Shown in pieces: positions 1-64,000 of a stretch of 64,000 bases of DNA. Made by a program: the position numbers and the translations under genes. This stretch comes from an uncultured Holophagae bacterium (GTDB lineage: Bacteria > Acidobacteriota > Thermoanaerobaculia > Thermoanaerobaculales > Sulfomarinibacteraceae). The stretch is from NCBI GenBank assembly GCA_963714385.1, contig CAVQOJ010000002.1, positions 326,528 to 390,527 on the forward strand, given 5' to 3'. Each line of letters begins with the position of its first letter. Positions within the stretch are counted from its first letter, which is position 1. The notes under the pieces are model-generated. The model searched no databases, was not told the DNA's origin, and saw only the letters and a list, made by a program, of their open reading frames with translations.

Positions 1-746
1 TCGTCCACGACGCCCGAGATATCCACCTGCACCTCGGCTCCACCGAGAGCCTGATTGTCGGTCTTTTCGCCGATCGCGGCCTGCACCAGGTGGGCGCCGG
101 CCAGGAATATCGTGCCGGTTCCCTCGACGATCAACGCCTCGTCGGACATGATCGGCAGGTAGGCGCCGCCGGCCACGCACGAGCCCATGATGGCCGCTAT
201 CTGGTAGATCCCCTCGGCTGACATGCGCGCGTTGTTGTAAAACACCCGGCCGAAGTGGTCTCGATCCGGAAAAATTTCGTCCTGCATCGGCAGGAAAACT
301 CCAGCCGAGTCCACCAGGTAGATGATCGGCAGTCGGTTCTCCATGGCAATTTCCTGCGCCCGCAGGATCTTCTTGCAGGTCAGCGGAAACCACGCTCCCG
401 CCTTGACCGTGGCGTCGTTGGCCACCACCACGCACTCCCTGCCGCTTACCCTGCCGAGGCCCACCACGACCCCTGCGGCCGGCGCACCACCCCATTCCTG
501 GTAGATCTCCCAGGCGGTGAAGGCGCCGAGCTCGAGGAACTGGGAATCCCCGTCGATCAGCTCGGCGACCCGCTCGCGGGCGAGCAGCTTGCCCTGGCTC
601 CGCTGCTTCGCGGCGGCGCGTTCTCCGCCGCCCTCCGCGATCTGCCCGCGGTGCGCCTGCAGCACCCGGAGCTCGTTCAACCAGTGGTCACGATTGGCCT
701 CGTAGGTCACATCGTGGGGGACCTCGACCGCGAGGGACTTTGGCAT
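1..746 (-). CDS. acyl-CoA carboxylase carboxyltransferase (beta) subunit, methylcrotonyl-CoA-carboxylase-beta-like; N-terminal part only, gene runs off window start
   Basis: Own reverse translation from ATG (746-744): MPKSLAVEVPHD...GRVSGRECVVVANDATVKAGAWFPLTCKKILRAQEIAMENRLPIIYLVDSAGVFLPMQDEIFPDRDHFGRVFYNNARMS...GSCVAGGAYLP, a classic carboxyltransferase signature. Absent from the ORF track (no stop in window). The + ORF 255..1748 is partly its antisense shadow. Confidence 0.8.
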   Translation of the reverse strand, partial: MPKSLAVEVPHDVTYEANRDHWLNELRVLQAHRGQIAEGGGERAAAKQRSQGKLLARERVAELIDGDSQFLELGAFTAWEIYQEWGGAPAAGVVVGLGRVSGRECVVVANDATVKAGAWFPLTCKKILRAQEIAMENRLPIIYLVDSAGVFLPMQDEIFPDRDHFGRVFYNNARMSAEGIYQIAAIMGSCVAGGAYLPIMSDEALIVEGTGTIFLAGAHLVQAAIGEKTDNQALGGAEVQVDISGVVD

Positions 747-827
747 GGCCGGAGTGTAGCATCGCAAATCCGGGCGAGAAATGAGCGCGGGCTCTCTGTT
801 ACACTCGCCCGCCAGGCAGGTACACGC

Positions 828-1748
828 ATGGCCAAGGTGAAGGCACGCCGCACGCATCGAGACGAGCTCCCGGGCATCGCCGTGCTCCGGGACTCGGTGG
901 CATCGGAGATGGCCGCCTACCAGACGCGACCGTCGGTGCTGGACCTCGACATGGACGTCGACCCAAACCTCGAGCACCTCATGAACCGGGATCCCGACGG
1001 CTTCATCACCGCCGTCGAAGGCGACGAGACCGTGGGCTTCGCCGCCTCGTTCATCCGCTCACGCCAGTGCACCCTTGCCGAACTCTGGGTGCTCCCCCAG
1101 CACCGGGGAAAAGGCGCCGGCGAGGTGCTGATGAAGACGGCGCTCGCCTACGGCGAACGTTCGGGGGCCCGTGAGTTCGCGGCGCTGGCGCCGCCCGAGC
1201 CCGCCATCCAGGGCCTGTTGTTGCGATACGGATTCTCGCCGCGCTGTTCGGTCTTCCAGTTCCAGCTCTCACGACCGGTCGCGACGGCCCTTGCCCGGTC
1301 GTTGTCGGTCGGGCTGGAGGGCAGGGAGGCCACCTCCGATCTGCTCGACCGGCGCGGCCAGGCCGATATCGACCGCATCGACCACATGACCCGCAACATC
1401 GCCCGCGAAATGGACCACACCTACTGGCTCAAGGGCCGTTCGTTCGGCGCCGCTCTGGTCCGCCAGGGGTCCAGGATCGCGGGCTACGGATACGGCAGCG
1501 CAGAGCAGGTCGGACCGGTGGCCGGGTCCTCCCGGGATGCGGCCCTGGTCGCCCTCGGCTGGGCTCTCAAGCTGGCTCTGAAGGACGGCGCCACCAGCAT
1601 CATGGTTCCCGTCCCGTCCCCATTCGGGGCCGCCGTAGAGGTCCTCCTGGAAGCCGGTGCCAGGGTCCAATCAACGCTGATTCTCTTCGGCGTCAACCTC
1701 AACGTCCCCTTCGACCGCTGCATCCTCGGCGCTCCATCCTTGCCATGA
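828..1748 (+). CDS. GNAT family N-acetyltransferase (~306 aa)
   Basis: In-frame ATG at 828 within track ORF 255..1748. Acetyl-CoA motif-A-like LWVLPQHRGKGAGEVLMKTAL. Stop overlaps the next start (ATGA at 1745-1748). Confidence 0.7.
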   Translation: MAKVKARRTHRDELPGIAVLRDSVASEMAAYQTRPSVLDLDMDVDPNLEHLMNRDPDGFITAVEGDETVGFAASFIRSRQCTLAELWVLPQHRGKGAGEVLMKTALAYGERSGAREFAALAPPEPAIQGLLLRYGFSPRCSVFQFQLSRPVATALARSLSVGLEGREATSDLLDRRGQADIDRIDHMTRNIAREMDHTYWLKGRSFGAALVRQGSRIAGYGYGSAEQVGPVAGSSRDAALVALGWALKLALKDGATSIMVPVPSPFGAAVEVLLEAGARVQSTLILFGVNLNVPFDRCILGAPSLP

Positions 1749-3811
1749 CCGATCTCCCGGATCGGTCCACGCGCCGCTACCGGATCGACTACCAGGGCGA
1801 GCTCAACCCGGAGCAGCTGCGGGTGGTCATGCATCCCGGCGGCCCGATGTTGGCCTTGGCCGGAGCTGGAACCGGCAAAACCCGGACCCTGGTCTATCGA
1901 GCGTGTCGTCTCATCGAGGACGGCGTGCCGCCGGCGCGAATCCTGTTGCTGACCTTCACCAACAAGGCGGCGCGGGAGATGCTGGACCGGGTGGAACATC
2001 TGGTGGAAGGCACCGCCGGCCGGGTCACCGGGGGAACGTTTCACTCCGCCGGCCATCGAATTCTCCGCCGGCACGCCTCCCTCCTCGGATACTCGGAGAG
2101 ATTCTCGATCCTCGACCGGGAGGACGCCACCGATCTCATGGGCCAGGCCCTGTCCGACCTGAGCCCCGACCTCCCCAAGCGTCGAACCCCCAGGCCCCGG
2201 CTGCTGCTGGACATCTACAGCTTCGTGATCAACACCGGCCGTGAGCTCGAGCAGGTGTTGTTGGAGCGGGCCCCCCAGTACGTCGATCAGGGTGAGGCCA
2301 TGGCCGCCGTCTTCCGGCGCTACCTGGAACGCAAACGCCAGGCCGACGCGATGGACTTCGACGACCTCCTGCTCAACTGGCTGTTGCTGCTGACCCGGCA
2401 GCCGGCGGTGCGCAGGGAGCTGGCGGAGCGCTTCCTCCACATTCTGGTGGACGAGTACCAGGACACCAACCGGCTGCAGGCGGACATCGTCGACGGAATG
2501 TTGGGAACAGACAAGAACGTGATGGTCGTGGGCGACGACGCCCAGTCGATCTACGGCTTCCGCGGCGCCGAGTTCGCCAACATCCTGGGGTTTCCCGAAC
2601 GCCATCCGGAGTGCGAGATCTTCAGGCTGGAGACCAACTATCGGTCGACGCCGAAGATCCTCGACCTGGCCAACGCGTCCATCGTTCACAACAAGAACCA
2701 GTTCCGCAAGGAGCTGCGGGCGGTCCGCAGCGCGGGCGAGCCTCCGACCGTGGTCTCGGTGCCCACCCCCGAACGGCAGGCAAGCTGGGTGGCCGAGCGA
2801 ATCCTCGAGCTGCGCGAGGAGGGCATCGACCTCGAGGAGATCGCGGTCCTTTATCGAAACCACTCCCACTCCCTCGACCTCCAGGTTGAGCTCACCCGGC
2901 GCAACATCCCGTTCCGGGTCCGATCGGGCCTCCGGTTCTTCGAGCAACGCCACATCAAGGACGTGCTGTGTCACCTCAGGGTGATCGACAACCCTCGCGA
3001 CGAGGTCGCCTTCGTCCGCGCCGTCAAGCTGCGCCCGGGATTCGGGCCGAGGCTGGCCGGGCGCCTGTGGGATCGCATGTCCGGCGCCGACCCTCTCGCC
3101 CGGCTCGCCGCCCTCGACCATGCGACCCTCGGACTGCGGGGGGCGGCCCGAGGACCGTTCTCCGACCTCCAGCTGTTGATGCAGGACCTCCAGGCGGAGC
3201 CGCTCGCCCGGCAGCCCGGCGAGTCGCTGCGTTTGGTGGTCGACCGCTTCTACCGGCAGTGGGCGCGCGACAACCTGGACAACGCCGGGTCGCGGCTGGA
3301 GGATCTCGAGCAGCTCGCTCTCTATGCCGACTCCTACCCCGACGTCAACACGTTCCTCGCCGAGGTGACCCTGCTCAACGACCTGTCGGGTGAGGATGCC
3401 GTCGGCGGCCCTCCGGACGAGGTCCTGACCCTCTCCACGACCCACCAGGCCAAGGGGCTCGAGTGGAGGGTGGTGTTCGTCATCTGGCTCTCCGAAGGCC
3501 GTTTCCCCACGGTCCGCGCGGAGGACGAGGAGGAGGAGCGCCGCCTGTTCTACGTGGCGGCCACCAGAGCCAGAGACCTGCTCTTCTTGGTCCACCCCTC
3601 CATCGCCCGCGACCGCTACCGGGTGGATGTGGTGATCAGCCCTTCCCGTTTCCTGCTCGAGCTGCCCGCCGACGTCTCCGACAAGCTCACGGTCGCCGAC
3701 GACCTGCGGGAAAATGCCCTGGACGCTCTCCCGGAAGAGCTGAGGTACCGCCTGCCGGCGTTCCTGGAACCGTCACCGGCCGATGGCGACGACAACGAAG
3801 GGGTGAACTGA
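1745..3811 (+). CDS. UvrD/PcrA/Rep-family ATP-dependent DNA helicase
   Basis: 688-aa ORF with Walker A AGAGTGKT, motif II VDEYQDTN, GDDAQSIYGFRGA, ETNYRST, TTHQAKGLEW. Confidence 0.9.
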   Translation: MTDLPDRSTRRYRIDYQGELNPEQLRVVMHPGGPMLALAGAGTGKTRTLVYRACRLIEDGVPPARILLLTFTNKAAREMLDRVEHLVEGTAGRVTGGTFHSAGHRILRRHASLLGYSERFSILDREDATDLMGQALSDLSPDLPKRRTPRPRLLLDIYSFVINTGRELEQVLLERAPQYVDQGEAMAAVFRRYLERKRQADAMDFDDLLLNWLLLLTRQPAVRRELAERFLHILVDEYQDTNRLQADIVDGMLGTDKNVMVVGDDAQSIYGFRGAEFANILGFPERHPECEIFRLETNYRSTPKILDLANASIVHNKNQFRKELRAVRSAGEPPTVVSVPTPERQASWVAERILELREEGIDLEEIAVLYRNHSHSLDLQVELTRRNIPFRVRSGLRFFEQRHIKDVLCHLRVIDNPRDEVAFVRAVKLRPGFGPRLAGRLWDRMSGADPLARLAALDHATLGLRGAARGPFSDLQLLMQDLQAEPLARQPGESLRLVVDRFYRQWARDNLDNAGSRLEDLEQLALYADSYPDVNTFLAEVTLLNDLSGEDAVGGPPDEVLTLSTTHQAKGLEWRVVFVIWLSEGRFPTVRAEDEEEERRLFYVAATRARDLLFLVHPSIARDRYRVDVVISPSRFLLELPADVSDKLTVADDLRENALDALPEELRYRLPAFLEPSPADGDDNEGVN

Positions 3812-3838
3812 TTTCGGGATTCGGGATTCGGGAAACCG
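3811..3838. repeat. heptad array (GATTCGG-type), ~4 units
   Basis: atttcgg gattcgg gattcgg gaaaccg starting at the helicase stop, between convergent genes. Confidence 0.85.
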
Positions 3839-3849
3839 TGATTGGTTGG

Positions 3850-4713
3850 TCAGGCATCACCGGGCACCAGGTCGAGCATGATGGACCCCTTGGTGGAGGC
3901 TTTCCCCCGATACATGGCGTCGTCGGCCCGTTTGATGAGGCTTTCGATGTCGTCGGATCCGTCTGAGGTCGCGACTCCGATCGTCACCGAGACTGGAGCT
4001 CCGAGGTCTCCAGCAACGTGAAGAACCGCGGCCTGAAGCCGTGAGGCGGTTTCCCGGACCTGAGCTTCCGACGTGCCGGCGAGCAGAACGGCAAATTCGT
4101 CGCCACCCAACCGTCCGACGAAATCGGTTGACCGGAGGCTGCTCCTCAGGACCGTGCCGACTTGTCGGAGGAACCCATCACCTGCAGCGTGGCCTCTCGA
4201 ATCGTTGAGGGCCTTGAAGTTGTCGAGATCCAGATAGAAAACGGCGACGTGGTTCCGGCTGCGGCTGGCGCGAATCAGCTCGATTCGGGCATGGTCCTCG
4301 AAAGCCCGGCGATTGAGGAGACCGGTCAGGAGGTCTGTCCGAGCCAGGTCCTTCTGACGGGCGTACGCCTCCTTGAGGGAGCTGAGAAGAAGGGAGATGA
4401 CGATGAAGAAGCCGAATCGAATGGCGCTGTTCCAGATCAGGATCTCGCGGCCGAGCTCAGGAGGTGTGAAGACGGAGTTCACGCAATACCAGACCAGGGT
4501 CGACAACAGGGCCAATGCGGCTCCGGCTGTCCGCGACACGTACCAGGCGACGAGCGCGATCGGGGCGACGTAGAACAGCCCGAAGGACAAGAAATACCCC
4601 GTGAAGTAGTCTGCCGATCCAACGGCGACGACCAGGGCCAGGGACAGCGCGACGACAAACCCCCCCGATCTGGTATCGAGAAAATTTCGGAGCATGACGA
4701 TCAGGCTCGTCAT
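3850..4713 (-). CDS. membrane-anchored diguanylate cyclase (GGDEF domain with RxxD I-site)
   Basis: RSTDFVGRLGGDEFAVLL (I-site plus GGDEF). N-terminal hydrophobic helices. Start moved to ATG 4713 (MTSLIVMLRNF...); the track ORF extension to 4854 runs through the trxA promoter region. Confidence 0.85.
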   Translation of the reverse strand: MTSLIVMLRNFLDTRSGGFVVALSLALVVAVGSADYFTGYFLSFGLFYVAPIALVAWYVSRTAGAALALLSTLVWYCVNSVFTPPELGREILIWNSAIRFGFFIVISLLLSSLKEAYARQKDLARTDLLTGLLNRRAFEDHARIELIRASRSRNHVAVFYLDLDNFKALNDSRGHAAGDGFLRQVGTVLRSSLRSTDFVGRLGGDEFAVLLAGTSEAQVRETASRLQAAVLHVAGDLGAPVSVTIGVATSDGSDDIESLIKRADDAMYRGKASTKGSIMLDLVPGDA

Positions 4714-4836
4714 TTCGGTTCGCTCCCATCCCTCCGCCGGGCTGAGAGGCACGACCCCCGGGTTCTTCGGGAAGTTCGGTCGAAAAACACCCGACCACAA
4801 TAATCCAGGATCCCGGGAACCGGTACTCAATCGCCC

Positions 4837-4865
4837 TTGACAAACAACGATCAATTAAATATGAT
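4837..4865 (+). promoter_or_regulatory. sigma70-like promoter for trxA (TTGACA-17 nt-TATGAT)
   Basis: TTGACA at 4837-4842, 17-nt spacer, TATGAT at 4860-4865, in an AT-rich patch. AAGGAG Shine-Dalgarno ~9 nt before ATG 4917. Confidence 0.6.
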
Positions 4866-4916
4866 ATGCTTAAATGGTTATGAAGTAAATCATGACCGTA
4901 CCAAAAGGAGCGAAAC

Positions 4917-5297
4917 ATGGCAGTCACAGCCTTGAACAACGAGAACATCCAACCCACCATCGAGAACAACGACATCGTGGTGATCGATTTCTGGGCCTCG
5001 TGGTGCGGCCCGTGCCAGGCCTTCAAGCCGGTCTTCGAAGCGGCGTCCGAAAAGCACGACGGAGTGACCTTTGGGTCGGTCAACACCGAGGAGGAGATCG
5101 AGCTCGCGTCGATGTTCCAGATTCGGTCGATCCCGACCCTGGTCGTCTTCAGGGACCAGATCCCGATCTTCGGCCAGCCCGGAATGCTGCCGGCCGAGGC
5201 CCTCGACGAGCTGATCGCCAAGGTCAAGGAGCTCGACATGGACGAGGTCCGCGCCCAGGTCGAAGAGCAGAAAGCCGCGGCGACCGCGCAGGCGTAA
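4917..5297 (+). CDS. trxA: thioredoxin
   Basis: 126 aa with WASWCGPC active-site motif and typical thioredoxin length. Confidence 0.9.
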   Translation: MAVTALNNENIQPTIENNDIVVIDFWASWCGPCQAFKPVFEAASEKHDGVTFGSVNTEEEIELASMFQIRSIPTLVVFRDQIPIFGQPGMLPAEALDELIAKVKELDMDEVRAQVEEQKAAATAQA

Positions 5298-5303
5298 CCA
5301 CAC

Positions 5304-6188
5304 GAGTTAGGAGTTAAACGTCACACGTTAAACGTTCGGTTCATCCGGAATTCTGTGAGGTGGGGGTCGATCATTTTCGGATTTCACAACGGCACCCGCC
5401 CGCCCGAAGAGGAACCGCGGTTTCATCGCGGAGACAGCCATCAGGGACAGCGTCAGAATCCAGCGGCAGGGACCCGCGGCAGCGTCAGTTGACAGCGTCA
5501 GTATCGGAGTACCGGGTGCGCTCAGATGGGATTGAGCAGGCGCCACGTCATCGCACGAACTTGGTCAAAGGTCTCCAGGGCATTCTCTGCCCCGATTCCA
5601 TTGACTGCACCAGCGGCGGCGAGGAGTCGCAGGTGGCTGTCGACCTCTTTGGCCGAGGCGTAGGCGATCCGCCAGTGGTGCTGGCGGTCTCTTCCGAATC
5701 GGCCGTGTCCTTCCGCCAGGTTTGCCGGGACCGAGCTTGCCGATCGGATCACCTGATCGGCAATCGATTTCAAAGGGGCGGGAACCCTCATCACGAGCTT
5801 GATAGCTACGCCTGCTGCTTCGAGGGCTTTCTCGAGGGCTGCGAGGTTGGTGTTCGTGACGGCTTTGGACATGGTCACCTCCGGGTCGTTCATGCCCTCC
5901 CCCACAAGCCGGTGAGGCAGCCGATGTCAAGGGTGTGTAACACCGGACCCGTGGGCCGGCTTGCCCTTGACATCGGCTGCCCACCGGCCATTCGTTCCTT
6001 TGAACGACCCGGAGGTGTCCATGTGCTACACGGCCAAGGCAACTGTTTGCTGCCGCTGAAGACTGATCGCTGTCCCTGCTCGCTGTTCCCTGTCGCCGCC
6101 CCTGAATTCTGTCGCTGCCGCCGCAATTCGGGAACGGGAACGGCAACACCCCAACCACACGTTTTCCCGGATGAGCCAAACGTAAAAC
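5304..6188 (-). mobile_element. foldback element copy 1 carrying a four-helix-bundle gene (heptad arms + 18-bp inverted termini + long imperfect internal inverted repeats)
   Basis: Termini aacgttcggttcatccgg (5331-5348) and ccggatgagccaaacgt (6167-6183) are reverse complements. Outer heptads gagttag gagttaa acgtcac acgttaa (5304-5338). Homologous end-to-end to 22980..24019 in inverse orientation. No transposase. Confidence 0.6.
5522..5872 (-). CDS. four-helix-bundle protein (23S rRNA intervening-sequence protein / Avd-like family)
   Basis: MSKAVTNTNL...VMRVPAPLKSIADQVIRSASSVPANLAEGHGRF...AKEVDSHLRL, typical of the family. Start chosen at the ATG preceded by GGAGGTGACC. ~93% identical to the 23325..23675 product. 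Confidence 0.8.
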   Translation of the reverse strand: MSKAVTNTNLAALEKALEAAGVAIKLVMRVPAPLKSIADQVIRSASSVPANLAEGHGRFGRDRQHHWRIAYASAKEVDSHLRLLAAAGAVNGIGAENALETFDQVRAMTWRLLNPI

Positions 6189-6202
6189 CTCTATCAGGCT
6201 GC

Positions 6203-6222
6203 AATCTTCAATCTTCAATTCC
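6203..6222. repeat. heptad array (AATCTTC)n
   Basis: aatcttc aatcttc aattcc immediately outside foldback element copy 1. Confidence 0.8.
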
Positions 6223-6319
6223 GCCGCGGGTGGGTTGCGAATACCCGTACGCACGGCTAGCCTCGTCTGCACCGCCCAGGTCGGGCTTCCGGACGACACC
6301 GTGAAGAAAGCTCGGCCGG

Positions 6320-8035
6320 GTGGTTTCTCGAACCGGAGTGATTTATTTGAGCGACGTCCTGGCCAACCCGCCCACCAATCTGCGCGAAGCGTTGCGCCGA
6401 GCGGCGACCGACTTCCCGGACCGCGGCATCGCGATCTTCGACGGCCGGGGGCGGTCCGTCGACCGCCGAAGCTACTCGGAGCTCCACCGGATCGCCGTCG
6501 AGGCCGCAGCTCGTTTCGCGGCCATCGGCGTCGAGCCTGACGAGCCGGTGCTGGTGGCCCTGCCGACCTCCTGGGAGTGGTTCGAGAGCTGGTTCGGGCT
6601 GATGATGCGCGGCGCCTGGCCGGTGGCCGCCTCGGGGGCCGGGGCGATGGCCGCCGCCGAGACCCAGTTCGACAAGGTCGACAAGGTGATGGCCAATATC
6701 GGAGCCCGTTACGTGGTCGCCAACGAGGCCTTCGCCGAGCAGGCGGCAGGGCAGGGTCACGCCTTCGCCGACGGCGGCGTCATCACGCCGGAATCGCTGG
6801 CCGAGCAGCTTCCATCCACCGGGACTCACCTGGGGTCCAGCGACGGCGGCGACGTCGCCTTTCTCCAGCTTACGAGCGGGTCGACCGGTTTGCCGAGGGC
6901 GGTGATGATCTCCCACCGGGGCGCCATCCATAACCCGCTGGCGAGCACCGAGAGTGTCGGCGCGCCCCACGGCGCACCTGCCCACCACTGGGCGGAGTGC
7001 ATGGTGTCCTGGCTTCCCCTCTATCACGACATGGGGCTCATCGGCTGCCTGATGCTGCCGATACTGACCGGTCTCGACTCCTGGTTGCTGCGACCGCCGA
7101 CCTTTCTCGCCCGACCCAAGCTCTGGCTCCAGCACCTCGCCGCCCATGGGCCTTCCTTTGCCCCCTCTCCCAACTTCGGATACCAGCTCTGCGTCGAGCG
7201 GGTGCGACCCGCGGAGCTGGAGGGCATCGACCTGGGGGCCTGGCGCAGCGCCCTGACCGGAGCCGAGATGGTCCGGCGGGAGACCACCGATGCGTTCATC
7301 GAAGCGTTCGCCCGATTCGGCTTTCGGCCGGAAGCCTTCCAGCCTTGTTACGGGCTGGCGGAAGCAACCCTGGCGGTGACCTTCGACGTCCGCGGAGCAG
7401 GGATCCGTACGCTGCCGGCACCGGCCGGGACCGACGGCGGGTTCAACATGACCGAAGTGGTGAGCAACGGCGAGCCCATCCTGGACACCCGGATCGAGGT
7501 CCGCGCACCGGACGGCACGGTGCTGCCGGCGGGATCGATCGGAGAGATCTGCATCAACGGACCGGGGGTCTTTCTGGGGTATTACAACGATCCGGAGGCC
7601 ACCGCCGCGTCGCTGCAGGATGGCTGGTTCGCCACCGGAGATCTCGGTTTCCTAAATGGAGGGGAACTCTACATCACCGGCCGCACCAAGGACCTGCTGA
7701 TCGTTCACGGCCACAACATCATGCCGGACGAGATCGAACGGCTGGCCGACGCGGTGACCGGCGGCGGCGGCCTCATGCGATCTGCCGCATTTTCGGTCGC
7801 CCGCGGACCCTCCGGCGAGGAGGTGGTGGTGGTGGTGGAGGTCGCCGACAGCGACCCCGACCGGCTCGACGCCATCGCACGGGAGATCAAGATCAAGATC
7901 GGCCGCAACATGGGACTGCCGGTGGCCGATCTGGTCTTCGTCCGCCGAGGCCGAATTCCACGCACGACGAGTGGGAAAATGCAGCGAGGAGAAGTCCGGC
8001 AGCGATATCTCGACGGAACCCTCGAACGGATGTGA
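6320..8035 (+). CDS. fatty acyl-AMP ligase / AMP-dependent synthetase (FAAL-like)
   Basis: 571 aa. AMP-binding motifs LQLTSGSTGLPRAV, YGLAEATL, TGDLGF, TSGKMQR. Exact start (GTG 6320 or downstream TTG) uncertain. Confidence 0.85.
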   Translation: MVSRTGVIYLSDVLANPPTNLREALRRAATDFPDRGIAIFDGRGRSVDRRSYSELHRIAVEAAARFAAIGVEPDEPVLVALPTSWEWFESWFGLMMRGAWPVAASGAGAMAAAETQFDKVDKVMANIGARYVVANEAFAEQAAGQGHAFADGGVITPESLAEQLPSTGTHLGSSDGGDVAFLQLTSGSTGLPRAVMISHRGAIHNPLASTESVGAPHGAPAHHWAECMVSWLPLYHDMGLIGCLMLPILTGLDSWLLRPPTFLARPKLWLQHLAAHGPSFAPSPNFGYQLCVERVRPAELEGIDLGAWRSALTGAEMVRRETTDAFIEAFARFGFRPEAFQPCYGLAEATLAVTFDVRGAGIRTLPAPAGTDGGFNMTEVVSNGEPILDTRIEVRAPDGTVLPAGSIGEICINGPGVFLGYYNDPEATAASLQDGWFATGDLGFLNGGELYITGRTKDLLIVHGHNIMPDEIERLADAVTGGGGLMRSAAFSVARGPSGEEVVVVVEVADSDPDRLDAIAREIKIKIGRNMGLPVADLVFVRRGRIPRTTSGKMQRGEVRQRYLDGTLERM

Positions 8036-8087
8036 ACGCGCGAACGAGGGCCCGCCGCGATGGACTGGAGAACAAGGAGTGGACGCG

Positions 8088-8315
8088 ATGGATCACAAGG
8101 ACACAGCGCTCGCGGTCGTCGCCCAGGTGGCCAAGGTGGATGCCGCGACCATCACCCCGGAAATGGAGCTCGTGGCTGACCTCGAGCTGGATTCGGCTCG
8201 CGCTCTCGAGCTGCTGGTCAAGCTCGAGGACGCCCTCGAAATCGAGATCACCGACGAGGCCGCCGCCCGGCTCAACACGGTTGGCGATATTCTCGCCTAT
8301 ATCGGGACGAGGTGA
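8088..8315 (+). CDS. acyl carrier protein
   Basis: 75 aa from ATG 8088 (AAGGAG 9 nt upstream). LDSARALEL phosphopantetheine-site-like DS motif. The track ORF 7971..8315 has a spurious N-terminal extension. Confidence 0.75.
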   Translation: MDHKDTALAVVAQVAKVDAATITPEMELVADLELDSARALELLVKLEDALEIEITDEAAARLNTVGDILAYIGTR

Positions 8316-8390
8316 CGGTGACGCTCGAGGCCGCACCCATCCGCTCGCTTCTGTTATAGTCCGCGTCCTCAGTCAGTAAAGGACGCAACG

Positions 8391-9650
8391 GTGATGACCG
8401 AGGACGCTCGACAACGGGTCAACTGGTACCTCAACGTTCTGTTGGTGGTCCTCGCCTTCAGCATCCCTCTCTATCGAAAGTGGGTGACCACGGCGGCGCC
8501 CCTGGTGACCATCCTGTGGTTCGTCGAGGGCCGATGGCCGGAGAAAACGGCGGTCCTCAAGCGACACCGGCTGAGCCTCGCGGTTGCGGCATTTGTGACC
8601 CTCAACGTGCTCTCCCTGGCCTGGACGGCCGACCTGGCCGAGGGGCTGGATTACCTCAAGAAGTACCGCTATCTGCTGCTGATCCCGGTCATCACGACCT
8701 CGCTCAGAGGGCGCATTCGAACCCTCGTGGAATCCTCGTTCGTTGCGGGGACCGTGCTGTCGGTGGGGTTGTCCGGGCTGGTGTTCGCCGGAGTCATGAG
8801 GATTCGGGACGCCTACCCCGGGAATCCATCACCGTTCATGTCCCATCTCGATTACAGCATGGTGCTCGCGGTGGCGGCCCTGATCGCGCTGACCCGCGCC
8901 GTCGAGGAATCAACCCCGGCCGGGCGCAGGGCTGCCTGGGTCGCGGCCTTCTGCCTGGTGACCGGAGGGCTGCTGATCAACATCGGCCGCAGCGGCCAGG
9001 CGGCCTTCGTGGCCGCAGTCATCGTCGTCATCCCGCTCGTGCTCTGGCGACGGTCGCCCAAGCTCGCGATGGCGGCGACCGCCGGCGCGGTGATCGCTCT
9101 CGGCGTGACCTACGGCGCGGTGAAACCGTTCCAACACCGCGTCGACGCCGGCATCCACGAGCTGACGACGGCCGTTCACGAGGGCCGATACGACACCAAC
9201 CAGGGTAAACGGGTGGCGGGCGCCGTGGTCGCCGTGGATTTGATCCGCGAGCGGCCGATGCTCGGCACCGGCATCGGCGCCAACATGGAACGATTCCGCG
9301 AGCTGCTGGAGTCGCGGCACCAGGAGCTGAGCCCGGTGGTGGCGTGGTTTCCCCACCTCCACAACCAGTACCTGCAGACCGCCACCGAAACCGGTTTGGT
9401 GGGCCTGGTCCTCCTGCTGGCGGTGTTTGCGGCGCTGGTCGTCGGGCCGTATATGGAACCCCACGACCGCCACGTCGCCTGCCTGCTCGCCGTCATCTAC
9501 CTGGTGGGCTTCCTGGGCGATCCCTATCTCCACAAGCAGCTGCCGCTCGTGCTCTTCGCCACCTTCGCGGGCCTGGCCTCCGCCCGCGGCCGCAGCATCT
9601 TTTGGGAGGAGACACGGACGGGTGACACGGTCTTCCAACCACCACCATGA
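8391..9650 (+). CDS. O-antigen ligase/polymerase family (Wzy_C-type) membrane protein
   Basis: 419 aa, ~10 hydrophobic helices. Characteristic periplasmic loop GRSGQAAF ... HLHNQYLQTATETGLVGL. Confidence 0.75.
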   Translation: MMTEDARQRVNWYLNVLLVVLAFSIPLYRKWVTTAAPLVTILWFVEGRWPEKTAVLKRHRLSLAVAAFVTLNVLSLAWTADLAEGLDYLKKYRYLLLIPVITTSLRGRIRTLVESSFVAGTVLSVGLSGLVFAGVMRIRDAYPGNPSPFMSHLDYSMVLAVAALIALTRAVEESTPAGRRAAWVAAFCLVTGGLLINIGRSGQAAFVAAVIVVIPLVLWRRSPKLAMAATAGAVIALGVTYGAVKPFQHRVDAGIHELTTAVHEGRYDTNQGKRVAGAVVAVDLIRERPMLGTGIGANMERFRELLESRHQELSPVVAWFPHLHNQYLQTATETGLVGLVLLLAVFAALVVGPYMEPHDRHVACLLAVIYLVGFLGDPYLHKQLPLVLFATFAGLASARGRSIFWEETRTGDTVFQPPP

Positions 9651-9661
9651 GTCCGAGATAC

Positions 9662-9825
9662 GAATTGAAAATTACAAATTGAAAATTGAAAATTTGCCCC
9701 CGCCCACCCTTTGCGAACTGCAATTACGAAATCGGGTGTGCCGTGCTTGAAGGTGCCCTTCTCCGCCGACCTCGGTAGACGCCAATTTGTAATTTGTAAT
9801 TTGTAATTTGTAATTTGTAATTTCC
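9662..9825. repeat. hairpin-type heptad element (arms GAAAATT/ACAAATT vs AATTTGT x5)
   Basis: Left arm 9662-9696 is the reverse complement of right arm 9784-9825 (five perfect aatttgt units). The core begins with cccccgcccaccc and ends with ccgacctcggtagacgcc. Lies between convergent genes. Confidence 0.9.
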
Positions 9826-9834
9826 TCCTCTGCC

Positions 9835-11541
9835 TCAGTCGGTGGTCCGAGCGAGCCGCTGATACTCCGGGCAATCCCGCATCAGCGACTCTCTCGTGCC
9901 CTCGCAGATCACCCGTCCGCCGGTGAGGACGTAGATCCTCGACGCCAGATCCACGGTGGTGAGCCGGTGGGCGATGATGATCGTGATGGTGTCGCCGATG
10001 ATCTGGCGAAGGGACATCTGGATCGCGGCCTCGGTGCGGTTGTCCAGGGCGCTGGTCGCCTCGTCCAGGATCAGGATGTCGGGCTCCTTGTACAGCGCCC
10101 GCGCGATCGCCAGCCGCTGGCGCTGACCGCCCGAAAGGTTGGTGCCGAACTCGTCCAGCACCGCCTCGACGCCGCCACGCATGGCGTTGACGAAGTCCCA
10201 CGCTCCGGCACGCTCGAGGACTCTTCGCACCCGGTCGGGATCGATTTCGGTTCCGTAGGCGACGTTGGCGGCCACGGTGTCGTTGAAGATGTAGACCCGC
10301 TGGGTGACGATTCCGATGCGGTCCCGCAGGGCCCTGAGGTCGAGCTGGCGAACGTCGACGCCGTTCACCAGCACCCGTCCGCCGCTGGCGTCGTAGAGCC
10401 TGAGAATCAGGTTGACCAGCGATGTCTTGCCGCCGCCGCTGTCTCCCACCAGAGCCACCGTTTCGCCTCGCTCGACGACCAGAGAGGCCCCGTGGAGGGC
10501 GCCGACGTCGCCGTAGCTCAGGCTCACGTCGTCAAATTCCAGGCGCCGGATGGGTCCGTCGATGGTCGCCGTTCCGCCGGTGATGTGCGGGGTCAGGTCG
10601 ATCATGCTGAAGATTCGCTCGGAGGCTGCAACCGCCTCGTAAAGCCCGCTGTACACCACCGAGATTCGTTTGATCGGCGTGTACAGCAGGAATAGTGCGG
10701 TGGCGAACGCGGTGAAGCGGCCGGCGGTCATGTGGCCCTCGATCACCTGGTTCCCACCGAACCACACCACCAGCGCGACCGCGATCGATCCGAGAAACTC
10801 CATCAGGGGGCTCGTCAGCTCGCGAACCCGAATTCCCTTCATGTTGATGCGTCGGAACTCCAGGTTGTCCCGCTCGAACCGCGCGGCTTCGAAGTCCTCG
10901 GTGTGGTGGGCCTTGATGATCTCCACGTTGTTGAAGATCTCGGTCAGGCGTGCGGTGATGTCGGCGTCCTTCTCCTGCGAGCGGTGGGCCAGCTTCCGGA
11001 TCCTGCGCGCCAGCACCACCAGCGGGTAGGCGGCGGCGGGGAGCACCACCAGCCCCCAGAAGGCGAGTGTCGGGCTCTTCCACACCGCGACGATGATCAG
11101 TGCCACGATGACCAGGCTCTCTCTGGCGACCACCGACACCGAGTTGGCCACCGCGTAACGGATGCGGCTGACGTCGTTGGTGATCCGCGAGATCAGCTCG
11201 CCGCCCCGAAAGGTGTTGAAGAAGGCGAGATCGAACGACAGCATGTGCCCCAGCAGACGATCCCGGATGCGCCGGACGATGTCCTCCCCGATCCACTGCA
11301 GCTGGTAGGTCTGGGCGTACCGGGCGATGCCCTGAATCAGGTAGAGGCCGATGATCGTCGGCGGCAGCACCAACAGTGCGTGCCGGTCCTTGTTGATGAA
11401 GATGTCGTCGAGCACGTCCTCGATCAGCCAGGTGAGAGCGCCAGTGGTGGCGGCCACCAGGACCACCCCGATCGCGGCCTGGACGAATCGCGGCACGTAG
11501 TCCTTGAAGTACGGTGCGAAGCGTTTAAAAAACTCGGTCAC
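9835..11541 (-). CDS. ABC transporter, fused permease/ATPase (MsbA-like lipid/glycolipid exporter)
   Basis: 568 aa. N-terminal 6-TM domain. GDSGGGKTS Walker A, LSGGQRQRLAIARAL signature, ILILDEATSALD Walker B. Confidence 0.85.
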   Translation of the reverse strand: MTEFFKRFAPYFKDYVPRFVQAAIGVVLVAATTGALTWLIEDVLDDIFINKDRHALLVLPPTIIGLYLIQGIARYAQTYQLQWIGEDIVRRIRDRLLGHMLSFDLAFFNTFRGGELISRITNDVSRIRYAVANSVSVVARESLVIVALIIVAVWKSPTLAFWGLVVLPAAAYPLVVLARRIRKLAHRSQEKDADITARLTEIFNNVEIIKAHHTEDFEAARFERDNLEFRRINMKGIRVRELTSPLMEFLGSIAVALVVWFGGNQVIEGHMTAGRFTAFATALFLLYTPIKRISVVYSGLYEAVAASERIFSMIDLTPHITGGTATIDGPIRRLEFDDVSLSYGDVGALHGASLVVERGETVALVGDSGGGKTSLVNLILRLYDASGGRVLVNGVDVRQLDLRALRDRIGIVTQRVYIFNDTVAANVAYGTEIDPDRVRRVLERAGAWDFVNAMRGGVEAVLDEFGTNLSGGQRQRLAIARALYKEPDILILDEATSALDNRTEAAIQMSLRQIIGDTITIIIAHRLTTVDLASRIYVLTGGRVICEGTRESLMRDCPEYQRLARTTD

Positions 11542-11614
11542 CGGGCGATCTCCCGCGGTCGGCCCTGAGCCCGCACTGTCAACCCGCGTTACTCACTGCT
11601 GCGCACTGGGGCGC

Positions 11615-12527
11615 TCACGACCCCTCCACCGTGGACGACTGGTCGTCGACCTGCTCCTCGATCCGGTGCAGTCCCTCCCAGGTCGTATCGTCATCGTCAA
11701 ACTCCGGGAGCTTCGGCTCTATGCCGCGGGCATGGTTGACCTGCCACCCCCACAGGATGGCGAACTTCATATACGTGCTGTAAGCCTGGAGTATGCAGAA
11801 CACCAGCCCTCGCGATCCGTCGAGCACCCCGAGCTGGAGGCCGTAGGTCCGCAGGAACCGCCACGCGGGTCTCAGAAGCACGTCGAACACAGTGCAACGG
11901 GTGCCGTCGCGCCAGCACTGGGCCGCCCCCCAGTAGCCGTACCTCGCCAGCCTGAAGGCGTACTCGTCGAAGCTTCGATCCACCATGTGGTGGTCGATGG
12001 AGTGCTTCAGGATCGGAGTCTCTCCCGAGGTATGGAGCAGGGAGTGCACCCTCCGGTTCTCGTAATAGGCGGTGCCGCGCCTGAAGAGCCTGGCCACTCG
12101 GTCCCGCTGCCATCCCGAAAACCGAATTCGCTTGCCGAGAAAGTAACACCGCGCGGTTCATCATGTAGGCGTCGTGCTTGGGCTTGTTGGCCAGCAGATC
12201 TTCCACCTCGCGGCGGAGACCCGGCGTGCACCTTTCGTCGGCGTCCAGCAGCAGCACCCAGTCATATCGAACGTGCTGGAGGGCCCAGTTCTTCTGGGCG
12301 CCCGCTCCAAAGTAAGGACGCTGAAAAAACCGCACCTTGTCGTAGGACCGGGCGATCTCCGGGGTTCGGTCCGACGAAAAGGAGTCCACCAAAATGATCT
12401 CATCGCACCAGTCGATCGACTCGATGCAGTCGCCGATATTGTGCTCCTCGTTGAAGGACGTGATGATCCCGGACACCTTGGGCCTGGGTCTGCCGTCACC
12501 GGTCGCCGTGGTTTCTGGTTCCGTCAT
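11615..12527 (-). pseudogene. family-2 glycosyltransferase interrupted by one frameshift (or assembly indel)
   Basis: N-terminal part in track ORF 11697..12527 (VSGIITSFNEE...LLLDADE...KPKHDAYMMNR). C-terminal part in another frame (ARCYFLGKRIRFSGWQRDRVARLFRRGTAYYENRRVH..., track ORF 11615..12097). The frame switch is confined to accgcgcgg at ~12148-12157. Confidence 0.7.
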
Positions 12528-12662
12528 GTTGATCCCAACCGAGGGCTGCGGAGCCCTGTCGGTCGAAATGCTAGCACACGCTCCCGTATCTGGACGGCCC
12601 TTCGGTGGTACCAGTCATTGGGGAGATGAACGGTCACGGTCGACCGCCCATCGAGCCCACAA

Positions 12663-13373
12663 ATGCAGATGAACTCCGAATTTCGGAACCGCCACGTCCT
12701 GCTCGTCGGATCGACGTCCGGCGCCATCGACCGATTTGCGCCGATGCTGCAGCGCGCCGGATTCGATGTCCACACCGTTCGGCCGAGCGAAATCGTCCTC
12801 GACCTGGTCATGGGCACCAACTTCGACGTCCTGATCCTGGGCTACCCGTTGCCGGAGATGGACATCCACAGGCTGCTGTACTCGATCCGGGCGGAAGGCT
12901 CGGCGAGCCACGACGCAGGGGTGTTGCTGCTCGCGCGGCCGGGCTTTCTCGACGCGGCACAGGCGCTGCTGTCACTGGGAGCGAACCGCGTGGTCGGCCT
13001 GGATTGGACGGAATCACGTTTCTGGCAGTCGGTCGGAGATCTCCTCAACGTAGCCCCTCGGGCGCGGCTCAAATCCATGCTCTACGCCGACGTCGAGGCG
13101 TCCGAGGCCCGCGACCGGCTCCTCTACCGCACGGTCAACGTCTCCCGGACCGGCATCCTCCTCCGGGGCGACGACCTGTTCACCCCGGGCACGATCTTCG
13201 ACTTCGCGTTCCGCCTCCCGTCAGAGCCCCGACCCGTGGAAGGGCGCGCCGAGGTGGTCCGCCGCGCCGATCCCGACCGGGAGGGGATGTCCGGAATCGC
13301 CGCCCGGTTCGTCAACCTCCAGGACGACGGGCACTTCCGGCTCAAGCAGTACGTCAAGTACTTCCACGCCTAG
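12663..13373 (+). CDS. pseudo-receiver (REC-like) + PilZ domain protein, putative c-di-GMP effector
   Basis: C-terminal PilZ motifs RARLK (RxxxR) and NVSRTG (D/NxSxxG). The N-terminal CheY-like fold lacks the acidic pocket (LLVGSTSG; LILGYPLPEMD). Confidence 0.65.
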   Translation: MQMNSEFRNRHVLLVGSTSGAIDRFAPMLQRAGFDVHTVRPSEIVLDLVMGTNFDVLILGYPLPEMDIHRLLYSIRAEGSASHDAGVLLLARPGFLDAAQALLSLGANRVVGLDWTESRFWQSVGDLLNVAPRARLKSMLYADVEASEARDRLLYRTVNVSRTGILLRGDDLFTPGTIFDFAFRLPSEPRPVEGRAEVVRRADPDREGMSGIAARFVNLQDDGHFRLKQYVKYFHA

Positions 13374-13412
13374 CCTACGGGCGGAGACTGTTCGGTTCGT
13401 ATCTGCTGGCTG

Positions 13413-13468
13413 CTCGAAAAGCTGCCCACCCACCCAACCCTCCCCCGCTTTTCGAGTTTTTTTGTTTT
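13413..13468 (+). terminator. rho-independent terminator after the PilZ gene
   Basis: 10-bp stem ctcgaaaagc / gcttttcgag. The 24-nt loop contains cccacccaccc. Followed by tttttttgttttt. Confidence 0.6.
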
Positions 13469-13474
13469 TAAGGG

Positions 13475-14665
13475 TCAATGTCTCGGAAGGAGAAGGTAGA
13501 GCTCGCCGAGGTGTTTGGTGCGGCCGGCGAGGTCGCCGGCGGCATCGCCGGTTCCAAAAAAGAGATCGACGCGGCCGGGGCCGGTGATCGCGCCGCCGGT
13601 GTCCTCGATGACCACCAACCTCGACAGCGGTTGATCTCCGCCCGAGGGCGACGGCAGGCGACCCCGCAGGAAGGCCACGGTCGGCGCCGGAAACAGGCGC
13701 CGGTCGACGGCGATCGAGCGCCCGGCGGTCACCGGCACCCCGAAACAGCCGATCGGACCCCCCTCGGCAGGCAGCGAACGGAAGAAGACGTAGCTCGGGT
13801 TGTAGCTCAGCACCCGCACCACCTCCTCCGGGTGGGCGTGCAGGTACGCCTTGATCGCCTGCATGGACATCTCGTCGGGGGTCATCGCACCCTCGTCGAG
13901 CAAGAGCCGCCCGATCGAGCGGTAGGGATGCCCGTTGCCCGAAGCGTACCCGGCACGGAGCCGTTCGCCACTCGGAAAGACCAGAGTTCCAGACCCCTGG
14001 ACCTGCAGGAAGAAGACCTCCACGACGTCATCCAGGTAGCCGAGAACCTCCGGAGTTGCCGGCAAACCCTCCTCGAAATCGATCTCGCCTCGGTCCGGGA
14101 ACGGAACCAGCCGCGACCCGTCGAGTCGCCCCACCAGTGACTTCCGGTCGCACTCCACCCCGAAATCGGAGAGGTCCAGGCTGATGAGATCGCCGGGAAT
14201 CACATAGATCGGGTACACGAACGGCGACTCGGCGATGCGACGGGCATCGAGCAGCGGCTCGTAGTAGCCGGTGATCAAGACCTCTCCCCGTCCATCGCGG
14301 CCGGCAGACCGAAGCAGGACGAAGCTCTCCTGCAGGGCCTTGGTCCGAGTCGACGGATCCCCAAACCCCTCCACGATGGCCGCGGCCAGCCGCAGGCCCG
14401 AGGCGAGCTCGGCGGCCGATCGTCGGTGACTCCCGAACAGGAAGCTCCGTTCAGGCTGGAGACCCTCGAGGTACTGCAAACCGTATCCCACCGCCTCGGC
14501 GAAGCTGGCGGGATCCAGGTCATCCAGCAGGGACGGCCACTGACTCTCCGGCACCACCTCGAATGGTGCGGGGGCCGGTACCGGGGGTGGCGGGGTGGTG
14601 GTTGCGCACGCCCAACCCAACACGGCGGACGCCAGAGCCGGCGCCGCCCGCCACGAACGGATCAA
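13475..14665 (-). CDS. mltA: membrane-bound lytic murein transglycosylase A (MltA family) lipoprotein
   Basis: C-terminal ~400 aa of track ORF 13475..15931. ITGYYEP, FFLQVQGSG, GYASGNGHPYRSIGR, DTGGAI motifs. Lipobox LGWAC. Proposed TTG start 14665 overlaps the dctM stop (TTGA). Confidence 0.8.
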   Translation of the reverse strand: MIRSWRAAPALASAVLGWACATTTPPPPVPAPAPFEVVPESQWPSLLDDLDPASFAEAVGYGLQYLEGLQPERSFLFGSHRRSAAELASGLRLAAAIVEGFGDPSTRTKALQESFVLLRSAGRDGRGEVLITGYYEPLLDARRIAESPFVYPIYVIPGDLISLDLSDFGVECDRKSLVGRLDGSRLVPFPDRGEIDFEEGLPATPEVLGYLDDVVEVFFLQVQGSGTLVFPSGERLRAGYASGNGHPYRSIGRLLLDEGAMTPDEMSMQAIKAYLHAHPEEVVRVLSYNPSYVFFRSLPAEGGPIGCFGVPVTAGRSIAVDRRLFPAPTVAFLRGRLPSPSGGDQPLSRLVVIEDTGGAITGPGRVDLFFGTGDAAGDLAGRTKHLGELYLLLPRH

Positions 14666-15927
14666 GGCACCAGGGCCAGAGAAAGCCACGGCAGGTAGGT
14701 GATGAGCAGCACGCAGATCAACAGAATGACGAGGAACGGGATCGCCGCCCTGTAAAGCAGAATGATCGGTTTTTCGAACCGGTAGCTCGCGATGAACAGG
14801 TTGATGCCTACCGGAGGGGTGCAGTAGCCGATCTGCATGTTGGCCAGGAAGATGATGCCGAGGTGGATCGGGTCGACGCCGTAACCCATCGCCAGCGGGA
14901 GGATCAGCGGCACCACGATCACCAGCGCCGAGAACACATCGAGCATGGTGCCGAGCAGCAGCAGGAAGATGTTGAGCAGAATCAAGAAGGTGAGCTTGCT
15001 CGACACGTGGGTGGTCACCGCGGCGAACAGCTTGGTGGGAACCTGGGCGTCGATCATGTAGTTGGTGGAGGCGAGCGACGCACCCAGGATGATCAGAATG
15101 CCGCCCACCATCATCATCGACTCGCGCATGATCCCGGGCAGACGGCGCATCGGGATCTCCCGATAGATCAGGACCTCCACCACGAACACGTAGACCACGG
15201 TCACTGCCGCCGCCTCGGAGACCGCGAATATTCCGCTGTAGACACCGCCGAGCACGATCACGGGGAGGGGGGCCTCCCACATCGCTTCGCGCAGCGCCGC
15301 TCCGACCTCGCCAAAGCTGAAGGGAGGGGCCACCACCGCTGCGGTGGTCACCTGCCGGCCGGCGCGATAGCTCCACATCGCCAGCAGCCCGAGCATGAGC
15401 ACCCCCGGCAGGATGCCGGCGATGAACAGCTTGTCGATGGGCACCTCGGCGACGATTCCGTACAGGATGAGCGGCAGCGAGGGGGCGAACAGCAGACCGA
15501 GGCTGCCCGAGGTCGTGATCAGACCGAGATTGAACTTCTCGGTGTACCCGGCGTCGCGCAACGCCGGGTAGAGCAGCGCGCCGAGGGCGACGATGGTCAC
15601 CCCGGAGGCACCGGTAAAGGCCGTGAACAGAGCGCAGGCCACCAGCGCCACCACTGCGAGCCCGCCGGGAAGCCACCCGAAAAGCGCGTTCGACGCCCGC
15701 ACCAGCCGCCGCGGGGCTTCGCTCTCCCCGAGCAGATAACCGGCAAAGGTGAACAGTGGGATGGCGAGCAGCACCGGCGTTTCGGCGATCCGGTACATCT
15801 CCATCGGCACGATCATCGGATCGACGCCGGTCTTCGAAAACCCGATCAGAGCGCTGGCCGCGATCACCGCGAACAGCGGGGCTCCCAGCACGGCCAACAG
15901 GATCAGGGCGAGACCGATGAGGATCAT
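14662..15927 (-). CDS. TRAP transporter large permease (DctM family)
   Basis: Polytopic membrane protein MILIGLALILLAVLGAPLFAV.... Start ATG 15927 overlaps the dctQ stop (ATGA). Confidence 0.9.
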   Translation of the reverse strand: MILIGLALILLAVLGAPLFAVIAASALIGFSKTGVDPMIVPMEMYRIAETPVLLAIPLFTFAGYLLGESEAPRRLVRASNALFGWLPGGLAVVALVACALFTAFTGASGVTIVALGALLYPALRDAGYTEKFNLGLITTSGSLGLLFAPSLPLILYGIVAEVPIDKLFIAGILPGVLMLGLLAMWSYRAGRQVTTAAVVAPPFSFGEVGAALREAMWEAPLPVIVLGGVYSGIFAVSEAAAVTVVYVFVVEVLIYREIPMRRLPGIMRESMMMVGGILIILGASLASTNYMIDAQVPTKLFAAVTTHVSSKLTFLILLNIFLLLLGTMLDVFSALVIVVPLILPLAMGYGVDPIHLGIIFLANMQIGYCTPPVGINLFIASYRFEKPIILLYRAAIPFLVILLICVLLITYLPWLSLALVP

Positions 15928-16442
15928 CCATCCCCCCGATCGCCCAGGACCGCCCTCAGGTGGTGGCCGGCATAGACCAGGTAACGCACGGCAATCACCG
16001 TGAAGGCCACGGGCAGGATCAGCTCGCACACCCACATGGGGACCGACGCGAATAGCGTGGTGCCGGCCTCCCGGTCACTCTGCAGCAGGCGCCAGGCGTT
16101 CCAGCCCACCGCCAGGGAAACCCCGGCGGTGAAGAGATCGGTGAACACGCGGAGCGCCGCCTTCGACCGTTTCGACAGAAACCGCGACACGGCGTCCACC
16201 GAGATCTGTTTGTCGAACCGGGTCGCTACCATGGCGCCGACCATGCCGACCCAGAGCACCATCACCCTCAGCGAGGGGTCCGCCCACAGCAGACCCCTCC
16301 CGAGGACGTTCCGAAACAGAATCTGGCTGGCCGCCAAAACGATCATTCCCGCCAGCAGCGCCACCAGCAACCCGTCCTCCACCGCCTCCACCGCCCTCAG
16401 CAACGGGCTTCTGGGAACGCCGCCAGCCGGGCGGTCGCTCAC
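15924..16442 (-). CDS. TRAP transporter small permease (DctQ family)
   Basis: ~172 aa, 4 hydrophobic helices. GTG start 16442 overlaps the dctP stop (GTGA). The track ORF N-terminal extension is rejected. Confidence 0.75.
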   Translation of the reverse strand: MSDRPAGGVPRSPLLRAVEAVEDGLLVALLAGMIVLAASQILFRNVLGRGLLWADPSLRVMVLWVGMVGAMVATRFDKQISVDAVSRFLSKRSKAALRVFTDLFTAGVSLAVGWNAWRLLQSDREAGTTLFASVPMWVCELILPVAFTVIAVRYLVYAGHHLRAVLGDRGDG

Positions 16443-17464
16443 CGGCCGGTCCCGGCCCCACCGTGCTCGGCCCGAAAGGCGGTCAGGGCGGCCTGGATCT
16501 GGGAGATAAGGCTCGGATCGTAGTTCTGGGAGGAGATCAGCGACCGTGTCGCCTCTGCGGCGATGGTCTTCCACCTCTGGACCGTTTCCTCGGTGGGGCT
16601 GACGAAGGTCACGCCCTGCTTCTCCAGGGCGATCCGCGCACCAGCGTTGTCGGCGCGGGCCTTGCCGTCAAGGGTCGCGGTCACCCGGCCCATCACCTCT
16701 TTGACCAACGCCTGATCTTCCGGCTTGAGACGATCGAAGGCCTGCCGGCTGAGGACCAGTGCCCCGTAGACGTACGTCACCGGCAGGTCGGTCACGAAGG
16801 TGGCCCTGGTGAACCACTGCAGGGCCACCGCCGCCACCGGCGGCGCCGCCACGGTGTCCACGAGACCGGTCTGCAACCCCGTCATCACGTCCGCCAGACC
16901 CAGCGGCACCGGCGACAAGCCGGCCCCGTCCACGATCGCCTTCGAAATGCTGTCCCCCTCCGGCATCCAGACCTTGCGGCCCTTGAGGTCGGCAAAAGAC
17001 CGGGCCGGCTTGGTGGACATCAGGTACACGAATCCGGTTTCCACAAAACCAAGCACAACGTACCCGTCATCCTCGATTCTGTCGATCAACTTCTGATCGA
17101 AGCGCTGACGGATCCAGTCGACCTCGTCGTAGTCTTCGAACAGCAGCGGCAGGTTATAAAGCTCGGCGTTGTTTTCGACCGACGCCAGGCTGCCGGACAG
17201 AATCGCCCCGCCGTGCAGCTGGCCGATTCGCATCTTGCGCAGCACCGCCAGGTCCGAACCCATGGTGCCGCCGGGATAGAAACGGAAGGTCACCCGATTC
17301 GACGTTCGCTCGGCAATCTCGTCGGCGCCGAGGCGGGCCTCGTTGACCCAGGTCGATCCCTCGGGAGCGATGGTGGCGATCTTCAGCTGCACCTGCTGGG
17401 CTGAAGCCACGCCGGCCGACAGCAGGGTTGTGATGGCAACGGCGGCGGTCGTCAGCTTCCTCAT
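16439..17464 (-). CDS. TRAP transporter substrate-binding protein (DctP/TatP-type)
   Basis: 341 aa. Signal peptide MRKLTTAAVAITTLLSAGVASAQQ. DctP-family length and composition. In an operon with Q/M. Confidence 0.9.
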   Translation of the reverse strand: MRKLTTAAVAITTLLSAGVASAQQVQLKIATIAPEGSTWVNEARLGADEIAERTSNRVTFRFYPGGTMGSDLAVLRKMRIGQLHGGAILSGSLASVENNAELYNLPLLFEDYDEVDWIRQRFDQKLIDRIEDDGYVVLGFVETGFVYLMSTKPARSFADLKGRKVWMPEGDSISKAIVDGAGLSPVPLGLADVMTGLQTGLVDTVAAPPVAAVALQWFTRATFVTDLPVTYVYGALVLSRQAFDRLKPEDQALVKEVMGRVTATLDGKARADNAGARIALEKQGVTFVSPTEETVQRWKTIAAEATRSLISSQNYDPSLISQIQAALTAFRAEHGGAGTGR

Positions 17465-17467
17465 TCG

Positions 17468-18388
17468 TCAGTCTCCAAAGTAATCCTGCGAGTCTGCCAG
17501 GAGCCGGCGCGCGTCTTCCTGGGCAATGGCGTTGGACAGGGTGAAGCCCGGCTGCACCGGATCCGCCTCGATGACCTCCCGGCACAACTGATCGTGGAGC
17601 TCACGATCGAAGGTCAGCCGCGCGTACTCGCTCGCCAGCAGGGTCTTGGCCATCAGGTTGCGACCGCCGGACAGCTCGATCGCCTTCTCGAAGTGGCGCC
17701 TGCCTTCCTCGGGGTGGCCGCCCATCGCCGCGGGCAGCAGGGATTCCAGAGCGCCCAGATAAAGATACGCGGACCCTTCGCGAAAATCAGGGTCGATCTC
17801 GGCCACCCGTCTCATCATTGCGTCGACCCTGGCCTTGTCGGCGATGGCCGACCAGTCGGCCCGGTGGACGCGAATCCATGTCGTCCAGGCAGCCGCCGTC
17901 ACGAACGCCGCGGGGACGTCTTTCGGGCCGAGACTCCCGACGGCGGCCTCGAAGCGGTCGAAGGGTGCGGTCCAGCTGTCGCACATCGTCTTCTTGGTGC
18001 CGCACATACCTCGCCACCCATAGTCACGGCCCTTGACCGACAGCCGCTTCGCACGCTCTGGATCCTCGACGAAGGCGGCCGCGTAGCTCGAGTAGAGCTC
18101 GGCGCCGGCCAGGAGCACATCGCTGCCGTTCGGGTTGTCGGCGATCAAACCGTCGATGAGCACCAGATAGGCCGGGGCGGCCTGGCGTACCGTTTCGGGG
18201 TCGTTCTGGTTGACGATGGCCTCCGAGAGGTTGTTGGCCAATCGGCCCGTGGTGGACGACACCACCGCCGAGCAACCGGTCAACGCCGCCGACAGCCCGA
18301 CCGCGACCATCAGACGGCCGGCGCGAATCACACCGTTTGTTGCCGTTCGATCAACGTTCAAAGGGTCCCTCGTCATATGGATCTGCAA
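17468..18388 (-). CDS. TatT-family TPR-like lipoprotein (accessory component of TPAT-type TRAP transporters)
   Basis: Lipobox LTGCS. Helical-repeat protein ending ...AMGGHPEEGRRHFEKAIELSGGRNLMAKTLLASEYARLTFDRELHDQL, as in TatT homologues. 3-nt gap to dctP. Confidence 0.7.
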   Translation of the reverse strand: MQIHMTRDPLNVDRTATNGVIRAGRLMVAVGLSAALTGCSAVVSSTTGRLANNLSEAIVNQNDPETVRQAAPAYLVLIDGLIADNPNGSDVLLAGAELYSSYAAAFVEDPERAKRLSVKGRDYGWRGMCGTKKTMCDSWTAPFDRFEAAVGSLGPKDVPAAFVTAAAWTTWIRVHRADWSAIADKARVDAMMRRVAEIDPDFREGSAYLYLGALESLLPAAMGGHPEEGRRHFEKAIELSGGRNLMAKTLLASEYARLTFDRELHDQLCREVIEADPVQPGFTLSNAIAQEDARRLLADSQDYFGD

Positions 18389-18426
18389 CCGGCCGCAGCC
18401 GAGGTCGATTCCCGGCGACTCATCTG

Positions 18427-19074
18427 TCAGCGGGCGCCGAACCCCCCGCGGAGTGTACCGCCGTCTCCCGATAAACGGGCGATCGGCACCGTTGGGCCCG
18501 CCCCGCCGGTATTGGTGATGACGGTCCGGCCCTGAGTGTCCCGCGTCATCTTGACCGGGGAGATCAAGCGACCGCCCGAGATCCGGTACGGCTTGCCCGT
18601 GTACAACGACATGATCCTCGCCACATAGTCCCTGGTCTCCCGGTAGGGCGGAATCCCCCGGTATTTCTCCACCGCCCCTTCACCGGCGTTGTACGCGGCC
18701 AGGGCGAGCTGGAGGTTGCCCGAGTACCGGTCGATGAGCCGGTCCAGCTCGCGCACCCCGCCCCGCACATTCTGCTCGGGATCGAAGGGGTCGTCGACGT
18801 CGAGCCGGTCCGCGGTGGCCGGCATCAGCTGCATCAGCCCCTGGGCGCCCTTGCGACTCAGCGCCCGCGGGTTGTAGCCGGACTCGACCCGCACCAGGGC
18901 ATCCACGAGTTGCGGATCGAGCCCCCGTTCGCTGCTGATCTCCCGCACCAGCTCGCGCAGGTCTGTCTGCCGGACCACCCCGTCGGCCGCCGGCGGCGCG
19001 GAAGCATCCACCGTCGCCGCGGGCGGGACCGCTGCGCCGAGCGCAGCCAAAATGAGTACCGATCGAACACCCAT
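18427..19074 (-). CDS. soluble lytic transglycosylase (SLT domain) protein
   Basis: RVESGYNPRALSRKGAQGLMQLMPATA...AYNAGEGAV. Signal peptide from ATG 19074 (MGVRSVLILAALGAAV). The track ORF extension to 19260 is rejected. Confidence 0.8.
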   Translation of the reverse strand: MGVRSVLILAALGAAVPPAATVDASAPPAADGVVRQTDLRELVREISSERGLDPQLVDALVRVESGYNPRALSRKGAQGLMQLMPATADRLDVDDPFDPEQNVRGGVRELDRLIDRYSGNLQLALAAYNAGEGAVEKYRGIPPYRETRDYVARIMSLYTGKPYRISGGRLISPVKMTRDTQGRTVITNTGGAGPTVPIARLSGDGGTLRGGFGAR

Positions 19075-19111
19075 CCCAGTTATTATGACAAATCGTGTGC
19101 CGGAGGTGCAG

Positions 19112-20521
19112 ATGAAAGCCGAAAATTCCGACGATCGCTGTCGGCCCTTCATCGCTCGAATGGAAGCGGCCGGCCTGCCGCCGCGGGCAATCTCCACCTT
19201 CTGCCACCACCTGCGCACGCTGACCTCGGGAGCCGGGGCCACCCTGGACCGAGACTCCATCTGGCCGGTCGAGTCGCTGCCGGACTCGGAATCGCTCGGC
19301 GGCGCGGGGAGCGCCGGGCGTGCGGCGCTTCAACGAGTCGTGGTCATCAAGCTGAATGGTGGGCTCGGCACCTCAATGGGCCTCGATCGCGCCAAGTCCC
19401 TGGTCGAGGTGCGCGGTGGATACGCCTTCCTCGACCTCATCGCCCGCCAGCTCATGGCGCTGCGCCGGCGGTTCGACTGCGCCGTCCCGCTGCTGCTCAT
19501 GAACAGTTTCAACACGGCGGACGACACCCGACGGGCGCTGGCGAACCACCCGGATATTCCTGTTGCCGGCCTCCCCCTGGGCTTCCTCCAGGGCAGCGTC
19601 CCGAAGGTCGTCGAGAACGGCCTCCGACCGGCCGTCTGGCCCGCCGATCCGCGACTGGAGTGGTGCCCCCCCGGCCACGGCGATCTCTACACCTCGCTCG
19701 ACACTACCGGCTTGCTGGCCAACCTGCTCGACCGCCGGTACGACGTCGCCTTCGTGTCCAACGCCGACAACCTGGGAGCGGTGCTCGATCTGGACATCCT
19801 CGGCCACCTGGTAGAGCGGCGACTGCCGTTCCTGATCGAGGCGGCGGACCGCACCACCGCCGACCGTAAGGGCGGCCACCTGTGCCGGCTCGGCGACGGT
19901 CGCCTCGCCCTGCGCGAGTCCGCACAGTGCCCGGTGGGAGAGGAAGAGGATTTTCAGGATGTCGGACGATATCGGTACTTCAACACCAACAACCTCTGGC
20001 TGCACCTGCCGTCGCTGCGCGAGCTGCTCGACCGCCATGCCGGGGTGATGCCGCTGCCCACCATCGTCAACAAAAAGACCATCGATCCCCGGGATCCCGA
20101 TTCGCCCGCCGTCCTCCAGCTCGAGACCGCCATGGGCGCCGCGCTGCCCCTGTTCGAAGGCGCCGAGGCGATCCGCGTCCCGCGGAGCCGGTTCTCACCG
20201 GTCAAGAACACCGACGACCTGCTGGCGGTGCGCTCCGACGCCTATCGGCTGACCGAAGACGGTCGCGTCATTCTGGACGAGTCCCGCCGGATGCCACCGG
20301 TGGTTTCATTGGACCGGCGGTTCTTCAAGCTCATCGACGACTTCGAGGCGCGCTTCCCGTTCGGCGCGCCGTCGCTGCTGGCCTGCGACTCCCTGACCGT
20401 CGACGGGGACGTCACCTTCGGGCGGGGTGTCGAGCTTCGAGGTGACGTTCGGATCACCGCTGCCGCCGGACCCGCGACCGTCGCGGACGGCTCGATCTTC
20501 ACAGGTGATGTTCTGCTTTGA
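19112..20521 (+). CDS. UTP--glucose-1-phosphate uridylyltransferase, UDPGP (eukaryotic-type) family
   Basis: VVIKLNGGLGTSMGLDRAKS, LMNSFNT, PPGHGD motifs. Start at ATG 19112 after GGAGG. Confidence 0.8.
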   Translation: MKAENSDDRCRPFIARMEAAGLPPRAISTFCHHLRTLTSGAGATLDRDSIWPVESLPDSESLGGAGSAGRAALQRVVVIKLNGGLGTSMGLDRAKSLVEVRGGYAFLDLIARQLMALRRRFDCAVPLLLMNSFNTADDTRRALANHPDIPVAGLPLGFLQGSVPKVVENGLRPAVWPADPRLEWCPPGHGDLYTSLDTTGLLANLLDRRYDVAFVSNADNLGAVLDLDILGHLVERRLPFLIEAADRTTADRKGGHLCRLGDGRLALRESAQCPVGEEEDFQDVGRYRYFNTNNLWLHLPSLRELLDRHAGVMPLPTIVNKKTIDPRDPDSPAVLQLETAMGAALPLFEGAEAIRVPRSRFSPVKNTDDLLAVRSDAYRLTEDGRVILDESRRMPPVVSLDRRFFKLIDDFEARFPFGAPSLLACDSLTVDGDVTFGRGVELRGDVRITAAAGPATVADGSIFTGDVLL

Positions 20522-20586
20522 GCGGTCTGGGCGATCGGGCGATGTGCTGGTCGCTAGTCGCTGGTCGCTGGACCCCCGCCCGCCCC

Positions 20587-20732
20587 ATTGCGAATTACGA
20601 ATTGCGAATTGACCGCCTGCCGAGTCCGCCGAGGTGAATCCAGGTGTTTCTCGACGTTAGAAGACACTTCGAGGCAGTCGCCACGATCTCGGACGTCAAC
20701 AATTCGTAATTCGCAATTCGTAATTCGCAATC
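20587..20732. repeat. AATTCGY hairpin element (heptad arms + conserved core)
   Basis: Left arm attgcgaattacgaattgcgaattg (20587-20611). Core accGCCTGCCGAG...gatCTCGGACGtcaa. Right arm aattcgt aattcgc aattcgt aattcgc (20700-20732), the reverse complement of the left arm. Confidence 0.9.
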
Positions 20733-20815
20733 AATCGGCAGGGCCGGCACGCCGCGCACTGCGAGACCCCGCACTCGATGTGTAGAATACCCCCCACGCT
20801 TTTTGAGGAGGTCCC

Positions 20816-22852
20816 ATGACCGACCAGCCGAAGTCTCTGCCCGAAAACGCGTATCGCGAGCTGAAACCCGGCGAGACCTACACCCCGGTGATCCCGGAGG
20901 AGCGGGGAACCCTCGAGGTCACCGTGCGGTCGGTGTTGTTCGGGCTCTTCATGGGAATCTTGTTCTCCGCGGCGGCGGCCTACATCGCCCTCAAGCTCGG
21001 CCAGGGCATCGAGTCGGCGATTCCCATTTCGATCCTCGCCATCGGCTTCTCGGCGCTGCTCGCCCGCAAGTCGACCCTGCTGGAGAACGTCAACATCCTC
21101 GCCATTGGAGCCACGTCGGGCATCCTGGTCGGCGGCTCGGTGTTCACGATGCCCGCCATCTTCGTGCTCGGCCTCCAGGACCGCACCTCGTTCTTCCAGA
21201 TCTTCATCGTGCCCTTCCTCGGCGCCTGTCTCGGGGTGGTCTTCCTGATCCCGTTCCGCCGCTACTTCGTGGCCGAGATGCACGGCAAGCTCCCCTATCC
21301 CGAGGGCACCGCCATCACCGAGATCTTGATGACCGGCGAGCGTGGCGGCCAGCAGGCCAAGGTGCTGGTGTCGGCCATGGGCATCGGTTTCGCCTTCGAT
21401 TTCGTGGCGCTCACCTTTTCGGCCTGGAGAGACATCTTCACCACCGGGCTGGTCCGCGCCCTCGACCCTTTGACCCACAAGGTGAAGGCCGTCTTCGCCA
21501 TCAACACGTCGGCCGCGGTGCTCGGCCTCGGTTACATCATCGGCGTTCGCTACGCCTCGATCATCTGTGCCGGTTCGTTCCTCGCCTACTTCGTGTTGGT
21601 GCCGCTGGTGGCCTGGATCGGCGCTCTCGTGCCCGGCATCGTCGGCGGCGGCCCCGCCCCGATCGCCGAAATGGGTGCCGAGGACATCTTCTTCGAGTAC
21701 GTGCGGTTCATCGGCATTGGCGGCATCTTCATGGCCGGAATCATCTCCATCGTCAAGATGTCACCGGTGATGGTGCAGGCGTTGGGCAAGGCCTTCACCG
21801 AGATCCGCAAGATGGTCACCGGCGGGCTCCGCACCGAAGCCAAGAGGACCGATACCGACATTCCGATGGGCCTGGTGGTGGTCATGACGGCGGTGGTGGC
21901 GGTGGTGATCTGGCTCTACTTCCGGTTCTCGGTGCTCGCTGCGAATCCCGAGGCCACCAAGATCGCCACGTACGCGTTGATCCTCACCCTGACGGTGTCG
22001 TTCCTGTTCGCCGCCGTCTCGGCCTGGGCGGTGGCGATGATCTCGGTGACGCCGATCTCCGGCATGACCCTGACCACCCTGATCGTGTCCGCGGTCGTTC
22101 TGGCCAAGCTCGGCCTGACCGGCCCCGAGGGCATGCTGGCGACCCTGCTGATCGGCGGTGTCGTGTGCACGGCGCTGTCGATGACCGGCTCCCTGGTCAC
22201 CGAGTTCAAGGTCAGCTACTGGCTCGGCGCCACCCCGCGCAAGATCCAGTGGTCGAATATCCTGGCCGCGGCGGTCGCCTCGATCACGGTCACCGCCGCC
22301 ATCATGCTGTTCGCCTCCACCAAGGGCTACGTGGTGACTGCGGCCCACCCCAACCCCATGCCGGCACCCCAGGCCAACGCCATGGCGGCGGTCATCCAAA
22401 GCGTCATGGCCTCTGCCGAGGCGCCGTGGCTGCTTTATGGTGTGGGCGCCGTGATCGCCCTGATCGTCGAGATGCTCGGCGTGTCTTCCCTGGCCTTCGC
22501 CCTCGGCATGTACCTGCCCATCGAGCTCAACTCGCCGATCCTGTTCGGCGCCCTGGTCGCCGAGTACGTACGTCGATCCGCGCCGTCTGAAGACGCGCGC
22601 CGCGCCCGCAACAACCGCGGCACCCTGATCGCCTCCGGCCTGATTGCCGGCGGCGCATTGGCGGGCGTGGCCGACGGCGTGTTGAGCTGGATCGCCGATG
22701 CCCGCGGCGCCACCATCTGGTCCTTCGGCAACACCGGCGGGCTCGGCAACTGGCTCGGCCTGATCCTGTTCGCCGTCCTCGCCGGCTACGTGATCTGGGA
22801 CGCCTCGCGGGCCAAGGAGGAGGAGGGGGCGGGTCCCGAGATTTCAATGTGA
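20816..22852 (+). CDS. OPT-family oligopeptide transporter
   Basis: 678 aa, ~16 TM. N-terminus YRELKPGETYTPVIPEE...VRSVLFGLFMGILFSAAAAYIALKLGQ typical of bacterial OPT proteins. Confidence 0.85.
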   Translation: MTDQPKSLPENAYRELKPGETYTPVIPEERGTLEVTVRSVLFGLFMGILFSAAAAYIALKLGQGIESAIPISILAIGFSALLARKSTLLENVNILAIGATSGILVGGSVFTMPAIFVLGLQDRTSFFQIFIVPFLGACLGVVFLIPFRRYFVAEMHGKLPYPEGTAITEILMTGERGGQQAKVLVSAMGIGFAFDFVALTFSAWRDIFTTGLVRALDPLTHKVKAVFAINTSAAVLGLGYIIGVRYASIICAGSFLAYFVLVPLVAWIGALVPGIVGGGPAPIAEMGAEDIFFEYVRFIGIGGIFMAGIISIVKMSPVMVQALGKAFTEIRKMVTGGLRTEAKRTDTDIPMGLVVVMTAVVAVVIWLYFRFSVLAANPEATKIATYALILTLTVSFLFAAVSAWAVAMISVTPISGMTLTTLIVSAVVLAKLGLTGPEGMLATLLIGGVVCTALSMTGSLVTEFKVSYWLGATPRKIQWSNILAAAVASITVTAAIMLFASTKGYVVTAAHPNPMPAPQANAMAAVIQSVMASAEAPWLLYGVGAVIALIVEMLGVSSLAFALGMYLPIELNSPILFGALVAEYVRRSAPSEDARRARNNRGTLIASGLIAGGALAGVADGVLSWIADARGATIWSFGNTGGLGNWLGLILFAVLAGYVIWDASRAKEEEGAGPEISM

Positions 22853-22868
22853 GGCACCTCGTGCCCGA

Positions 22869-22942
22869 GTTGAAAGTTGAAAGTTGAAAGTTCCCGCCCA
22901 CCCTCCCTCTCGGGCGGGCGGAGAGATCTTCAATCTTCAATC
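22869..22942. repeat. heptad arrays (GTTGAAA x3 ... ATCTTCA x2) around a C-box/G-box palindrome
   Basis: gttgaaa x3 (22869-22892), cccgcccaccctccctctcgggcgggcgg, then atcttca atcttca atc (22926-22942). Confidence 0.9.
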
Positions 22943-22979
22943 ACCGCCACCAGCAGACAGCCGTCGGCCAGTCCGTGAA

Positions 22980-24019
22980 CGGTTAAGAGTTACACGTTAA
23001 ACGTTAAACGTTTGGTTCATCCGGGAAAGCGTGAGGTCGGTTCTTCCGATCCCGTTCCCGACGAAAAATCCAGCGTCAGGGTCAGGGTCAGCGTTCAGTG
23101 GCAGTAGCCGGGGCAGGTTACAGCGGACAGCGACTGGGGCCGGATGCAGCGATCAGGTGTGCGGCGGCTGCATGGTCCCCTCCGGGTCGTTCACGGGGTG
23201 AATGGGCATAGCTGGCGAGGGGGCCGGAGTCAAGGGCGCAATGCGGCCGGCCTAGGGGTGGTAAACCCTTGACACCGACCCCCTCACCAGCATTCGGGTG
23301 AGCATGAACGACCCGGAGGTGACCATGTCCAAAGCCGTCGGAAACACCAATCTCGTCGCCTACACCAAGGCGCTCGAAGCAGCAGGCATAGCCATCAAGC
23401 TCGTCATGAGAGTTCCCGCCCCTCTAAAATCGGTTGCCGATCAGGTGATCCGGTCGGCGAGTTCGGTCCCCGCCAACCTGGCGGGAGGACACGGCCGATT
23501 CGGAAGAGACCGCCAGCACCACTGGCGGATCGCCTATGCCTCGGCCAAAGAGGTCGACAGCCACCTGCGACTCCTCGCCGCCGCTGGTGCAGTCAATGGA
23601 ATCGGGGCAGAGAACGCCCTGGAGACCTTTGACCACGTTCGTGCGATGACGTGGCGCCTGCTCAATCCCATCTGAGCGCGCCCGGTTCTCCGATACTGAC
23701 GCTGTCAACTGACGCTGCCGCGGGTCCCTGCCGCTCCTAAGTAACTGGCCGTCGGTCCTGAGTTACTTCCCCGTTGTCTCCCACGGCAACGCGGGTGCGA
23801 TGCTGGTTTCTGACGCTGTCCCTGATTGCTGTTTCCGCGGATGAAGCCGCGGTTCCTCTTCGGGCGGGCGGTGCCGTTCCAAAATCCGACGTTGACCGAC
23901 CTCCACCTCACGGAATTCCGGATGAGCCAAACGTTAAACGTATGAGGAACCTCGGCGGCACAAACCACCGAGAACGGTCGCGTCGACGTTTAACGTGTAA
24001 CGAGTAACGTGTAACGCTG
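22980..24019 (+). mobile_element. foldback element copy 2 carrying a four-helix-bundle gene
   Basis: Termini aacgtttggttcatccgg (23008-23025) / ccggatgagccaaacgt (23918-23934). Heptad arms acggtta agagtta cacgtta aacgtta (22980-23014) and gacgttt aacgtgt aacgagt aacgtgt (23985-24019). ~70-bp insertion (about 23735-23807) relative to copy 1. Lies 150 bp upstream of tRNA-Gly. Confidence 0.6.
23325..23675 (+). CDS. four-helix-bundle protein (23S rRNA intervening-sequence protein / Avd-like family)
   Basis: 116 aa from the ATG preceded by GGAGGTGACC. Near-identical paralogue of 5522..5872. Confidence 0.8.
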   Translation: MSKAVGNTNLVAYTKALEAAGIAIKLVMRVPAPLKSVADQVIRSASSVPANLAGGHGRFGRDRQHHWRIAYASAKEVDSHLRLLAAAGAVNGIGAENALETFDHVRAMTWRLLNPI

Positions 24020-24122
24020 AATACCGGAGGAACCACTTCTTCCCACCTAGCCGGGGAGGCGAGTTCACGCCGCCTCGAGGCGACCTCCCTGGCCACGGCT
24101 GTGGGCTGCTGCAGGCGGTAAG

Positions 24123-24152
24123 TTGACAGGCAATATGCTTGATTGCTAGATT
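24123..24152 (+). promoter_or_regulatory. putative sigma70-like promoter of tRNA-Gly (TTGACA-18 nt-TAGATT)
   Basis: TTGACA 24123-24128 and TAGATT 24147-24152, 14 nt before the mature tRNA 5' end. Confidence 0.5.
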
Positions 24153-24166
24153 ATGCGTCCTGCTGA

Positions 24167-24242
<76 letters not shown>

Positions 24243-24255
24243 TACACGATCAACC

Positions 24256-24279
24256 GCCCGGCCCTCGGCCGGGCTTTTT
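24256..24279 (+). terminator. rho-independent terminator after tRNA-Gly
   Basis: gcccggcc ctc ggccgggc followed by ttttt. Confidence 0.7.
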
Positions 24280-24316
24280 CGCGTTTTGGAACCGGTCTGA
24301 ACTGGTCCTTCAACTC

Positions 24317-25282
24317 TCACTCGGAAGCAGGGTCGGTGGACCACTGGAAGTCGTCGACCAGGAGGGACGCGTCCCACACCATGTCGCCCGAGTCCCAAAT
24401 GACGAAGTACAGGGAGAACGTCGAGCCCGGCGTCACCGGGACGGCGGTACGGATCCACGGGGTCGCGCCGTGGTCCTCGAAACCGGTTCCGGCGAGCTGT
24501 CCAGGTCCGTCGACGCAGTCCGGATCGCCGCTGCACACCGTGATCGACTGGCTGTGGGCGCCCATGGGCGAGTGCCCCTGCGAATCCACCAGAATGTTCC
24601 GGTGGGTGGGATCGGTGCCCGGCGGCGGCGGATCCATGATGGCCGCAGCGATGTCGGTGTAGCTGCCGCATAGATTGAACGGGTAGTCGAAGGCGTGGAA
24701 CTTCCACCGGAAGGACAGCGACTCGGCATTTGGTGGCGCCTTGAGCACGAGCGACAGCCCCGCCGGGTCGTTTGGCTGATTGGTGGTGACGCCAGGGCAG
24801 AGCGGGTGCTCGTAGGGGAATCCCGGCGGAAACACCGACGCAATGCCCTTCTGAAACCCTACGGGGTCCTGGTAGCCGGGATCGCCCACCGCGCGGGCGG
24901 TCCCGCTCGACAGCGCGAGCAACCTCGACCCGGACGGAGAGACATTAGGACCGAAGCCGTCGAGCAGGCCGACCCCGAGCAGTCCGTCCGGGAAGTTCGC
25001 CAGCGGGATGCCGTTCGGCGTCACGTAGTCGGCGCTCACGAGCCCAGGGGAGCCGGCCACCGAGAGCTGACACAACTCCATCGCGGCCGCACCCGAGATA
25101 GGATCGGTGTCGTCGATCGCCAGAATGTCGTCGCAGGGGTCCACCGTCCTCGACCACTCGACGGTGTTGGCCCACTCGAAGCCGTCCGAGAAGATCATGT
25201 CTCCGGCCGGCGAACTCGGGGCCCAGAGCATCACCAGGACGCCGACAGCGAACGATTCGAAGAGCGTTGATTGGATCGACAC
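24317..25282 (-). CDS. secreted protein, choice-of-anchor-L-like domain
   Basis: 321 aa with N-terminal hydrophobic signal. Mature N-terminus DGFEWANTVEWS. Central SFRWKFHAFDYPFNLCGSYTDIAAAIMD resembles choice-of-anchor L proteins (assignment from memory, needs HMM). Confidence 0.55.
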   Translation of the reverse strand: MSIQSTLFESFAVGVLVMLWAPSSPAGDMIFSDGFEWANTVEWSRTVDPCDDILAIDDTDPISGAAAMELCQLSVAGSPGLVSADYVTPNGIPLANFPDGLLGVGLLDGFGPNVSPSGSRLLALSSGTARAVGDPGYQDPVGFQKGIASVFPPGFPYEHPLCPGVTTNQPNDPAGLSLVLKAPPNAESLSFRWKFHAFDYPFNLCGSYTDIAAAIMDPPPPGTDPTHRNILVDSQGHSPMGAHSQSITVCSGDPDCVDGPGQLAGTGFEDHGATPWIRTAVPVTPGSTFSLYFVIWDSGDMVWDASLLVDDFQWSTDPASE

Positions 25283-25559
25283 GGCAGGCCTCCCGTCAGC
25301 ACTGGTTTTTGAGAATCTCTCTCAAGAATATCCACGCAGGCTCATCGAGTCAAGCACGCCCAACGGCTGGCCCCCTACCAGTCCTTGCGTGGGCCTCGCG
25401 GCGAGCGGGGGTCCGGCAGTCGTCATCGGCGGGCGGCCTCCGGCATCGCGGCGATGGGAAACGCCGCACTCTGCCCGCTTGGAAGCCGCGCCGGCTCCGT
25501 GTTAGACTGCCCGTGAGCTTGAGCAACAATTGAGAAGGTTTTGCGAAAGGTGATCAATC

Positions 25560-26072
25560 ATGCAATCTAATAACAAGATTTGCTGTGCCTGCGTGCTGCT
25601 CATTGTCGCTGTGATGGTTCCGCGAATCGTCACCGCCCAGGTCACGGTTTTGAGCGGCACCCTCGGCCCCGGGGACCCGACCTTTCACCGGCCGAGCACA
25701 TCCTTCCCTCCGTGCAGCCTGTCATCCAACGGAACCGCCGTGTACTACGACGTCTACACCGATTATTTTGCGGGTGGGCTGGCCATGGTCACCATGGAGG
25801 GAACGGTCGATCGTCCCGTTCTCGCCAGCTACCCCGCGGGTTCGTTCAACCCCGCAAGCGCGTGCGACGACATTATCGGAGTCGGGGGTTGCGAACCCCT
25901 GCCGGTGACCTTCACCGCACCCATCTTCTTCAACGCCGGCACCTACGATGTGGTGATCACCACCTGCTACAACGGGGACGCTGGAGACTACACCATCACC
26001 GTGCTGGCTTTCCTGTTCATGGACGGCTTCGAGTCCGGCGACACCACGGAGTGGTCGCTGACGGTGCCCTAA
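25560..26072 (+). CDS. small secreted protein (PPC/beta-sandwich-like) ending in DGFESGDTTEWS motif
   Basis: 170 aa with signal peptide CCACVLLIVAVMVPRIVTAQ. Good codon bias. Divergent from 24317..25282. Confidence 0.6.
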   Translation: MQSNNKICCACVLLIVAVMVPRIVTAQVTVLSGTLGPGDPTFHRPSTSFPPCSLSSNGTAVYYDVYTDYFAGGLAMVTMEGTVDRPVLASYPAGSFNPASACDDIIGVGGCEPLPVTFTAPIFFNAGTYDVVITTCYNGDAGDYTITVLAFLFMDGFESGDTTEWSLTVP

Positions 26073-26116
26073 GCAGGACTGGGCGCGGCGCAGATAGGCG
26101 CTGAGGAAGGGGATTG

Positions 26117-26266
26117 CGCCCACCCACCGCGCCACCCATTGCGAATTGCGAATTGCGAATTGCGAATTCTGGCCTGCCGAGACCGTCACCGAGCAAAGCA
26201 CAACGACCTCGGACGCCGACAATTCGTAATTCGCAATTCGCAATTCACAATGGGGCGGGCGGGAGG
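26117..26266. repeat. AATTCGY hairpin element, shortest and most symmetric copy, flanked by C-box and G-box
   Basis: cgcccacccaccgcgccaccc | attgcga x4 (26138-26169) | tgGCCTGCCGAGaccgtcaccgagcaaagcacaacgacCTCGGACGCCGAC | aattcgt aattcgc aattcgc aattcac (26221-26251) | ggggcgggcgggagg. Confidence 0.9.
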
Positions 26267-26291
26267 CGGTACCCTGGTGGCCGGAGGGTCC

Positions 26292-26663
26292 ATGGATCGA
26301 ATCGTCTTTGCCTTGGGATCGCTGATCGCGGGTGTCGGTGTCATGCTCGGCGCCTTCGCGGCCCATGCGCTGAAAACCCGAATACCCGCTGATCTCCTGG
26401 CGATCTTCGAGACCGGGGTTCGCTACCAGATGTATCACGCCCTCGGACTCATGGCCCTGGCGTGGGCGATCCATCGATGGCCCGAGCGCAAGCTGACCAC
26501 CGCCGCATGGCTGCTGGTGGCGGGCACCGCGGTCTTTTCAGGCACCCTGGCGCTGCTCGCGCTCACCGGAGCCCGGTGGTTGGGGGCCATCACACCGATC
26601 GGCGGCGTTCTCCTGATCGGCGGCTGGCTGCTCACCGCCTGGCGTTTGTTCCGGCCGAGCTAA
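26292..26663 (+). CDS. DUF423 (YgdD/TMEM256-like) membrane protein
   Basis: 123 aa from ATG 26292 (GGAGGG upstream). FGSLIAGVGVMLGAFAAHAL...GVRYQMYHALGL, 4 TM. The upstream part of track ORF 26139..26663 is translated repeat array. Confidence 0.8.
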   Translation: MDRIVFALGSLIAGVGVMLGAFAAHALKTRIPADLLAIFETGVRYQMYHALGLMALAWAIHRWPERKLTTAAWLLVAGTAVFSGTLALLALTGARWLGAITPIGGVLLIGGWLLTAWRLFRPS

Positions 26664-26776
26664 TCGGTACCACGCATCTCACCGTTGCAGGGCTTTTCCA
26701 ACGGCTCCGAAGGTTCGCGGCAGGGTGCAACAACGAGATACGTTGCACGGGAACGGGAATCCAGCAACGCCGCCGC

Positions 26777-26825
26777 CTACTGCCTACTCCCCACTGCCTA
26801 CTGCCTACTCCCTACTGCCTGTTGC
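26777..26825. repeat. heptad array (CTACTGC/CTACTCC)n, 7 units, GC-richer family
   Basis: ctactgc ctactcc ccactgc ctactgc ctactcc ctactgc ctgttgc, between convergent genes. Confidence 0.9.
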
Positions 26826-26838
26826 CTCTCACGTCGTG

Positions 26839-27144
26839 TCAGATCGACCCGCGGGTGACCGCCGTCGGCCCGTCGAGGACGCCGAAGTCGGTCGACGTGA
26901 TGTTGGCGAGATTCGGGTGGGTCGCGACCGAGCTGAAGAGCTCGGTCTTGGCGTAGTCCTCCATCGCCTGCCGGTCCCGCCACACATAGACGCCGCCGTA
27001 GGTCCCGGTGTCCGAGTTCGCCAGCCAGACCTTGCGGACCAGCCCCGGAACCGCTGCGAATGCAGGCGCCAACTCGTCACAGAGCGCAGCGTAATCGGCC
27101 TCGCTCACTCCCTTCAGCTGGAAGTTGATGATCTGGATATGCAT
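26839..27144 (-). CDS. YdhR-like dimeric alpha/beta-barrel (putative monooxygenase) protein
   Basis: 101 aa from ATG 27144 (AAGGGGGA SD). MHIQIINFQLKGVSEADY...GGVYVWRDRQAMEDYAKTE resembles YdhR-family proteins. Confidence 0.6.
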   Translation of the reverse strand: MHIQIINFQLKGVSEADYAALCDELAPAFAAVPGLVRKVWLANSDTGTYGGVYVWRDRQAMEDYAKTELFSSVATHPNLANITSTDFGVLDGPTAVTRGSI

Positions 27145-27383
27145 CGTTCGTCCCCCTTTCGTGGGCTTCGCACTACATTTGAGATCGTGATTCACTTCAT
27201 AACGTAATGCCCGGGAGCCTCCGTGTCCAACCGCGGTTCGGGGTTGCTGAGATTCCATTCCCGGATCCCGAAGCTCGAACCCCAATCCTGAAGCCCGAGT
27301 TGACACTCGACCGCCGTGCGTTCCTTGTGACAGAAAGACGCCAGCGCGCACAGCGTCCGAAGTCGGCCGCACGGAGGTTTACA

Positions 27384-27560
27384 ATGATCGAGGAGCGACA
27401 CGCCATGGACACTCACTTCACCGGGGTATTCCAACAGGTTGACCGAGGCTGGATCGGATATGTGGAGGAGCTGCCCGGGGCCAATACCCAGGGCAGCACC
27501 CTCGAATTCGGTACCAGGTCAGAGGATCTTGGGATGTTGCGCCCTGGTCGACCGCATTGA
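27384..27560 (+). pseudogene. HicB-like (UPF0150) antitoxin N-terminal fragment
   Basis: FTGVFQQVDRGWIGYVEELPGANTQGSTLE matches the HicB N-terminal beta-sheet motif (..GY.a.vPeLPGc.tqG.TlEEa). Similarity stops exactly where the 18-bp inverted repeat starts (27510). Confidence 0.35.
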
Positions 27561-27596
27561 TTCTCGACAACTTCCTCGGATCCTCTGACCTGGTAC
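27510..27596. repeat. perfect 18-bp inverted repeat with 50-nt spacer
   Basis: gtaccaggtcagaggatc (27511-27528) and gatcctctgacctggtac (27579-27596). Confidence 0.85.
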
Positions 27597-27640
27597 GGAG
27601 ATTGTAATCTGCTGGTGTCGGCGAGTTCGGGATTCGGGGA

Positions 27641-27715
27641 TGGAGCCAACGGGCGGATTTGAACCGCCGACCTAGTGATTACGAATCACTTGCTCTACCC
27701 CTGAGCTACGTTGGC
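27641..27715 (-). tRNA. tRNA-Thr (anticodon CGU), CCA encoded
   Basis: Reverse complement gccaacgtagctcaggggtagagcaagtgattCGTaatcactaggtcggcggttcaaatccgcccgttggctcca. Acceptor gccaacg/cgttggc, anticodon stem agtga/tcact, loop ttCGTaa. Confidence 0.9.
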
Positions 27716-27774
27716 ACGGCGCGCAATTTACCATTCGTGTGGGTGGGAGACAAGTCCTCGGTCACCGCGTATCC

Positions 27775-27869
27775 GATTGCAAATTTCAAATTGCAAATTG
27801 CAAATTGCGGGTTGTCGGCGACCAGCATGGTCTTGGTTGAAGATTGAAGATTGGGAGATTGAAGATTCC
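27775..27869. repeat. two heptad arrays (AATTGCA x5; TTGAAGA x4)
   Basis: gattgca aatttca aattgca aattgca aattgcg (27775-27809). ttgaaga ttgaaga ttgggaga ttgaaga (27837-27869), followed by ccagcccaccc. Confidence 0.9.
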
Positions 27870-27882
27870 ACCAGCCCACCCA

Positions 27883-27926
27883 GATTCCTCGTCGGCCCTT
27901 CGGGCCTCATTCGGAATGACAGCAGG
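27883..27926 (+). repeat. partial copy of the cattcggaatgacag repeat family (family B)
   Basis: gattcctcgtcggcccttcgggcctcattcggaatgacagcagg matches the 3' ends of 40261..40428 and (inverted) 34027..34159. Confidence 0.8.
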
Positions 27927-28003
27927 AGGGTTGTGCCCCGGGTGGGTCGGGGGAATCTTGGATCTGGGTGGTCGAACGGTGAGAGTATCCGGACTGTCGG
28001 AGA

Positions 28004-28126
28004 GAATTCGAAATGCGAAATGCGAAATTCGAAAAACCGACCCCAAGGTCCGCGCTGGCTCGAGGCCCTCCCCAACTCGCCCCCTGTCGAGCAAAGACGT
28101 TCAACCTTCAACTTTTAACTTTTAAC
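28004..28126. repeat. two heptad arrays (AAATGCG/GAATTCG x5; TTTTAAC/CTTCAAC x4)
   Basis: gaattcg aaatgcg aaatgcg aaattcg aaaaacc (28004-28038). gttcaac cttcaac ttttaac ttttaac (28099-28126). Confidence 0.9.
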
Positions 28127-28143
28127 TCTCCACCAATACGCAC

Positions 28144-29277
28144 TCACCCCTCGGGCTGTCGCAGAGTGATGAGATAGATCTCCGATGGTGCCAGGAATCG
28201 CATCGGCGGCCCCCACTGGCCCGAGCCGCGGCTGACGATCTGGGTCATCGACCCGACCTTGTACAGGCCCGCGTAATGGGGGTAGGCCTTCTTGACGGCG
28301 AGGTGGAAGGGCCACAGCTGGCCGCCGTGGGTGTGGCCGTTGAGCATCAGATCGACTCCGGCATCGGCGGCGCGCCGCTCCTTCTCGGGAGCGTGCTGGA
28401 GCAGGACCACCGGCGCTCCCTCCCCCACTCCGTCGAGGGCTCGATCGAGGTCGGCCTCCGGCTCCCCGGTCTGCGCCGAGCCACGGGCGTCGGGGATTCC
28501 CGCCAGGTGCAGCCCTGGCACGATCTGGACCGATTGGTTGTCGAGCACGGTGAAGCCGGCGTCGGCGAGCAGTCGCCGCGCGCGGTCGCGCCCGGCGTAG
28601 TACTCGTGGTTGCCGAGCACGGCGAACACCCCCATTGGCGCCCGCAGGGTCGCCAGCTGGGGCAGCATCTCCTCCACCACTCCGGGGTCGCCGTCCACCA
28701 GGTCGCCGGTGATGGCGATAACGTCGGGTTCGAGGGCGTCGGTCTTGGCGATCAGCCGGTCGAGAAAGCTCGGCCCCAGGATCGTGCCGAGGTGGACGTC
28801 GGAGAGGTGAGCGATGGTCAAGCCCTCCGCCGCGTCCGGCAGGCGCGCGACCGGCACCTCGAGGCGGACGATGCGCGGACCGAGGCGAGCGCTGAGAATC
28901 GCCACCACCGCGGCCGCCAGGGTCAACGTCAGGGCGGCGACGCGGAGGGTGCCGACCCAGGGCCGCAGCACGGTGCCACCGAGGGTGACGACATCGACGA
29001 TCACCAGAAACGCCAGCAGCAGGAAGAGGGTGCCCATCCACACCGCGCCGGCGTACTCGAGTGCCCGGCCGGTCACGTGCCAGCCGGTCGCGTAGAGAAT
29101 CCGGCCCAGGGGGTAGCTGAACAAGCCGAGAATCAGCCCGACGAGGAGCAGTCGGCGGGCGGCCGGCGCCGCGAAGATGGGAACCGACCACAGCCGCCAG
29201 CCCACGTAGAGGTGCTGGCCGAGCCAGATCGTCAGCACGATGGTGAGGAAGACGGCGAAGCGCATGGACGAGCTCAT
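28144..29277 (-). CDS. membrane-anchored metallophosphoesterase (YkuE/calcineurin-like)
   Basis: 377 aa with N-terminal TM helices. HLSDVHLG, ITGDLVD, GNHEYY, GHTHGG motifs. Confidence 0.85.
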   Translation of the reverse strand: MSSSMRFAVFLTIVLTIWLGQHLYVGWRLWSVPIFAAPAARRLLLVGLILGLFSYPLGRILYATGWHVTGRALEYAGAVWMGTLFLLLAFLVIVDVVTLGGTVLRPWVGTLRVAALTLTLAAAVVAILSARLGPRIVRLEVPVARLPDAAEGLTIAHLSDVHLGTILGPSFLDRLIAKTDALEPDVIAITGDLVDGDPGVVEEMLPQLATLRAPMGVFAVLGNHEYYAGRDRARRLLADAGFTVLDNQSVQIVPGLHLAGIPDARGSAQTGEPEADLDRALDGVGEGAPVVLLQHAPEKERRAADAGVDLMLNGHTHGGQLWPFHLAVKKAYPHYAGLYKVGSMTQIVSRGSGQWGPPMRFLAPSEIYLITLRQPEG

Positions 29278-29329
29278 CGTATACCCAACGGGATCGAATC
29301 AGCAGTTATTGCCGGGATCCAGTACCGGG

Positions 29330-29522
29330 ATTGAAGATTGAAGATTGAAGATTGGAGATTCCGCTCGTCCAACCCATCGAAATGCGAAATGCGAATTGAG
29401 CGCCTGCCGAGTTCGCCGAGGGGAATCAATGTGTCTCTCGTATCAAGATGCCAGTTCTACGCAACCGCGACGATCTCGGACGCCGACAATTCGTAATTCG
29501 CAATTCGCAATTCGTAATTTGT
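29330..29522. repeat. heptad array (ATTGAAG x4) plus AATTCGY hairpin element
   Basis: attgaag x3 attggag (29330-29362). Then cgaaatg cgaaatg cgaattg | agcGCCTGCCGAG...gatCTCGGACGCCGAC | aattcgt aattcgc aattcgc aattcgt aatttgt (29378-29522). Confidence 0.9.
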
Positions 29523-29546
29523 TGACTCGTGCCGAAGTCGGCGACG

Positions 29547-31076
29547 TCACCCAGCCGACTCGGCACCCGTCCCAGTCGAAGCACGCCCATAGGTGGTGAT
29601 CATCTCGGCGAGACGGTTCTGGATCTCCGGCGCGAGCATCCAGGGCGTGATCCGGAAGGTCCAGTTGCCCTCCCCTACCGCCGGAGTATTCATCCGGCAG
29701 TCGGAGCCGAGGCCGGCCAGATCCTGGTGAGGCACGACGGCCAGTCGGCAGACCGAGGCCATGGCGAGGCGGATGAAGTCCCAGTGAACGTCACTGCCGT
29801 CGGTGCCGCAGTAGCTGCGCACGAACCGGCATTCCTCCTCGTCGGCATCCTCCAGGTACCATCCGACCGTGGTGTTGTTGTCGTGGGTCCCGGAGTAAAC
29901 GACGAGGTCTCGTTCGAGCAGGTAGGGCAGGAAAAGCGATCGGTCGCGGGGGTTGAAGGCGAACTGGAGGATCGCCATGCCGGGCAGGCCGAGGCCCTTG
30001 CGGAGCTCGACCACGTCCTGAGTGATCTCGCCCAGGTCCTCGGCCACCAGCGGAAGACCGCCGAGGGCCGCCGACAGCGCGTCGAACAGCGCGCGGCCCG
30101 GCCCCGGCACCCAGCGGCCGTGGGTGGCCACCTCGTGGTCCGCCGGAACCTCCCAGTGTGCGGCGAAGCCGCGAAAGTGGTCGATGCGAACGGCGTCCGC
30201 CAGCGTCAGCTCGTGCCGCATCCTGGCAACCCACCACGCGTAGCCGTCTTCGGCCATTCGGTCCCAGTCATACAGCGGATTGCCCCACAGCTGTCCGGTG
30301 CTCGAAAAGTAGTCCGGGGGCGCACCGCCCACCACGGTGGGATGGCGTTCCTCGTCGAGCAGGAAGAACTCGGGGTGAGCCCATACGTCCGCCGAGTCCA
30401 GGGCGACGAAGATCGGGACGTCGCCGAGGATCGACACGCCTTTCCGGTCTGCGACGTCGCGCACCGCCGCCCACTGCCGGAAGAACAGGAACTGGCTGAA
30501 CTCCACGAGCTCGACCTCTTCCCGATGATCGGAGGACCAGCTCTCCAGGGCTCCGGCTTCGCGAAAGGCCAGCGGCCGAGGCCAGTCGTACCACGGCGCG
30601 CCGTCGTGGGCCCTCTTGAGGGCTTCGAAGAGGGCGAAGTCGCCGAGCCAGTGGCCGTGGGTCTCCCGGAAGGCGGCAAGGTCCTGGAGCAGGTCCATGC
30701 GGCGCTGGCCGAGGTGACGCGAGAATGCGGCTCGCAGCATCCCCCGTTTGCCAGTTTCCACTGCCCCGTAGTCCACCCATTGGTCGGGAAGCGCCAGTGC
30801 CCCGGCCAGATCCTCTGCCGCCAACAACCCGTCCTCCACCAGCCGCTGGGGGCTGATCAGAAGATCGTTACCCGCGAAGGTCGAGGTGGCAGAGTAGGGC
30901 GAGTTCCCGGGGCCGGCGGGGTGGAGGGGCAGGATCTGCCACCAGCCGACGCCGGCCTCCACCAGCCAGCCGAGGTAATCGGTTGCAGCGGGACCGAGAT
31001 CGCCGATCCCGAACCGGGACGGCAACGAGGTCGGGTGCAGCAGCACCCCGGCGGATCGATCGGTGAGAGTCGGCAT
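29547..31076 (-). CDS. malQ: 4-alpha-glucanotransferase (amylomaltase, GH77)
   Basis: 509 aa. RSAGVLLHPTSLPSRFGIGDLG N-terminus, DHFRGF, WGNPLYDW motifs. Confidence 0.9.
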   Translation of the reverse strand: MPTLTDRSAGVLLHPTSLPSRFGIGDLGPAATDYLGWLVEAGVGWWQILPLHPAGPGNSPYSATSTFAGNDLLISPQRLVEDGLLAAEDLAGALALPDQWVDYGAVETGKRGMLRAAFSRHLGQRRMDLLQDLAAFRETHGHWLGDFALFEALKRAHDGAPWYDWPRPLAFREAGALESWSSDHREEVELVEFSQFLFFRQWAAVRDVADRKGVSILGDVPIFVALDSADVWAHPEFFLLDEERHPTVVGGAPPDYFSSTGQLWGNPLYDWDRMAEDGYAWWVARMRHELTLADAVRIDHFRGFAAHWEVPADHEVATHGRWVPGPGRALFDALSAALGGLPLVAEDLGEITQDVVELRKGLGLPGMAILQFAFNPRDRSLFLPYLLERDLVVYSGTHDNNTTVGWYLEDADEEECRFVRSYCGTDGSDVHWDFIRLAMASVCRLAVVPHQDLAGLGSDCRMNTPAVGEGNWTFRITPWMLAPEIQNRLAEMITTYGRASTGTGAESAG

Positions 31077-31150
31077 CGAATCATCTTAGACGATCGGGCA
31101 AACGGCGAGACTTCAAATGAGAGTCGCCGAGTCCCCTCAGTCATGGGTGA

Positions 31151-31262
31151 CTGCAAATTGCAGATTGCAGATTGTCTCGCTCAACCCGCTGTTCAGGAGC
31201 GGGAGGGGGAAATTTTGAATTTGAAATTTTGAATCTGAAATTTGAGGCAGGGCGGGTGGCGG
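31151..31262. repeat. heptad arrays (AGATTGC x3; GAAATTT/TGAATTT x5) + G-box in the malQ/glgP divergent spacer
   Basis: ctgcaaattgcagattgcagattgtc (31151-31176). gaaattt tgaattt gaaattt tgaatct gaaattt (31209-31243). gggcgggtggcgg (31250-31262). Confidence 0.9.
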
Positions 31263-31314
31263 CCCACCGCCTCCCCCGCGGTGTGCTATTTTTCGTCCCC
31301 GTGGAGGACCGCGA

Positions 31315-33801
31315 ATGCTGCCGCCCGTACACCTGAAACAACCCACGCCCGAGGAGTTCCGAGACCGTTTTCTGCACTACCTGCGCTACTCCTGCGGCAT
31401 GGAGCTGCGCCACGCACGGGCCGCTGACCACCTGGCGGCGGTGGAGCTGGCGGTGCGCGAGTCCTTGATCGATCGGGCCATCCTGACCCGCCGAACCTAC
31501 GATCAGATCCTGCCGAAAATCGTCAACTACCTGTCGGTGGAGTACCTTCTCGGCCGGCTGTTGCGCAACAACCTGCTCGCTACCGGGCTCATGGGGACCG
31601 CCCGGGAAGCCATGCAGATGCTCGGGCTCAACCTGGACACCGTGGTCGAGGAGGAGCCCGACCCGGGACTCGGCAACGGCGGCCTGGGTCGACTCGCGGC
31701 CTGCTTCCTCGACTCGCTGGCCACCCTCGACTACCCCGCCTTCGGCTACGGCCTCCACTACGACTACGGGATGTTCCGACAGGCCTTCGAGAACGGGTGG
31801 CAGGTGGAGCTGGCCGACACCTGGCTCGAAGAGGGCAACCCGTGGGCGGTGGAACGCGCCGACCGCGCGGTGCCGGTGATGATCGGCGGCCGGATCGACT
31901 GGGATCAGACCACCGACGGCAAGCACCGGCCGACGTGGCGGGACTGGCGGACCTTTTACGGTGTGCCGAACGATATCCTCATTGCCGGCTATGGCACCCT
32001 GACGGTGTCCACCCTCCGCCTGTGGCGAGCCGAGGCGCCGTCGGAGTTCGACTTTCAGATCTTCTCCCAGGGAGACTTCGCCACCGCGGTGGTCGAACGT
32101 GAGCGCGCCGAGACCATCACCCGTGTGCTCTATCCGGCGGATCACATCGAGACCGGCCGCAACCTGCGACTCCTCCAGGAGTACTTCCTGGTGGTCTGCT
32201 CGGTGCGCGACGTGGTCAACCGGTTCCGCCTGCGCCACGGCGAGGCGTGGGAGCTGTTCCCGGATCGGATGGCCTTCCAGCTCAACGACACCCATCCCGC
32301 CCTCACCGTGGCCGAGCTGATGCGGTTCTTCGTCGATGAGGCCGGCGTCAAGTGGGACACGGCGTGGGAGCTGACCCGCTCGAGCTGCAGCTACACCAAC
32401 CACACCCTGCTGCCCGAGGCTCTCGAGAGCTGGCCGGTGGCGGTCATGGAGCTGATGATCCCTCGGCACGTCCAGATCATCTACGAGATCAACCGCCGTT
32501 TCTTGGAGTCGGTCGGCGAACGGTCCAGCGGCGACCCCAACAAAATCCGCCGCATGTCCATCCTCCATGAGGACGGCGAGAAAAGATTCCGCATGGCGAA
32601 CCTCGCCATCGTGGGCAGCCACCGCGTCAACGGCGTCGCCAAGCTCCACACCGAGCTCCTCCGCACCCGTCTGGCGCGGGACTTTGCCGAAATGTGGCCC
32701 GATCGCTTCGTGGCGATCACCAACGGCATCACCCCCCGACGCTGGCTGCTGGCCTGCAACCCGCGGCTCGCGGATGCGGTCACCCACCGCATCGGTGACG
32801 GCTGGCCGACCGACCTCGACCGGCTGGCCGAGCTGAAGCCCCTCGCCGACGACGAGAGCTTCCAGGACGAGATCTGGTCCATCAAGCAGGCCAACAAGGA
32901 GCACCTGGCGTCGCAGCTCCAACAGCTCACCGGGGTCGCGCTCGACCCGACCTCGATGTTCGACGTCCAGATCAAGCGGCTGCACGAGTACAAGCGACAG
33001 CTGCTCAACATCATGCACGTGATCTGGCTGTACCAGCGAATCAAACAGAATCCGGACAAAGAAATCCAGCCGCGCAGCTTCATCTTCGGCGCCAAGGCAC
33101 CGCCCTCGTACCACATGGCGAAGCTCATCATCCGGCTGATCAACGGCGTCGCCGACGTGGTCAACCAAGACGCGGACGTCAGGGGTCGGCTGCGCGTGGT
33201 GTTTCCGCCCGATTACCGTGTGACTCTCGCGGAGAAGATCATCCCGGCCGCCGATCTGTCCGAGCAGATCTCCACTGCCGGTATGGAGGCCTCCGGCACC
33301 GGCAACATGAAGCTCGCCCTCAACGGGGCCCTCACCATCGGCACCCTCGACGGCGCCAACATCGAGATCAGGGACGCGGTCGGCGCGGACAACATCTTCA
33401 TATTCGGGCTCACTGCCGACCAGGTGGAGTCTCGGCTGACCACCGCCTCCCACAGTCCGTGGAAGACCTACCGCGCCGATCCCGAGCTCGCCGAGGTCAT
33501 CGACGCCATCGGCGACGGGACATTCGTTCAGGGCGACGAGGTGGTGCTGCACGACATCTGGTCCGCCCTCATGGAGCACGGCGACCGCTACATGCACCTC
33601 GCCGACTTCCGGTCCTACGTCCGGGCGCAGGAGCGGGCGGCCGCACTGTTCGCCGACCGACGCGCCTGGACCGCCGCCGCGATTCGCAACATCGCCGCCA
33701 TGGGTTACTTCTCGTCGGACCGGTCGATCACCGAGTACGCCAACGAGATCTGGCAGCTCGAGCCGGTTCCGGTGATCGAGCCATCGGGCAACGGGGGGTA
33801 G
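31315..33801 (+). CDS. glgP: glycogen/maltodextrin phosphorylase (GT35)
   Basis: 828 aa. EASGTGNMKLALNGALTIGTLDGANIE pyridoxal-phosphate site, GNGGLGRLAACFLDS. Confidence 0.95.
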   Translation: MLPPVHLKQPTPEEFRDRFLHYLRYSCGMELRHARAADHLAAVELAVRESLIDRAILTRRTYDQILPKIVNYLSVEYLLGRLLRNNLLATGLMGTAREAMQMLGLNLDTVVEEEPDPGLGNGGLGRLAACFLDSLATLDYPAFGYGLHYDYGMFRQAFENGWQVELADTWLEEGNPWAVERADRAVPVMIGGRIDWDQTTDGKHRPTWRDWRTFYGVPNDILIAGYGTLTVSTLRLWRAEAPSEFDFQIFSQGDFATAVVERERAETITRVLYPADHIETGRNLRLLQEYFLVVCSVRDVVNRFRLRHGEAWELFPDRMAFQLNDTHPALTVAELMRFFVDEAGVKWDTAWELTRSSCSYTNHTLLPEALESWPVAVMELMIPRHVQIIYEINRRFLESVGERSSGDPNKIRRMSILHEDGEKRFRMANLAIVGSHRVNGVAKLHTELLRTRLARDFAEMWPDRFVAITNGITPRRWLLACNPRLADAVTHRIGDGWPTDLDRLAELKPLADDESFQDEIWSIKQANKEHLASQLQQLTGVALDPTSMFDVQIKRLHEYKRQLLNIMHVIWLYQRIKQNPDKEIQPRSFIFGAKAPPSYHMAKLIIRLINGVADVVNQDADVRGRLRVVFPPDYRVTLAEKIIPAADLSEQISTAGMEASGTGNMKLALNGALTIGTLDGANIEIRDAVGADNIFIFGLTADQVESRLTTASHSPWKTYRADPELAEVIDAIGDGTFVQGDEVVLHDIWSALMEHGDRYMHLADFRSYVRAQERAAALFADRRAWTAAAIRNIAAMGYFSSDRSITEYANEIWQLEPVPVIEPSGNGG

Positions 33802-33811
33802 CCGCACCCGC

Positions 33812-33841
33812 GAAAATTCGGAATTCGGAATTCGGAAAACC
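33812..33841. repeat. heptad array (GAATTCG)n
   Basis: gaaaattcg gaattcg gaattcg gaaaacc, 11 nt after the glgP stop. Confidence 0.9.
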
Positions 33842-34026
33842 GATCTCGAACGGCGGTGCTTGGATTGGCCGCAGAAAAACGCAGAGGGACGCAGACCAAC
33901 GCAGGCGGTTTTGTCCGATAGGACACAGAAGAACACAGAGGGACACTGACTTTCCCCAACCACCCTGGAGAAAAGGAGAGAAGGGGAGGAGTCCGGCCGA
34001 CCCATACCGGTACACGCCTGCTGTCA

Positions 34027-34159
34027 TTCCGAATGAGGCCCTAAGGGTCGAAGAGGAATCCGTTCGACTCGCGTCGCTCGCTCAGTCAGGACAAGTCTGG
34101 GCCATCTCGGCCGTCGCCTGACCCGAAAACCGAACGAGTGAGCCGTTCCAAGATGACGC
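34027..34159 (-). repeat. family B repeat (cattcggaatgacag family), inverted copy
   Basis: The reverse complement aligns with 40261..40428 (ggctcactcgttcgg...ggccgagatggcccagacttgtcctga..gagcgagcga.gcgagtcgaacggattcctcttcg...cctcattcggaatgacagc), lacking a ~40-bp internal segment. Confidence 0.85.
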
Positions 34160-34163
34160 CGGG

Positions 34164-34198
34164 GTTTCGACTTTTGACTTTCGACTTTTGACTTTTGA
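34164..34198. repeat. heptad array (TTTTGAC/TTTCGAC x5)
   Basis: tttcgac ttttgac tttcgac ttttgac ttttgac, 22 nt downstream of the ABC-2 permease stop. Confidence 0.9.
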
Positions 34199-34219
34199 CT
34201 GGAATTGGATGGGCGCCGC

Positions 34220-35384
34220 CTACTCCACGCGAAGTGACCGGGAGGCGAGGGCTGAGAAGAGCACGGCACCGCCGAGCAGCACACCGATCTCGGGCGCCAC
34301 ATCCGGCAGCCCGCGGCCGAAGGAGATCACCTGGTGGAGGGCCTTCATCGCCCAGCCGGTGGGAAAGAGCAACGCCACCTTCTGCAGGGTCGGGGACACG
34401 AACTCGATCGGCCACATGCAGCCGCCGAAGGCACCCATCACCATGGTGAAGAGAACGCCGACGTTGGCGGCACGACTGGGGTCGCGAAACCAGCCGCCGA
34501 CCAGGACCCCGAGCGGTGCGACGCAGAGTGCGTAAGCCAGCAGCACGACGTACGCCGCTGCCACGTGGTCACCGATGAAGATCCCGAGGGCCCGATTGGC
34601 GATCACGGCGGCGACGACGAGGACCGTGATCTGGGCGAGGGCGATCACGACCCGGCCACCGATCTTGCCGAGGATGATCTCGACCCCGGACACCGGTGTG
34701 GTCACCAAACGGCGCAAACGCCCGCCGGTTCTTTCCTCCGCGATCGACGCCGCACCGAAGGTCAGGGCCACCAGCAACACGAAGAGCACGGTGTTGCCCG
34801 GGATCGACTGGGCGAACCCGGTCGGCCGCACGCGGGACTCGCCCGCGAACCGACTGTTGACCGTGATCAGATCGTCGCCCCCACCCGCCGCGGCGAACGA
34901 CGGTTCGTCCAACATCGACCCGCCCTCCCCCGCCGACTCGACGATGCGGCCGATGACCCGGCTGATCGAGGAGACAATTCTCGCCTGGGCCACCAGCGCG
35001 GCTTCCCGGCTCGTGTCCGGGTCCTTCTCGAGCCGCAGCGTGACTCGCTCGCCGGCGGCGACGGAGCCGGTGAATCCCTCGGGGATCACCAGAGTCCGGA
35101 TCTTGTCGAGCGTGTTGCAGCGCCTCATCGGGGCTCAGCTCGACGAGCTCGAGCCGGTCGCCGTGCAGGCTTTCGATCAGCGCCCGTGCCAGGAATCCAC
35201 GGTCGTGGTCGACCACCGTCAGTCGGACCTTCGCGTCGACGGGCTGGCCCTGCTTGCCGCCACCCATCACCAGCCCGAAGAAGGTGATGAACACGATGGG
35301 CAGCACGAACATCCACATCACCGCTGCGCGGTCCCTGAGAACCAGCCTGAGATCCTGGCGGGCGATGGTGAAGATGTTGCGCAT
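34220..35384 (-). pseudogene. ABC-2 type transporter permease interrupted by one frameshift (or assembly indel)
   Basis: N-terminus MRNIFTIARQDLRLVLRDRAAVMWMFVLPIVF...LELVELSPDEA in the frame of track ORF 34569..35831. Continuation ...LDKIRTLVIPEGFTGS...EERTGGRLRRLVTTPVSG... in track ORF 34220..35128. Switch near 35101-35135. Total length 1165 nt is not a multiple of 3. Confidence 0.65.
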
Positions 35385-36619
35385 CACGCCACCCCGCGCA
35401 CGATCTTTCGCCGCAACACCAACACACCGATCCCGAGGAAGACGAGCCCGAAGCCCGCGAGAACCGCCAGGTTCGGGGCGATATCCGCCAGGCCGCCCCC
35501 CCGCTGAATGAGCTCGTTGAAGGCGTCCACCGCCCAAAAGGTGAGCGTCGCGCGGCTCACCGGCAGCATGAAGGAAGGCATCCCGTCCAGCGGCACAAAG
35601 GCCCCTCCGAGCATCGACCACACGATGATGACGATGGTGGTCAGGGCGTCCCCCTGTCGCTCGCTGCCCACCAGGCTCATGATCAGGATCATGGTGCCGG
35701 CGGCGGCCAGCGAGGTAACGAGGATCAGCACCAACACGGCGGCCGGTGGTCCCCACCACACCCCGAATGCGATGCCCACCGCCACCAGGATGATGAAGCC
35801 GAGGGCGGTGACGGCGAGCGTCGATAGACACTTCCCTGCCAGGTACTGCCCCACCGCAACCGGTGCGGTCAGCAGGTGACGAAGCAGACCGCTCTCGCGT
35901 TCGACCAGGATGTCCCGGCTGGCCGACCGCGCCATGAAGAGGATGCCGAAGATCGTCATCCCCGGCAGGATCAATGCCAAGATGTTGAAGTCGACGTCGT
36001 TTCCGGTCGTCAGCGTCACGGTTTCCAAGCCGATGATCGGTGGGAACACGTAGCTCTCCAGATCCCTCAGCTTTTGATTCACCGCGACGCTGAAGGCGCC
36101 CACCTGGAGATCGGGCGGCACCCCCTCACGATCCATGAAACCCCCGATCGTCGCCAGCTCGGGGCCGAAGACCACCGAGGCCTGCGACAGCACCGCCGCC
36201 CCCACCCCGACTCCCTCCTCCACGAGCTGGGGCAGGAACCGCTGGGCAGGGTTCTTGACCACCTCCAGGGTCACCGGCACACCGGTCAGGAAGTTCTTCG
36301 TAAAGCCCGGCGGGATGTGCAGCAGGGCGTTGGCTTCGCCCTCCTCCATCATCCGATAGCCCTCTTCACCGACCGGCACCAGCTCCAGGCGCTCGTCCCA
36401 TCTCGAATCTGAAGACCCGCCCTGGAGGAGCCGGGACAACAGGCTGTCGTCCTCGTCGTGAACCAGGACCCGGAGGGTGATCGCGTCGCCGCCTTGACCT
36501 CCGAACACCAGGGAGAAGATCGCCGCCATGGTCAGCGGCACGGCGAACATGAGAGCCGTGGTGATCGGGTTGCGGACCCATCGTGTGAGGTCCCGCCGGA
36601 GAATCTCCAGCTCGACCAT
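35384..36619 (-). CDS. ABC-2 type transporter permease
   Basis: 411 aa. N-terminal TM, large extracytoplasmic loop, C-terminal 5 TM. ERESGLLRHLLTAPV motif. Start overlaps the ATPase stop (ATGA at 36619). Confidence 0.8.
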   Translation of the reverse strand: MVELEILRRDLTRWVRNPITTALMFAVPLTMAAIFSLVFGGQGGDAITLRVLVHDEDDSLLSRLLQGGSSDSRWDERLELVPVGEEGYRMMEEGEANALLHIPPGFTKNFLTGVPVTLEVVKNPAQRFLPQLVEEGVGVGAAVLSQASVVFGPELATIGGFMDREGVPPDLQVGAFSVAVNQKLRDLESYVFPPIIGLETVTLTTGNDVDFNILALILPGMTIFGILFMARSASRDILVERESGLLRHLLTAPVAVGQYLAGKCLSTLAVTALGFIILVAVGIAFGVWWGPPAAVLVLILVTSLAAAGTMILIMSLVGSERQGDALTTIVIIVWSMLGGAFVPLDGMPSFMLPVSRATLTFWAVDAFNELIQRGGGLADIAPNLAVLAGFGLVFLGIGVLVLRRKIVRGVA

Positions 36620-37548
36620 CAGTCCCGGAGCTCCCTGCCGGTGAGCCGGATGAAAACGCTCTGCAGGCTGGGTTGCTGAATGGAAACGTCGTCCACGCCG
36701 AGCCGGGCATCGAAGAGCCTGGGCAGGATCGCCCCCAGCCCCGGCCCGTCGGCGAGCACCGACAGCACCGCCTTGCCGTCTTCCACGGCGTGCACCTTCA
36801 CGCCTGCTATTGTCCCCAGACAGTCCCGGCCGCCCGCCTCGTCAAACGCACCCGTCAGCCGCACCACCTCACCCTCGCCGGCGAGCCTGGTCAGCTCCTC
36901 GAGGGTCCCCTCGGTGAGGATCCTGCCGTGGTCGATGATGGCGATCCGGTCACACAGGTCTTCGGCCTCGTCCATGTAGTGGGTGGTGTACAAGACCGTC
37001 GTCCCCGACGACGCCGCCTCGCGGATCACCTCCAGGATGTTGAGTCTCGCCTGGGGGTCGATACCGACGGTGGGCTCGTCGAGGAGCAGGAACTTGGGTC
37101 GGTGAAGCAGGCCCATGCACAGATTGAGGCGACGTTTCATGCCGCCGGAGAACCGCTTGACCTTGTCCCCGGCACGCTCGGCGAGGCCCACCCGGCTCAG
37201 GGTCTCGTCGACCCGCCGCCTCAGCTCACTCCCCCCGAGGCCGTACAACGATCCCCAGAAGTTGAGGTTGTCGCGGGCGGACAGGTCGTCGTAGACCGCG
37301 ATCTCCTGGGGGACCACTCCGAGCGATTGCTTGACCGCCCGAGGCTCGACCCAGATGTCCCGCTCGTCCACCGTGACCCGGCCTCCGTCCGGGCGCAGAA
37401 CGCCGCAGATCATGTTGATTGTGGTTGTCTTGCCGGCCCCGTTCGGACCCAGCAGGCCGAAGATCTCTCCGTCGCGCACTTCGAACGAGACGTCGTCGAC
37501 CGCCGCCAAAGATCCGAAGCTCTTGCCCAGGTGCTCCACCTTGATCAT
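36619..37548 (-). CDS. ABC transporter ATP-binding protein
   Basis: GPNGAGKTT Walker A, FSGGMKRRLNL signature, LLLDEPTVGID Walker B. Confidence 0.9.
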   Translation of the reverse strand: MIKVEHLGKSFGSLAAVDDVSFEVRDGEIFGLLGPNGAGKTTTINMICGVLRPDGGRVTVDERDIWVEPRAVKQSLGVVPQEIAVYDDLSARDNLNFWGSLYGLGGSELRRRVDETLSRVGLAERAGDKVKRFSGGMKRRLNLCMGLLHRPKFLLLDEPTVGIDPQARLNILEVIREAASSGTTVLYTTHYMDEAEDLCDRIAIIDHGRILTEGTLEELTRLAGEGEVVRLTGAFDEAGGRDCLGTIAGVKVHAVEDGKAVLSVLADGPGLGAILPRLFDARLGVDDVSIQQPSLQSVFIRLTGRELRD

Positions 37549-37629
37549 TCAACCCCCCAGCCCGTGGTATTTGTCATCCAACGATCGATGGCGCGATTGG
37601 TTTCATTTTGCCGAGGCTTCCAGTCGAGG

Positions 37630-37682
37630 GTCTAAAGTCTAAGGTCAAAAGTCAAAAGTCAAAAGTCAAAAGTCGAAAGTCA
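37630..37682. repeat. heptad array (GTCAAAA)n, 7-8 units
   Basis: gtctaaa gtctaag gtcaaaa x4 gtcgaaa gtcagg. The last unit contains the stop codon (tca 37680-37682) of the upstream GT2 gene. Confidence 0.9.
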
Positions 37683-38696
37683 GGCGACGCACCAGTAGTC
37701 CGTTCCCTCGGCAAGACCGAGGGCGTTCAGCCGCCCGCGGATGAGCTGGCGGGCGCCGCGGGAGGCCACCGCCGCCAGCACCACAGTATCGCTGCCCAGC
37801 AAGTCGGGCAGATCCTCGGGGGCGATAATCAAACGCCCGCGTGCGGTTCGGCCGATCTTGGCCGGATCGATGTCGACGAAGGCACTGACGTCTGTTCCGT
37901 TTTCGATCAGGTGGCGGGAGAGACGCCGGCCGGTGGGTCCGGCCCCCCAGACGATCACCCGACGGCCGCCCGCCAACGGCCCGCGGGACAGGAAGTGAGC
38001 CTTGCAGCGCAGGAATGCCTCGGTGGAGTATCTCTGGTCCGATCGGCTCAGCCGACCGCGGTGCTCCCGCCAGAAAAAGAGAGCACGATCGAGCTTGGCA
38101 AAGCCGACGCCTGCCGCGAACAGCCGCAGCCAGAGATCGTAGTCCTCGGGCCAGCCGAGGTCACGGTAACCGCCGGCCGACGCCAGGACGTCCCGGCGCA
38201 CCATCGCCGACGGGTGGGCCACGGGTGATTCCACGAACCGCTCGCGGGCCATCTCCTCGTGGGCGAGCAGCGAGTTCAGCCACTGCTCGTAGAGCCTGAA
38301 GCCCTCGCCGACCCCGTGCCGGGGGTAGTGGCACACCCGGCACGAAACCACCCCCACCGCGGGATGGTTGTCGAGAAAGAAGGCCTGAGTCTCGAGCCGC
38401 TGAGGGTGGCTCACGTCGTCGGCGTCCATCCGCGCCACCAGCGGCGCCCGGCACGCCGCCAGCCCGAGGTTCAGGGACGCCACCAGGCCGCAGGCCGGCT
38501 CGCGCAGGACCCGAAGCCGGCCATCCCGGGAGGCCCAGTCTTCCAGCAGCTCACCCGACCCGTCGGTGGACCCGTCGTCCACCGCCACGACCTCGAAATC
38601 GGCGAGGGTCTGGCGGGCGAGGCTGTCGAGGCACGCCGAGAGATGGGTCGCAGCGTTGCGAACGGGCATCAGCACCGACACCGCCGGCATCGTCAC
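37680..38696 (-). CDS. family-2 glycosyltransferase with C-terminal Rossmann-like domain
   Basis: VSVLMPVRNAATHLSACLDSLARQTLADFEVVAVDDGSTDGS, MDADD. C-terminal VIVWGAGPTGRRL nucleotide-binding-like motif. Confidence 0.8.
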   Translation of the reverse strand: MTMPAVSVLMPVRNAATHLSACLDSLARQTLADFEVVAVDDGSTDGSGELLEDWASRDGRLRVLREPACGLVASLNLGLAACRAPLVARMDADDVSHPQRLETQAFFLDNHPAVGVVSCRVCHYPRHGVGEGFRLYEQWLNSLLAHEEMARERFVESPVAHPSAMVRRDVLASAGGYRDLGWPEDYDLWLRLFAAGVGFAKLDRALFFWREHRGRLSRSDQRYSTEAFLRCKAHFLSRGPLAGGRRVIVWGAGPTGRRLSRHLIENGTDVSAFVDIDPAKIGRTARGRLIIAPEDLPDLLGSDTVVLAAVASRGARQLIRGRLNALGLAEGTDYWCVA

Positions 38697-38756
38697 CGAT
38701 GGCCCTCCCCGTCAGATGAGCGCACGTCGAATGTCACAAAGGCAGGATAACCCCGG

Positions 38757-38885
38757 CCACCCACCCATTACGAATTACGAATTTCGAATTGCGAATTGTC
38801 GACGTCCGAGGGCGGGTGTGCCGGGGTCCATCCACGACCTCGGCAGGCCGGAATTCGTAATTCGGAATTCGTAATTCGCAATTTT
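38757..38885. repeat. AATTCGY hairpin element with core in inverted orientation
   Basis: ccacccaccc | attacga attacga atttcga attgcga attg | tcGACGTCCGAGggcgggtgtgccggggtccatccacgacCTCGGCAGGCcg | gaattcg taattcg gaattcg taattcg caatttt. Confidence 0.9.
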
Positions 38886-38923
38886 ACTCTGGGTTGGAGG
38901 GGACCTTCGAATCTGGACATCGA

Positions 38924-39970
38924 CTACCGACCCCGCTCCGAAAGACCGCGGACAATGCGCTTGACGAGGCCCGGTCCTTCGTAGATCAGCCCGGTGTACA
39001 CCTGGACCAGGGTCGCGCCGGCATCGAGCTTGGCGACGGCGTCCTCCGGTCCCATGATTCCGCCGACCCCGATGATCGGTACCGCGCCCTGCAGCAGCCC
39101 GGCAACCCGGGCCACTACCTCGGTGCTCCTTGCGGTCAGGGTGGCGCCGCTCAGGCCGCCCTCCTCCCCCGCCAGCGGGTGGTCGACACCATCGCGCGCG
39201 ATAGTGGTGTTGGTGGCGATGATGCCATCGAGCCCGGATTCGACGATCGCCCCCACTGCCCCGTCCAGCTGGTCGTCGCTGAGGTCCGGCGCGAGCTTGA
39301 CGAGCACCGGAACATCCCTGCCCAGCCGATCGGCCAGCTCTGATCGGCGAGATGCAATCCCACCCAGCAGACCCGCCAAAAATACCGGCTCCTGCAGTCG
39401 CCGCAATCCCGGCGTGTTGGGGGAGGAGATGTTGATGGCGAGGTAGTCGGCGAGAGGCGCGAAGACGTCCATCAACTGCTGATAATCAACCCCCGCGTCC
39501 TCGAGGGCCGTGGCCTTCTGCTTGCCGATGTTGACGCCGACGACCGGCCCGCCGGGCGGGCGACCTCGGAGCCGGTCGGCGACGAACGCCGCACCCCGGC
39601 CCGGGAAGCCCATGCGGTTGATCACCGAACGCTGAGGGACGAGCCTGAACACCCTCGGTTTCGGGTTTCCCGGCTGCGGTTCGGGGGTCACCGTGCCGAC
39701 CTCGATGTGGCCAAAACCGAGGGCTGACAGCCCTCGCCACGCTTCCCCGTCCTTGTCGTAACCCGCCGCCAGGCCCACCCGGTTGGGGAAGGTCAGACCG
39801 AAGGCTGAGACCGGTTCTGCCTCGCGAACCGCGAACACCGAGGCCACCGCACTCCGGAGCGACGCTGCGGCACCGACCCGGGCCATCGCCCGGATCGACA
39901 GCCCGTGGGCGGTCTCCGGGTCGAGCCGGAAGAGGAGTTTGCGGGACAACGGGTAGAGCATGCTCACCAC
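38924..39970 (-). CDS. pyrD: dihydroorotate dehydrogenase (quinone), class 2
   Basis: 348 aa. GFGHIEVGTVTPEPQPGNPKPRVFRL, NISSPNTPGLR, IIGVGGI motifs. Confidence 0.9.
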   Translation of the reverse strand: MVSMLYPLSRKLLFRLDPETAHGLSIRAMARVGAAASLRSAVASVFAVREAEPVSAFGLTFPNRVGLAAGYDKDGEAWRGLSALGFGHIEVGTVTPEPQPGNPKPRVFRLVPQRSVINRMGFPGRGAAFVADRLRGRPPGGPVVGVNIGKQKATALEDAGVDYQQLMDVFAPLADYLAINISSPNTPGLRRLQEPVFLAGLLGGIASRRSELADRLGRDVPVLVKLAPDLSDDQLDGAVGAIVESGLDGIIATNTTIARDGVDHPLAGEEGGLSGATLTARSTEVVARVAGLLQGAVPIIGVGGIMGPEDAVAKLDAGATLVQVYTGLIYEGPGLVKRIVRGLSERGR

Positions 39971-40107
39971 CTGCGTGCGCGCTGTGGATCACACCCTACC
40001 AGAGGACGCCGTCCTCATGGCTGCTTCGGCGCCGGAGATCCACTCCATCGTGACTCCTCGCGAGTTGGTGATCGTTCGGACGCTGCGATCGTACCTTGTC
40101 GGCACGA

Positions 40108-40211
40108 GTCCAAAGTCTGAAGTCAAAAATCCAAAGTCCGAAGCATCCGTGGTGCGAGTAGGAAGTCGATGGTTGAACGTCGAAAGTTGAAAGTCGAATG
40201 TTGAAAGTTGG
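40108..40211. repeat. two heptad arrays (GTCNAAA x5; GTTGAAA/GTCGAAA x5)
   Basis: gtccaaa gtctgaa gtcaaaa atccaaa gtccgaa (40108-40142). gttgaac gtcgaaa gttgaaa gtcgaat gttgaaa (40172-40211). Confidence 0.9.
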
Positions 40212-40260
40212 CGTTGTTGCGGCCGTCGGCTGCTCCAACGCGACTCCCAGGAGTCGTCTT

Positions 40261-40428
40261 GAAACGGCTCACTCGTTCGGTGTTCGCGTCGGGCGTCGGC
40301 CGAGATGGCCCAGACTTGTCCTGAGCGAGCGAAGCGAGTCGAACGGATTCCTCTTCGGCCCGAAGCCTGTCCCGAGCGAGGCGCCCACAAGGCGCCGATG
40401 AGGGAGCCCTCATTCGGAATGACAGCCA
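40261..40428 (+). repeat. family B repeat, longest copy
   Basis: gaaacggctcactcgttcgg...gtcctgagcgagcgaagcgagtcgaacggattcctcttcggccc...ccctcattcggaatgacagccagc. Confidence 0.85.
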
Positions 40429-40447
40429 GCGCACGTACCGATTTTTT

Positions 40448-40595
40448 GAATTCCGAATTCCGAATTCCGAATTCCGAGTTCCGAATTTCCCCCTCCCCTT
40501 CTCCCCTTCTCTCCTTCTCCTTGACGAACACACGGCCTCCCATTTTTCAATTTGTAATTTTCAATTTGTAATTTTCAATTGGGTGGGCGGGTGGG
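40448..40595. repeat. heptad array (GAATTCC x6), polypyrimidine tract, heptad array (AATTTGT/AATTTTC x5) and G-quadruplex-type box
   Basis: gaattcc x4 gagttcc gaatttcc (40448-40490). ccctccccttctccccttctctccttctcc. atttttc aatttgt aattttc aatttgt aattttc aatt (40542-40580). gggtgggcgggtggg (40581-40595). Confidence 0.9.
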
Positions 40596-40598
40596 AGA

Positions 40599-41213
40599 TT
40601 ATTCGCACCACCCCTGCAGGTCGGCGAGCTCCAGGAGGACGACCCGGTAAGCCGGAGCGTACGCGGCCACGTACGTGTCGCTGTGGTGTGCCGGAGGGTA
40701 ACCCTTCTCGGCCAACCGGGCGGTCAGGTCCTCGAGCTGGCCGGCCAGCTGGTACCGGCTTCGGCGGACGAGCCGGGGCACCGCCCTGGCGAGCTCCCGG
40801 TCCATGGTGGTCGGGTCTCCCGGGGCGGCCTCGGCGCTCGCGATGAACGCAGTCAGCAGAGCCGACGGATCGCCGCCGGCTGCCAGATACGGCCGCAGGT
40901 GGATCCTCACCATGGCCGGATCGCCGCCGAGGGGTTGGCACAACAGATCCTGGACCGCCGCCGGACGCAGGGCCGCCACCTCAGAATCGAGGTAGCGGGC
41001 TGCCGCGTCGGGGTCCTCGATCGCGTGGCCGGGGCCGAAGACCCCCTGGTGGATAAACTTGTAGACGTCGGTCGCGCCCAGCTCCGGGTGGAGCCGGAGC
41101 TCCTCGTCCAGAGCCACCATCACGGCGTCGCCGCCGGCGGGCGGTTCCTGTGCCGCCACACCGCCGATCACCAGGAGGGCCAGCAGGAAAGCAACCATCA
41201 ATCGTCGGTTCAT
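40599..41213 (-). CDS. secreted hypothetical protein
   Basis: 204 aa with signal peptide MNRRLMVAFLLALLVIGGVAAQE. Start overlaps the HD-gene stop (4-nt overlap). No family recognised. Confidence 0.55.
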   Translation of the reverse strand: MNRRLMVAFLLALLVIGGVAAQEPPAGGDAVMVALDEELRLHPELGATDVYKFIHQGVFGPGHAIEDPDAAARYLDSEVAALRPAAVQDLLCQPLGGDPAMVRIHLRPYLAAGGDPSALLTAFIASAEAAPGDPTTMDRELARAVPRLVRRSRYQLAGQLEDLTARLAEKGYPPAHHSDTYVAAYAPAYRVVLLELADLQGWCE

Positions 41214-41773
41214 ATCTCCAACCTCTTGACGAAGGGTTCGTAGGTCATGAAGTCCGCGTGGTGGACGAGCCAGGCCTCGGTGGTTCGGGCCACCATGTCG
41301 CCCTCACCCGCGTGGGTGGCGATGATGTGGCTCACCGCGTCAGGCAGCCCGCACTCCATGGCCAGCGCCACGCCGGTGAACGGGTGACGGAGGTACTTGC
41401 CCCGAGCACTCTGACAGCTCCCGCCGCCGCCGTCACCCTCGTACTCCAAAAGCTTGCCGACATCGGCGAGGATGGCGCCCGCCACCACCACGTCCGTGTC
41501 GACCGGCAGCGCCTCGCCGAAGAAAGCCTCCACCGAGCGGGCCGCATCGCGGGCGACGTGAACGACGGCCCGCTTATGGGCCATGAAGCTCACCGGACAG
41601 CCGGGCACCAGCAAGGTGAACGGAATGCGTTCGAGGTCGTCGGGCTTCAGCGGCGACAGCTCGAAGGCGCGCACCCAGCAGTCGGTCGTCTTGGCGCGGA
41701 GATCCCCGTCCTCGATCCACTCCAGCTCCGGCCAGATCCGCTCCACCTCGTCTCGCAGCATCTCTTTCTCCAT
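41210..41773 (-). CDS. HD-domain metal-dependent phosphohydrolase
   Basis: 187 aa from ATG 41773. FMAHKRAVVHVARD...ILADVGK...IIATHAG. The upstream part of track ORF 41210..42049 is rejected. Confidence 0.7.
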   Translation of the reverse strand: MEKEMLRDEVERIWPELEWIEDGDLRAKTTDCWVRAFELSPLKPDDLERIPFTLLVPGCPVSFMAHKRAVVHVARDAARSVEAFFGEALPVDTDVVVAGAILADVGKLLEYEGDGGGGSCQSARGKYLRHPFTGVALAMECGLPDAVSHIIATHAGEGDMVARTTEAWLVHHADFMTYEPFVKRLEI

Positions 41774-41813
41774 TCCTGAAACGGCGTCAGCATAGGCCAA
41801 CGAGGGGTTCGGA

Positions 41814-43088
41814 TCAATCGGTGGCTTGTGGCGAGAGGAATTCGAGGATGGCGGCGCTGTCGGAGAACGGCAGCTCCGGACCGCACGATCTCGCAACGGT
41901 ACCGCCCAGAGACGCCATGAGCTCGAGCAGCCAGTCCTGCTCGACAGCACGCCAGCGAGTGATGTCCCGGCCGGTGTCGGTGGCGGCGACACAGAACACG
42001 ATCGTGCCGCGGTCCAGGCTGTCAAACGCACCGGCGAGGACCACCACACCGCCGTCGGTCGAGGTCAGGGTGCCGGTCTTTACTACCGCTCGCGGGCCGT
42101 TCGGATCACCTGCCAGATCCGGGAACATCCGACCGGTCGGGCCGGGATCACAACCCGGAACCGGAAGAATATCGTCGAGCTCGAGCCCGAGGGTCCGGAT
42201 CCCCGATCGAAGCCCGCGCATCAACTCGACCGCGATCCTCGCCGTCATCCGGTTACTCTTCTGCCCCGACGCCGTTCTCAGCTCGAGCTGGAGAGGCTCG
42301 GCGGCCAGTCGATTGCGCAGAAAGGCGGTCAGGTCGCCCGCCCCGCCGAGACCGTCGGCGATGCGAACGATGTCGTTGTTCGAGTGCACGTTGAATCTCC
42401 GCAGCACCACCCACAGCGGGTTCGAACGATGCAACACCAACGGCTGTGTTTCACCCGGATCGGGGAGATACCGCACCGTGCCCGTCACGGCCACTCCGGG
42501 CTGCGTTGCAGGATCCCATCCCCGTCTCGCGCACAGCTCCGCCCAGGCCTGCCGGTGGGAAGCCGTCCACCGCGAAGAGTCGACGGCATCCAGCAGCCGT
42601 CTGCCCATCTTCAGGGCGCGTTTCGGGGGATCGTCGCGACCGCCCTCGACCCCGTTCTCCCAGCCCATCGCAAAGGTCCCGGTGACCGCCAGGTCGCCGG
42701 CGACCCGGTGCACTCCGAGGGCGTTCAACCACCTCGCCACCAGGAACGCGTTCTCGAGATGAAAGTCGGGATCGCCCCCGCCCCGAACCACCAGCGCCCC
42801 ATGGATGGTGCCCGCGGCCCGGTCCCAGACGCCCAGGTACCCGACCCACGTGGAGTACCGGAAGTCCCGTCCGAGCCGGTCCAACGCCCACAGCGAAGTC
42901 CCCGCCTTGACCACGGACGCGGGGTTGAATGGGGTGTCGGGATCTCGCGACGCCACCACGTCGCCGGTCAGGGTCTCGGCGTGGTAGATCAGGCGGTCCG
43001 AATCGGCGGACCAGGCGGCCGGGCACACGACCAGGCAGAGAGTCCACACCATTGCGGCGACGCCGAAGGTCTCCTCGCTCGGGTTCAT
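41814..43088 (-). CDS. dacB: D-alanyl-D-alanine carboxypeptidase/endopeptidase (PBP4, peptidase S13)
   Basis: 424 aa. Signal peptide. SVVK (SxxK), HSNN (SxN), KTGTL (KTG). Confidence 0.85.
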   Translation of the reverse strand: MNPSEETFGVAAMVWTLCLVVCPAAWSADSDRLIYHAETLTGDVVASRDPDTPFNPASVVKAGTSLWALDRLGRDFRYSTWVGYLGVWDRAAGTIHGALVVRGGGDPDFHLENAFLVARWLNALGVHRVAGDLAVTGTFAMGWENGVEGGRDDPPKRALKMGRRLLDAVDSSRWTASHRQAWAELCARRGWDPATQPGVAVTGTVRYLPDPGETQPLVLHRSNPLWVVLRRFNVHSNNDIVRIADGLGGAGDLTAFLRNRLAAEPLQLELRTASGQKSNRMTARIAVELMRGLRSGIRTLGLELDDILPVPGCDPGPTGRMFPDLAGDPNGPRAVVKTGTLTSTDGGVVVLAGAFDSLDRGTIVFCVAATDTGRDITRWRAVEQDWLLELMASLGGTVARSCGPELPFSDSAAILEFLSPQATD

Positions 43089-44515
43089 CGCCCGCGTTGG
43101 TTGCCAAGCAAACGATCGGCAAGCGCCGATCCGAGCCGGCCATCCGGATCGAGTCTCGCTCGGACCGCCTCGAATCGATCCAGCTCGCCGTCCCCGAAGG
43201 TCTCTCTGAACAGCTCTCCGGGGAGGGCGGCGTCCTTGGCCGGATAGAATCGCCCTCCGGCCCGGACAACCGGTTCCGCGATCTCCCGCACCAGCCGCCA
43301 GAGGTCGGCCCGGCGTCGCTCGAGCACCGGAAAGTCGAGGGCCAGCGAGAATCCGTCAACCGCGTGGGTCAGCACGAAGGGGTCCGGTCGGTGGCGCTTG
43401 AGCACCGCGAGGAACGACGGCTGACCGCGCCGCCGGCAGGTCTCCAGCTGGCCGCGGAAGACCGATTCCGCCCCGTCCACGGGAACAAAGCTCTGGTGTT
43501 GGATCAGCCCACCAGGAAGGTAGATCTGTTTCCAGTTCGGCACGTAGTCGAGCAGGAAGGAGAACTCCGCCAGTGATTGTCGGTACTCGGCGCCGTTACC
43601 CACGGTGCTTCCCGACAGGTACTTGGCACGGTTGATCCAGCGCATTCCGGGCCGGTTGGTGAACGGCTTGATGAGTCGCCACATGGCCGATTTCGGGAAG
43701 CCGCCGAACAGGGCATCCGGCAGATCCTGGCAGTCGGCGCGCAAGGACTGGGCCGGCGCCGGATCCTCCTCCGGTTCGAGATGGCGGGCGAAGTGGAGCA
43801 GTCCGCGGCCGAGCCGCCGCCCGCTGGTGAAGGCATCCACCCAGCCAACCACGTACTCCCAGTCGTCCTTGGCATCATCGGCCAACCGGAGCATGGTTTC
43901 CAGATCGGGCGCCGCGACCGCCTTGACGTGGAGCAGACCCGACGCGACCTTCTTCATCTTCAGTCGCGCCCTGACGATCACCCCGATCTGCCCGAACGAC
44001 CCGATCACCGCGCGGAAAATCTCGCCGCCGGCGTCGCGGTGAACCGTCCGGCGCTCACCCGACGGCAGCACCAGGTCGAGCTCCAGGCAGTGGTCCCCGA
44101 GGGTGCCGCGCCCCCAGTTGTTCTTGCCGTGGACGTTCATCGCCAGGCAGCCGCCGATGGTCGGCTCCATGGTGCCGGTCACCACCGGGGGCCACCAGCC
44201 GTCGCCGAGCACGTACCGCCACAGGCCGCGGATGGTGACCCCTGGCTCGACGTCGATGACGCCGGACGCGGGATCCCAGGCCAGGACCCGCGTCATCCGG
44301 CTGAGATCGAGGACCACCGCCTCGGGGTTCAGGGCGGCATCACCGTAGCTGCAGCCCGCTCCCCGGAGGGTCACCGGCACGCCGGCTGCCTCGGCGGCGT
44401 CGAAAGCCGAATGGATCCCCTCGAGCGTGGTCGGCCGAAACACGTAGCCGGCCGCGCCCACCGCCATGCCCCACCCCTCCAACCACTCGAGGCGATCCGG
44501 GGACAGCACGGTCAC
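43085..44515 (-). CDS. FAD-binding oxidoreductase, DprE1-like
   Basis: C-terminal 476 aa of track ORF 43085..45091. PVTLRGAGCSYGDAAL FAD-binding (PCMH-type) motif. GTG start 44515 overlaps the SDR stop (GTGA). Stop overlaps the dacB start. Confidence 0.8.
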   Translation of the reverse strand: MTVLSPDRLEWLEGWGMAVGAAGYVFRPTTLEGIHSAFDAAEAAGVPVTLRGAGCSYGDAALNPEAVVLDLSRMTRVLAWDPASGVIDVEPGVTIRGLWRYVLGDGWWPPVVTGTMEPTIGGCLAMNVHGKNNWGRGTLGDHCLELDLVLPSGERRTVHRDAGGEIFRAVIGSFGQIGVIVRARLKMKKVASGLLHVKAVAAPDLETMLRLADDAKDDWEYVVGWVDAFTSGRRLGRGLLHFARHLEPEEDPAPAQSLRADCQDLPDALFGGFPKSAMWRLIKPFTNRPGMRWINRAKYLSGSTVGNGAEYRQSLAEFSFLLDYVPNWKQIYLPGGLIQHQSFVPVDGAESVFRGQLETCRRRGQPSFLAVLKRHRPDPFVLTHAVDGFSLALDFPVLERRRADLWRLVREIAEPVVRAGGRFYPAKDAALPGELFRETFGDGELDRFEAVRARLDPDGRLGSALADRLLGNQRGR

Positions 44516-45291
44516 ACCTTGAGACGCTTGAAGATTGATGACGGCATCGAGCGGATGATCCACATCACGACCCGCCACCGTGCCGGCAGGTAGATGGTCG
44601 CGGCACCTCGCCGGGCTTTCCTCAGGATCACCTCGGCCGCCCGGTCTGGAGAGATCAACCAGAACAACCCGGCCAACCCCTCGGTCATGGCGGTGTCCAC
44701 GAATCCCGGCTTGACCGTGAGGACCCTGACGCCGAAGCGCCCGATCCGGTTCCGAACGGCCTCCAGATAGGTGTGGAGCCCGGCCTTGGAGGTGTTGTAG
44801 CCGGGGTTTGCCGACCGGCCGCGGTCGCCGGCCACCGATCCGATACCGACGATGGTGCCCCGGCGAAGCCTGCCGAAACGCTCGGCAGTGGGGTTCAGCC
44901 ACGCCACCGCACCGGCCAGGTTGATCTCCAGCATCTCGAGATCCTTGCCGGAGTCGAACTCCTCGAAGGCCACGCGGCGCTGCACCCCGGCGGCGTAGAT
45001 CACCAGATCGAGGCCACCGAGGACGCGGGCGATCTCCTGGAAGAGCTCGGGCACCTCTCCCACGTTGCGCACGTCGTGGGCGAAGGGCCACGCCCGCGGC
45101 TCTCCTGCGGCTTCGTTGATCGAGGCGGTGATGTCGTCCAAAACACCGGCCCGCCGGGCAACGAGGGCGACCCGTGCACCGCCGGCCGCGAGCCGCCGAG
45201 CCAGAGCCTCACCGATCCCGGACGAGGCCCCCACGACGAGGGCGTGACGGAACTCAGCCACGGCATTGCCTCCCTCCTTGTACTGTGCCAC
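44512..45291 (-). CDS. short-chain dehydrogenase/reductase, DprE2-like
   Basis: 259 aa. VVGASSGIGEALARRLA Rossmann motif, YNTSK catalytic motif. C-terminal membrane-associating tail WRVVMWIIRSMPSSIFKRLKV. Confidence 0.8.
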   Translation of the reverse strand: MAQYKEGGNAVAEFRHALVVGASSGIGEALARRLAAGGARVALVARRAGVLDDITASINEAAGEPRAWPFAHDVRNVGEVPELFQEIARVLGGLDLVIYAAGVQRRVAFEEFDSGKDLEMLEINLAGAVAWLNPTAERFGRLRRGTIVGIGSVAGDRGRSANPGYNTSKAGLHTYLEAVRNRIGRFGVRVLTVKPGFVDTAMTEGLAGLFWLISPDRAAEVILRKARRGAATIYLPARWRVVMWIIRSMPSSIFKRLKV

Positions 45292-45313
45292 GGCTGGGCG
45301 AGGATGTCAGCAA

Positions 45314-45360
45314 CCCCCACACACCCATTGCATATTGCAAATTGAAAATTGCAGATTTCC
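45314..45360. repeat. C-box + heptad array (ATTGCAA-type x5)
   Basis: cccccacacaccc | attgcat attgcaa attgaaa attgcag atttcc. Confidence 0.9.
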
Positions 45361-45382
45361 GCCATCCGAGATAGCACTGACT

Positions 45383-47254
45383 TCAATCTTGAACCGTGGT
45401 CTCCAGGCGGTAGTCGAGGGTGTCCAGCGTGGCTGTGACCTGGGCCTCGTAAGCACTGCCAAAGACCATGTCCTCGAGCCGCTTCGACACCGGCATCACC
45501 ACCGGGAAACCCTCCCAGGGGACCGGCTCCCCGGTGGCGGCATCGATGACCCGGCCTTCATCCACCGCGCGACTCGCCTCCGCCAGCGGCAACCCCTCGA
45601 GCGCCCGCCGATACGCCCGGAACCGGGCCTCGTGCTCCGGGCGCACGAAGCGCACCATCCGCCGGCTCTGGGTTGCCACGTGATAGCTGGAGGGGCTGTG
45701 GGAGAGCCCGTCGAGCTCGAGCTTCTCGCACACCACCACCAGCCAGCCGAGCACCTCCTTGAGCATCCCGAGGCCCGGGTAGGTCTGGCCCGGCAGAGGC
45801 TGGCGATAGGGACCGAAATGGGCGCGCGGATTCTGCAGCAGCAACCACTCCACCGCCAGTAGGTCGAGACCCTTCAGCTGCCTCGTCGTGCGGTGGACCC
45901 GGAGCTCCATCAACAGCTCGGATCGGTCGAGGCCGCCGAAGATGCGGATCGTCTGCCCCAGCGGATGACTCAGGTCCACGTCCACCGTCGGATGGGCGAA
46001 GCCGCACATGCGCAGCCGATCGAGGATCCCGAACTTCTCCAACATCAGCTCCACGCCGTGTCGGGAAAAAAAGCCCAGGAACCGCGTCTCGTGCACCGCC
46101 TCGGGCAGGATCCCCGCCAGGTCCTCCTCCGAGAAGTTCCAGGAGAAGTCGTTGGGCTCGGCAGTCAGGCTCGACGGCTCCAAGGTCGCCCAGATCCTAC
46201 GGAATCGCCGCAGCACGAGCTGCTCGTTATCCGGCGGCTCGACGTTCTTATTGGTCAGCCTCCAGGCCAGGAATCGCGCCGTGTACTTCCAGGACTCGAC
46301 GCCGTAGCCGCCACCGAGGACCACCACAACCGGAACCGCGCGGCCCCGGCCGCGGACCAGCTCCATCACGAACTGATCCCGTCTCAGCATGCCGTCCGGT
46401 GACAGCCGCCAGCCGCCGAGAGCGTCATCGGCAGCACCGTCCGTCCCTGCGACGTAGATCACCAGCCCCGGCCGCACCGAGTCCACGACGTCCGGCAGGG
46501 TCTTCAGCAGGGTGCCGAGCAGGAGCTCGTCGCCAACCTCGAGCCCCAGGGCGAGATCGGTGGAGGCCACCGCGTCCGGTTCACTCCAGTGCTCGGCGTG
46601 GATCGAGTAGGTATGGACCGACGGATCCCGGGCGAAGATGGACCGGGTGCCATCGCCGTCGTGCATATCGAGGTCGATCACCAGCACCGGGTCTTTGAAA
46701 CCCTTGGCCCGGAGGCGGGCGATGGCCACCGCCACATCGTTGAACAGGCAAAAGCCGCCCCCCGCATCTCGACGGGCGTGGTGCAGCCCCCCACCCAGGT
46801 TCACCGCCACCCCCCGGTTGGCAAGTGCCAGGATGGTGCCGAGGATGGTGCCGCCAACCATCATTCGTTGCATTTCGACCACGTTCTCCATCAGGTCATC
46901 GGCGACCGAGGCGCCGAAGATCCTCAGCGCGGTCTCGCGAAACTGCAACGACTCGAGGTACTCGGCATCGTGAACGCGCAACAGGTTGCGCAGCGAGGGG
47001 TGGCGTGGCACCCGGATGTCCTCGCTCAGCAGGAGCCCCTCGTCCGCCAGGAACGACAGCACCCGCTGAGCGCGCAGGTGATCGAGGGGAACGGCGTCAA
47101 GGCTGCCCCCGTAGGCCTCGTGGTAGACGAATCGAACACCGTGCCACCACCACTTTCGCCGGAACCGGCGCCACCGGCTCCGGACCGCCCGCGCAGCCCG
47201 GCAGGCGAGCGACTGCTTGGCCTGTGATTCATTCTCGGTGTCGGGCGCCGCCAT
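45383..47254 (-). CDS. histone-deacetylase-family (class II-like) deacetylase fused to an uncharacterised ~290-aa C-terminal domain
   Basis: 623 aa from ATG 47254. GGLHHARRDAGGGFCLFNDVAVAI, DLDMHDGDGT, GGGY motifs in the N-terminal half. The C-terminal half has no motif I recognise. Upstream part of track ORF 45383..47611 is repeat-derived. Confidence 0.8.
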   Translation of the reverse strand: MAAPDTENESQAKQSLACRAARAVRSRWRRFRRKWWWHGVRFVYHEAYGGSLDAVPLDHLRAQRVLSFLADEGLLLSEDIRVPRHPSLRNLLRVHDAEYLESLQFRETALRIFGASVADDLMENVVEMQRMMVGGTILGTILALANRGVAVNLGGGLHHARRDAGGGFCLFNDVAVAIARLRAKGFKDPVLVIDLDMHDGDGTRSIFARDPSVHTYSIHAEHWSEPDAVASTDLALGLEVGDELLLGTLLKTLPDVVDSVRPGLVIYVAGTDGAADDALGGWRLSPDGMLRRDQFVMELVRGRGRAVPVVVVLGGGYGVESWKYTARFLAWRLTNKNVEPPDNEQLVLRRFRRIWATLEPSSLTAEPNDFSWNFSEEDLAGILPEAVHETRFLGFFSRHGVELMLEKFGILDRLRMCGFAHPTVDVDLSHPLGQTIRIFGGLDRSELLMELRVHRTTRQLKGLDLLAVEWLLLQNPRAHFGPYRQPLPGQTYPGLGMLKEVLGWLVVVCEKLELDGLSHSPSSYHVATQSRRMVRFVRPEHEARFRAYRRALEGLPLAEASRAVDEGRVIDAATGEPVPWEGFPVVMPVSKRLEDMVFGSAYEAQVTATLDTLDYRLETTVQD

Positions 47255-47284
47255 GGGGCGAGTATAGCTGCAGCGGTGGGAGAT

Positions 47285-47381
47285 CCCCCGCCCACCCTGT
47301 TGAAAGTTGAAAGTTGAAAGTTGAAAGTTCCCGCCCACCGAATTGAAAATTACAGATTGCAAATTGAAAATTGAAAATTGG
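47285..47381. repeat. C-box, GTTGAAA x4, C-box, GAAAATT-type x6
   Basis: cccccgcccaccct | gttgaaa x4 gtt | cccgcccacc | gaattga aaattac agattgc aaattga aaattga aaattgg. Confidence 0.9.
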
Positions 47382-47659
47382 GAGACGGTACGCTCGTCAA
47401 GGGGAGAAGGGGAGGTGGGAATTCGGAACTCGCCGACGGCAGCAGCCCACAGCCGTGGCCATGGGGGTCGTCGCGAGGCGCCGTGAGACCAGCCGACAAA
47501 GCCGGCGCGTGGCGAACGGCGTCCCGAGGAGCAACGCGACGAGGGAGCTGGGGCTGGCCTACGGCTGTCTGCTGGTGGCGGTGAGTCGCCGCGGCCAGCG
47601 GCCGCGAGCAATTCTGAAAACCCCTCTCTACGATTCTGGTTGCCTCATAGCCCCATGGC

Positions 47660-47694
47660 TTTTGACTTTTGACTTTTGACTGGGGTTGGGTGGG
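47660..47694. repeat. heptad array (TTTTGAC x3) + G-box
   Basis: ttttgac ttttgac ttttgac tggggttgggtggg, ending 4 nt before the TraB-family gene stop. Confidence 0.9.
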
Positions 47695-47697
47695 AGA

Positions 47698-48693
47698 TCA
47701 GAGCTGCTCGACGGTGTAGCCCTTGCTCCTCAGCATCTCGATCACGCCATCGTCGCCGACCAGGTGGAGAGCCCCGACCACCACGAACGCCGGCTCGGCG
47801 CCGGCGAGCAGCTCTTCGAGTCGCGGCAGCCACGTCGCGTTGCGGTCGCTGACCATCGTTTTGAACAGCTCCGGAAACTGGAGAAATCCCTCCACCAACA
47901 ACGCCCCGGCCTCCTCCACCCGACCGTTCCGCCAGTGATCGACAAGCTCATCCACCATGGGGATCACCGTGTCCAGCTCGCGCACGGTCTGGAGCAAAAA
48001 GGCCTCGTCCTGCTCCCTGGACAACCCTGCCAGGAGACTCAACTGAAACTCGACGGTCTCCAGGCCCTGGACCGTCTTGCCGCCATCCCTCGCCCGCCGA
48101 TAGAGGTACCTATCGACGCCGTCGGTGGGCGAGTAGCCCGCGCCCTGCAGCTCGGTCAGGGCGAGGGTGGTCGCAACCATCCACGGTCGCATCCCCTGCA
48201 TGCCGTCGAAATCGAGTCCGCTCTCGGTCGCACGCCGCTCCGCAAGCTTCCAGGTTTCGTCGGAAACCACCTCCCGCAGACTCGTTCCCTCGGGCAGCAT
48301 GCCTGCGGCGAGGGCCCCGAAGGCCGCCGCCGCGGTGCCCTCGGCGCCCAGATCTACCTCGAAGACCGCAACCGACGACACCTCGAACGCCGTCTCGATC
48401 TCCTCCGCGAGAGGGTAGGCTTCGGGCCTCATGAGATGCACCGACCCGAGGAGGTACAGGGTGGCGGTGGCCGACCGGGCCCGCCACAGGCAGTGCTTGC
48501 CAGCGTGAGTCGCGGCGAGTGTTTCCTGCCCGAACGCAGCAGGCATCGCGGCGGCCATCAAGCCACCCCACACGATGATCGAACCCACGGTCGCAAGCCG
48601 CCGACTTCGGGTGCCGCGATTCCCGTCGCGCCCGATCAGCATTTTCGGGTCATCCGGACGCCGGTCCTGCAGCAGCATCACCTTCATGACCAC
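47698..48693 (-). CDS. TraB/GumN family protein (secreted)
   Basis: [17 protein letters not shown]..., [13 protein letters not shown] motifs of the family. Signal-like [25 protein letters not shown]. True start possibly ATG 48642. Confidence 0.7.
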
Positions 48694-48748
48694 CAGCTTA
48701 CTGAATCGGCCGTGCTATGGTTGCGCCCGCAGGCGAAAGGAGACAACG

Positions 48749-49264
48749 ATGGCCAATCCAAAGGCGATTTTCGACACCTCCAAGGGCACCTTCTCGGTGG
48801 AGGTCTTCCGCGACGAGATGCCTCTGACGGCCGGCAACTTCATCCGACTCGCCGAGGACGGTTTTTACGACGGCCTCCATTTCCACCGGGTCATCTCCGG
48901 GTTCATGATCCAGTTCGGCTGTCCCCACAGCCAAGACCCGGCCAGCCCGCGTTGCGGCACCGGCGGACCACCGCACGGCACCATCGACGACGAGTTCCTC
49001 GAGACCGCCAAGTTCTCCAACGAACCGGGGACCCTGTCCATGGCCAACACCGGCCGACCGAACAGCGGCGGCTCCCAGTTCTTCATCAACACCGCCCACA
49101 ACTCCTACCTGGATTGGTTCTCCGGCGGACCGTCGAAACACCCTGTATTCGGCAAGATCGTCGACGGCATGGACGTGGTCACTGCGATCGAAACCACCCC
49201 CACGGGGCCCGGAGACCGGCCCAAGAACCCCATTCGGGTCAACAGCATCACCATCGTCGAGTAG
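48749..49264 (+). CDS. ppiB: peptidyl-prolyl cis-trans isomerase (cyclophilin type)
   Basis: 171 aa from ATG 48749 (AAGGAG upstream). [34 protein letters not shown]. Confidence 0.9.
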
Positions 49265-49303
49265 GGGGGTCGACAGCCGCCCTGACCCTGGTCCTCCATT
49301 AGA

Positions 49304-49407
49304 AATTGCGAATTGCGAATTGCGAATTCGGGCCATCCAAGATCGCGGGTGCTCATTTCCAAAGGGGTCGGCAGGCGGCCAATTCGTAATTCGTCATTCG
49401 TAAATCG
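49304..49407. repeat. AATTCGY hairpin element, degenerate core in inverted orientation
   Basis: aattgcg x3 aattcg | ggccatccaagatcgcgggtgctcatttccaaaggggtCGGCAGGCggc | aattcgt aattcgt cattcgt aaatcg. Between convergent ppiB and rnhA. Confidence 0.9.
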
Positions 49408-49427
49408 AACCCGAGGGAGCGCGGTCG

Positions 49428-50339
49428 TCAATCGCTTTCGCTCGTTCCCTCGTCTGCGAGGGCTTCGGTTGCGAGCCGCTTGGCCTCCTCCAACTCGGGG
49501 GGAAGGTTGCCGCGGCTGGCCACGTGCCAGCTGACCGAGTGCCGCCGCAGCTGTTCGTCCAGCTTTTTCCACAGTCCGGTGTGGCCCACCGGCCGGCCGT
49601 CCCGGGTCTGCCAGTTTCGTGCCCGCCAACCGCCCAGCCATGAGGTGGCGCCGTCCTTGAGATAGTCGGAAACGGTGTAGGCGTGCACCCGCACCGGGCG
49701 TTTGAGCGCGTTAAGACCGACGACCGCGCCGTGGATGTGCATCCGGTTGGCCGATGCGCCGTTCTGGCGACCATATAGGGCCTTGTCGCGGTCGCCGAAG
49801 GCCAGCAGCGCCGACCAGCTGCCCACGTCACGCTTCGCCGAGCGGGCGACGCCGAGGAAGATGTGGACGGCGCCGGGGTCCTCCACCGGCAGCGGCGGTC
49901 GTGGTATGGCCTCCGACGCGAGCCGATCGGCCCGTTCGTTCCAGCGATCCCCGGCATGTCCCTTCACCCACTCCCAGTCCACCGTGTGGCGCTCCAGCTC
50001 GCCGGCCAGCTCGCGCCACAGGTCGTCGTTGAGCACCGGTTTCTTGGCCGCGGTCTTCCAGCCGTTGGCGCGCCACCGGTCGATCCACTGGGTGATTCCC
50101 TTGCGCAGGTACTCGGAGTCGGTGATCAGCCGGACCCGGTGGCCCTTGTCGAGCGCGCGCAGGCCCTCGATCGCAGCGCGCAGCTCCATGCGGTTGTTGG
50201 TGGCCTCCGGCTCGCCGCCGGAAAGCTCCCCCACCTTTTTGCCGTTTCTGATCAACACGGCTGCCCAGCCGCCGGGACCCGGATTCGGCCGGCAACCGCC
50301 GTCGGTGTAGATGGTGACCCCAGGCAGGCCACCGCTCAT
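49428..50339 (-). CDS. rnhA: ribonuclease HI followed by a second, catalytically degenerate RNase H-like domain
   Basis: 303 aa from ATG 50339 (ATGA overlap with the upstream SDR). Domain 1: [30 protein letters not shown]. Domain 2 aligns ([15 protein letters not shown]) but lacks most catalytic carboxylates. Confidence 0.85.
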
Positions 50340-51139
50340 CGCGGCCTCCGGCGGCCGAATCGGCGTACCAACACGGCGAGCAAGCCCGGCGTGAAACGGG
50401 ACAGGGCCACCGCGACCTTGCCGTGGCCGGTGAGCACCACCTTGCGCCGCCGGCGAACGATGGCGGAGACCGTCTTGCTGGCTGCGCGATCGACAGGCAT
50501 TCGGATCCAGCGGGGCATGGGGTCCTTCCTGTCGGCGTGATAAACGCCCAGGTTGTCCACCTGGCGAATTTCCGAGTCGGTGAAGCCCGGTTCGATCAGG
50601 GTGACCCCAACCCCGGTCGCGGCGAACTCGAACCACAGCGAGTCGGCCAGCGCGCGGACCGCGAACTTGCTCATGCTGTACGGCGATGACCCGGGAACGG
50701 CCACCTCACCGGAAACGCTGCCGACGATGCCAAGACAACCCCGGCTCGCCTCGAGAGCTTCGCGGGTCGCGAACACCGTCCGCAGGACACCGAAAACGTT
50801 GGTCTCGAATTGCCGGCGGTAGTCCTCCAGGGTGAGTCTGGCGAGAACTCCGCCGACTCCAAAGCCCGCGTTGGCCACCACCCAGTCGATGCTGCCGAAC
50901 TCGTCGATCGCGGCAGCCACCGCCCGCTCCAGGTCGCCGTCGCGGGTCACATCGCAGGCGGCGGGCAGGGCGCGGCGGCCCAGTCCACGAACCCGTTCGG
51001 CCACCTCCCCGAGGAGGTCGTGACGGCGTGCGGCCAGCACCACGTCGGCTCCTCGGCGGGCGAACTCCTGGGCGACGGCGGCGCCGATTCCGGACGAGGC
51101 GCCGGTGATGAATGCAACCGAGTCGTCGATGTTCTTCAA
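50336..51139 (-). CDS. short-chain dehydrogenase/reductase
   Basis: [26 protein letters not shown]. Proposed TTG start 51139 (GGAGG 9 nt upstream). The track ORF extension to 51220 runs into a heptad array. Confidence 0.8.
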
Positions 51140-51193
51140 GGTTGAGGACCTCCGCAATCGAGGATCTATGATCAGTTCGTCCAGCGCCAGTAT

Positions 51194-51256
51194 GATCCAA
51201 GATCGAAGATCAAAGATCAAAGGACGGTTTCTGAAATTTTGAATTCCGAATTCCGC
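51194..51256. repeat. two heptad arrays (GATCAAA x4; GAATTCC-type x3)
   Basis: gatccaa gatcgaa gatcaaa gatcaaa (51194-51221). gaaattt tgaattc cgaattc cgc (51233-51256). Confidence 0.9.
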
Positions 51257-51433
51257 TTTCAGCCGGCCGAGGGTCCTCTGCCCTTCTCACCTCCTCACCT
51301 TTTCATTTCTTCTCTTCTTCCCCTCCGCACCTCTGCCCTCCTTCACGGAGATGCGAACCCGGCGATTCGCTTCCCGTATACTCCCAGACGTCCCTGAGAG
51401 GATTCGACAAACCGCCAACAAGGGAGATCTTCC

Positions 51434-52594
51434 ATGCCGACGACTCGCCGTGATTTCATCCAGCTGTCGGCCCTCGCCGGCGCCGCCGGCATGGGCCTTG
51501 CCGCCGATGCGGCCTCGACATCGTCCCCGATCGGTCGCGCCACCAAGCCGCTCTCGATCCTGGTGCTCGGTGGCACCGGTCTGATCGGCCCCCCCATGGT
51601 GGCCCACGCCATCGAACGCGGCCACGAGGTGACGCTGTTCAACAGAGGGAAAACGAATACCCAGCTCTTTCCCGATCTGGAGAAAATCCAAGGGGACCGA
51701 AACGACGACCTGTCGGCGCTTGCGGCGGCGATTGAGGCGGGCCGGAAGTGGGACGTGGTGATCGACAACACCGCCATGATCCCGCGCTGGGTTCAGGAAA
51801 GTGCCGGCCTGCTCAAAAACAGCGCCGGTCTCTATCTCTACACGTCGTCGATTTCGGCGTACGCCGACGCCTCGAAACCGGGACAAGACGAAACGGCCCC
51901 GGTGGGCCAGATTTCCGACGACGAGACGGCAGCCGTGAAGACCAACCGCGACATCACCGGCGAGAACTACGGCCCGCTCAAGGCCCGCTGCGAAAAAGCC
52001 GCCGAGGATGCGTTTCCCGGGCACTGCATCGTGGTCCGGCCCGGGCTCATCGTCGGACCGGGCGACTACTCGGACCGCTTCACCTACTGGCCCGTCCGGA
52101 TTCACCGAGGCGGCGAGGTCATGGCCCCCGGCAACCCGACCGATCCGGTGCAGTTCATTGACTGCCGCGACCTGGGCGAGTGGTACATCCGGTTGGTGGA
52201 GGACAACGCGGTTGGCGTCTACAACGGCACCGGACCGGCGTCGGCATTGTCGATCGCCGAGATGCTCTACGGCATCCGGGCCACCACCTCTGCAGCCGTG
52301 TCCTTCACCTGGGTGCCCACCGACTTCCTCAAGGAGCACGATGTGGCGGAGTGGTCAGAGATGACCGTGTGGCTGCCGCCGGAAGGCGAGGACGCCGGCA
52401 TTTCCAGCGTTAGCATCGCCCGGGCGATCGCCGCCGGCCTGACCTTCCGCCCTCTCGCCACCACCGCCTTCGACACCGTCGAGTATTGGAACTCGTTGCC
52501 GGAGGATCGCAGGGCCGCGCCGCGGGCCGGGCTCGACCCCGACAAGGAAAAGGCTGTGCTCGCAGCTTGGCACGCGGCACAACGCAGTTCTTAA
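51434..52594 (+). CDS. Tat-signal NAD(P)-dependent epimerase/dehydratase-family (atypical SDR) protein
   Basis: Twin-arginine signal MPTTRRDFIQLSALAGAAGMGLAA. VLGGTGLIGPPMV Rossmann motif. Confidence 0.75.
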   Translation: MPTTRRDFIQLSALAGAAGMGLAADAASTSSPIGRATKPLSILVLGGTGLIGPPMVAHAIERGHEVTLFNRGKTNTQLFPDLEKIQGDRNDDLSALAAAIEAGRKWDVVIDNTAMIPRWVQESAGLLKNSAGLYLYTSSISAYADASKPGQDETAPVGQISDDETAAVKTNRDITGENYGPLKARCEKAAEDAFPGHCIVVRPGLIVGPGDYSDRFTYWPVRIHRGGEVMAPGNPTDPVQFIDCRDLGEWYIRLVEDNAVGVYNGTGPASALSIAEMLYGIRATTSAAVSFTWVPTDFLKEHDVAEWSEMTVWLPPEGEDAGISSVSIARAIAAGLTFRPLATTAFDTVEYWNSLPEDRRAAPRAGLDPDKEKAVLAAWHAAQRSS

Positions 52595-52705
52595 TTCTGA
52601 GTTCTGAGTTCTGAGTTCTGAGTTGCACACGGTCTCAAGTTCTCGAATCGCCGAGGGCCTTCCGGGGATGGAACTCAAAACTAAGAAATAAGAACTAGGA
52701 ACTCG
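52587..52705. repeat. imperfect hairpin element with GTTCTGA arms
   Basis: gttctta attctga gttctga x3 gttgc (52587-52626; contains the taa stop of the upstream gene at 52592-52594). Core with ccgagggccttccgggg. Imperfect complementary arm gaactca aaactaa gaaataa gaactag gaactcg (52671-52705). Confidence 0.85.
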
Positions 52706-52719
52706 TACGGCACTGGAGA

Positions 52720-54036
52720 ATGATGCTGAAACGTTTTCTCGAGAAGGTGGTGAATGTCAGTGACGAGGAGGTCTCCTCGCTGCTGCTGTCCACCCTCTAC
52801 TTCTTCCTGCTCTTCGCGGGGTACTTCATCATCCGGCCGCTGCGCGACGAAATGGGCATGCTCGGCGGAGTTCGAGACCTGGCATGGCTGTTCACCGGCA
52901 CCTTGGTGGGAATGCTCGTGGTCCACCCGATCTACACCGCGATGGTGGCACGCTTGCCTCGCCGCCGGTTCATTCCGCTGATCTACCGGTTCTTCGCGGC
53001 CAACCTGCTGCTCTTCTTCATCCTGATTCGAGTCGTGCCCACCGAGCACCACCTCTGGATCGCCCGGGTCTTCTTCATCTGGACCAGCGTTTTCAACCTG
53101 TTCGTGGTTTCGGTGTTTTGGTCGTTCATGGCCGATGTCTTTCGCCCCGACCAGGCCAAACGGCTGTTCGGGTTCATCGCGGTGGGCGGGACCCTGGGCG
53201 CGGTCGTCGGATCGGCAACGACGGCCTTTCTCGCCGAACGCATCACGCCGGTCAACCTGCTGCTGGTGACGGTGGTTCTCCTGGAGGGAGCCGTGCAGTG
53301 CTCCCGTCGAATCCAAGGAGAGTCCACGGCCAACCTCCCGACCCCCGATCATCCGAAGTCGGACCCGGAGGCCGCGATCGGCGGCGGCGTGCTGGCAGGA
53401 ATCGCCGCGGTCATCCGGTCACCCTACCTGCTGGGGATCTGCGCGTACCTGTTCTGCTACACCATCACCGCCACCTTCCTCTACTTCCAGCAGGCCGAGA
53501 TCGTGCCGGCGACCTTCGGCGACGATCGAGCCGCCCGCACGGTCTTTCTGGCTCGGATCGACCTGGCGGTGAACTCGCTCACCGCCCTGGCCCAGATCTT
53601 CGTCACCGGCCGCGTCCTCAAAAGGCTCGGGGTGGCGGTGTCGCTGGCCGTGCTGCCGGTGGTGTGCGCGGCAGGTTTCCTCACCCTCGCCGCAATGCCC
53701 ACCCTGGCCGCCCTCGCCACTTTTCAGATCCTCCGCAAGACCTCGAACTACGCCATCTCGAGACCGGGCCGCGAAGTCCTTTTCACGGTGCTTCCCCGCG
53801 AGCAGAAGTACAAGGCCAAGAACCTGATCGACACCTTCGTCTACCGGGCCGGCGACCAGGTCGGAGCCTGGTCCTACGCCGCCGCCCGCGGGTTGGGGCT
53901 GGCGATGACCGGGCTTTCCATGGCGGCGGTCCCGATCTCGGCCGTCTGGCTCGCCGTCGCCGTCTGGCTCGGACGTCGGCAGCGGCGACTGGAAGACACT
54001 TCCCGCCCGCCCGGCCAGTTGAAAGTTGAAGGTTGA
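52720..54036 (+). CDS. MFS-type transporter (Npt1/Npt2 / TLC-like family)
   Basis: 438 aa, ~12 TM. N-terminus VSSLLLSTLYFFLLFAGYFIIRPLRDEMG typical of this family. The last 6 codons (QLKVEG*) are encoded by a heptad array. Confidence 0.7.
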   Translation: MMLKRFLEKVVNVSDEEVSSLLLSTLYFFLLFAGYFIIRPLRDEMGMLGGVRDLAWLFTGTLVGMLVVHPIYTAMVARLPRRRFIPLIYRFFAANLLLFFILIRVVPTEHHLWIARVFFIWTSVFNLFVVSVFWSFMADVFRPDQAKRLFGFIAVGGTLGAVVGSATTAFLAERITPVNLLLVTVVLLEGAVQCSRRIQGESTANLPTPDHPKSDPEAAIGGGVLAGIAAVIRSPYLLGICAYLFCYTITATFLYFQQAEIVPATFGDDRAARTVFLARIDLAVNSLTALAQIFVTGRVLKRLGVAVSLAVLPVVCAAGFLTLAAMPTLAALATFQILRKTSNYAISRPGREVLFTVLPREQKYKAKNLIDTFVYRAGDQVGAWSYAAARGLGLAMTGLSMAAVPISAVWLAVAVWLGRRQRRLEDTSRPPGQLKVEG

Positions 54037-54063
54037 AAGTTGAAAGTCGAAAGTTGAAAGTCG
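54002..54063. repeat. C-box + heptad array (GTTGAAA-type x7)
   Basis: cccgcccgccc ggcca | gttgaaa gttgaag gttgaaa gttgaaa gtcgaaa gttgaaa gtcgg. Overlaps the MFS gene end and stops 15 nt before the ridA ATG. Confidence 0.9.
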
Positions 54064-54078
54064 GAGGGAGGCTGTGAC

Positions 54079-54462
54079 ATGAATCGAACCGTGATTTCGA
54101 CCGAAAAGGCGCCGGCAGCGGTCGGCCCGTACTCCCAGGCGGTGCGAACCGGCAACCTGATTTTCACCGCAGGTCAGGTCGCGCTGGTGCCCGCAACCGG
54201 ACGGGTCGAGGCGACCACGATCGAGGAGCAGACCCGCCAGGTGCTGCGCAACCTCGGGGCCGTGCTCGAGGCCGCGGGCAGCGGTCTCGACCGGGTGGTG
54301 AAGGCCACCGTCTTCATGACCGACCTGGGCGATTTTGCCGCCATGAACGCGGTCTACGGCGAGTACTTCCCGGCCGATCCACCCGCACGGTCGACGGTCG
54401 AGGTATCGGCGCTGCCCCTCGGCGTGAGCGTCGAGATCGAGGTGGTCGCCGTCGCGGGGTGA
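54079..54462 (+). CDS. ridA: RidA/YjgF-family reactive enamine/imine deaminase
   Basis: 127 aa. STEKAPAAVGPYSQAV...GNLIFTAGQ...ARSTVEVSALPLGVSVEIE. Confidence 0.9.
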   Translation: MNRTVISTEKAPAAVGPYSQAVRTGNLIFTAGQVALVPATGRVEATTIEEQTRQVLRNLGAVLEAAGSGLDRVVKATVFMTDLGDFAAMNAVYGEYFPADPPARSTVEVSALPLGVSVEIEVVAVAG

Positions 54463-54475
54463 CGGCGATTCCCGG

Positions 54476-55605
54476 CTACTCCAACACGTGGATGTTGCGC
54501 TCCCGGCAGATCCGCTTGAGCTGGTCGGGCCACACCGTCACCGTCACCTCACCCAGGTGGGCGGTGCGCAGCAGGTACATGTAGGTCCGCGCCTGGCCGA
54601 TTCCGCCGCCGATCGAGAGCGGGATCGGCATCGTTGAGGATGGCCTGGTGATAGGGCAGCGCGAGGTCGTCCTGCAGGCCGGCTATCTCCATCTGCTGAA
54701 CCAGGGTCTCCTTGGTTACCCGGATGCCCATGGAGGTCAGCTCGTGGCGCCTGCGGGTGACCGGGTTCCACACCAGGATGTCGCCGTTGAGCCCGTGCAT
54801 GGGACGGCCGTCCTCCGAGGTGGTCTCGGTGATCCAGTCGTCGTAGTCGGCGGCCCGCATTTCGTGGGGGTAGCCGTCGGCCAGAACCCAGCCGATGCCG
54901 ATGATGAACACCGCCGGGTGCTCCTGGATGAGCCTGGTCTCCCGCTGCTTGCGGGGAAGATCCGGGTACATGTCGAGAATGTCCTCGGCGTGGAAGAACT
55001 CGAGCTCCTCCGGAAGGTCCGGATAGCGGTCGGTCTTGAGGGCCGGGAACAGCTCCTGGGCGTGCTTGCCGGCGCCCCTGATCACCTTCCAGATCTTCTG
55101 AACGGTGTCCTTCAGGTATGTCGAGATTGCGATCTTCGGCGGTGATCACCTTCTCCCAGTCCCACTGGTCCACGTAGGAGCTGTGGTCGTGGTCGAGGAA
55201 GTAGTCCTTGCGAACCGCCCGCATGTCGGTGTTGATGCCCTCGCCCACGCGGCACCCGAACTGCTTCAGGGCGACCCGCTTCCACTTGGTGGCCGCCTGC
55301 ACCACCTGGGCGTCGATCTTCCTGTCCAGGCCGAGCCCGCACGGAAATTCCACCGGCGTCCGCGACCCGTCGCGGTCGAGCATGTCGTTGACGCCGCTGT
55401 CCTTGCTGACGATGAGGGGCACCTGGACCAGGTTGAGGTTGAGCTCCCTGGCGAGGCCGTCCTCGATGTAGCGCTTGACCTCAAAAAGCGCCTCCATCCG
55501 CTCCATGGGAGGCAGGATCGGCTGATAGTCGGTGGGTAGGATCTTGGCCACCTCTTCGTAGGTGCTGATGCCGGGGCCGGCGAGGTCCGCCTTCTTGTCG
55601 TTCAT
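54476..55605 (-). pseudogene. asnA: aspartate--ammonia ligase (AsnA) read through two apparent frameshifts (or assembly indels)
   Basis: Three frames together give a full AsnA. MNDKK...SSYVDQWDWEKVITAEDRNLD | (Y)LKDTVQKIWKVIRGAGKH...GLNGDILVWNPVTRRRHELTSMGIRV...YHQAILN | [35 protein letters not shown]...HVLE*. Switch points ~55116-55122 (ctcgacAtacctg) and ~54628-54636. Length 1130 nt. Confidence 0.75.
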
Positions 55606-55685
55606 GAACGCCTCCTGATGATTTTGTCGGAACTGACCGAGATCACGCGATCCCGAGAGGTTGTATGGCAGCCGGCGGCCGAGTG

Positions 55686-56570
55686 TCAAGTCGAACGCTG
55701 CCGGTCGAGGCCCGTCGCCGACCTCTGGGAGGTCAGCCGCTCGCTGATTTCCCAGAGACGGCGGGCGGTGGCGGCGTCCCGCGCCGCCGGCGACGGCTCG
55801 GTCAGCTTCCGCTTGACGTAGTAACCGCCGCTGGCCCCCGCTACCTCGGGCGACGAGGCAAGCCACACCAGGGTGTCGGCGCCCCGCTTCGGATCGAGCA
55901 GCAGCGGCCGCGCGATCACTTGGAACAACTTGATGACCAGCGGGGCGCTGCGGCCGAAGCCGGTGGCCACGACGCCCGGGTGGAGGCAGGTGGCGGTGAC
56001 ACCGGTACCGGCTGTCCGGCGAGCGAGCTCACGAGTGAACAGGATGTTCGCCATCTTGGTCCAACCGTAGACCGACCAGGCCGAGTAACCCTGCTCTCCG
56101 TTGAGGTTGTCGAACGGGATCGTGGCCCCGGAGTGGGCGTCTGACGAGACGGTGACCACTCGTGCCGGGGCACTCGCCTGCAGGCGATCGAGCAGGAGGT
56201 TGGTCATCAGGAAGGGCGCCAGGTGGTTCACCGCGAAGGTGTGCTCGAACCCATCCTCGGTCACGGCGTGGCGGGCCATGGTCAGACCGGCGTTGTTGAC
56301 CAGAACGTGGATTTCCGGGCAGGTCGCCAGCAGGCGATCGGCGAGACCACGGATCTGTCCCAGCGAGGCCAGGTCGCAGAGCTCGAATCTGGTGGCGGCG
56401 TTGCCGGTGGTGGCGGCGATCTCGTCGCGGGCACGCGCTCCCCTGCCGCCATCCCTGGCCACGATGACCACCTCGGCGCCGAGGCCGGCGAGCTCCTGGG
56501 CCGCCGCCCTGCCGATGCCCGAGGTGGCACCGGTGATGACGCAGGTCTGGCCGGTCATGGGTGCGGTCAT
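55686..56570 (-). CDS. short-chain dehydrogenase/reductase (retinol-dehydrogenase-like)
   Basis: 294 aa from ATG 56570 (ATGA overlap with the FAH gene). ITGATSGIGRAAAQELA, NNAG, YGWTK. Confidence 0.85.
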   Translation of the reverse strand: MTAPMTGQTCVITGATSGIGRAAAQELAGLGAEVVIVARDGGRGARARDEIAATTGNAATRFELCDLASLGQIRGLADRLLATCPEIHVLVNNAGLTMARHAVTEDGFEHTFAVNHLAPFLMTNLLLDRLQASAPARVVTVSSDAHSGATIPFDNLNGEQGYSAWSVYGWTKMANILFTRELARRTAGTGVTATCLHPGVVATGFGRSAPLVIKLFQVIARPLLLDPKRGADTLVWLASSPEVAGASGGYYVKRKLTEPSPAARDAATARRLWEISERLTSQRSATGLDRQRST

Positions 56571-57349
56571 GCCACCGGGTTGGAGAGCAGGCCGACGCCC
56601 TCCACCTCCACCTCGACCACGTCGCCCGGCGCCAATGGTGAGACGCCCGCCGGGGTCCCGGTGAGGATGACGTCGCCGGGCTCGAGAGTCATCACCGCCG
56701 AGATGTGGGCGATGAGGCGGGCCGGTGAGAACACCATCTCCGAGGTCCTTCCCCGTTGCCGGACCTCGCCGTTGACCCGGCACACCACCTCGAGGTCCGA
56801 CACGTCGGCCTCGTCGAGCCCCGCCACCACCCACGGCCCGAGCGGGCTGAAGGTGTCGAAGCCCTTTCCCCGGGTCCACTGCTCGTCGGCGCGCTGAATG
56901 TCGCGGGCGGTGACGTCGTTGCCGCAGGTGATCCCGAGCACGTACCGCCAACAGTCCTCCTCGGCGGCACTCCGGCACCTGGTGCCGATCACCACCGCCA
57001 GCTCGCCCTCGTGCTCGACCTGCTGCGACAGCGACGGCAGCACGATCTCGCGGTCCGGATCGAGCACGCTCGACGGCGGTTTCGAAAACAGCAGCGGCGC
57101 CGTCGGGACCTCGACCCCGTGCTCGGCGGCGTGGGCGACGTAGTTGCGACCGACGCCGATGATCTTGGTGGGCGCGGTGGGCGCGAGCAGCTCGAGATCG
57201 GACAGCCTCCCCAACTCGCCGCTCACCGGGGGCGCGGAGCCCCACGGCCCGGCCGGCAGCTCGAGCACCGAATCTCCCTCCACCACGCCCCATCGAGCCA
57301 CACCACCCAGCTTGACCCTGACGATTCGGCTCACCCGCAACGAATCCAA
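56567..57349 (-). CDS. fumarylacetoacetate hydrolase (FAH) family protein
   Basis: 260 aa. IIGVGRNYVAHAAE, GELAVVIG, PGDVILTGTPAGV. Confidence 0.85.
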   Translation of the reverse strand: MDSLRVSRIVRVKLGGVARWGVVEGDSVLELPAGPWGSAPPVSGELGRLSDLELLAPTAPTKIIGVGRNYVAHAAEHGVEVPTAPLLFSKPPSSVLDPDREIVLPSLSQQVEHEGELAVVIGTRCRSAAEEDCWRYVLGITCGNDVTARDIQRADEQWTRGKGFDTFSPLGPWVVAGLDEADVSDLEVVCRVNGEVRQRGRTSEMVFSPARLIAHISAVMTLEPGDVILTGTPAGVSPLAPGDVVEVEVEGVGLLSNPVA

Positions 57350-57394
57350 ATCGGCCTCCCTGTGCGCACCGCACGGGATACTACACCACCGGTG

Positions 57395-60300
57395 CTACTC
57401 AACCGTCACCGGGATCGTCGTCGGGTCGCCGGAGTCGTTGTCCACCACCGAGGCGTAGGACCAGAGCTCGCAACCCGGGGTGTCGGCGGTGACCACCGCA
57501 TACCCGATCGGGCATTCGGCCACACCCGCAGTCCGAAAAACTTGGCCCTGCTGCTTCCAGCCACCGGCCGGGACGTCCTGGACGAGGATCTCCTCGCCCT
57601 TCTGGGTACCGTCCGCACCGAACAGACGAATCCGCACGTCGCAGGCGTCAGCGGAGAAGTTGGTGAAGCCGATGTTGGTCCGGAAATCCGCCGTCCGCTT
57701 GATCTGCGACAGCACGCCCACTCCACCCGGAGCGACGGCGGCCGCCGAGCCGAGGCCGGGCAGGAACTGGCCGTAGGTCCCGTCGGCGGTGGCGTTGAAG
57801 GTGCGGGCGGTGACCACCAGGGGCCCGTCGGCCGCGACCGCCGCCGCCCCCGACGAATCGGGGACTCCGAGTAGAGCCGCGACGTTTTCCCACTCCACGA
57901 GCTCACCGTCAGCGAGCGAGACGGCGGTCGAGGCGACGCCGTCGGCGTGCCGGTAGAACAGCGTCCCGTCGACGTGCCGTCCCGACCGGTTCAACGCCGC
58001 CACATTCGACTTCCAATCGGTCCCCGCGGCTCCGGAGATCTCGGCGACGCCGGCGACCAACAGCTCTCCGCCGTCGTGAAGCACGCTGACGATCTCCATC
58101 GGCACGGTGGTGGGATCGCCGGAGTGGTTGTCCACCACCGACGCGTAGGCCCAGATTGGGCCCTCTCCGCCCGCCAGGCTCACCGTCGCGTAGCATCCCT
58201 CGCACACAGTGGACCCGAAGGCCCGGTTGCGCTGGTGCCACCCCCAGGGAGGGACGGAATCGGTGAGGGGGCCGCCGGCGACCGGTTGGCCATTGCCGTC
58301 GTGAAGCCGGGTCTGAACCACGGCGGTGTCGCCGCCGAAGTTGACGAACCCCACGTTCGTCCGGAAGTCGGAGGAGCTGCGAAGCTGGGACAGCGCGGCG
58401 GTCTGTCCGGCGAGCAACCCGTCGAACATCTCGACCCCGGGCAGGAACTGGCCGTAGGTGCCGCCCGCGGTGTCGTTGAACGTCCTGGCCGTGACGATCA
58501 CCGGGAACAGTGACCGCACCTCCACGGCGCCCGAGGAGTCGGGCACCCCGAACAGCTCGGCGGCGGCGTTTTCGTACTCCACCACCTGCCCGGTCGGCAC
58601 ATCGGCGGTCCGGGTGGACTCGCCGCCGTCGTGCCGGTAGACCAGCGTGAGCTGGGCCGTCCCCGCGAGGCGGTTCGCAATTGCCAGGTTGGTCTTCCAG
58701 TTGGAGCCGGCGGCACCGCTGGTTTCGGCGACTCCGGCCACCAGGTACCGCCGCCCCTCGGTGATGCCGGGTTGGTTCACGTACACAGTTGTGCCCGCGA
58801 CCATCAGCGCCCCCTGGCGGACGGTATCGCTGCCGTTGAACGCCACCGAGTACGCCACTCCGCCGCTCCCCGAGCCGCCGGCGGGATCGGCGATCTCGAT
58901 CCAGGGGGCGGCGGTGGAGGCGGTCCAATCACATCCTGACGTGGTGTCGACGGTGACCTCGCCGAGTCCTCCCTCGTTCGGAAAAAACACCTCGGTAGGA
59001 GCGACCGCGTAGCTGCAGTCCGATCCCTGTTGGCTCAGAGTGACGGTGTGTCCCGCAACCAGCAGAGTGCCGGTCCGCGACGGACCGTCGTTGGCGCTGA
59101 CGATGGCGATGGTCCGGCCTGATCCGGTGACGCCGTCGACCGATAGCCGGACCCAGTCCGCGTGTCGTTCGGCCGACCAGAAGCAGCCGTCGTCGGTGGT
59201 CACGTTGATGAACGCGTAATCGGTCCCGCTGTCGAAATCGAAGTGAGTCTGCTCCAGCACAAAGCTGCAACCGGCCACCGGCGACACACCAAGATTGACG
59301 CGGCCCCAGCCGGTGTCGTTGTCGACTCCCACCGCCTCGCGGTCGATGGCCACCTCCTCGAGGAACCCGCGAACCTGGCTCCCGGACCATTCCGGGTGGG
59401 CCGACATCACCACCGCCGCCGCCCCGGCCACGTGCGGGCAGGCGAAGGATGTCCCGTAGATCAGGCCATCGTAGGAGGCGGATTCCACCCCGTCGTAGCC
59501 GGCCAGATTCGGTTTTGTGACGCCGCCGTGGAACGACCCGCCGGGCCCGTTCGTCGGTCCGGCCGAGCTGAAGCCCCGCAAGCCGAAGCCGCTGGCGTTC
59601 AGCGCCGCCGTGGCTAGGGCTCCGTCCGCGTCTCCCGGTGTGGACAGCGAACCCTCCTCGACCGGCCGGTCGAGCGGTTCGTCGACCGAGAAGATCTCCA
59701 CGTCGTTGAGACCGGTGACGCTCTTTCGGAAGACCCCAACCCCGTAACCGCCCGCCTCGGTGACGGTGAAGCTGAGGTACTCGGTGGGGGCCTGGCCGGA
59801 GACTCCGCTCTGAATGCGGTCCGACGAGGCCACCTCCACCGAATCTCCGCCGTCGAGCCGGAACAAGTGCAGGCTGTAGTCCTGGTCGACTTCGGTCCAG
59901 TCGTCCCACTGCATGGAAACCCGGATGTCGTCGCCCACCGACGACGAATAATCGAAGCGCGCGATCTCCTCGCCCGGGGCGAGCTCCACCCAGCCGTTGC
60001 CGTCCGCGTCCACCGACTCACCCTGCCAGTGGGAGTCGCGGTAGTTGCCCGCCGAGTGCGCCCACACGCCGTCAGCCTGCTGGACGAAATCGTTGATCCT
60101 CGACTGGTAGAACCCGGTGCCGTCGCCCGGGCCGACGCCGAAGTAGGTGATCGACATGGCCACCACCCGGACACCCTCGTCGATCATCCACTGCACCGCG
60201 GCGGAGAAGTTGCTGCTCGACGAGCCGACCTGGGCCAGGTAGAGCTCCGCTCCCGGCGCCATGTCGTGAATGATCTCGGCGACCGCAGTGCCGTGAACGT

Positions 60301-60943
60301 CGCCCGGCGCGCTGGCGCTGCCGCCGAATCTCTGGAAGTGAAATCGATCGGCCGGGGGCAACTCGACGCCCACCAGATCTTCCCAGCCGTAGGCCTGGAT
60401 GTCGATGACGCCCGCCTTGACGCCCTCACCCGTAAATCCGTCGGCATGCCACGCCTGGGCGTTGGTGGCGGCCACGCCTTCGGAGATCACCAACAGCCGC
60501 AAGTCGCCGCCCGCCGGCAACACGATCGGCCGGGGGGCCACCGCCACCGGGGGCTGTCGGACCCAGGTCACTCCGGCGCGATCGCCGAGGGCTGCGAGCT
60601 GGCCGGGCGTCACCCGGGCCTCGATCAAGCCGTCGCGCCAATTCACCTCGTGGGCGCCGCTCGACTCCAACCACCGCGCCACCGCAGACACCTCGGCCCG
60701 GGAGGCCACCACCTCGACCGCGAGCCGGCCGTTCCGTACATCGAAACCGGCCTGGACCGCCGCCGCCAGCGGATCGTCCGCGATCAGCACCATCGCCAGC
60801 GGCCTGTCGAGCCGCTCGAAACCCGCAGTGGCGGGGTCGAGCGACGGCGCCGGCTGCAAGCTACCGAGTCGGAGAGGTTGGTCGGCAACGACCGGCGGGA
60901 TGGCGACCACGGCCAAGATAAGCACGGATGTGGCGATTCTCAT
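57395..60943 (-). CDS. secreted subtilisin-like (S8) serine protease with BACON-like modules and two tandem ~225-aa C-terminal domains
   Basis: 1182 aa from ATG 60943 (signal MRIATSVLILAVVAIPPVVA). Catalytic triad contexts GVIDIQ, HGTAVAEII, GTSFACPHVAGAAAVV. The rest of track ORF 57395..61849 is upstream read-through. Confidence 0.85.
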   Translation of the reverse strand: MRIATSVLILAVVAIPPVVADQPLRLGSLQPAPSLDPATAGFERLDRPLAMVLIADDPLAAAVQAGFDVRNGRLAVEVVASRAEVSAVARWLESSGAHEVNWRDGLIEARVTPGQLAALGDRAGVTWVRQPPVAVAPRPIVLPAGGDLRLLVISEGVAATNAQAWHADGFTGEGVKAGVIDIQAYGWEDLVGVELPPADRFHFQRFGGSASAPGDVHGTAVAEIIHDMAPGAELYLAQVGSSSSNFSAAVQWMIDEGVRVVAMSITYFGVGPGDGTGFYQSRINDFVQQADGVWAHSAGNYRDSHWQGESVDADGNGWVELAPGEEIARFDYSSSVGDDIRVSMQWDDWTEVDQDYSLHLFRLDGGDSVEVASSDRIQSGVSGQAPTEYLSFTVTEAGGYGVGVFRKSVTGLNDVEIFSVDEPLDRPVEEGSLSTPGDADGALATAALNASGFGLRGFSSAGPTNGPGGSFHGGVTKPNLAGYDGVESASYDGLIYGTSFACPHVAGAAAVVMSAHPEWSGSQVRGFLEEVAIDREAVGVDNDTGWGRVNLGVSPVAGCSFVLEQTHFDFDSGTDYAFINVTTDDGCFWSAERHADWVRLSVDGVTGSGRTIAIVSANDGPSRTGTLLVAGHTVTLSQQGSDCSYAVAPTEVFFPNEGGLGEVTVDTTSGCDWTASTAAPWIEIADPAGGSGSGGVAYSVAFNGSDTVRQGALMVAGTTVYVNQPGITEGRRYLVAGVAETSGAAGSNWKTNLAIANRLAGTAQLTLVYRHDGGESTRTADVPTGQVVEYENAAAELFGVPDSSGAVEVRSLFPVIVTARTFNDTAGGTYGQFLPGVEMFDGLLAGQTAALSQLRSSSDFRTNVGFVNFGGDTAVVQTRLHDGNGQPVAGGPLTDSVPPWGWHQRNRAFGSTVCEGCYATVSLAGGEGPIWAYASVVDNHSGDPTTVPMEIVSVLHDGGELLVAGVAEISGAAGTDWKSNVAALNRSGRHVDGTLFYRHADGVASTAVSLADGELVEWENVAALLGVPDSSGAAAVAADGPLVVTARTFNATADGTYGQFLPGLGSAAAVAPGGVGVLSQIKRTADFRTNIGFTNFSADACDVRIRLFGADGTQKGEEILVQDVPAGGWKQQGQVFRTAGVAECPIGYAVVTADTPGCELWSYASVVDNDSGDPTTIPVTVE

Positions 60944-61033
60944 GTCATTCCCCTTCACGGTCGCGTACGCGCGGCCGCGCCCTGACAGTTTAAACGCATC
61001 GGCTGCGGGTGAGTTTCCCGCCGTGCCGCTGCT

Positions 61034-63274
61034 ATGCTTCCCCGGCGCATGACATCCCAGTGGAGGCAGCTGATGCGGATTTCCACCTCGCGCAGGGCCC
61101 TTCCCGTGGCCGGCCACACGGTCGAGGCGGCGCGCAACGCCGACGGCGTAATGCAGCTCTGGGCGGGCGATGAGAACGCTTTCGCGGCAGGTCTCGGCTA
61201 TGTCCACGCTTACGACCGACAAGTGCAGATGATGGTCGTACGGCTGGTGGGACAGGGGCGGCTGAGCGAGTGCCTGCGGGCCGACCGGGAGACCCTGGTC
61301 ATCGACACCTTCGCCCGGGACATGGGGTTCGCACGAGATGCAGCGGACGACGCGGCAGCCTGTGACCCGGAGGTACTCCGGTTCGCCGAAGCGTACTCGG
61401 CGGGGGTCAATGCCTGCTTGGCAGGATCGTCGAGGCCGCTGGAGTTCCGGTTGGTGGGCTATCGGCCCGAGCCGTGGACGGTGGCGGACACGCTGGTCAC
61501 CATCAAGCTCATGACCTATGTCGGACTCGCCCAGACTCAGCAGGACTTCGAAAAGCTGCTCATCCAATCGATCCGTGCCGGCGTCCCCCCGGACACGCTC
61601 AAGAAGCTGGTGTCGCCCCACCTCGACGGGCTCGACCCGGCGATCGTCGAAGCTCTCAAGCACCTCCAATACGTGCAGTCGATGTTGCCGAAGGAGGTGC
61701 GAATCCAGCCCATGATCCCCACCGTATCGGCATCCAACAACTGGGCCGTCGCCGGCGGCAGGACCGCCACCGGCGCCCCGATCTGCTGCGCCGACCCGCA
61801 TCTCGAGGTCAATCGGCTGCCCGCCGTCTGGTACGAGGTGATGGCCCACCTACCGGATGACGAAAGGATCGGCATCACCATGCCCGGGGTTCCCGGGCTC
61901 ATCATGGGTCGGGGTCGCGACATCGCATTCGGCTTCACCTACGGCTTCATGGACATGGTGGACTACTTCGTCGAGGAAATTCGGGAGGGAAGGTGCCGCC
62001 GCGGCGACGAGTTCGTTCCTCTGCAGGTGCGGCAGGAGGTCATCCGGCGCAAGGGCGGAGAACCGGTGACTGTCACCATTCGCGAAAACAACCTGGGGGT
62101 GCTCGAAGCCGACCCGACCAAGGAGAAGCTGGCCGACGGCTACTATCTCACCAGGGCGTGGTCCGCTCAGCGTCACGGCGCCGCGCCGTCCCTGGAGGCG
62201 ATCTTCCGCCTGCCGGGGGCGCATTCGGTGGCCCAGGCACAGCCGGTGCTGCGCGAGGTCACCATCTCCTGCAACTGGGTGATCGCCGACCGCGCCGGGA
62301 ACATCGGGTATCAACAATCCGGGCGGCTGCCGAGTCGCAGCCACTCTGGGCTTTACCCCGTCCCGGCCTGGGACGACGCCCTGGCCTGGCAGGGCTGGGT
62401 ACCGTCCATGGAGCTTCACAGCGTGGTCAATCCGGAGTGCGGCTTCGTCGCCACCGCGAACGAGGAGATCAACCCGCCGGGGGGTCCCCTGGTGGTCAAC
62501 ATGCCCATGGGGTCCTATCGTGTCGACCGCATCAAGGCCGTTCTCGCGACCTCGGATTCCGTCGGCATCGACGACATGAAGAGGCTCCAGCTGGACCTCT
62601 ACTCGCTGCACGCCGAACGCCTGATGAAGCTGTTCAACCCGCTGCTGCCGGACGTCCCCGCGGCGGAGCTGTTGCGAAGCTGGGATCTGTGTTACGACTG
62701 CGACTCGCGCGGGGCGACCCTGTTCGAGGACGTCTACCGGGCGCTGCTGCGCAGAGTCTTTGGCGAAGGCCTGCTGGGCGCCGACACCTGGGACGCCATC
62801 GTGGACCTCACCTCCACCCTCACCGACTATTACCACGTCTTCGACAACGTGCTGCTCGGCGACGATCCCACGTGGTTCCCGGGGGCCGGTCGCAACGCGG
62901 TCTTCGAAGAGTTGCTGAGAGAGACTCTGACGCAGGTCGAGCCCGAACGCGTCTCGCGTTGGGGAGATCGTCAGCGGGTCATGATGAACAACATCTTCTT
63001 CAACGGCGCCCTGCCGCGCTGGCTGGGCTTCGATTGGGGCCCGCTCGAGCTGCCCGGCAACCGGGCCACGGTGGTCCAGGGCCAGTCCTTCCGCCTGGCC
63101 GGCAGGGCCACGACCTTCGCCCCTTCCTGGCGGATGATCACCGACCTCGGCACCGACGAGGTCCACACCGCGCTGCCGGGAGGGCCGTCGGGCCGGCGGT
63201 TTTCGAAGTACTACCTGACCGACCTCGAGCGCTGGATCCACGGCGACTACAAGATCCTCAAACCAACGAGGTGA
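61034..63274 (+). CDS. penicillin/AHL acylase family (Ntn-hydrolase, S45) protein
   Basis: 746 aa. GLGYVHAYDRQVQM, autoproteolytic/nucleophile site TVSASNNWAV. No obvious signal peptide. Start could be 61073. Confidence 0.85.
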   Translation: MLPRRMTSQWRQLMRISTSRRALPVAGHTVEAARNADGVMQLWAGDENAFAAGLGYVHAYDRQVQMMVVRLVGQGRLSECLRADRETLVIDTFARDMGFARDAADDAAACDPEVLRFAEAYSAGVNACLAGSSRPLEFRLVGYRPEPWTVADTLVTIKLMTYVGLAQTQQDFEKLLIQSIRAGVPPDTLKKLVSPHLDGLDPAIVEALKHLQYVQSMLPKEVRIQPMIPTVSASNNWAVAGGRTATGAPICCADPHLEVNRLPAVWYEVMAHLPDDERIGITMPGVPGLIMGRGRDIAFGFTYGFMDMVDYFVEEIREGRCRRGDEFVPLQVRQEVIRRKGGEPVTVTIRENNLGVLEADPTKEKLADGYYLTRAWSAQRHGAAPSLEAIFRLPGAHSVAQAQPVLREVTISCNWVIADRAGNIGYQQSGRLPSRSHSGLYPVPAWDDALAWQGWVPSMELHSVVNPECGFVATANEEINPPGGPLVVNMPMGSYRVDRIKAVLATSDSVGIDDMKRLQLDLYSLHAERLMKLFNPLLPDVPAAELLRSWDLCYDCDSRGATLFEDVYRALLRRVFGEGLLGADTWDAIVDLTSTLTDYYHVFDNVLLGDDPTWFPGAGRNAVFEELLRETLTQVEPERVSRWGDRQRVMMNNIFFNGALPRWLGFDWGPLELPGNRATVVQGQSFRLAGRATTFAPSWRMITDLGTDEVHTALPGGPSGRRFSKYYLTDLERWIHGDYKILKPTR

Positions 63275-63293
63275 AGGGCGACCAGACTGCCGA

Positions 63294-63397
63294 AATTACG
63301 AATTACGAATTGTTGTCTACCGAGGTCGCAGGGGGAAATTGAATACGACCTCGGACGACAAAAATTCGCAATACGCAATTCGCAATTCGTAATTCGC
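63294..63397. repeat. AATTCGY hairpin element with extended palindromic core
   Basis: aattacg aattacg aattg | ttgtctaCCGAGGTCGcagggggaaattgaataCGACCTCGGacgacaaa | aattcgc aatacgc aattcgc aattcgt aattcgc. Followed by ggccgggagggtgtgcggg. Confidence 0.9.
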
Positions 63398-63424
63398 TAT
63401 GGCCGGGAGGGTGTGCGGGCTCAA

Positions 63425-64000
63425 TCAGTTCACGATTCCGGCTGTGTGGCCGCCGCTGTCCGCGACGGGCGCCGGCTGGGCTCCGTTCCGGACCGAGGCG
63501 TCAAACTCGAACTCGCTCCAGCCGGAACCGACGAGCTTCTTCAGCCCCTCCCGGGTGTCACGGGATGCGTCCACCGACAGCGCGGGCGGCGGTACCAACC
63601 GAGCCCGGAAGCGGCCCGACCGAATCAGCTCGAAACGGACCGGCAGATCGCCGGGATGCTCCAACAGGTACTCGCGAACACCCTCGAGCCGCTCCTCGTC
63701 CACCTCGTCCAGGTCGAGGACCACCCGCAGGGCCGCGGCCCGTTGGCGGGCGATGCCGTCGAGCGGCGCCACCTCGTCGGCCAGCAGCTCCACGTGTTCG
63801 CCCTCCCCCTTGATCGAGGCGACCACCAGCACCGACGCCCCGTCGGTCAGGAGACGCTCCGCCCGTTCGAAGACGTCGGGAAAGGCCACCACCCGCACGC
63901 TGCCGGTCGCGTCCTCGAGCTGCCAGACCGCCATCCGACGACCGTGGTTGGGTCCCGGCTTCTTGATCGGCATCGCCTTGAGAGCCCCGACCAAGCCGCC
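63425..64000 (-). CDS. dnaE: DNA polymerase III alpha subunit (DnaE), C-terminal OB-fold/tail region; gene continues past window end
   Basis: RRMAVWQLEDATGSVRVVAFPDVFERAERLLTDGASVLVVASIKGEG is the DnaE OB-fold segment. The frame stays open to position 64000. Confidence 0.75.
   Translation of the reverse strand, partial: GGLVGALKAMPIKKPGPNHGRRMAVWQLEDATGSVRVVAFPDVFERAERLLTDGASVLVVASIKGEGEHVELLADEVAPLDGIARQRAAALRVVLDLDEVDEERLEGVREYLLEHPGDLPVRFELIRSGRFRARLVPPPALSVDASRDTREGLKKLVGSGWSEFEFDASVRNGAQPAPVADSGGHTAGIVN

Follow-up and report, generated by a model that had tools for sequence, protein, structure and literature searches.

What are the 7-nt tandem repeats that lie so densely between the genes of this high-GC acidobacterium, and what keeps them there? 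Within the window, i.e. the whole stretch of 64,000 nucleotides that was analysed, the repeats are real. We counted 38-45 arrays of 7-nt units with 2.4-6.9 copies each, in agreement with the more than 30 arrays of a preliminary description, and TRF gave ~50 period-7 rows from 3813 to 63397. Period 7 is specifically enriched over periods 6 and 8 in the window. Of the exact arrays with ≥3 copies, 13 had a period of 7 and none a period of 5, 6 or 8-15; the expectation from Markov shuffles was 0. A tolerant scan (≥12/14 matches) found 38 arrays at period 7, 11 at period 6 (8 of them within genes), a single one at period 8 and none at periods 9-12. Autocorrelation of the non-coding DNA peaked at lags 7, 14, 21 and 28 (0.358, 0.312, 0.295 and 0.271; baseline ~0.25), and coding DNA showed 3-periodicity only. 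The number of strictly matching units per array is distributed flatly from 2 to 4 and drops steeply from 5 upwards. The window is ~83% coding, and the arrays occupy 16% of its non-coding bases. With a GC content of 36% compared to 67% for genes, they are AT-rich overall as described, although the units GCTGGTC (20546) and GCCTACT (26775) are GC-rich. The unit length is likewise not always 7, since spacers also carry repeats with 8-10-nt periods. One of these is CTCCCCTT at 40493-40520; decamers cored by CGCAGA and CACAGA lie in a spacer at 33870-33946.

All unit families named previously were recovered in the window by TRF and the tolerant scan, but they are for the most part not some ten separate families. 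A single-substitution network with the consensus AATTGMR connects 34 of the 45 array units, a number reached by none of 200 random sets of the same composition. This network speaks for a common descent of the units. At least 21 distinct units are present in the window and 56 in relatives. C-rich boxes (CCCRCCCACC) adjoin the arrays, with 51 copies in the window compared to 27 expected; 6 of 10 exact copies are located beside arrays. The features are listed in Table 1.

Table 1. Heptanucleotide arrays and array-containing elements, in window coordinates.
Feature	Position	Strand	Fold z	Parts	Context
(GGATTCG)x3.9	3810-3836				overlaps UvrD stop codon, convergent spacer
(GTTAAAC)x3.4	5313-5336				within terminal inverted repeat, IVP cassette 1
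(TCTTCAA)x3.3	6198-6220				reverse complement of GATTGAA family
Hairpin element A7	9655-9830		-5.9	(AATTGAA/AATTACA) 9659-9696; CCCGCCCACC box at 9699; loop; (AATTTGT)x6 9782-9825	between convergent genes
(GCTGGTC)x4, GC-rich	20546-20573				stop codon 24 nt before
Type-A palindromic element A1	20574-20745	+	-5.6	(ATTGCGA)x3.7 20587-20612; core GCCTGCCGAG...CTCGGACG; (CAATTCG)x4.6 20700-20731	arms 100% complementary across 24 nt
Element B1	22860-22945		-3.8	(AGTTGAA)x4 22866-22894; GC hairpin CCCGCCCACCC..GGGCGGGCGG; (ATCTTCA)x2.4 22926-22942	13 nt 3′ of OPT stop codon; missing from corresponding site in L001
(CGTTAAA)x3.9	22988-23014				within terminal inverted repeat, IVP cassette 2
(ACGTGTA)x4.6	23986-24017				immediately beyond right end of IVP cassette 2
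Type-A element A2	26118-26272	+	-10.3	(CGAATTG)x5.3 26135-26171; conserved core; (CAATTCG)x4.7 26220-26252	GC-rich clamps at both ends
(GCCTACT)x6.6, GC-rich	26775-26820				stop codon 18 nt before
(ATTGCAA)x5	27776-27810				adjoins tRNA-Thr; L001 ortholog (ATTGCGA)x4
(TTGAAGA)x4.4	27837-27867			then CCAGCCCACC	
(AAATTCG/AAATGCG)x4.6	28004-28035				
(TTCAACT)x4.4	28100-28130				13 nt past stop codon of gene 28144-29265(-)
(GATTGAA)x5	29327-29361				
Degenerate type-A element A3	29370-29530	+		(GCGAAAT)x3.4 29377-29400; conserved core; (CAATTCG)x5.1 29487-29522	24 nt 3′ of MalQ stop codon
(ATTGCAG)x3.7	31150-31175				MalQ/GlgP divergent spacer, in block missing from L001
(GAAATTT/GAATCT)x5.3, period 7/14	31209-31245				MalQ/GlgP-spacer block missing from L001
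(AATTCGG)x4	33813-33840				11 nt 3′ of GlgP stop codon; other heptamers here in relatives
(TTTTGAC)x5.3	34165-34201				18 nt past stop codon of gene 34220-35128(-)
(GTCAAAA)x6.6	37637-37682				L001 ortholog (GTCGAAA)x3-4, flank conserved
Type-A element A4	38755-38890	- (flipped on + strand)	-6.1	(ACGAATT)x5.3 38763-38799; conserved core; (CGGAATT)x5 38849-38883	
(GTTGAAA/GTCGAAA)x6.9	40163-40210				
(GAATTCC)x6.3	40444-40487			then CTCCCCTT polypyrimidine tract	
(TTTTCAA/TTTGTAA)x5.3	40544-40595			plus GGGTGGGCGGGTGGGA (C-rich box, - strand)	18 nt past stop codon of gene 40599-41201(-)
(ATTGCAA)x3.6	45327-45351				tandem spacer of 91 nt
Composite element	47287-47383		+1.1	CCCGCCCACC box; (GTTGAAA)x5; CCCGCCCACC box; (AATTGCA/AATTGAA)x4.4	unstructured; 34 nt common with 22866-22902
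(CTTTTGA)x4.1	47655-47694			plus GGTTGGGTGGGA	14 nt past stop codon of gene 47698-48693(-)
Type-A element A5	49296-49410	- (flipped)	-4.1	(CGAATTG)x4.3 49302-49331; (TAATTCG)x3.4 49380-49403	convergent spacer
(GATCAAA)x4.3	51194-51223				divergent spacer
(AATTCCG)x3	51235-51255			then pyrimidine-rich tract	
Inverted pair C	52585-52706		-3.5	(AGTTCTG)x5.6 52588-52626; (GAACTAA)x3.1 52682-52703	first array overlaps stop codon
(AGTTGAA)x6.9	54016-54063				spans stop codon of gene 52720-54036 to start codon 54079
Type-A element A6	63288-63400		-4.7	(AATTACG)x2.7 63294-63312; core CTACCGAGGTCG..CGACCTCGGACG; (AATTCGC)x5 63363-63397	convergent spacer

A large share of the arrays belong, as arms or tails, to small non-coding elements that are dispersed. 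At least 18 arrays in the window are joined in nine inverted pairs able to form hairpins, and six of these pairs are members of a dispersed palindromic family (type A). These elements are 110-170 nt long, imperfectly palindromic and non-coding, and they lie in tandem and convergent spacers. Alignment of the copies revealed a conserved asymmetric core (GCCTGCCGAG ... CGATCTCGGACGNCGA) in both orientations, which is present at six loci of the window and in L001, the closest relative, and is confined to these two among the sequences searched. The other dispersed classes are modules of A-array, GC hairpin and T-array, and a small gene cassette, represented by two cassettes in the window, whose terminal inverted repeats carry (AACGTTT)n; a 34-nt block common to 22866 and 47297 is a further dispersed sequence. 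Folding of the paired arrays gives z between -3.5 and -10.3 for the + strand and as low as -11.9 for the - strand, the exception being the degenerate A3 with a weak z of -1.1. Roughly half of the arrays stand alone and are unstructured, with z of ~0 to +1. The dispersed elements yielded no transposase, target-site duplication or autonomous copy, and type A no GTAG-type REP motif or RAYT gene, so that the mobility of type A is something we infer.

The arrays also occur beyond the window, in independent assemblies of relatives (Acidobacteriota, Thermoanaerobaculia-like), where they were found in 39 of 76 loci at a density of 15.3 per 100 kb. The outgroup density was 4.3 per 100 kb, nearly all of it from Lentisphaeria. 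AATT-type units are present in relatives down to ~72% GlgP amino-acid identity, and some relatives carry 8-nt arrays built on conserved cores (45 in 817 kb). The comparison of copy numbers between strains, suggested in the preliminary description, revealed array-internal indels of 7 or 14 nt between near-identical strains: 7 nt in (GACCTGA)n (L008 vs L126) and in (GAGTTTT)n (L087 vs L124), and 14 nt in (GAATGAG)n (L017 vs L099). In orthologous arrays of L001, one base is altered in every unit (GTCAAAA vs GTCGAAA, ATTGCAA vs ATTGCGA). The arrays lengthen, shorten and become homogeneous where they stand, always in steps of whole units, which is the pattern expected of slipped-strand mispairing or unequal exchange. 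They are also gained and lost as blocks; whole blocks with arrays distinguish the window from L001, and orthologous spacers differ in content. Directly 3′ of the GlgP stop codon, ~16 of 66 relatives have a heptamer array, with at least 9 different units, and inverted array pairs lie 3′ of GlgP in several relatives (L001, L006, L019, L126, L143). Whole-unit indels and concerted unit change support the period-dependent process proposed earlier, but the earlier contrast between variable sequence and a single mobile sequence was overstated in view of the AATTGMR network and the dispersed elements.

Consistent with the reported absence from coding sequence, none of 38 arrays in the window lies more than 50% inside a called gene, and where arrays overlap genes, they do so only at the ends (3810, 37680, 52588, 54016-54036). 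The claims that almost every spacer has an array and that tandem, convergent and divergent spacers are served alike had to be given up. Arrays were found in 22 of 39 spacers of ≥40 nt and in ~20 of 24 of ≥120 nt (hand count from the spacer table), and an array lies ≤45 nt from 21 of 40 gene 3′ ends compared to 5 of 38 gene 5′ ends in the window (p = 2.8e-4). For tandem spacers of the window, 11 of 13 cases have the array closer to the 3′ than to the 5′ end, and divergent spacers carry arrays in 3 of 8 cases in the window and 13 of 66 in relatives. For relatives, arrays were near 43 of 341 3′ ends and 17 of 297 5′ ends (p = 0.004), a bias that depends on the gene caller and is absent with a crude longest-ORF caller (28/277 vs 23/241), probably because array-internal TTG is then read as a start codon. 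The median distance in relatives is 17 nt to the stop codon and 55 nt to the start codon. The arrays build up in spacers, with a preference for sites ~10-45 nt from stop codons. In the window, the first array 3′ of a stop codon is mostly A-rich on the sense strand (16:6; p = 0.05, weak), and no consistent strand rule was found in relatives at the GlgP 3′ flank. The array-adjacent genes of the window share no common functional theme and include the housekeeping genes for UvrD, MalQ, GlgP, an ABC transporter and cyclophilin. Canonical hairpin-plus-U-tract terminators are not enriched in the window (12 found vs 11 expected), and a promoter scan yielded 3 sites vs 2.1 expected, 0 of them within arrays.

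The repeats belong to a class that is on record from cyanobacteria, Xanthomonas and others, and in the window they are unusually dense. Their density there is ~60-70 arrays per 100 kb compared to ~4 per 100 kb in Xanthomonas, taking the Xanthomonas genome as ~5 Mb. Heptamer repeats have been published for Xanthomonas (GGGAATC) and Nostoc (GGGGAYT; Rehm et al. 2015, PMC4692102), for Geobacter metallireducens (PMC2700814) and, in the form of heptamer over-representation across bacteria, for Burkholderia and Xanthomonas (Mrazek 2007, as summarised in PMC4679880). The preliminary description was aware of no equivalent in a high-GC non-cyanobacterial lineage; Xanthomonas, Burkholderia and Geobacter provide such equivalents. 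The Xanthomonas heptamers (186 per genome) are 89-93% intergenic at a mean of 28 nt from the upstream ORF, mostly have ~4 units, form ~70 inverted pairs, are few in divergent spacers, are transcribed and vary between species (PMC4692102). The window resembles them in its tandem 7-nt units, typically ~4 per array, in a high-GC genome, the largely (~90%) intergenic location, the proximity to the upstream stop codon, the scarcity between divergent genes and the inverted pairs able to form stem-loops, and also in that array length and sequence differ between related species, as in Nostoc. However, Xanthomonas and Nostoc units are G-rich, form G-quadruplexes and belong to one family per genome, whereas the units of the window are AT-rich, come in many variants and cannot form G-quadruplexes except possibly at 3810-3836.

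STRR units of heterocystous cyanobacteria include CCCCAGT, TTGGTCA and CAACAGT, and their arrays are sometimes much longer than those of the window. STRR (Mazel et al. 1990, via PMC4692102), named in the preliminary description, is a fair analogue: there too several different tandem heptanucleotide units occupy many non-coding loci of one genome; lineage and units are different, those of the window being AATT-cored. According to the summaries in PMC4679880 and PMC4692102, Mrazek, Guo & Shah (2007) found SSRs of 5-11 nt over-represented genome-wide, heptanucleotides most abundantly, prominent in large, high-GC, non-pathogen genomes and absent from genes except where the unit length is divisible by 3, and proposed an origin by slippage. 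The window shares the heptamer excess, the exclusion from genes and the high-GC host; the survey, as summarised there, is statistical, does not extend to this lineage and describes neither the pairing of arrays into hairpins nor C-rich boxes nor a location near stop codons. The TAACTGA repeats of marine Beggiatoaceae, some Cyanobacteria and Bacteroidetes (MacGregor 2015, PMC4679880), which are direct repeats, are likewise abundant intergenic heptamers in 2-6 copies; their neighbours are unrelated housekeeping genes, and their phylogenetic distribution is patchy. They consist, however, of a single unit in forward orientation a few nt upstream of start codons, with a proposed role in translation control, whereas the window arrays comprise many units and lie preferentially near stop codons. 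Type-A elements are similar to REP/BIME, REPIN and MITE sequences as dispersed palindromes in both orientations with presence/absence in relatives and very stable hairpins, but differ in that their arms are tandem heptamers instead of unique sequence.

Taken together, it seems moderately probable that the arrays are slippage-maintained heptanucleotide microsatellites, partly carried on small REP/MITE-like intergenic elements and kept at gene 3′ ends. They are of the same class as cyanobacterial STRR, the ‘long SSRs’ of Mrazek and the Xanthomonas/Nostoc heptamers, here as an AT-rich unit family with the consensus AATTGMR on a high-GC chromosome from Acidobacteriota (Thermoanaerobaculia-like). 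Within genes, a 7-nt indel would shift the reading frame, which would explain why arrays survive nowhere but in spacers; their survival mainly at 3′ ends would follow from the fact that promoters are not disrupted there. As RNA or as DNA, paired arrays may serve as long stem-loops of the REP/BIME kind by which the 3′ ends of transcripts are marked or protected, in a genome without enriched canonical terminators, and the complementarity of the arms might be upheld either because the stem is selected for or through intrastrand template switching. Judged from sequence, a role as transcript 3′-end hairpins is likely. Stems that lack U-tracts and the single, unstructured half of the arrays count against such a role. 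The arrays in divergent spacers and the dependence of the 3′ bias in relatives on the gene caller also speak against the overall reading. Against slippage alone count the period of 7, which slippage does not predict, and the 8-nt arrays of some relatives. To our knowledge, the sole published proposal for the heptamer period is that the replicative polymerase holds a ~7-nt stretch. The flat-then-steep copy-number distribution could reflect a length requirement, e.g. of a bound protein, instead of free slippage.

The arrays might instead be a neutral mutational by-product, slippage-prone junk that accumulates wherever it is harmless (spacers, promoter-free 3′ flanks), with the hairpins as MITE-like selfish relics. 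This is possible but unlikely. It would account for the fast turnover that leaves orthologous spacers of L001 with different content, the copy-number differences among strains, the weak and inconsistent strand rule and the lack of a functional theme among neighbouring genes. It is difficult to reconcile with the share of non-coding DNA that arrays take up in so compact a genome, the persistence of AATT-type units in distant relatives, the recurrence of the stop-proximal site with differing sequences and the same inverted-pair architecture, and copy numbers that are cut off and not geometric.

An improbable alternative is a DNA-level platform for a multimerising 7-bp reader or an AT-preferring nucleoid-associated protein that marks gene boundaries or organises the chromosome. 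A precedent is the ribbon-helix-helix protein omega/ParB of pSM19035, which binds ≥4 contiguous 7-bp heptads, direct or inverted, with one dimer per heptad (PMC9499535). The window arrays are similar in being contiguous 7-bp units in direct and inverted arrangements; most have 3-5 units with a sharp upper cut-off, most units fit one consensus, and the 8-nt arrays of relatives with their conserved cores resemble tandem operator boxes. The pSM19035 arrays, however, are plasmid-borne, lie upstream of promoters and consist of one conserved heptad with a known cognate protein, none of which was found for the window arrays. The diversity of units is too great for one sequence-specific reader, the arrays are at 3′ ends instead of promoters, the sequence of orthologous arrays changes freely and the window genes include no candidate protein.

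A role of the arrays as platforms for an RNA-binding protein is quite improbable. Such a protein, a multimer reading in a 7-nt register or one of the S1/Csp/CsrA type, of the kind proposed for the TAACTGA repeats of Beggiatoaceae, would control translation, decay or Rho loading. The unstructured single arrays, the A-rich sense strand after stop codons, the adjoining C-rich boxes, the arrays that link a stop codon to the next start codon (52588, 54016) and the TAACTGA precedent would suit such a role. But most arrays are distant from start codons, and TAACTGA lies within a few nt; unit diversity and the weak strand bias, absent at the GlgP 3′ flank of relatives, also argue against it, and paired arrays are fully base-paired and thus not single-stranded platforms.

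Canonical intrinsic terminators or phase-variation (contingency) loci are largely refuted and highly improbable: the 3′-end position and some hairpins are reminiscent of the former, and SSRs drive phase variation in pathogens (as stated in PMC4679880), but no U-tracts follow the array hairpin stems, terminator-like sites are at their expected number, and the arrays adjoin housekeeping genes, where they follow ORFs instead of interrupting them or separating -35 from -10 elements. An artefact of assembly or polishing, for which only the general difficulty of repeat assembly speaks, is barely credible, as similar arrays occur in many independent assemblies of different projects and sequencing types and at matching sites in L001, the arrays are short (20-48 nt) and well below read length, and duplicate assemblies agree through them (L079/L104, 100%; L073/L112, 99.99%).

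The short tandem arrays of the preliminary description proved to be real, and its list of their unit sequences was accurate. Tandem Repeats Finder (TRF) returned about 50 period-7 rows in the window, spanning positions 3813-63397. Thirteen exact arrays of at least three copies were found at period 7, and none at periods 5, 6 or 8-15 or in composition-matched shuffles. In a tolerant scan of the window, requiring at least 12 of 14 matches at a given lag, period 7 gave 38 arrays, period 8 gave one and periods 9-12 gave none; the 11 arrays seen at period 6 are mostly in-frame repeats within genes. Seven weaker arrays, recognised by TRF or by eye, bring the total to 45, distributed over 23 spacers at a density of about one array per 1.5 kb. 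The autocorrelation of non-coding DNA in the window peaks at lags 7, 14, 21 and 28, and coding DNA shows the codon period alone. All 38 arrays have at least 50% of their length outside genes, in a window that is about 83% coding, and 5 of 106 arrays in the relatives lie within genes. Arrays account for 16% of the non-coding bases of the window and have a GC content of 36%, compared with 67% in genes. Three statements of the preliminary description have to be narrowed. An array is not present in almost every spacer, but in 22 of the 39 spacers of at least 40 nt and, by our own count, in about 20 of the 24 of at least 120 nt. The arrays are AT-rich with the exception of two GC-rich ones, and a period of 7 nt predominates without being strict, as spacers also carry repeats of period 8-10 nt. 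Being tandem, beyond chance expectation, dispersed and mostly non-coding, the arrays are heptanucleotide simple sequence repeats, or long SSRs in the sense of Mrazek (2007) as that work is summarised in PMC4679880 and PMC4692102.

The window is ordinary chromosome, with genes for UvrD, an acyl-AMP ligase, an O-antigen ligase-like protein, an ABC exporter, an OPT transporter, MalQ, GlgP, a deacetylase, a cyclophilin and a thioredoxin. The nearest public genomes are uncultured Acidobacteriota MAGs labelled Holophagae or Thermoanaerobaculia. The best relative, locus L001, shares 90% amino-acid identity in GlgP and extensive synteny with the window. Exact-protein look-ups with three window proteins gave no strain-level relative, and a metagenome scan gave none nearer than L001 (90% amino-acid identity), so that polymorphism at the strain level could be shown only among the relatives. 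Period-7 arrays were observed in 39 of 76 loci of the clade, at 15.3 per 100 kb compared with roughly 60-70 per 100 kb in the window; in one relative's locus (L126), 22 kb contain 18 arrays. In outgroup loci the density is 4.3 per 100 kb, and almost all of these arrays come from a single Lentisphaeria lineage. Where the same organism was assembled independently, the assemblies agree exactly in sequence across the arrays. The possibility that the arrays are confined to this window or arise from assembly is therefore dismissed.

Comparison of close strains revealed that the arrays change by whole units, which is the signature of slippage. Between relatives' loci that are 96.7-99.7% identical, we observed indels of 7 and 14 nt within arrays. 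Two arrays are orthologous between the window and L001, with shared flanks, a different copy number and every unit altered at the same base: (GTCAAAA)5 in the window corresponds to (GTCGAAA)3-4 in L001, and an array of (ATTGCAA) to one of (ATTGCGA). These two cases are concerted evolution in place. Whole array blocks also come and go. In the window the divergent MalQ/GlgP spacer holds two arrays and measures 268 nt; in L001 it has neither array and measures about 63 nt. L001 also lacks the A-array/GC-hairpin/T-array module that follows the OPT gene in the window. The distribution of copy number is flat at two to four strictly matching units and falls sharply from five units up.

The units are related to each other. 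Allowing rotation and either strand, 34 of the 45 array consensus units join by single substitutions into one network with the consensus AATTG[C/A][A/G], compared with a network of at most 32 for random units of the same composition in 200 trials. In the window, nine close inverted pairs comprising at least 18 arrays fold as long hairpins, with + strand z-scores of -3.5 to -10.3 against dinucleotide shuffles; the degenerate pair A3 reaches only -1.1, and single arrays are unstructured (z about 0 to +1). Six of the nine pairs (A1-A6) are homologous to one another and to copies in L001, and represent a single palindromic element, here called type A. The arrays are partly carried on small dispersed palindromic elements. 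The layout of type A is (CGAATTG)n, GCCTGCCGAG, a variable loop, CGATCTCGGACGNCGA and (CAATTCG)n, and copies are present in both orientations. A seventh CGAATTG-type pair, A7, has AATTGAA/AATTTGT arms and falls outside the type-A alignment. Within the window and the relatives' loci searched, the type-A core is limited to the window and L001. A C-rich box, CCCRCCCACC, adjoins many arrays; it was matched 51 times where 27 matches were expected, and of its 10 exact copies 6 are neighbours of arrays.

The type-A elements have terminal inverted repeats, multiple copies with a conserved core, and differences in presence between the window and L001. Inspection by eye revealed no target-site duplication, no autonomous copy was found in the window and the relatives' loci, and the type-A alignment contains no REP-like GTAG-type motif. 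Two gene cassettes in the window encode PF05635 proteins ('23S rRNA intervening sequence protein'), a four-helix bundle related to the DGR protein Avd. Both are bounded by inverted repeats of about 45 nt that consist of (AACGTTT)n and GGYTCATCCGGRAA. In L001, one cassette occupies the same site behind the OPT gene and a second one lies where the window has an empty site, which suggests a mobile cassette.

Coordinates of repeat-associated features in the window and in loci of relatives and outgroups
Feature	Locus	Position (strand)	Remark
PF05635 cassette, first copy	window	5313-6195 (-)	copies 86% identical over ~0.9 kb
PF05635 cassette, second copy	window	22988-23960 (+)	
PF05635 genes of the cassettes	window	5522-5905; 23298-23675	
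Palindromes upstream in the cassettes	window	5869-6024; 23171-23327	
Hairpin pair A7	window	9655-9830	
Array (GGGATTC)	window	3810-3836	
~150-nt spacer element	window	33995-34150; 40270-40440; 27925-27960	second copy inverted
CTCCCCTT-type tracts	window	40488-40520; 47399-47420 (-); 33967-33988 (-); 51282-51335	
~10-nt spaced repeat	window	33870-33946	CGCAGA and CACAGA cores
Inverted repeat near tRNA-Thr	window	27508-27599	
8-nt tandem arrays	L013	13900-14013	
8-nt tandem arrays	L061	3131-7802	
8-nt tandem arrays	L091, L016, L021, others		
13-copy TGGTCAC/TGGTTAC array	L078	5105-5198	
Lentisphaeria satellites	L073	6176-7164; 17521-17871	
Lentisphaeria satellites	L034	9017-9135	
Lentisphaeria satellites	L112; L111		

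Relative to genes, the arrays accumulate near stop codons. Among gene ends bordering a spacer of 40 nt or more, an array lies within 45 nt of 21 of the 40 3′ ends in the window, compared with 5 of the 38 5′ ends (Fisher p = 2.8e-4). In tandem spacers of the window the nearest array is closer to the stop codon in 11 of 13 cases. The relatives show a weaker bias once start codons are assigned from the coding score (43/341 3′ ends compared with 17/297 5′ ends, p = 0.004), with a median distance of 17 nt between array and stop codon; no bias was seen in the relatives with a longest-ORF gene caller that accepts the first TTG, which is often inside an array. Divergent spacers contain arrays in 3 of 8 cases in the window and 13 of 66 in the relatives, so depletion there is only moderate. 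About 16 of 66 relatives carry a heptamer array immediately behind the GlgP stop codon. These arrays are built from at least nine different units, and several are inverted pairs that surround a loop or a GC hairpin. What recurs at this site is thus position and architecture, and not sequence. TTG and GTG codons inside arrays generally lengthen mechanically called ORFs through the repeats (window 45383-47611, 26250 and 54079/54091, for example); the ORF 45383-47611 begins at a TTG, and its coding signal starts near 47254. In automated annotation of such genomes N-termini are prone to over-extension, as TTG in arrays misleads the calling of start codons.

This placement might be explained by selection against arrays elsewhere. 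The cost of frameshifts would exclude them from genes, and promoter integrity would keep them from 5′ regions. Paired arrays probably act as REP/BIME-like 3′ stem-loops, and single A-rich arrays may be tolerated tails or spacers accessible to proteins or RNases. For the 7-nt register, the only idea put forward in PMC4679880 and PMC4692102 is a match to the stretch of DNA that the replicative polymerase holds. Some relatives also have 8-nt arrays, for example of GACGCAGA, CACAGAGA and AGGTTAGA, and together with the ceiling in copy number these leave room for a different origin: the register of 7 nt, or 8 nt in some relatives, could reflect the binding footprint of a multimerising nucleic-acid-binding protein that is specific to the lineage and marks gene boundaries or 3′ ends. 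We regard this as improbable. If true, one subunit or dimer would occupy each unit, with about four to five units per site; stop-proximal arrays would be read genome-wide, and the unit families would co-evolve with the protein, with the small palindromic elements as the means of spreading its sites. A structural precedent is omega/ParB, which reads at least four contiguous 7-bp heptads (PMC9499535). The array geometry of the window fits such an RHH operator, yet the units are diverse and their position is 3′-biased. Among the window proteins scanned, no RHH gene was found.

Other readings were also considered. Self-complementarity of the unit, as a driver of slippage, is weakly enriched (11 arrays compared with 5.6, p = 0.02); it gave p = 0.12 on distinct units and p = 0.36 in the relatives, and was set aside. 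As possible signs of selection at the RNA level, G·U asymmetry and the difference in hairpin stability between the strands were uninformative: the strands differ by up to 14 kcal/mol, with no consistent direction relative to transcription, and by inspection the mismatches of element A2 are symmetric. Only about five type-A copies are informative for core orientation relative to transcription, which is too few. The array hairpins resemble intrinsic (Rho-independent) terminators in neither stem nor tail, as their stems are AT-rich and a U-tail is lacking. In the 20-40 kb part of the window, hairpin-plus-U terminators are not enriched (12 terminator-like sites, 11.0 expected), and the sole convincing one follows tRNA-Gly. 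In a search with Rfam at both thresholds, only two tRNAs passed the gathering threshold and no match with E <= 1 overlapped an array. A reading of TTG-containing units as -35 boxes is not supported: promoter-like sites are not in excess, none falls within an array, and the 3′ bias argues further against promoters. A phase-variation contingency locus would have its SSR within an ORF or among the promoter elements of a surface or virulence gene; the arrays do not fit this, as they lie outside ORFs, mostly downstream and beside housekeeping genes.

The preliminary description had named no equivalent in a high-GC lineage outside the cyanobacteria. This was incorrect, since repeats of Xanthomonas, Geobacter and Beggiatoaceae have been published. 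The Xanthomonas heptamers are about 90% intergenic, at a mean of 28 nt from the upstream ORF, with about 70 inverted pairs; they are depleted between divergent genes, mostly have four units, are transcribed and species-variable, and have no known function (PMC4692102). The window arrays match them point by point, sharing stop-proximal position, inverted pairs and depletion in divergent spacers. To form a G-quadruplex (G4), as the heptamers of Xanthomonas and Nostoc do, an array needs a tract of at least three G per unit and at least four units; the window arrays, with 36% GC, differ from these, and only (GGGATTC) has GGG in each unit. Nor are the arrays STRR in the strict sense, a class of heterocystous cyanobacteria with the STRR1-3 units: the nearest genomes are Acidobacteriota and the units are of the AATTGMR type. 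In a wider sense, the arrays belong with the STRR, the long SSRs of Mrazek, the TAACTGA repeats of Beggiatoaceae (PMC4679880) and the heptanucleotide elements of Geobacter (PMC2700814). Reports of an over-representation of heptanucleotide repeats in the spacers of bacteria go back to 1990 and 2007 (summarised in PMC4692102 and PMC4679880). The arrays are an instance of this known but unexplained class, not a new kind of system. New are the lineage, the AT-rich AATTGMR unit family in a genome of 66% GC, the very high density and the clear mosaic of arrays, hairpin elements and C-rich boxes; among the papers listed by a full-text literature search, none dealt with such repeats in Thermoanaerobaculia. 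The lineage offers an unusually rich natural data set, with many related units, single and hairpin-paired forms side by side, the same stop-proximal positions reused with different sequences, and 8-nt units in sister lineages. Comparative genomics across Thermoanaerobaculia could separate an origin by replisome slippage from a protein footprint, and in combination with 3′-end mapping would show whether arrays replace canonical terminators in high-GC bacteria.

Several further repeats were observed. The 8-nt arrays of the relatives include 14 copies of AGGTTAGA as well as CACGAAGA and GCGTCTTT, which indicates a clade rich in short spacer repeats generally, with 7 nt dominant but not exclusive. 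Their CGCAGA and CACAGA cores recur in the window at a spacing of about 10 nt. With a conserved core and a variable spacer, the 8- and 10-nt arrays resemble an array of protein-binding sites and are distinct from the AT-rich heptamers. The sequences '..CTCATTCGGAATGACAGC..' and 'GAGGAATCCGTTCGACTCGC' are found in another dispersed element of the spacers, about 150 nt long, and similar 'TGTCATCCTGAGCGAG...GGATC' elements directly follow GlgP in many relatives (L007, L012, L078, L084, L095, L141, L148). At four loci, polypyrimidine/polypurine tracts of the CTCCCCTT type (period about 8) directly adjoin GAATTCC/AATTCGG arrays, and the two may be parts of one composite element. An inverted repeat unrelated to the heptamers, with 32-nt arms that are 84% complementary and a 28-nt loop, lies near tRNA-Thr in a 500-nt non-coding stretch and gives a weak chance match to a miRNA hairpin model. 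The Lentisphaeria MAG contigs carry dense composite satellites of three heptamers, (TCGCCCC)n, (ATGAATT)n and (CATTCAG)n, with a higher-order unit of about 140 nt and a total of 23 arrays over 22 kb; a second, unrelated phylum thus has heptamer arrays that include a C-rich partner unit. Finally, the 13-copy array of a Sulfomarinibacteraceae MAG (L078) has a unit one substitution away from the cyanobacterial STRR2 unit (TTGGTCA), which may be coincidence.

Follow-up and report, generated by a model that had tools for sequence, protein, structure and literature searches.

A TatT-associated TRAP transporter with an apparently hydrophobic ligand site and adjoining lytic transglycosylase genes in an acidobacterial clade

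The gene cluster described here has at its core tatT-dctP-dctQ-dctM, a TPAT (TatT-associated TRAP secondary importer), and its binding components look, as judged from sequence, suited to something greasy, for instance a fatty acid, and not to cell-wall fragments. The cluster lies on the minus strand of the 64,000-nucleotide stretch of DNA that was analysed (the window), the source of which appears to be a Thermoanaerobaculales-like acidobacterium, given the organism labels of related loci. On balance, we lean towards a lipid-type TPAT importer whose neighbouring lytic transglycosylases would be envelope enzymes in an accessory or co-regulated role and not suppliers of substrate. The original prediction, a transporter for peptidoglycan turnover products set between two lytic transglycosylases, is partly supported as a whole: its six co-directional genes, from slt to mltA, were recovered with the same identities and coordinates, and each open reading frame carries the expected Pfam domain, in agreement with the Pfam and NCBIfam matches. 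The features are as follows.

19112–20521, plus strand: gene for a UDPGP-family UDP-sugar pyrophosphorylase (Pfam UDPGP, E 3e-125)
18427–19074, minus strand: slt (PF01464 SLT, E 1.4e-29)
18311–18426, minus strand: slt-tatT spacer, 38, 50 or 116 nt long depending on the tatT start
17468–18388, minus strand: tatT (PF16811 TAtT, E 4e-73, profile positions 1–263 of 263)
16439–17464, minus strand: dctP (PF03480; NCBIfam TRAP_S1, E 1.4e-88)
15924–16442, minus strand: dctQ, small TRAP membrane subunit (PF04290 DctQ, E 5.6e-21)
14662–15927, minus strand: dctM, large TRAP permease subunit (PF06808 DctM, E 3.6e-86; TIGR00786, 354 bits)
13475–14665, minus strand: mltA (PF03562 MltA, E 5e-53; PF06725 3D domain, E 1.5e-20)
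12663–13373, plus strand: gene for a PilZ-domain protein (PilZ, E 4e-7; Response_reg, E 4.6e-5, below its cutoff)

The genes are packed as in an operon: tatT and dctP are 3 nt apart, and the pairs that follow overlap by 4 nt each, dctP with dctQ (GTGA), dctQ with dctM (ATGA) and dctM with mltA (TTGA), the GTG, ATG and TTG being the start codons of dctQ, dctM and mltA, each placed inside the overlap with the stop of the gene before it. Tight translational coupling is predicted for tatT-dctPQM, and the dctQ orthologues of loci L001 and L002, encoding 172 aa, overlap as in the window. A scan of the cluster interior brought out no terminator-like or promoter-like site, and the cluster spacers contain no Rfam family and no RNA fold of unusual stability (for the slt-tatT spacer, z = -0.03, not significant, and no Rfam match). 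While these junctions are as originally described, the 38-nt gap between slt and tatT holds only with a TTG start at 18388. The start of tatT is the sole uncertain one, and the gap is thus 38 to 116 nt: an ATG at 18376 (M5) leaves 50 nt and an ATG at 18310 (M27) leaves 116 nt, the latter being the start in the public gene call for an identical TatT protein of 280 aa. In relatives, 93–294 nt separate the slt stop from the lipobox cysteine of TatT; this variable distance makes the slt-tatT junction looser than those within tatT-dctPQM, so that slt is possibly, and not demonstrably, co-transcribed with tatT.

The assignment to the TPAT class follows from several features: tatT adjoins dctP and dctQ/dctM and shares their orientation, its product belongs to the TatT family by both sequence and fold and is a predicted lipoprotein, and the DctP cleft lacks the conserved carboxylate-binding arginine. 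TatT, the TPR-like T component, matches PF16811 over its full length and has a putative lipobox (LTG-C, cysteine codon at 18272–18274) whose cysteine is invariant in homologues. Among PDB sequences it matches 8g52 (E 1.5e-15, the best) and 3u64, and its AlphaFold2 model (pLDDT 89) retrieves 8g52, 3u64 and 4di3_A as the top Foldseek hits (TMq 0.67–0.79, 8g52 first), although sequence identity to the structurally solved TatT proteins is only 19–24%. DctP carries an ASA/QQ-type signal peptide, is not a lipoprotein, and adopts the generic TRAP binding-protein fold in its AlphaFold2 model (pLDDT 88). In an alignment to SiaP, with a reference sequence confirmed to be identical to PDB 2cex, Trp166 of DctP (codon 16967–16969) occupies the position of the canonical carboxylate-binding arginine, R147. 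This tryptophan is invariant (30/30 close homologues and 84/84 TatT-linked loci), and in the 84 TatT-linked proteins the other SiaP contacts are likewise replaced, R127 by A/T/V/S, N187 by T/A/G/S/V and N10 by L/I/M/V. Tryptophan in place of arginine, together with small or hydrophobic contacts, speaks against anhydromuropeptides, which are polar and carry several carboxylates. Fatty acids are carboxylates too, however, so that loss of the arginine does not single them out.

That TPAT systems have no firmly established ligand, as had been stated, no longer holds. Es_TatT, the TatT of Enhygromyxa salina (PDB 8G52), was crystallised with palmitate, and both it and Tp0956 bind and prefer long-chain fatty acids, while BstC binds sterols (PMC11713862), and ligands therefore vary within the TatT family. 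In Treponema pallidum, TatP(T) has a hydrophobic cleft and TatT a hydrophobic pore (PMC5812351), and a FadL-TatT-TatP relay spanning the periplasm has been proposed (PMC8407342). In a survey of neighbours, FadD, FadL and beta-oxidation genes were not enriched beside TPAT loci.

The T. pallidum TPAT consists of TatT (Tp0956), TatP(T) (Tp0957) and TatQ-M (Tp0958) (Deka et al. 2012 and Brautigam et al. 2012, as relayed in PMC5812351). As far as that account extends, the genes for the binding protein and the permease directly follow tatT there too, TatT is likewise a lipoprotein, with a fold that the model of the window TatT shares (TMq 0.78–0.79 to 3u64 and 4di3_A), and TatP(T) similarly has a hydrophobic cleft in place of the carboxylate-binding arginine (PMC5812351). 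Unlike the window, with its separate dctQ and dctM, T. pallidum has one dctQM homologue, tatQM (PMC5812351), and the ordinary signal peptide of the window DctP sets it apart from a lipoprotein; the two TatT proteins are 19–20% identical, and Tp0957 is not the closest solved relative of the window DctP, ranking 26 with a TPAT profile. The cited literature on the T. pallidum operon mentions no lytic transglycosylase genes. E. salina TatT and BstC of Methylococcus capsulatus (PDB 7T1S) belong to the same superfamily as the window TatT and bind lipids, yet their identity to it is at most 24%, which means that their ligands cannot be transferred to it with confidence, and BstC works alongside an RND exporter, not a TRAP permease (PMC11713862). 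This low identity to the solved TatT proteins (19–24%), together with the differing ligand of BstC, counts against a lipid-type importer.

In such an importer, TatT, a lipoprotein whose fold is TPR-like and pore-forming, would pass a hydrophobic or amphipathic ligand, most likely a lipid such as a long-chain fatty acid, to soluble DctP, from whose cleft the usual carboxylate-binding residues appear to be gone. DctP would then dock on DctQ/DctM for import driven by an ion gradient. In this lineage the four-gene core is seated in a long conserved block, with slt directly upstream and mltA sometimes fused onto the downstream end. The lytic transglycosylases, which most likely do not produce what is transported, may open the murein locally for a TatT/DctP relay across the periplasm; against this, a 35-kDa soluble DctP should pass the murein unaided, and any requirement for a murein gateway is speculative. 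Gene content and packing, fold, binding-site chemistry and distribution are observed here; the ligand, co-transcription and any part played by the transglycosylases are inferred.

Slt is predicted to be a small secreted family-1 lytic transglycosylase of 215 aa, with an SLT domain, a hydrophobic N-terminus likely to act as a secretion signal, and the expected motifs (catalytic E64-S, GLMQ at 79 and AYNAG at 127). A C-terminal extension of ~50 aa is kept in its orthologues; in the other 23 loci that carry slt, these match a profile of full length. Of the NCBIfam models, BB0259_flg_lyt fits best, but at domain level only: it covers just SLT and reaches 92 bits, where 234 are required. Slt thus falls outside that family, and its assignment to the machine-dedicated lytic transglycosylases (BB0259/VirB1/EtgA type) was rejected on this score. 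MltA has an MltA insert domain, a 3D domain and a catalytic-type Asp355 in DTGGAI (codon 13601–13603), as expected of a family-2 lytic transglycosylase; at 162 bits, under the equivalog cutoff of 242 for NCBIfam MltA, it is a family member and not an equivalog of E. coli MltA.

The order slt-tatT-dctPQM is kept in one DctP clade, at 23 more loci of the first set compared and at another four retrieved through SLT orthologues, so that the synteny anticipated in the original prediction does extend beyond this genome; however, it is limited to one Thermoanaerobaculales-like acidobacterial clade, and mltA is patchy within it. The tatT-dctP-dctQ-dctM core, in contrast, is invariant in nearly all of ~160 loci from several phyla, slt and mltA being lineage-specific. 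The mltA gene is present in the window, L001, L002, L016, L017 (fragmented), L024–L026 and L085–L087 and absent from L003–L015, L022, L023 and L088, a distribution scattered over the slt clade on the DctP tree. It overlaps dctM by 4 nt in the window and L001, is separated from dctM in L024–L026 by 2.5–3.5 kb with an MscS gene in between, and, wherever present, adjoins a PilZ gene. As a part of the locus, mltA is optional, and the supposed bracket of two transglycosylases breaks down in most loci of the same clade. Around the transporter, an order-level block is conserved, pyrB-pyrC-S1-OPT-UDPGP<>slt-TPAT-(mltA)<PilZ-GT2-(ABC)-WzyC. Genes of envelope-glycolipid type (GT2, an MsbA-like ABC transporter, Wzy_C and an AMP-binding enzyme) are found in the acidobacterial block, with a PP-binding carrier-protein gene after Wzy_C in L001 and L002, and the block also encodes an OPT-family oligopeptide transporter, two genes away.

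The linkage of slt falls inside this order-level block, and its conservation is therefore weak evidence of function. Indeed, slt and mltA may be housekeeping murein hydrolases that adjoin the transporter through order-wide synteny, with a hydrophobic ligand imported independently of them. Conservation of the whole block from pyrB to WzyC, unrelated housekeeping genes included, fits such an absence of any functional link, as do the loose slt-tatT spacer, the patchiness of mltA and its separation from dctM in L024–L026, and the TPAT loci with neither slt nor mltA adjoining the transporter, namely L019, L020 and L029 of the same phylum and ~55 proteobacterial, desulfobacterial and other loci. Yet slt is always co-directional with tatT and immediately upstream of it, every slt orthologue at 59–65% identity whose context was examined adjoins tatT, and mltA and dctM share their 4-nt overlap in two loci. 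The position is also occupied, in lineages unrelated to one another, by other murein families, a recurrence for which the chance expectation is low. We consider an unlinked neighbourhood rather unlikely, though it survives better than the other alternatives to a lipid-type importer with accessory transglycosylases.

In several separate lineages, a co-directional gene with a murein-related product stands immediately upstream of tatT, as listed below; this speaks for an accessory role of the transglycosylases.

Small SLT protein: acidobacterial clade
RlpA-like lipoprotein: L033, L039, L045, L056 and L068
MltD-like SLT+LysM protein: L074, and L113 by sequence match only
M23 peptidase: L059
FtsW/RodA: L067
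SPOR protein, weak matches: L126 and L146

A rough binomial estimate puts the probability of this recurrence between 1e-4 and 1e-6, the calculation being post hoc, treating neighbourhoods as independent and taking the background frequency from general knowledge; murein genes are missing from the neighbourhood of most TPAT loci. These upstream genes in unrelated groups hint at a previously undescribed link between TPAT systems and the cell wall, and their recurrence lends some support to the earlier idea that the transporter needs local murein remodelling for its assembly. More broadly, TatT-type TRAP transporters might be functionally coupled to the murein sacculus, lineages having independently placed genes that cleave, bind or build murein directly upstream of tatT (and mltA downstream) since a TatT/DctP lipid relay spanning the periplasm would need a dedicated opening in, or positioning at, the wall. 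This we hold only tentatively and think unlikely as it stands. If it is true, TPAT systems would be the first ion-driven secondary transporters to have an accessory of their own for murein remodelling. Dedicated lytic transglycosylases serve type IV secretion (VirB1), type III secretion (EtgA/IpgF) and flagella (FlgJ/SltF and spirochaetal BB0259), but we know of no secondary transporter that requires one. Going by genes alone, the window resembles the VirB1/EtgA/BB0259 arrangement in having a small, putatively secreted SLT enzyme beside, and co-oriented with, genes of an envelope system, whereas the partner enzyme of TPAT systems differs in family between lineages and is missing at most loci.

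The muropeptide uptake originally proposed, in which 1,6-anhydromuropeptides released by the flanking transglycosylases would be imported by TatT/DctP/DctQM, instead of AmpG, and recycled, is improbable. SLT, MltA, RlpA and MltD-like lytic transglycosylases all generate 1,6-anhydroMurNAc ends, as established enzymology has it, their adjacency to tatT recurs, the invariant tryptophan of the DctP cleft could alternatively stack on a sugar ring, and the gene for an OPT-family oligopeptide transporter is close by in the block. In the AmpG/NagZ/AmpD recycling of anhydromuropeptides and the Opp/MppA uptake of murein peptides, both in Enterobacteria, lytic transglycosylases supply the substrates. AmpG, however, is an MFS permease without a binding protein, whereas the window transporter has one, with a site of hydrophobic chemistry in which all three polar or charged residues of carboxylate-binding TRAP proteins are replaced. 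Moreover, TatT homologues bind fatty acids or sterols (PMC11713862), the M23 peptidase, FtsW/RodA and SPOR neighbours yield no soluble anhydromuropeptides, and no transglycosylase is near most TPAT loci. None of NagZ, AmpD, AnmK, MurQ, LdcA and Mpl is among the matches listed for the rest of the 64-kb window (25 of 32 strong Pfam families), muropeptide-recycling enzymes are not among the enriched neighbours of other TPAT loci, and the literature searched held no paper joining TRAP transporters, lytic transglycosylases and muropeptides.

Similarly improbable is a recycling of envelope lipids tied to murein growth and division, with outer-membrane or periplasmic fatty acids, lysolipids or a polyprenyl carrier as ligand and the murein genes as co-regulated growth partners that make neither substrate nor space: synthetic and septal factors (FtsW/RodA, RlpA, SPOR, M23) do occur among the neighbours besides transglycosylases, and the glycolipid-type genes of the block and the hydrophobic binding sites fit, but the argument is purely one of context, the association is missing at most loci, and a membrane-embedded carrier lipid would not obviously require a periplasmic binding protein.

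Two flanking genes delimit the cluster. At its downstream end stands the convergent PilZ gene, whose product has a degenerate receiver domain. At the other end, the UDPGP gene is divergent from slt, with starts ~37 nt apart, and relatives show the same pairing with spacers of 11–88 nt; it is part of the conserved block and not of the transporter.

Of all classes of TRAP transporter, the TatT-associated (TPAT) systems are the most poorly understood; in spirochaetes and in many bacteria of sediments and marine habitats they are candidate lipid importers. The locus under study is a new member of this class. Pfam searches, with which the NCBIfam assignments agreed, confirmed that the six minus-strand ORFs of the original prediction are real and correctly named:

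18427-19074, minus strand: slt, Pfam SLT
17468-18388, minus strand: tatT, Pfam TAtT (E 4e-73, full profile)
16439-17464, minus strand: dctP, Pfam DctP
15924-16442, minus strand: dctQ, Pfam DctQ
14662-15927, minus strand: dctM, Pfam DctM
13475-14665, minus strand: mltA, Pfam MltA and 3D

The junctions were likewise as described (tatT and dctP 3 nt apart, the later genes overlapping by GTGA, ATGA and TTGA), except that the 38-nt gap between slt and tatT requires a TTG start. It widens to 50 nt with the ATG at residue 5 and to 116 nt with the start of the public gene call, in which the identical TatT protein has 280 aa. The lipobox LTG-C is retained with any of these starts, and TatT is therefore a predicted lipoprotein, while DctP carries an ordinary signal peptide of the ASA|QQ type. 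The SLT protein contains the motifs E-S, GLMQ and AYNAG, and MltA the Asp in DTGGAI, so that both enzymes look catalytically competent from their sequences. Promoter and terminator scans, together with Rfam and folding analyses of the spacer between slt and tatT and of the 3' region of mltA, stayed at background level, and the cluster and its ends showed no terminator-like site, no Rfam family and no fold of unusual stability. The starts of slt and the divergent UDPGP gene are ~37 nt apart (19075-19111; 11-88 nt in relatives), a spacing so short that both promoters would lie largely inside neighbouring coding sequence.

The TatT protein matches both solved TatT proteins in sequence, 8g52 (E 1.5e-15) and 3u64, and a Foldseek search with its model (pLDDT 89) returned 8g52, 3u64 and 4di3_A as best matches (TMq 0.67-0.79), with the sterol-binding BstC next in rank. 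The premise that TPAT systems have no established ligand is outdated, as Es_TatT was crystallised with palmitate, Es_TatT and Tp0956, the TatT of T. pallidum, prefer long-chain fatty acids, and BstC binds sterols (PMC11713862). According to the summary of earlier work in PMC5812351, the pore of TatT is hydrophobic, and so is the cleft of TatP(T), the corresponding binding protein. For the DctP cleft of the window, H. influenzae SiaP served as reference, using a sequence checked to be identical to PDB 2cex. The carboxylate-binding Arg147 of SiaP aligns to Trp166 of DctP, a residue invariant in 30/30 close homologues and in 84/84 TatT-linked DctP proteins compared from several phyla. Other SiaP ligand positions are also replaced in the TatT-linked set, namely R127 by A/T/V/S, N187 by T/A/G/S/V and N10 by L/I/M/V. 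Judged by these residues, the cleft fits ligands that are hydrophobic or amphipathic and is unsuited to polar, multi-carboxylate anhydromuropeptides. The invariant Arg-to-Trp change counts against muropeptide uptake, and it provides a simple sequence marker for the sampled TatT-linked DctP clade whether or not a link to murein is real. Foldseek with the DctP model found generic TRAP binding proteins and did not discriminate ligands; Tp0957, the T. pallidum TatP(T), ranked 58th in one search and 26th in another among the solved-structure matches of DctP.

The best-supported reading of the locus is a TPAT importer of a hydrophobic ligand, with the transglycosylases as accessory or co-regulated envelope enzymes. 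By analogy with homologues at ≤24% identity, the ligand is most likely fatty-acid-like; genes for fatty-acid catabolism were not enriched among the neighbours of TPAT loci. A published model for T. pallidum proposes a relay of FadL-like proteins of the outer membrane, TatT and TatP(T) that carries nutrients of low solubility through the periplasm (PMC8407342). Such a relay could plausibly profit from a local opening of the murein, which was the second suggestion of the original prediction.

The main rival to an importer with accessory murein enzymes is that the gene adjacency is functionally meaningless and a product of lineage synteny. Related TPAT loci (numbered with L) were sought with a DctP alignment in one genome per species, and the locus ORFs were then profile-searched; the DctP alignment was chosen because the diverse TatT alignments (A2, A3) had no sufficiently conserved stretch. 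The MltA profile covered aligned domains only, and the longest mltA ORFs extend into dctM. The scan yielded 80 loci with a DctP identity of 40-65%, labelled Thermoanaerobaculia, Holophagae, Sulfomarinibacteraceae, Gammaproteobacteria, Desulfobacterales, Myxococcota, Nitrospinaceae and Binatia, and the conserved core nearly everywhere was tatT-dctP-dctQ-dctM. The synteny of slt with the TPAT genes predicted for relatives was borne out, as a small SLT gene lies directly 5' of tatT in the window and in 23 further loci, all in a single DctP clade. One locus nested within this clade (L019) lacks slt, as do L020 and L029, which are also labelled Acidobacteriota. A divergent UDPGP gene lies upstream in all slt-carrying loci, and PilZ, GT2 and Wzy_C genes lie downstream in every one with a long enough contig. 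Further SLT orthologues (59-65% identity) were found in this same block, which reaches pyrB, pyrC, an S1-domain gene and OPT, and because the block of synteny is so long, the conservation of slt says little on function.

The second half of the proposed bracket fared less well. An mltA gene occurs in the window, L001, L002, L016, L017 (fragmented), L024-L026 and L085-L087 but in no other locus of the clade, a patchy distribution over both deep branches of the DctP tree. In L024-L026 it lies 2.5-3.5 kb past dctM, with an MscS-type gene between the two in L024 and L026, the only Pfam match among the genes that separate dctM from mltA or PilZ in L022-L026. Wherever mltA occurs, PilZ directly adjoins it. 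Since mltA is patchy and displaced, being missing or detached from dctM in many loci of the clade, the bracket by two transglycosylases is a variable feature of one lineage. In related MAG loci some genes are split into several ORFs, namely mltA in L017 (12640-14004) and dctP and dctM in L003 (10883-13685), which may reflect decay of the genes or frameshifts in the assemblies.

When the flanks of loci without slt were screened, other murein-related genes were found directly 5' of tatT:

L033:7865-8554, L039:7847-8536, L045:544-1233, L056:7979-8668 and L068:1045-1767, plus strand with tatT on the same strand: RlpA-like DPBB_1 lipoprotein
L074:6305-8767: MltD-like SLT+LysM protein, 820 aa
L113:1-1116: ORF matching the L074 MltD-like protein in sequence, same position
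L059:1739-2716: M23 peptidase
L067:7685-8788: FtsW/RodA-family SEDS gene
L126:1445-2026 and L146:1770-2354: weak SPOR-domain matches

The RlpA-like proteins (229-240 aa, with a threonine/lysine-rich repeat in the N-terminal region) belong to a Desulfobacterales-type subclade and represent a different murein-enzyme family at the position held by slt in the window. L074 additionally has an MltF-like gene 5 kb off, L044 has a Slt70-like gene 4 kb upstream, and L113 was obtained in a second round of scanning, which covered metagenome contigs. No gammaproteobacterial locus with screened flanks had a murein neighbour beside tatT; the upstream enrichment also yielded cysDN-type genes, reflecting gammaproteobacterial synteny, and neighbour enrichment of the downstream flanks revealed neither a murein nor a fatty-acid theme. 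A single ancestral mrdAB-rlpA cluster behind the RlpA and FtsW/RodA adjacencies was rejected, as the L067 SEDS gene follows one for an HflX-type GTPase rather than PBP2. With upstream neighbourhoods of roughly 35 distinct types in the genome set and, by estimate, about as many in the metagenome set, three transglycosylase or six murein-related families at one position give a binomial P of ~1e-4 to 1e-6, for a category chosen post hoc, with independence assumed and the background estimated. The recurrence is a real lead rather than a result. The literature searched held no paper connecting TRAP or TPAT systems with murein enzymes, and as far as found, the association of TPAT with murein-remodelling genes, recurring across lineages with different enzyme families, is apparently undescribed. 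If the partnership is real, TPAT systems would be envelope-spanning assemblies and not freely diffusing binding proteins, and a transporter would join the few machines that have cell-wall remodelling enzymes of their own; if not, the locus is just another TPAT operon within a stretch of acidobacterial synteny. The least supported reading, uptake of anhydromuropeptides released by the bracketing transglycosylases, is opposed by the binding-site chemistry of the hydrophobic DctP cleft, and by several recurring neighbours (M23, SEDS, SPOR) that make no soluble anhydromuropeptides; nor were recycling enzymes seen among the 25 listed of 32 strong Pfam families in the rest of the window or among enriched neighbours. 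Overall, the original observation stands and its interpretation does so only in part.

Several other genes of the surrounding block deserve mention. The GT2 glycosyltransferase gene (11630-12527, minus strand) is split over two frames near 12141-12148, whereas its L001 orthologue is intact (301 aa); the split reflects either a frameshifted pseudogene or a fault of the assembly. An AMP-binding (fatty-acyl-AMP-ligase-like) gene and then a Wzy_C/O-antigen-ligase-family gene converge on an MsbA-like ABC transporter and GT2 (6320-9650, plus strand; 9835-11541, minus strand), and L001 and L002 have a PP-binding carrier-protein gene beyond Wzy_C. This set, 2-7 kb from the transporter and kept in relatives, resembles a module for envelope lipids or glycolipids. 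The OPT-family oligopeptide transporter (20816-22852, plus strand), two genes from slt and kept in many block loci, is the one gene in the vicinity with a conceivable role in peptide handling. Finally, the PilZ protein (12663-13373, plus strand) carries at its N-terminus a degenerate receiver domain that scores below the Pfam cutoff, its gene is convergent with mltA or dctM in all clade loci with a contig reaching there, and a GGDEF-domain gene lies elsewhere in the window.

Follow-up and report, generated by a model that had tools for sequence, protein, structure and literature searches.

Does the hairpin-capable repeat at positions 20587-20732 of a 64,000-nucleotide stretch of DNA (hereafter the window) belong to one of the described classes of bacterial intergenic repeats, and what might such an element do beside the genes that it adjoins? 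All features of this copy are given on the + strand. A C-rich outer cap, CCCGCCCGCCCC (20575-20586, by direct reading of the sequence), abuts a left arm of heptads (20587-20611) that runs ATT, GCGAATT, ACGAATT, GCGAATT and a final G, and this is followed by the left junction GCCTGCCGAG (20615-20624), in which CCG is invariant and the positions G..CT..AG are nearly so across an alignment of 12 copies. The centre spans 63 nt (20625-20687), with no small ORF or sRNA seen in it, and leads to the right junction CTCGGACGTCAAC (20688-20700), whose sole pairing with the left junction is through CCGAG/CTCGG and which also shows conserved mismatches. The right arm (20701-20731) consists of two (AATTCGT AATTCGC) blocks and AAT, that is, (AATTCGY)4 AAT. 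The left arm is complementary to 20708-20731 at 24 of 24 positions in one register.

The original prediction had placed at least seven copies of this element in the window, and all seven that it listed were found there; we refer to them by their predicted starts as 9662, 20587, 26117, 29378, 38757, 49304 and 63294. A covariance model built from 12 copies, following the scan that had been proposed, retrieved exactly these seven from the window, six of them with E-values from 7e-28 to 9e-15 and the degenerate 9662 copy with 6e-09, and its preferred strand outscored the opposite strand by 6-22 bits. Allowing at most one mismatch, CGAATTRCGAATT occurs 35 times in the window against 0.02 expected, with 31 of these occurrences inside six copies and none in the 9662 copy, whose arms are GAAAATT/ACAAATT. 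The family is therefore real, but its members are less uniform than had been described. The 38757 and 49304 copies run the opposite way to the others; the junctions are degenerate at 49304 and 63294 (GCCTGCCGAC/CTTGGATGGCCCG and GTCTACCGAG/CTCGGACGACAAA); and 9662 departs in its arms and has a single recognisable junction. Likewise, the centre, expected to span 30-70 bp, is variable but falls instead into two size classes, a short form of 25-28 nt (26117, 38757, 49304, 63294 and most copies elsewhere) and a long form of 63 nt (20587 and 29378).

Among the short-form copies, the best preserved lies at 26120-26269 (+ strand, 115.5 bits), with both outer caps and 67-nt arms that are 78% complementary. 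The copy at 38757-38885 (− strand) is reversed and stands between genes for DHODH and a GT2 glycosyltransferase, the decayed copy at 49295-49413 (− strand) stands between convergent cyclophilin and RNase H genes, and the copy at 63284-63397 (+ strand), between convergent penicillin amidase and OB-fold genes, combines variant junctions with a perfect 9-bp inner stem, CCGAGGTCG/CGACCTCGG. The second long-form copy, at 29367-29524 (+ strand), shares 81% identity across 148 nt with the 20587 copy, has a left arm decayed to CGAAATG units and lies 24 bp beyond the stop codon of MalQ, which is encoded on the opposite strand. The diverged copy at 9659-9825, with no strand assigned, occupies the gap between convergent genes for a Wzy_C-like protein and an ABC transporter; its arms read ACGAATT/GAAAATT/ACAAATT and (AATTTGT)x6, and its one recognisable junction is CCTCGGTAGACGCC. 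By the junction motif this copy is probably in reverse orientation, although the model slightly favours the + strand (match at 9701-9817, E 6e-09 on + against 3e-07 on −). A half element, (GCAAATT)n followed by GTCGGCG, is also present beside a tRNA at 27776-27830 (− strand).

Read from outside to inside, the family is a non-coding near-palindrome of 105-165 bp, composed of a GC-rich cap, three to five (R)CGAATT heptads, a junction, an inner stem of 5-13 bp and a loop. The junction consensus is GCCTKCCGAG on one side and CTCGGACGCCGAC on the other. In many copies, such as that at 26120-26269, a C-rich/G-rich cap (CCCGCCCACCC ... GGGTGGGCGGG) extends the inverted repeat, and CCCGCCCACCC or its complement adjoins the arms in many copies. 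The 12 aligned copies, drawn from at least five assemblies, share 34 invariant columns, each of which falls within an arm, a junction or the inner stem next to the right junction, and their loops diverge. Within the heptad, one position varies freely and the other six are conserved, and the AT-rich AATT cores are conspicuous against a 65% GC genome. The asymmetric junction mismatch proposed to give the element a polarity was borne out, with the T.C mismatch kept in 10 of 12 copies; the two junctions are related without being complementary, and their conserved mismatches confer polarity.

Whether this conservation reflects pairing was assessed by folding and covariation. The predicted hairpin capacity holds for four of six folded copies, which lie far beyond shuffled sequences (z of -6.1 at 20585, -9.3 at 26136, -5.8 at 38764 and -5.8 at 63290), but not for the other two (-1.7 at 29376 and -1.25 at 49300). 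Compensatory changes between the arms, whose lack had been named as evidence against the hairpin reading, are absent: the variable heptad position varies independently in the two arms (G:T 10, A:C 10, A:T 5, G:C 4), paired cells amount to 83.5% against 84.7% in shuffles, pairs with two-sided change number 3 against 6.2, and the covariation score is 0.070 against 0.085. Neither RNAalifold nor a hand-drawn structure of 40 pairs gave covariation support, and the equal counts of G:U and A:C (10 vs 10) show no strand bias. Since the arms vary independently, their complementarity is that of a conserved inverted sequence, and the data do not demonstrate selection for pairing.

The location of the copies bears on their possible role. 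All seven are intergenic and lie 9-65 bp from a stop codon, in three convergent and four tandem gaps and in none of the window's seven divergent gaps. The 9662 and 63294 copies take up nearly the whole convergent gap, and in other genomes elements come similarly close to filling the gap at the related locus L011 and the phosphorylase gap in L101. The copies show no consistent orientation towards the upstream gene, 29378 being antisense to MalQ and 38757 sense to DHODH. Stable hairpins at gene ends could suggest classical intrinsic terminators or stand-alone small RNA genes, and we consider this explanation very unlikely. As had been noted, no T-run follows any of the seven copies, and their AT-rich stems differ from the GC-rich stem that, with a U-tract, defines a terminator; the intrinsic terminator was accordingly rejected as a class. 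Promoter-like sites adjoin none of the four copies in 20001-40000, and none of these four is among the terminator-like sites of that stretch. Such sites are not enriched between 20 and 40 kb (12 vs 11.0 expected), and the sole convincing one stands after a tRNA. In the comparison with Rfam that had been proposed, the family matched no entry: the window yields only two tRNAs above gathering thresholds, and zero covariance-model matches overlap the elements even at E up to 1, which, with the lack of covariation, also speaks against a small RNA.

Our preferred explanation, advanced tentatively and at somewhat less than even confidence, is that the family is a clade-specific, non-coding, REPIN/BIME-like foldback repeat of uncultured soil Acidobacteriota (Thermoanaerobaculia/'Holophagae'-like), whose stem in the transcript may act as an RNase III or 3'-end element. 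Because the elements come directly after stop codons and often fill convergent gaps, they are probably transcribed at mRNA ends. The transcript would fold into an interrupted stem of ~35-60 bp, which could serve as an RNase III processing site, as a barrier to 3' exonucleases, or as both, so that the stems would mark transcript ends where classical terminators show no excess. In this stretch of the genome, which lacks an excess of such terminators, the elements are a likely determinant of mRNA ends. The elements themselves may behave as selfish or domesticated DNA. Because heptad arms are joined here to a junction that is conserved, asymmetric and non-repetitive, a specific protein is implied, and it would probably read the junctions.

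Related uncultured Acidobacteriota carry further copies, which were found in at least five other assemblies, so that the objection that the family might have no copies beyond the window does not hold. In a pattern scan of contigs that listed 100 stretches, most were chance matches in unrelated taxa, and the true matches comprised 12 stretches (14 matches) from the MAG MFD03804.bin.1.132, plus the locus L084. A strict 21-nt pattern gave zero matches in JGI metagenomes, and a looser one gave three, two of them real. Singlet half elements also occur, at the related loci L048, L078 (two), L024, L050 (two) and L101 (at 13140), in addition to that at 27776 in the window.

Comparison of orthologous sites indicates fast turnover. 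The neighbouring genes are housekeeping genes in mixed orientation that are syntenic across species, and the orthologous intergenic DNA of the window, L101 and L102 is otherwise unalignable. The 20587 and 29378 copies are missing from the orthologous sites of L101, which carries a full copy downstream of a phosphorylase gene where the window has other arrays. Collapsed remnants lie at 1790-1850 of L101 (orthologous to 38757), at 2975-3040 of L101 and at ~11660-11700 of L102. Aligned by eye, the half element at 27776-27830 is orthologous to (AATTCGC)4 + CGCCGAC at 13140-13180 of L101, beside the same tRNA, and every unit has changed together, a case of concerted arm evolution. We propose that the arms would evolve by slippage and concerted homogenisation and that copies may decay through loss of the centre by deletion.

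These same features could be explained without function or dedicated mobility, by a 7-bp slippage bias combined with intra-strand template switching that makes inverted pairs, the elements persisting because intergenic DNA tolerates them. The window holds 37 strict period-7 arrays with many different units, averaging ~4.4 units; 1067 of 1147 array bases are intergenic, and the arrays make up ~10% of intergenic DNA. Several units are one step apart (GCGAATT, GCAAATT, GAAAATT, GAAAGTT), and the concerted change at an orthologous site, the rapid turnover, the collapsed remnants and the lack of covariation all fit this account. However, the non-repetitive junctions GCCTKCCGAG and CTCGGACGCCGAC, together with their mismatches, are conserved at unrelated loci in at least five assemblies while loops and other intergenic DNA have diverged. 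Moreover, the same junction-plus-arm module was found joined to unrelated left halves, which requires copying of a specific sequence, beyond what slippage alone provides. We regard this explanation as unlikely.

A build from heptad arrays, which had been put forward as the special property of the family, is not peculiar to it, given the 37 arrays in the window and precedents in Xanthomonas and Nostoc. In Xanthomonas, 70-75 inverted pairs of GGGAATC heptamer arrays per genome are convergent and able to form stem-loops, and they lie on average 28 nt from the ORF on the 5' side and 160 nt from the downstream ORF (PMC4692102). In Nostoc PCC 7120, a heptamer repeat of the same unit as here, ATTGCGAATTG, has 79 chromosomal and 26 plasmid occurrences (PMC2408588); the report of this repeat was the only match in a literature search for the arm and junction strings. 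We also found that AATTCGC/GCGAATT arrays form inverted pairs on Nostocales plasmids. The seven-copy family likewise consists of two convergent arrays of one heptamer in intergenic DNA near an ORF end, and it belongs to a broader class of heptanucleotide arrays paired in inverted orientation between genes. Like the Xanthomonas and Nostoc arrays, it is intergenic, usually lies a few tens of base pairs from a neighbouring ORF end, and differs in copy number between relatives while the site is retained. Unlike it, the Xanthomonas and Nostoc pairs have no described conserved non-repetitive junction or core; the Nostocales pairs are of reversed polarity (AATTCGC ... GCGAATT) and enclose unrelated AT-rich centres, and the Xanthomonas unit is G-rich and G-quadruplex-capable. 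What is new, then, is the variant that joins heptad arms to conserved junctions, REP/REPIN-like and heptamer-repeat elements being known. In many bacteria, long simple repeats are overwhelmingly heptameric, the cause of which has been a puzzle since 2007, and the family offers an entry point to it; polymerase slippage is the hypothesis attributed to Mrazek (2007) as cited in PMC4679880 and PMC4692102.

The original filing as REP/BIME- or MITE-like is reasonable for the organisation of the family, which is dispersed, intergenic and hairpin-capable, but the defining features of MITEs and REPs were not found in the sequence scanned. Like REPINs and BIMEs, the elements are extragenic, multi-copy inverted doublets of ~100 nt with predicted long hairpins and singlet remnants, seven copies being present in 64 kb. 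In the REPIN model, REP doublets were described in Pseudomonas and E. coli (PMC3116915). A true REPIN/BIME would make each junction-plus-arm half a REP-like unit, bound as single-stranded DNA by a RAYT (an IS200/IS605-like Y1 protein) encoded once elsewhere, with the inverted doublet as the copied unit. The related but non-identical halves with conserved mismatches, which recall the Y and Z REPs of BIMEs, and sequence conservation without covariation, as protein recognition would produce, are consistent with this. We nevertheless judge it improbable, as no Y1/RAYT domain (Pfam) was present in the 30 window ORFs scanned, of roughly 47 predicted, and the halves GCCTGCCGAG and CTCGGACGCCGAC, with or without the arm, are not self-complementary and so do not form the 20-40 nt imperfect palindromes of REPs. 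A conserved GTAG-like 5' tetranucleotide is likewise absent, and REPs do not have arms made of tandem heptanucleotides in variable number.

Recognition of double-stranded DNA would be another route to such conservation. The CGAATT heptads and junctions would then be operator- or centromere-like sites, with a nucleoid-associated or regulatory protein on both arms, in keeping with six of seven conserved heptad positions, arms that vary independently, AATT cores that stand out from the GC-rich background, a conserved and asymmetric junction, and a preprint reporting a role of heptamer repeats in Nostoc promoter regulation (10.1101/2022.06.06.494920). Yet the 7-bp phasing would rotate each site by ~240 degrees around the helix from the one before, the elements occur at the 3' ends of genes with 0 of 7 in a divergent promoter gap, and a candidate protein is lacking, all of which leaves this reading quite doubtful.

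Other mobile-element classes show partial likenesses. MITEs and eukaryotic foldback (FB) transposons are also small and non-coding with long terminal inverted repeats, and in the FB elements of Drosophila those repeats are built from short tandem subrepeats. In contrast, the window family has no visible target-site duplication, defined termini or cognate autonomous element: by direct reading, no direct repeat was seen to flank any of the seven copies, the flanks being inverted C-rich/G-rich caps or unrelated sequence, and neither the window nor ~220 kb from related loci yielded an autonomous transposase element with the same termini. Integron attC sites resemble the family as imperfect palindromes located 3' of ORFs, with conserved unpaired bases that give polarity and a variable-length centre. 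They differ in that the window family has no R/L box motifs and no integrase, whereas attC sites have no heptad arrays. The attC assignment was rejected on the housekeeping neighbours, their mixed orientation and their synteny, since attC cassettes would lack promoters and line up one way beside intI.

Elsewhere, similarly designed cassettes contain an S23p/four-helix-bundle gene, and in 23S rRNA the S23p element is the classical intervening sequence (IVS), an insertion that fragments the rRNA. In Coxiella, the 23S IVS combines an S23p ORF with a terminal stem of 28 bp and with GACAGAT heptamers that vary between strains, and it is cleaved in vitro by RNase III inside the stem (PMC4990558, the only paper returned by a literature search for a link between PF05635 and heptamers). 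In our sample of nine S23p cases from three phyla (Nostocales, Planktothrix, Chloroflexota and Bacteroidota plasmids), seven genes for S23p (PF05635, the 23S rRNA intervening-sequence protein) lay between inverted heptamer arrays of at least 37 nt. The flanking unit in Nostoc is AATTCGC/GCGAATT and that in Dolichospermum AATTCGT/ACGAATT, as in the window family, with the arm polarity reversed (5'-AATTCGY ... RCGAATT-3') and the junction motifs absent. Each of Xanthomonas, Nostoc and Coxiella combines heptamer arrays with an S23p protein. Like IVS and S23p cassettes (PF05635, TIGR02436), the window elements have a long terminal inverted-repeat stem with tandem heptamers, and they too are inserted between genes of operons. 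Unlike these cassettes, they lie outside rRNA and hold no ORF in their centres of 25-63 nt, and for this reason an S23p cassette with an ORF in the loop was rejected as their identity.

The window also contains gene-bearing, heptad-flanked S23p elements at 5302-6190 and 22979-24016, and its own contig at least six S23p clusters. In this clade the S23p element is present in high copy, with 3,876 homologues at E <= 1e-10 and at least 79% identity in the 120 matches listed. In place of the junction motifs of the window family, these elements show another junction (YGGNTCATCCGGRAA), and the heptads beside them differ from copy to copy and are sometimes direct instead of inverted. The idea that the IVP element has arms of inverted GTTAAAC arrays was rejected, as at least three copies (window copy B, L119 and L121) have direct heptads immediately next to the IVP junctions. 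An S23p 'master copy' that combines GCGAATT arms with the GCCTGCCGAG junction was not found: tblastn with S23p proteins against all related loci compared gave none with GCGAATT arms in this clade, and an Acidobacterial S23p protein had zero matches among plasmids.

These observations raise a broader idea, speculative and in our estimation rather improbable, that S23p genes and heptanucleotide arrays together make up a single widespread system that is so far undescribed. Tandem heptamers would be recognised by the pentameric S23p protein, or by a partner, at approximately one unit per subunit, cassettes would insert in or next to arrays, and the window foldbacks would be non-autonomous miniatures, tolerated anywhere because RNase III would cut the stem in RNA, as in IVSs. 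If true, this would explain the dominance of heptamers among long simple repeats in scattered bacterial phyla, as well as the role of the S23p protein and the origin of intervening sequences. As a lead, the association of inverted heptamer arrays with S23p/intervening-sequence genes in several phyla offers a concrete, testable candidate for the heptamer puzzle.

On its own, the family adds a lineage-specific member to the known intergenic repeats of bacteria, and it can be used as a marker and as an annotation mask for a poorly known clade of soil Acidobacteriota. Gene callers warrant caution here, because the arrays overlap stop codons and supply C-terminal tails.

The seven repeats of the heptad foldback family (at 9662, 20587, 26117, 29378, 38757, 49304 and 63294) are all present on direct reading of the window. 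In the copy at 20587-20732, a left arm (20587-20611; ATT GCGAATT ACGAATT GCGAATT G) is followed by a left junction (20615-20624; GCCTGCCGAG), a 63-nt centre, a right junction (20688-20700; CTCGGACGTCAAC) and a right arm (20701-20731; (AATTCGY)4 AAT), with arm complementarity of 24/24 in one register. The two-unit motif CGAATTRCGAATT, allowing at most one mismatch, occurs 35 times against an expected 0.02. Within the window, the strong E-values of a covariance model derived from 12 copies and a hand-drawn 40-pair structure fall on exactly these seven copies, and its scores for the two strands differ by 6-22 bits.

The copies, arms and junctions of the original prediction stand, while its account of orientation, centre classes, degeneracy and outer caps required correction. 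Relative to that description, the copies at 38757 and 49304 are inverted, as is probably the one at 9662. Centres fall into two size classes, 25-28 nt and 63 nt, the latter in 20587 and 29378, which share 81% identity across 148 nt; 49304, 63294 and, above all, 9662 are degenerate. Many copies carry an outer C-rich/G-rich cap (CCCGCCCACCC ... GGGTGGGCGGG) that lengthens the inverted repeat. The full consensus reads, on the left, [CCCGCCCACCC] ATT (RCGAATT)3-5 (ctg) GCCTKCCGAG, then an inner stem and loop, and, on the right, (gat) CTCGGACGCCGAC (AATTCGY)3-5 AAT [GGGTGGGCGGG], with the caps optional. The 12-copy alignment is invariant at 34 columns, all within arms, junctions or the stem adjoining the right junction, whereas the loops differ. 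Half elements also exist, in which the right junction with its AATTCGC array follows a left part of unrelated sequence (AATCTTC or GAAAATC arrays, for instance).

The family is placed at gene ends. All seven copies are intergenic, with one or more stop codons 9-65 bp away; three occupy convergent and four tandem gaps, and none lies in the seven divergent gaps of the window. At 9662 and 63294 the element is nearly the entire convergent gap, and the same holds in other genomes at L011 and at L101, a locus syntenic with the window. The window (~65% GC) encodes ordinary chromosomal functions, including UDP-glucose pyrophosphorylase, an OPT transporter, MalQ, glycogen phosphorylase, DHODH and ABC transporters. 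As to whether the elements could be terminators or small RNAs, terminator-like sites between 20 and 40 kb show no excess (12 versus 11.0 in shuffles), and the family elements had no match in Rfam. The sole convincing classical terminator in that interval (GCCCGGCC...GGCCGGGC then TTTTT; 24256-24274) follows a tRNA gene at 24167-24238 (+); a second tRNA gene lies at 27644-27715 (-).

Compared with dinucleotide shuffles, four of six copies fold as RNA into far more stable structures (z -5.8 to -9.3) and two do not (z -1.7 and -1.25). A hairpin under selection, for which the original prediction looked to compensatory changes between the arms, was not borne out: applied to the 12-copy alignment, the hand-drawn structure shows 83.5% pairing, against 84.7% in column shuffles, with three two-sided pair changes against 6.2. 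The freely varying heptad position is randomly associated between the left and right arms (G:T 10, A:C 10, A:T 5, G:C 4); since G:U and A:C are equally frequent, neither strand is preferred as RNA. Several mismatches within the junctions are retained across copies, T.C in 10/12 being one example. Pairing at chance level together with these mismatches indicates that complementarity is a property of conserved inverted sequence, and the conserved non-complementary junction bases argue for a protein that recognises this specific sequence, and not for pairing. Arrays that are bound as double-stranded DNA represent a rival reading of the same pattern.

The possibility, also raised beforehand, that no further copies exist did not hold. 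For MalQ, the closest named relatives (~65% identity) are Acidobacteria and Thermoanaerobaculales MAGs. A pattern scan for CTCGGACGNCNACAATTCG over one genome per species returned mostly chance matches. Fourteen matches, in 12 stretches, belong to one MAG, “uncultured Holophagae MFD03804.bin.1.132,” and a further stretch belongs to another MFD MAG. BLAST and a regular-expression scan identified canonical family copies in these stretches and likewise in L101, and two JGI metagenome contigs also carry the family, which is thus clade-specific, not genome-specific, and rare in public data. The stretch from the other MFD MAG, on CAVQPF010000009.1 (L084/L120), titled “Candidatus Bathyarchaeota archaeon MFD09779.bin.2.127,” holds its canonical copy alongside an S23p element whose junction is identical to that of the S23p elements in Acidobacteriota; its archaeal label thus probably reflects an error in binning or naming.

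Site-by-site comparison with two syntenic loci from other species (MalQ identity 85% for L101 and 78% for L102) revealed long persistence with gain, loss and central collapse. Orthologous gaps are unalignable apart from repeat modules, and a given gap is occupied by different modules in different species. The L101 gaps orthologous to 20587 and 29378 hold AATTCGG and AATCTTC arrays, and downstream of the phosphorylase L101 has a full family copy where the window has other arrays. At the 38757 site, L101 retains a collapsed remnant (C-cap, ATTGCG, then CGCCGAC-AATTCGT..., G-cap) with its orientation to DHODH conserved; remnants that have likewise lost their centre are found at L101 2975-3040 and in L102. 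The arms change in concert. A tRNA-adjacent array reads CGCCGAC(AATTCGC)4 in L101, and all units of its window orthologue (27776-27830) are AATTTGC, which implies that arrays are long-lived and evolve in concert. No target-site duplications were seen in the family copies.

The family is one part of a wider array landscape. A strict scan of the window found 37 period-7 arrays, and TRF many more, built from at least a dozen units (GAAAGTT, GAAAATT, GAAGATT, GCAAATT, GTCAAAA, GGAATTC, GTTAAAC, AGTTCTG, GCCTACT and others), many of which fit RMRANTT with single-step differences between units. Examples lie at 3813-3833, 22868-22892, 29329-29360, 34165-34200, 37630-37681, 40448-40489, 47299-47380, 52586-52624 and 54017-54067. 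In the strict scan, 1067/1147 array bases (93%) are intergenic and make up ~10% of intergenic DNA. Arrays occupy 20 of 33 gaps, and half of the genes have one within ~110 nt of the stop codon, with some overlapping the stop. Further inverted heptad pairs, such as 52586-52704, are weakly picked up by the covariance model.

Several smaller features accompany these arrays. Heptad or octad arrays supply the last codons and stop of coding sequences at 52586-52624, 54017-54067, L101 1750-1776 and L102 500-540, and the L101 DHODH C-terminus (...IENRKSKI*) is encoded within a GAAAATC array. An intergenic dispersed module (…CTCATTCGGAATGACAGC… / GTCCTGAGCGAGCGAAGCGAGTCGAACGGATTCC…), accompanied by heptad arrays, occurs at 34045-34164 and 40246-40361 (88%, inverted) and at 27883-27926, with related copies in an MFD MAG (L050). 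A composite repeated at 40509-40591 and 47330-47414 (83.5%, inverted) joins a CCCCTTCTCC-type tract, a TTTTCAA/ACAAATT heptad array and a GGGTGGGCGGGTGGGAG cap; its G-rich caps hold four G3 runs, and G-quadruplex formation is possible in principle. The conserved tail GGAAAACCGAYC ends AATTCGG/TTCGGGA-type arrays at 33815-33850, 3813-3845 and 28005-28045, as well as at L101 11525-11555, L101 20305-20345 and in L050, a pattern that points to a second, “array plus anchor” module family.

Heptamer arrays have known counterparts. Heptamers are reported as the commonest long SSRs in many bacteria, a finding that PMC4679880 and PMC4692102 attribute to Mrazek 2007. Xanthomonas genomes carry 70-75 convergent GGGAATC array pairs each, with the neighbouring 5'-side ORF on average 28 nt away (PMC4692102), and ATTGCGAATTG occurs 79 plus 26 times in Nostoc PCC 7120 (PMC2408588). 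A BLAST search of plasmids with the 26117 copy matched 41 records, 32 of them from Nostoc; at 14 of the 20 best places listed, the two arms align to the same strand with 180-450 bp between them. These pairs read (AATTCGC)4 - centre - (GCGAATT)4 and share the heptad unit with the window family, but their polarity is reversed and they lack its junction motifs.

Three of these plasmid records have, as the centre, a gene annotated “four helix bundle protein” (PF05635/TIGR02436), which corresponds to S23p, known from 23S rRNA intervening sequences (IVSs). Among nine S23p genes sampled from Nostocales, Planktothrix, Chloroflexota and Bacteroidota plasmids (Nostoc, Dolichospermum, Aulosira, Anabaena, Planktothrix, Ca. 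Chlorohelix and Bernardetia; loci L106, L107 and L111-L117), seven are flanked on both sides by heptamer arrays (at least 37 nt) in inverted orientation, built from the units AATTCGY, CAAGTCG, AAATTCA, AATCCCC/AATCGTA and TTAGTGA. Many of the sampled cassettes are wedged inside operons (such as cas2-cas1, or helicase-methylase of defence systems), and insertion apparently also occurs within a cytosine methyltransferase gene. Our literature search found no paper giving this arrangement as a general rule. The Coxiella 23S IVS combines an S23p ORF, a 28-bp terminal stem cleaved by RNase III and strain-variable GACAGAT heptamers (PMC4990558).

Two paralogous S23p genes also occur in the window, 5522-5905 (-) and 23298-23675 (+), inside duplicated ~0.9-kb elements (5302-6190 and 22979-24016) that are mutually inverted and 87-91% identical. 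Both elements share the junction YGGNTCATCCGGRAA ... CACGGAATTCCGGATGAGCC, conserved terminal junctions (TTGGYTCATCCGGRAA...) and an internal palindrome with a 23-nt inverted repeat (CATGGTCACCTCCGGGTCGTTCA) whose arms each contain an SD and an ATG. Homologues of the protein number 3,876 (E <= 1e-10), and all of the 120 matches listed are at least 79% identical. The protein family is very high-copy in the clade, with at least six clusters on the window's own contig. From copy to copy in the clade the flanking heptads change, and some are in direct orientation, as though the element were seated inside an array.

Taken together, these are real, clade-specific, non-coding foldback repeats with conserved asymmetric junctions. 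The REP/BIME-like reading of the original prediction holds for the organisation, and the family is real; the selected hairpin is the part that covariation did not support. We regard the family as a REPIN/BIME-like organisation joined to heptameric-SSR inverted pairs, with a true REPIN/RAYT system, a neutral by-product of slippage, double-stranded DNA binding arrays, and a small RNA or terminator as rival readings. Transcription would run from the upstream gene into the element, whose interrupted stem of 35-60 bp may be an RNase III target and/or a barrier at the 3' end, a role proposed because of the IVS precedent and because the scanned stretch shows no excess of classical terminators; given conservation without pairing, a protein probably reads the junctions as well. 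Candidate routes of spread are RAYT-like, S23p-linked or recombinational, and the family may descend from an S23p cassette. The interest of the family alone is moderate, and would be greater if the heptamer-S23p link proves general.

Two regions of the window contain overlapping reading frames. Two long minus-strand ORFs overlap in different frames at 13475-16035 (13475-15931, 818 aa; 14662-16035, 457 aa); these are putative, and AT skew is unusually high (0.26) across 14-16 kb. The 1484-aa ORF at 57395-61849 (-) contains ~200-bp internal repeats of 74-91% identity (57423-57964 versus 58112-58648) and thus encodes a protein with repeat domains; at its 5' end it overlaps the penicillin amidase gene at 61034-63274 (+), so its true start is probably further downstream.
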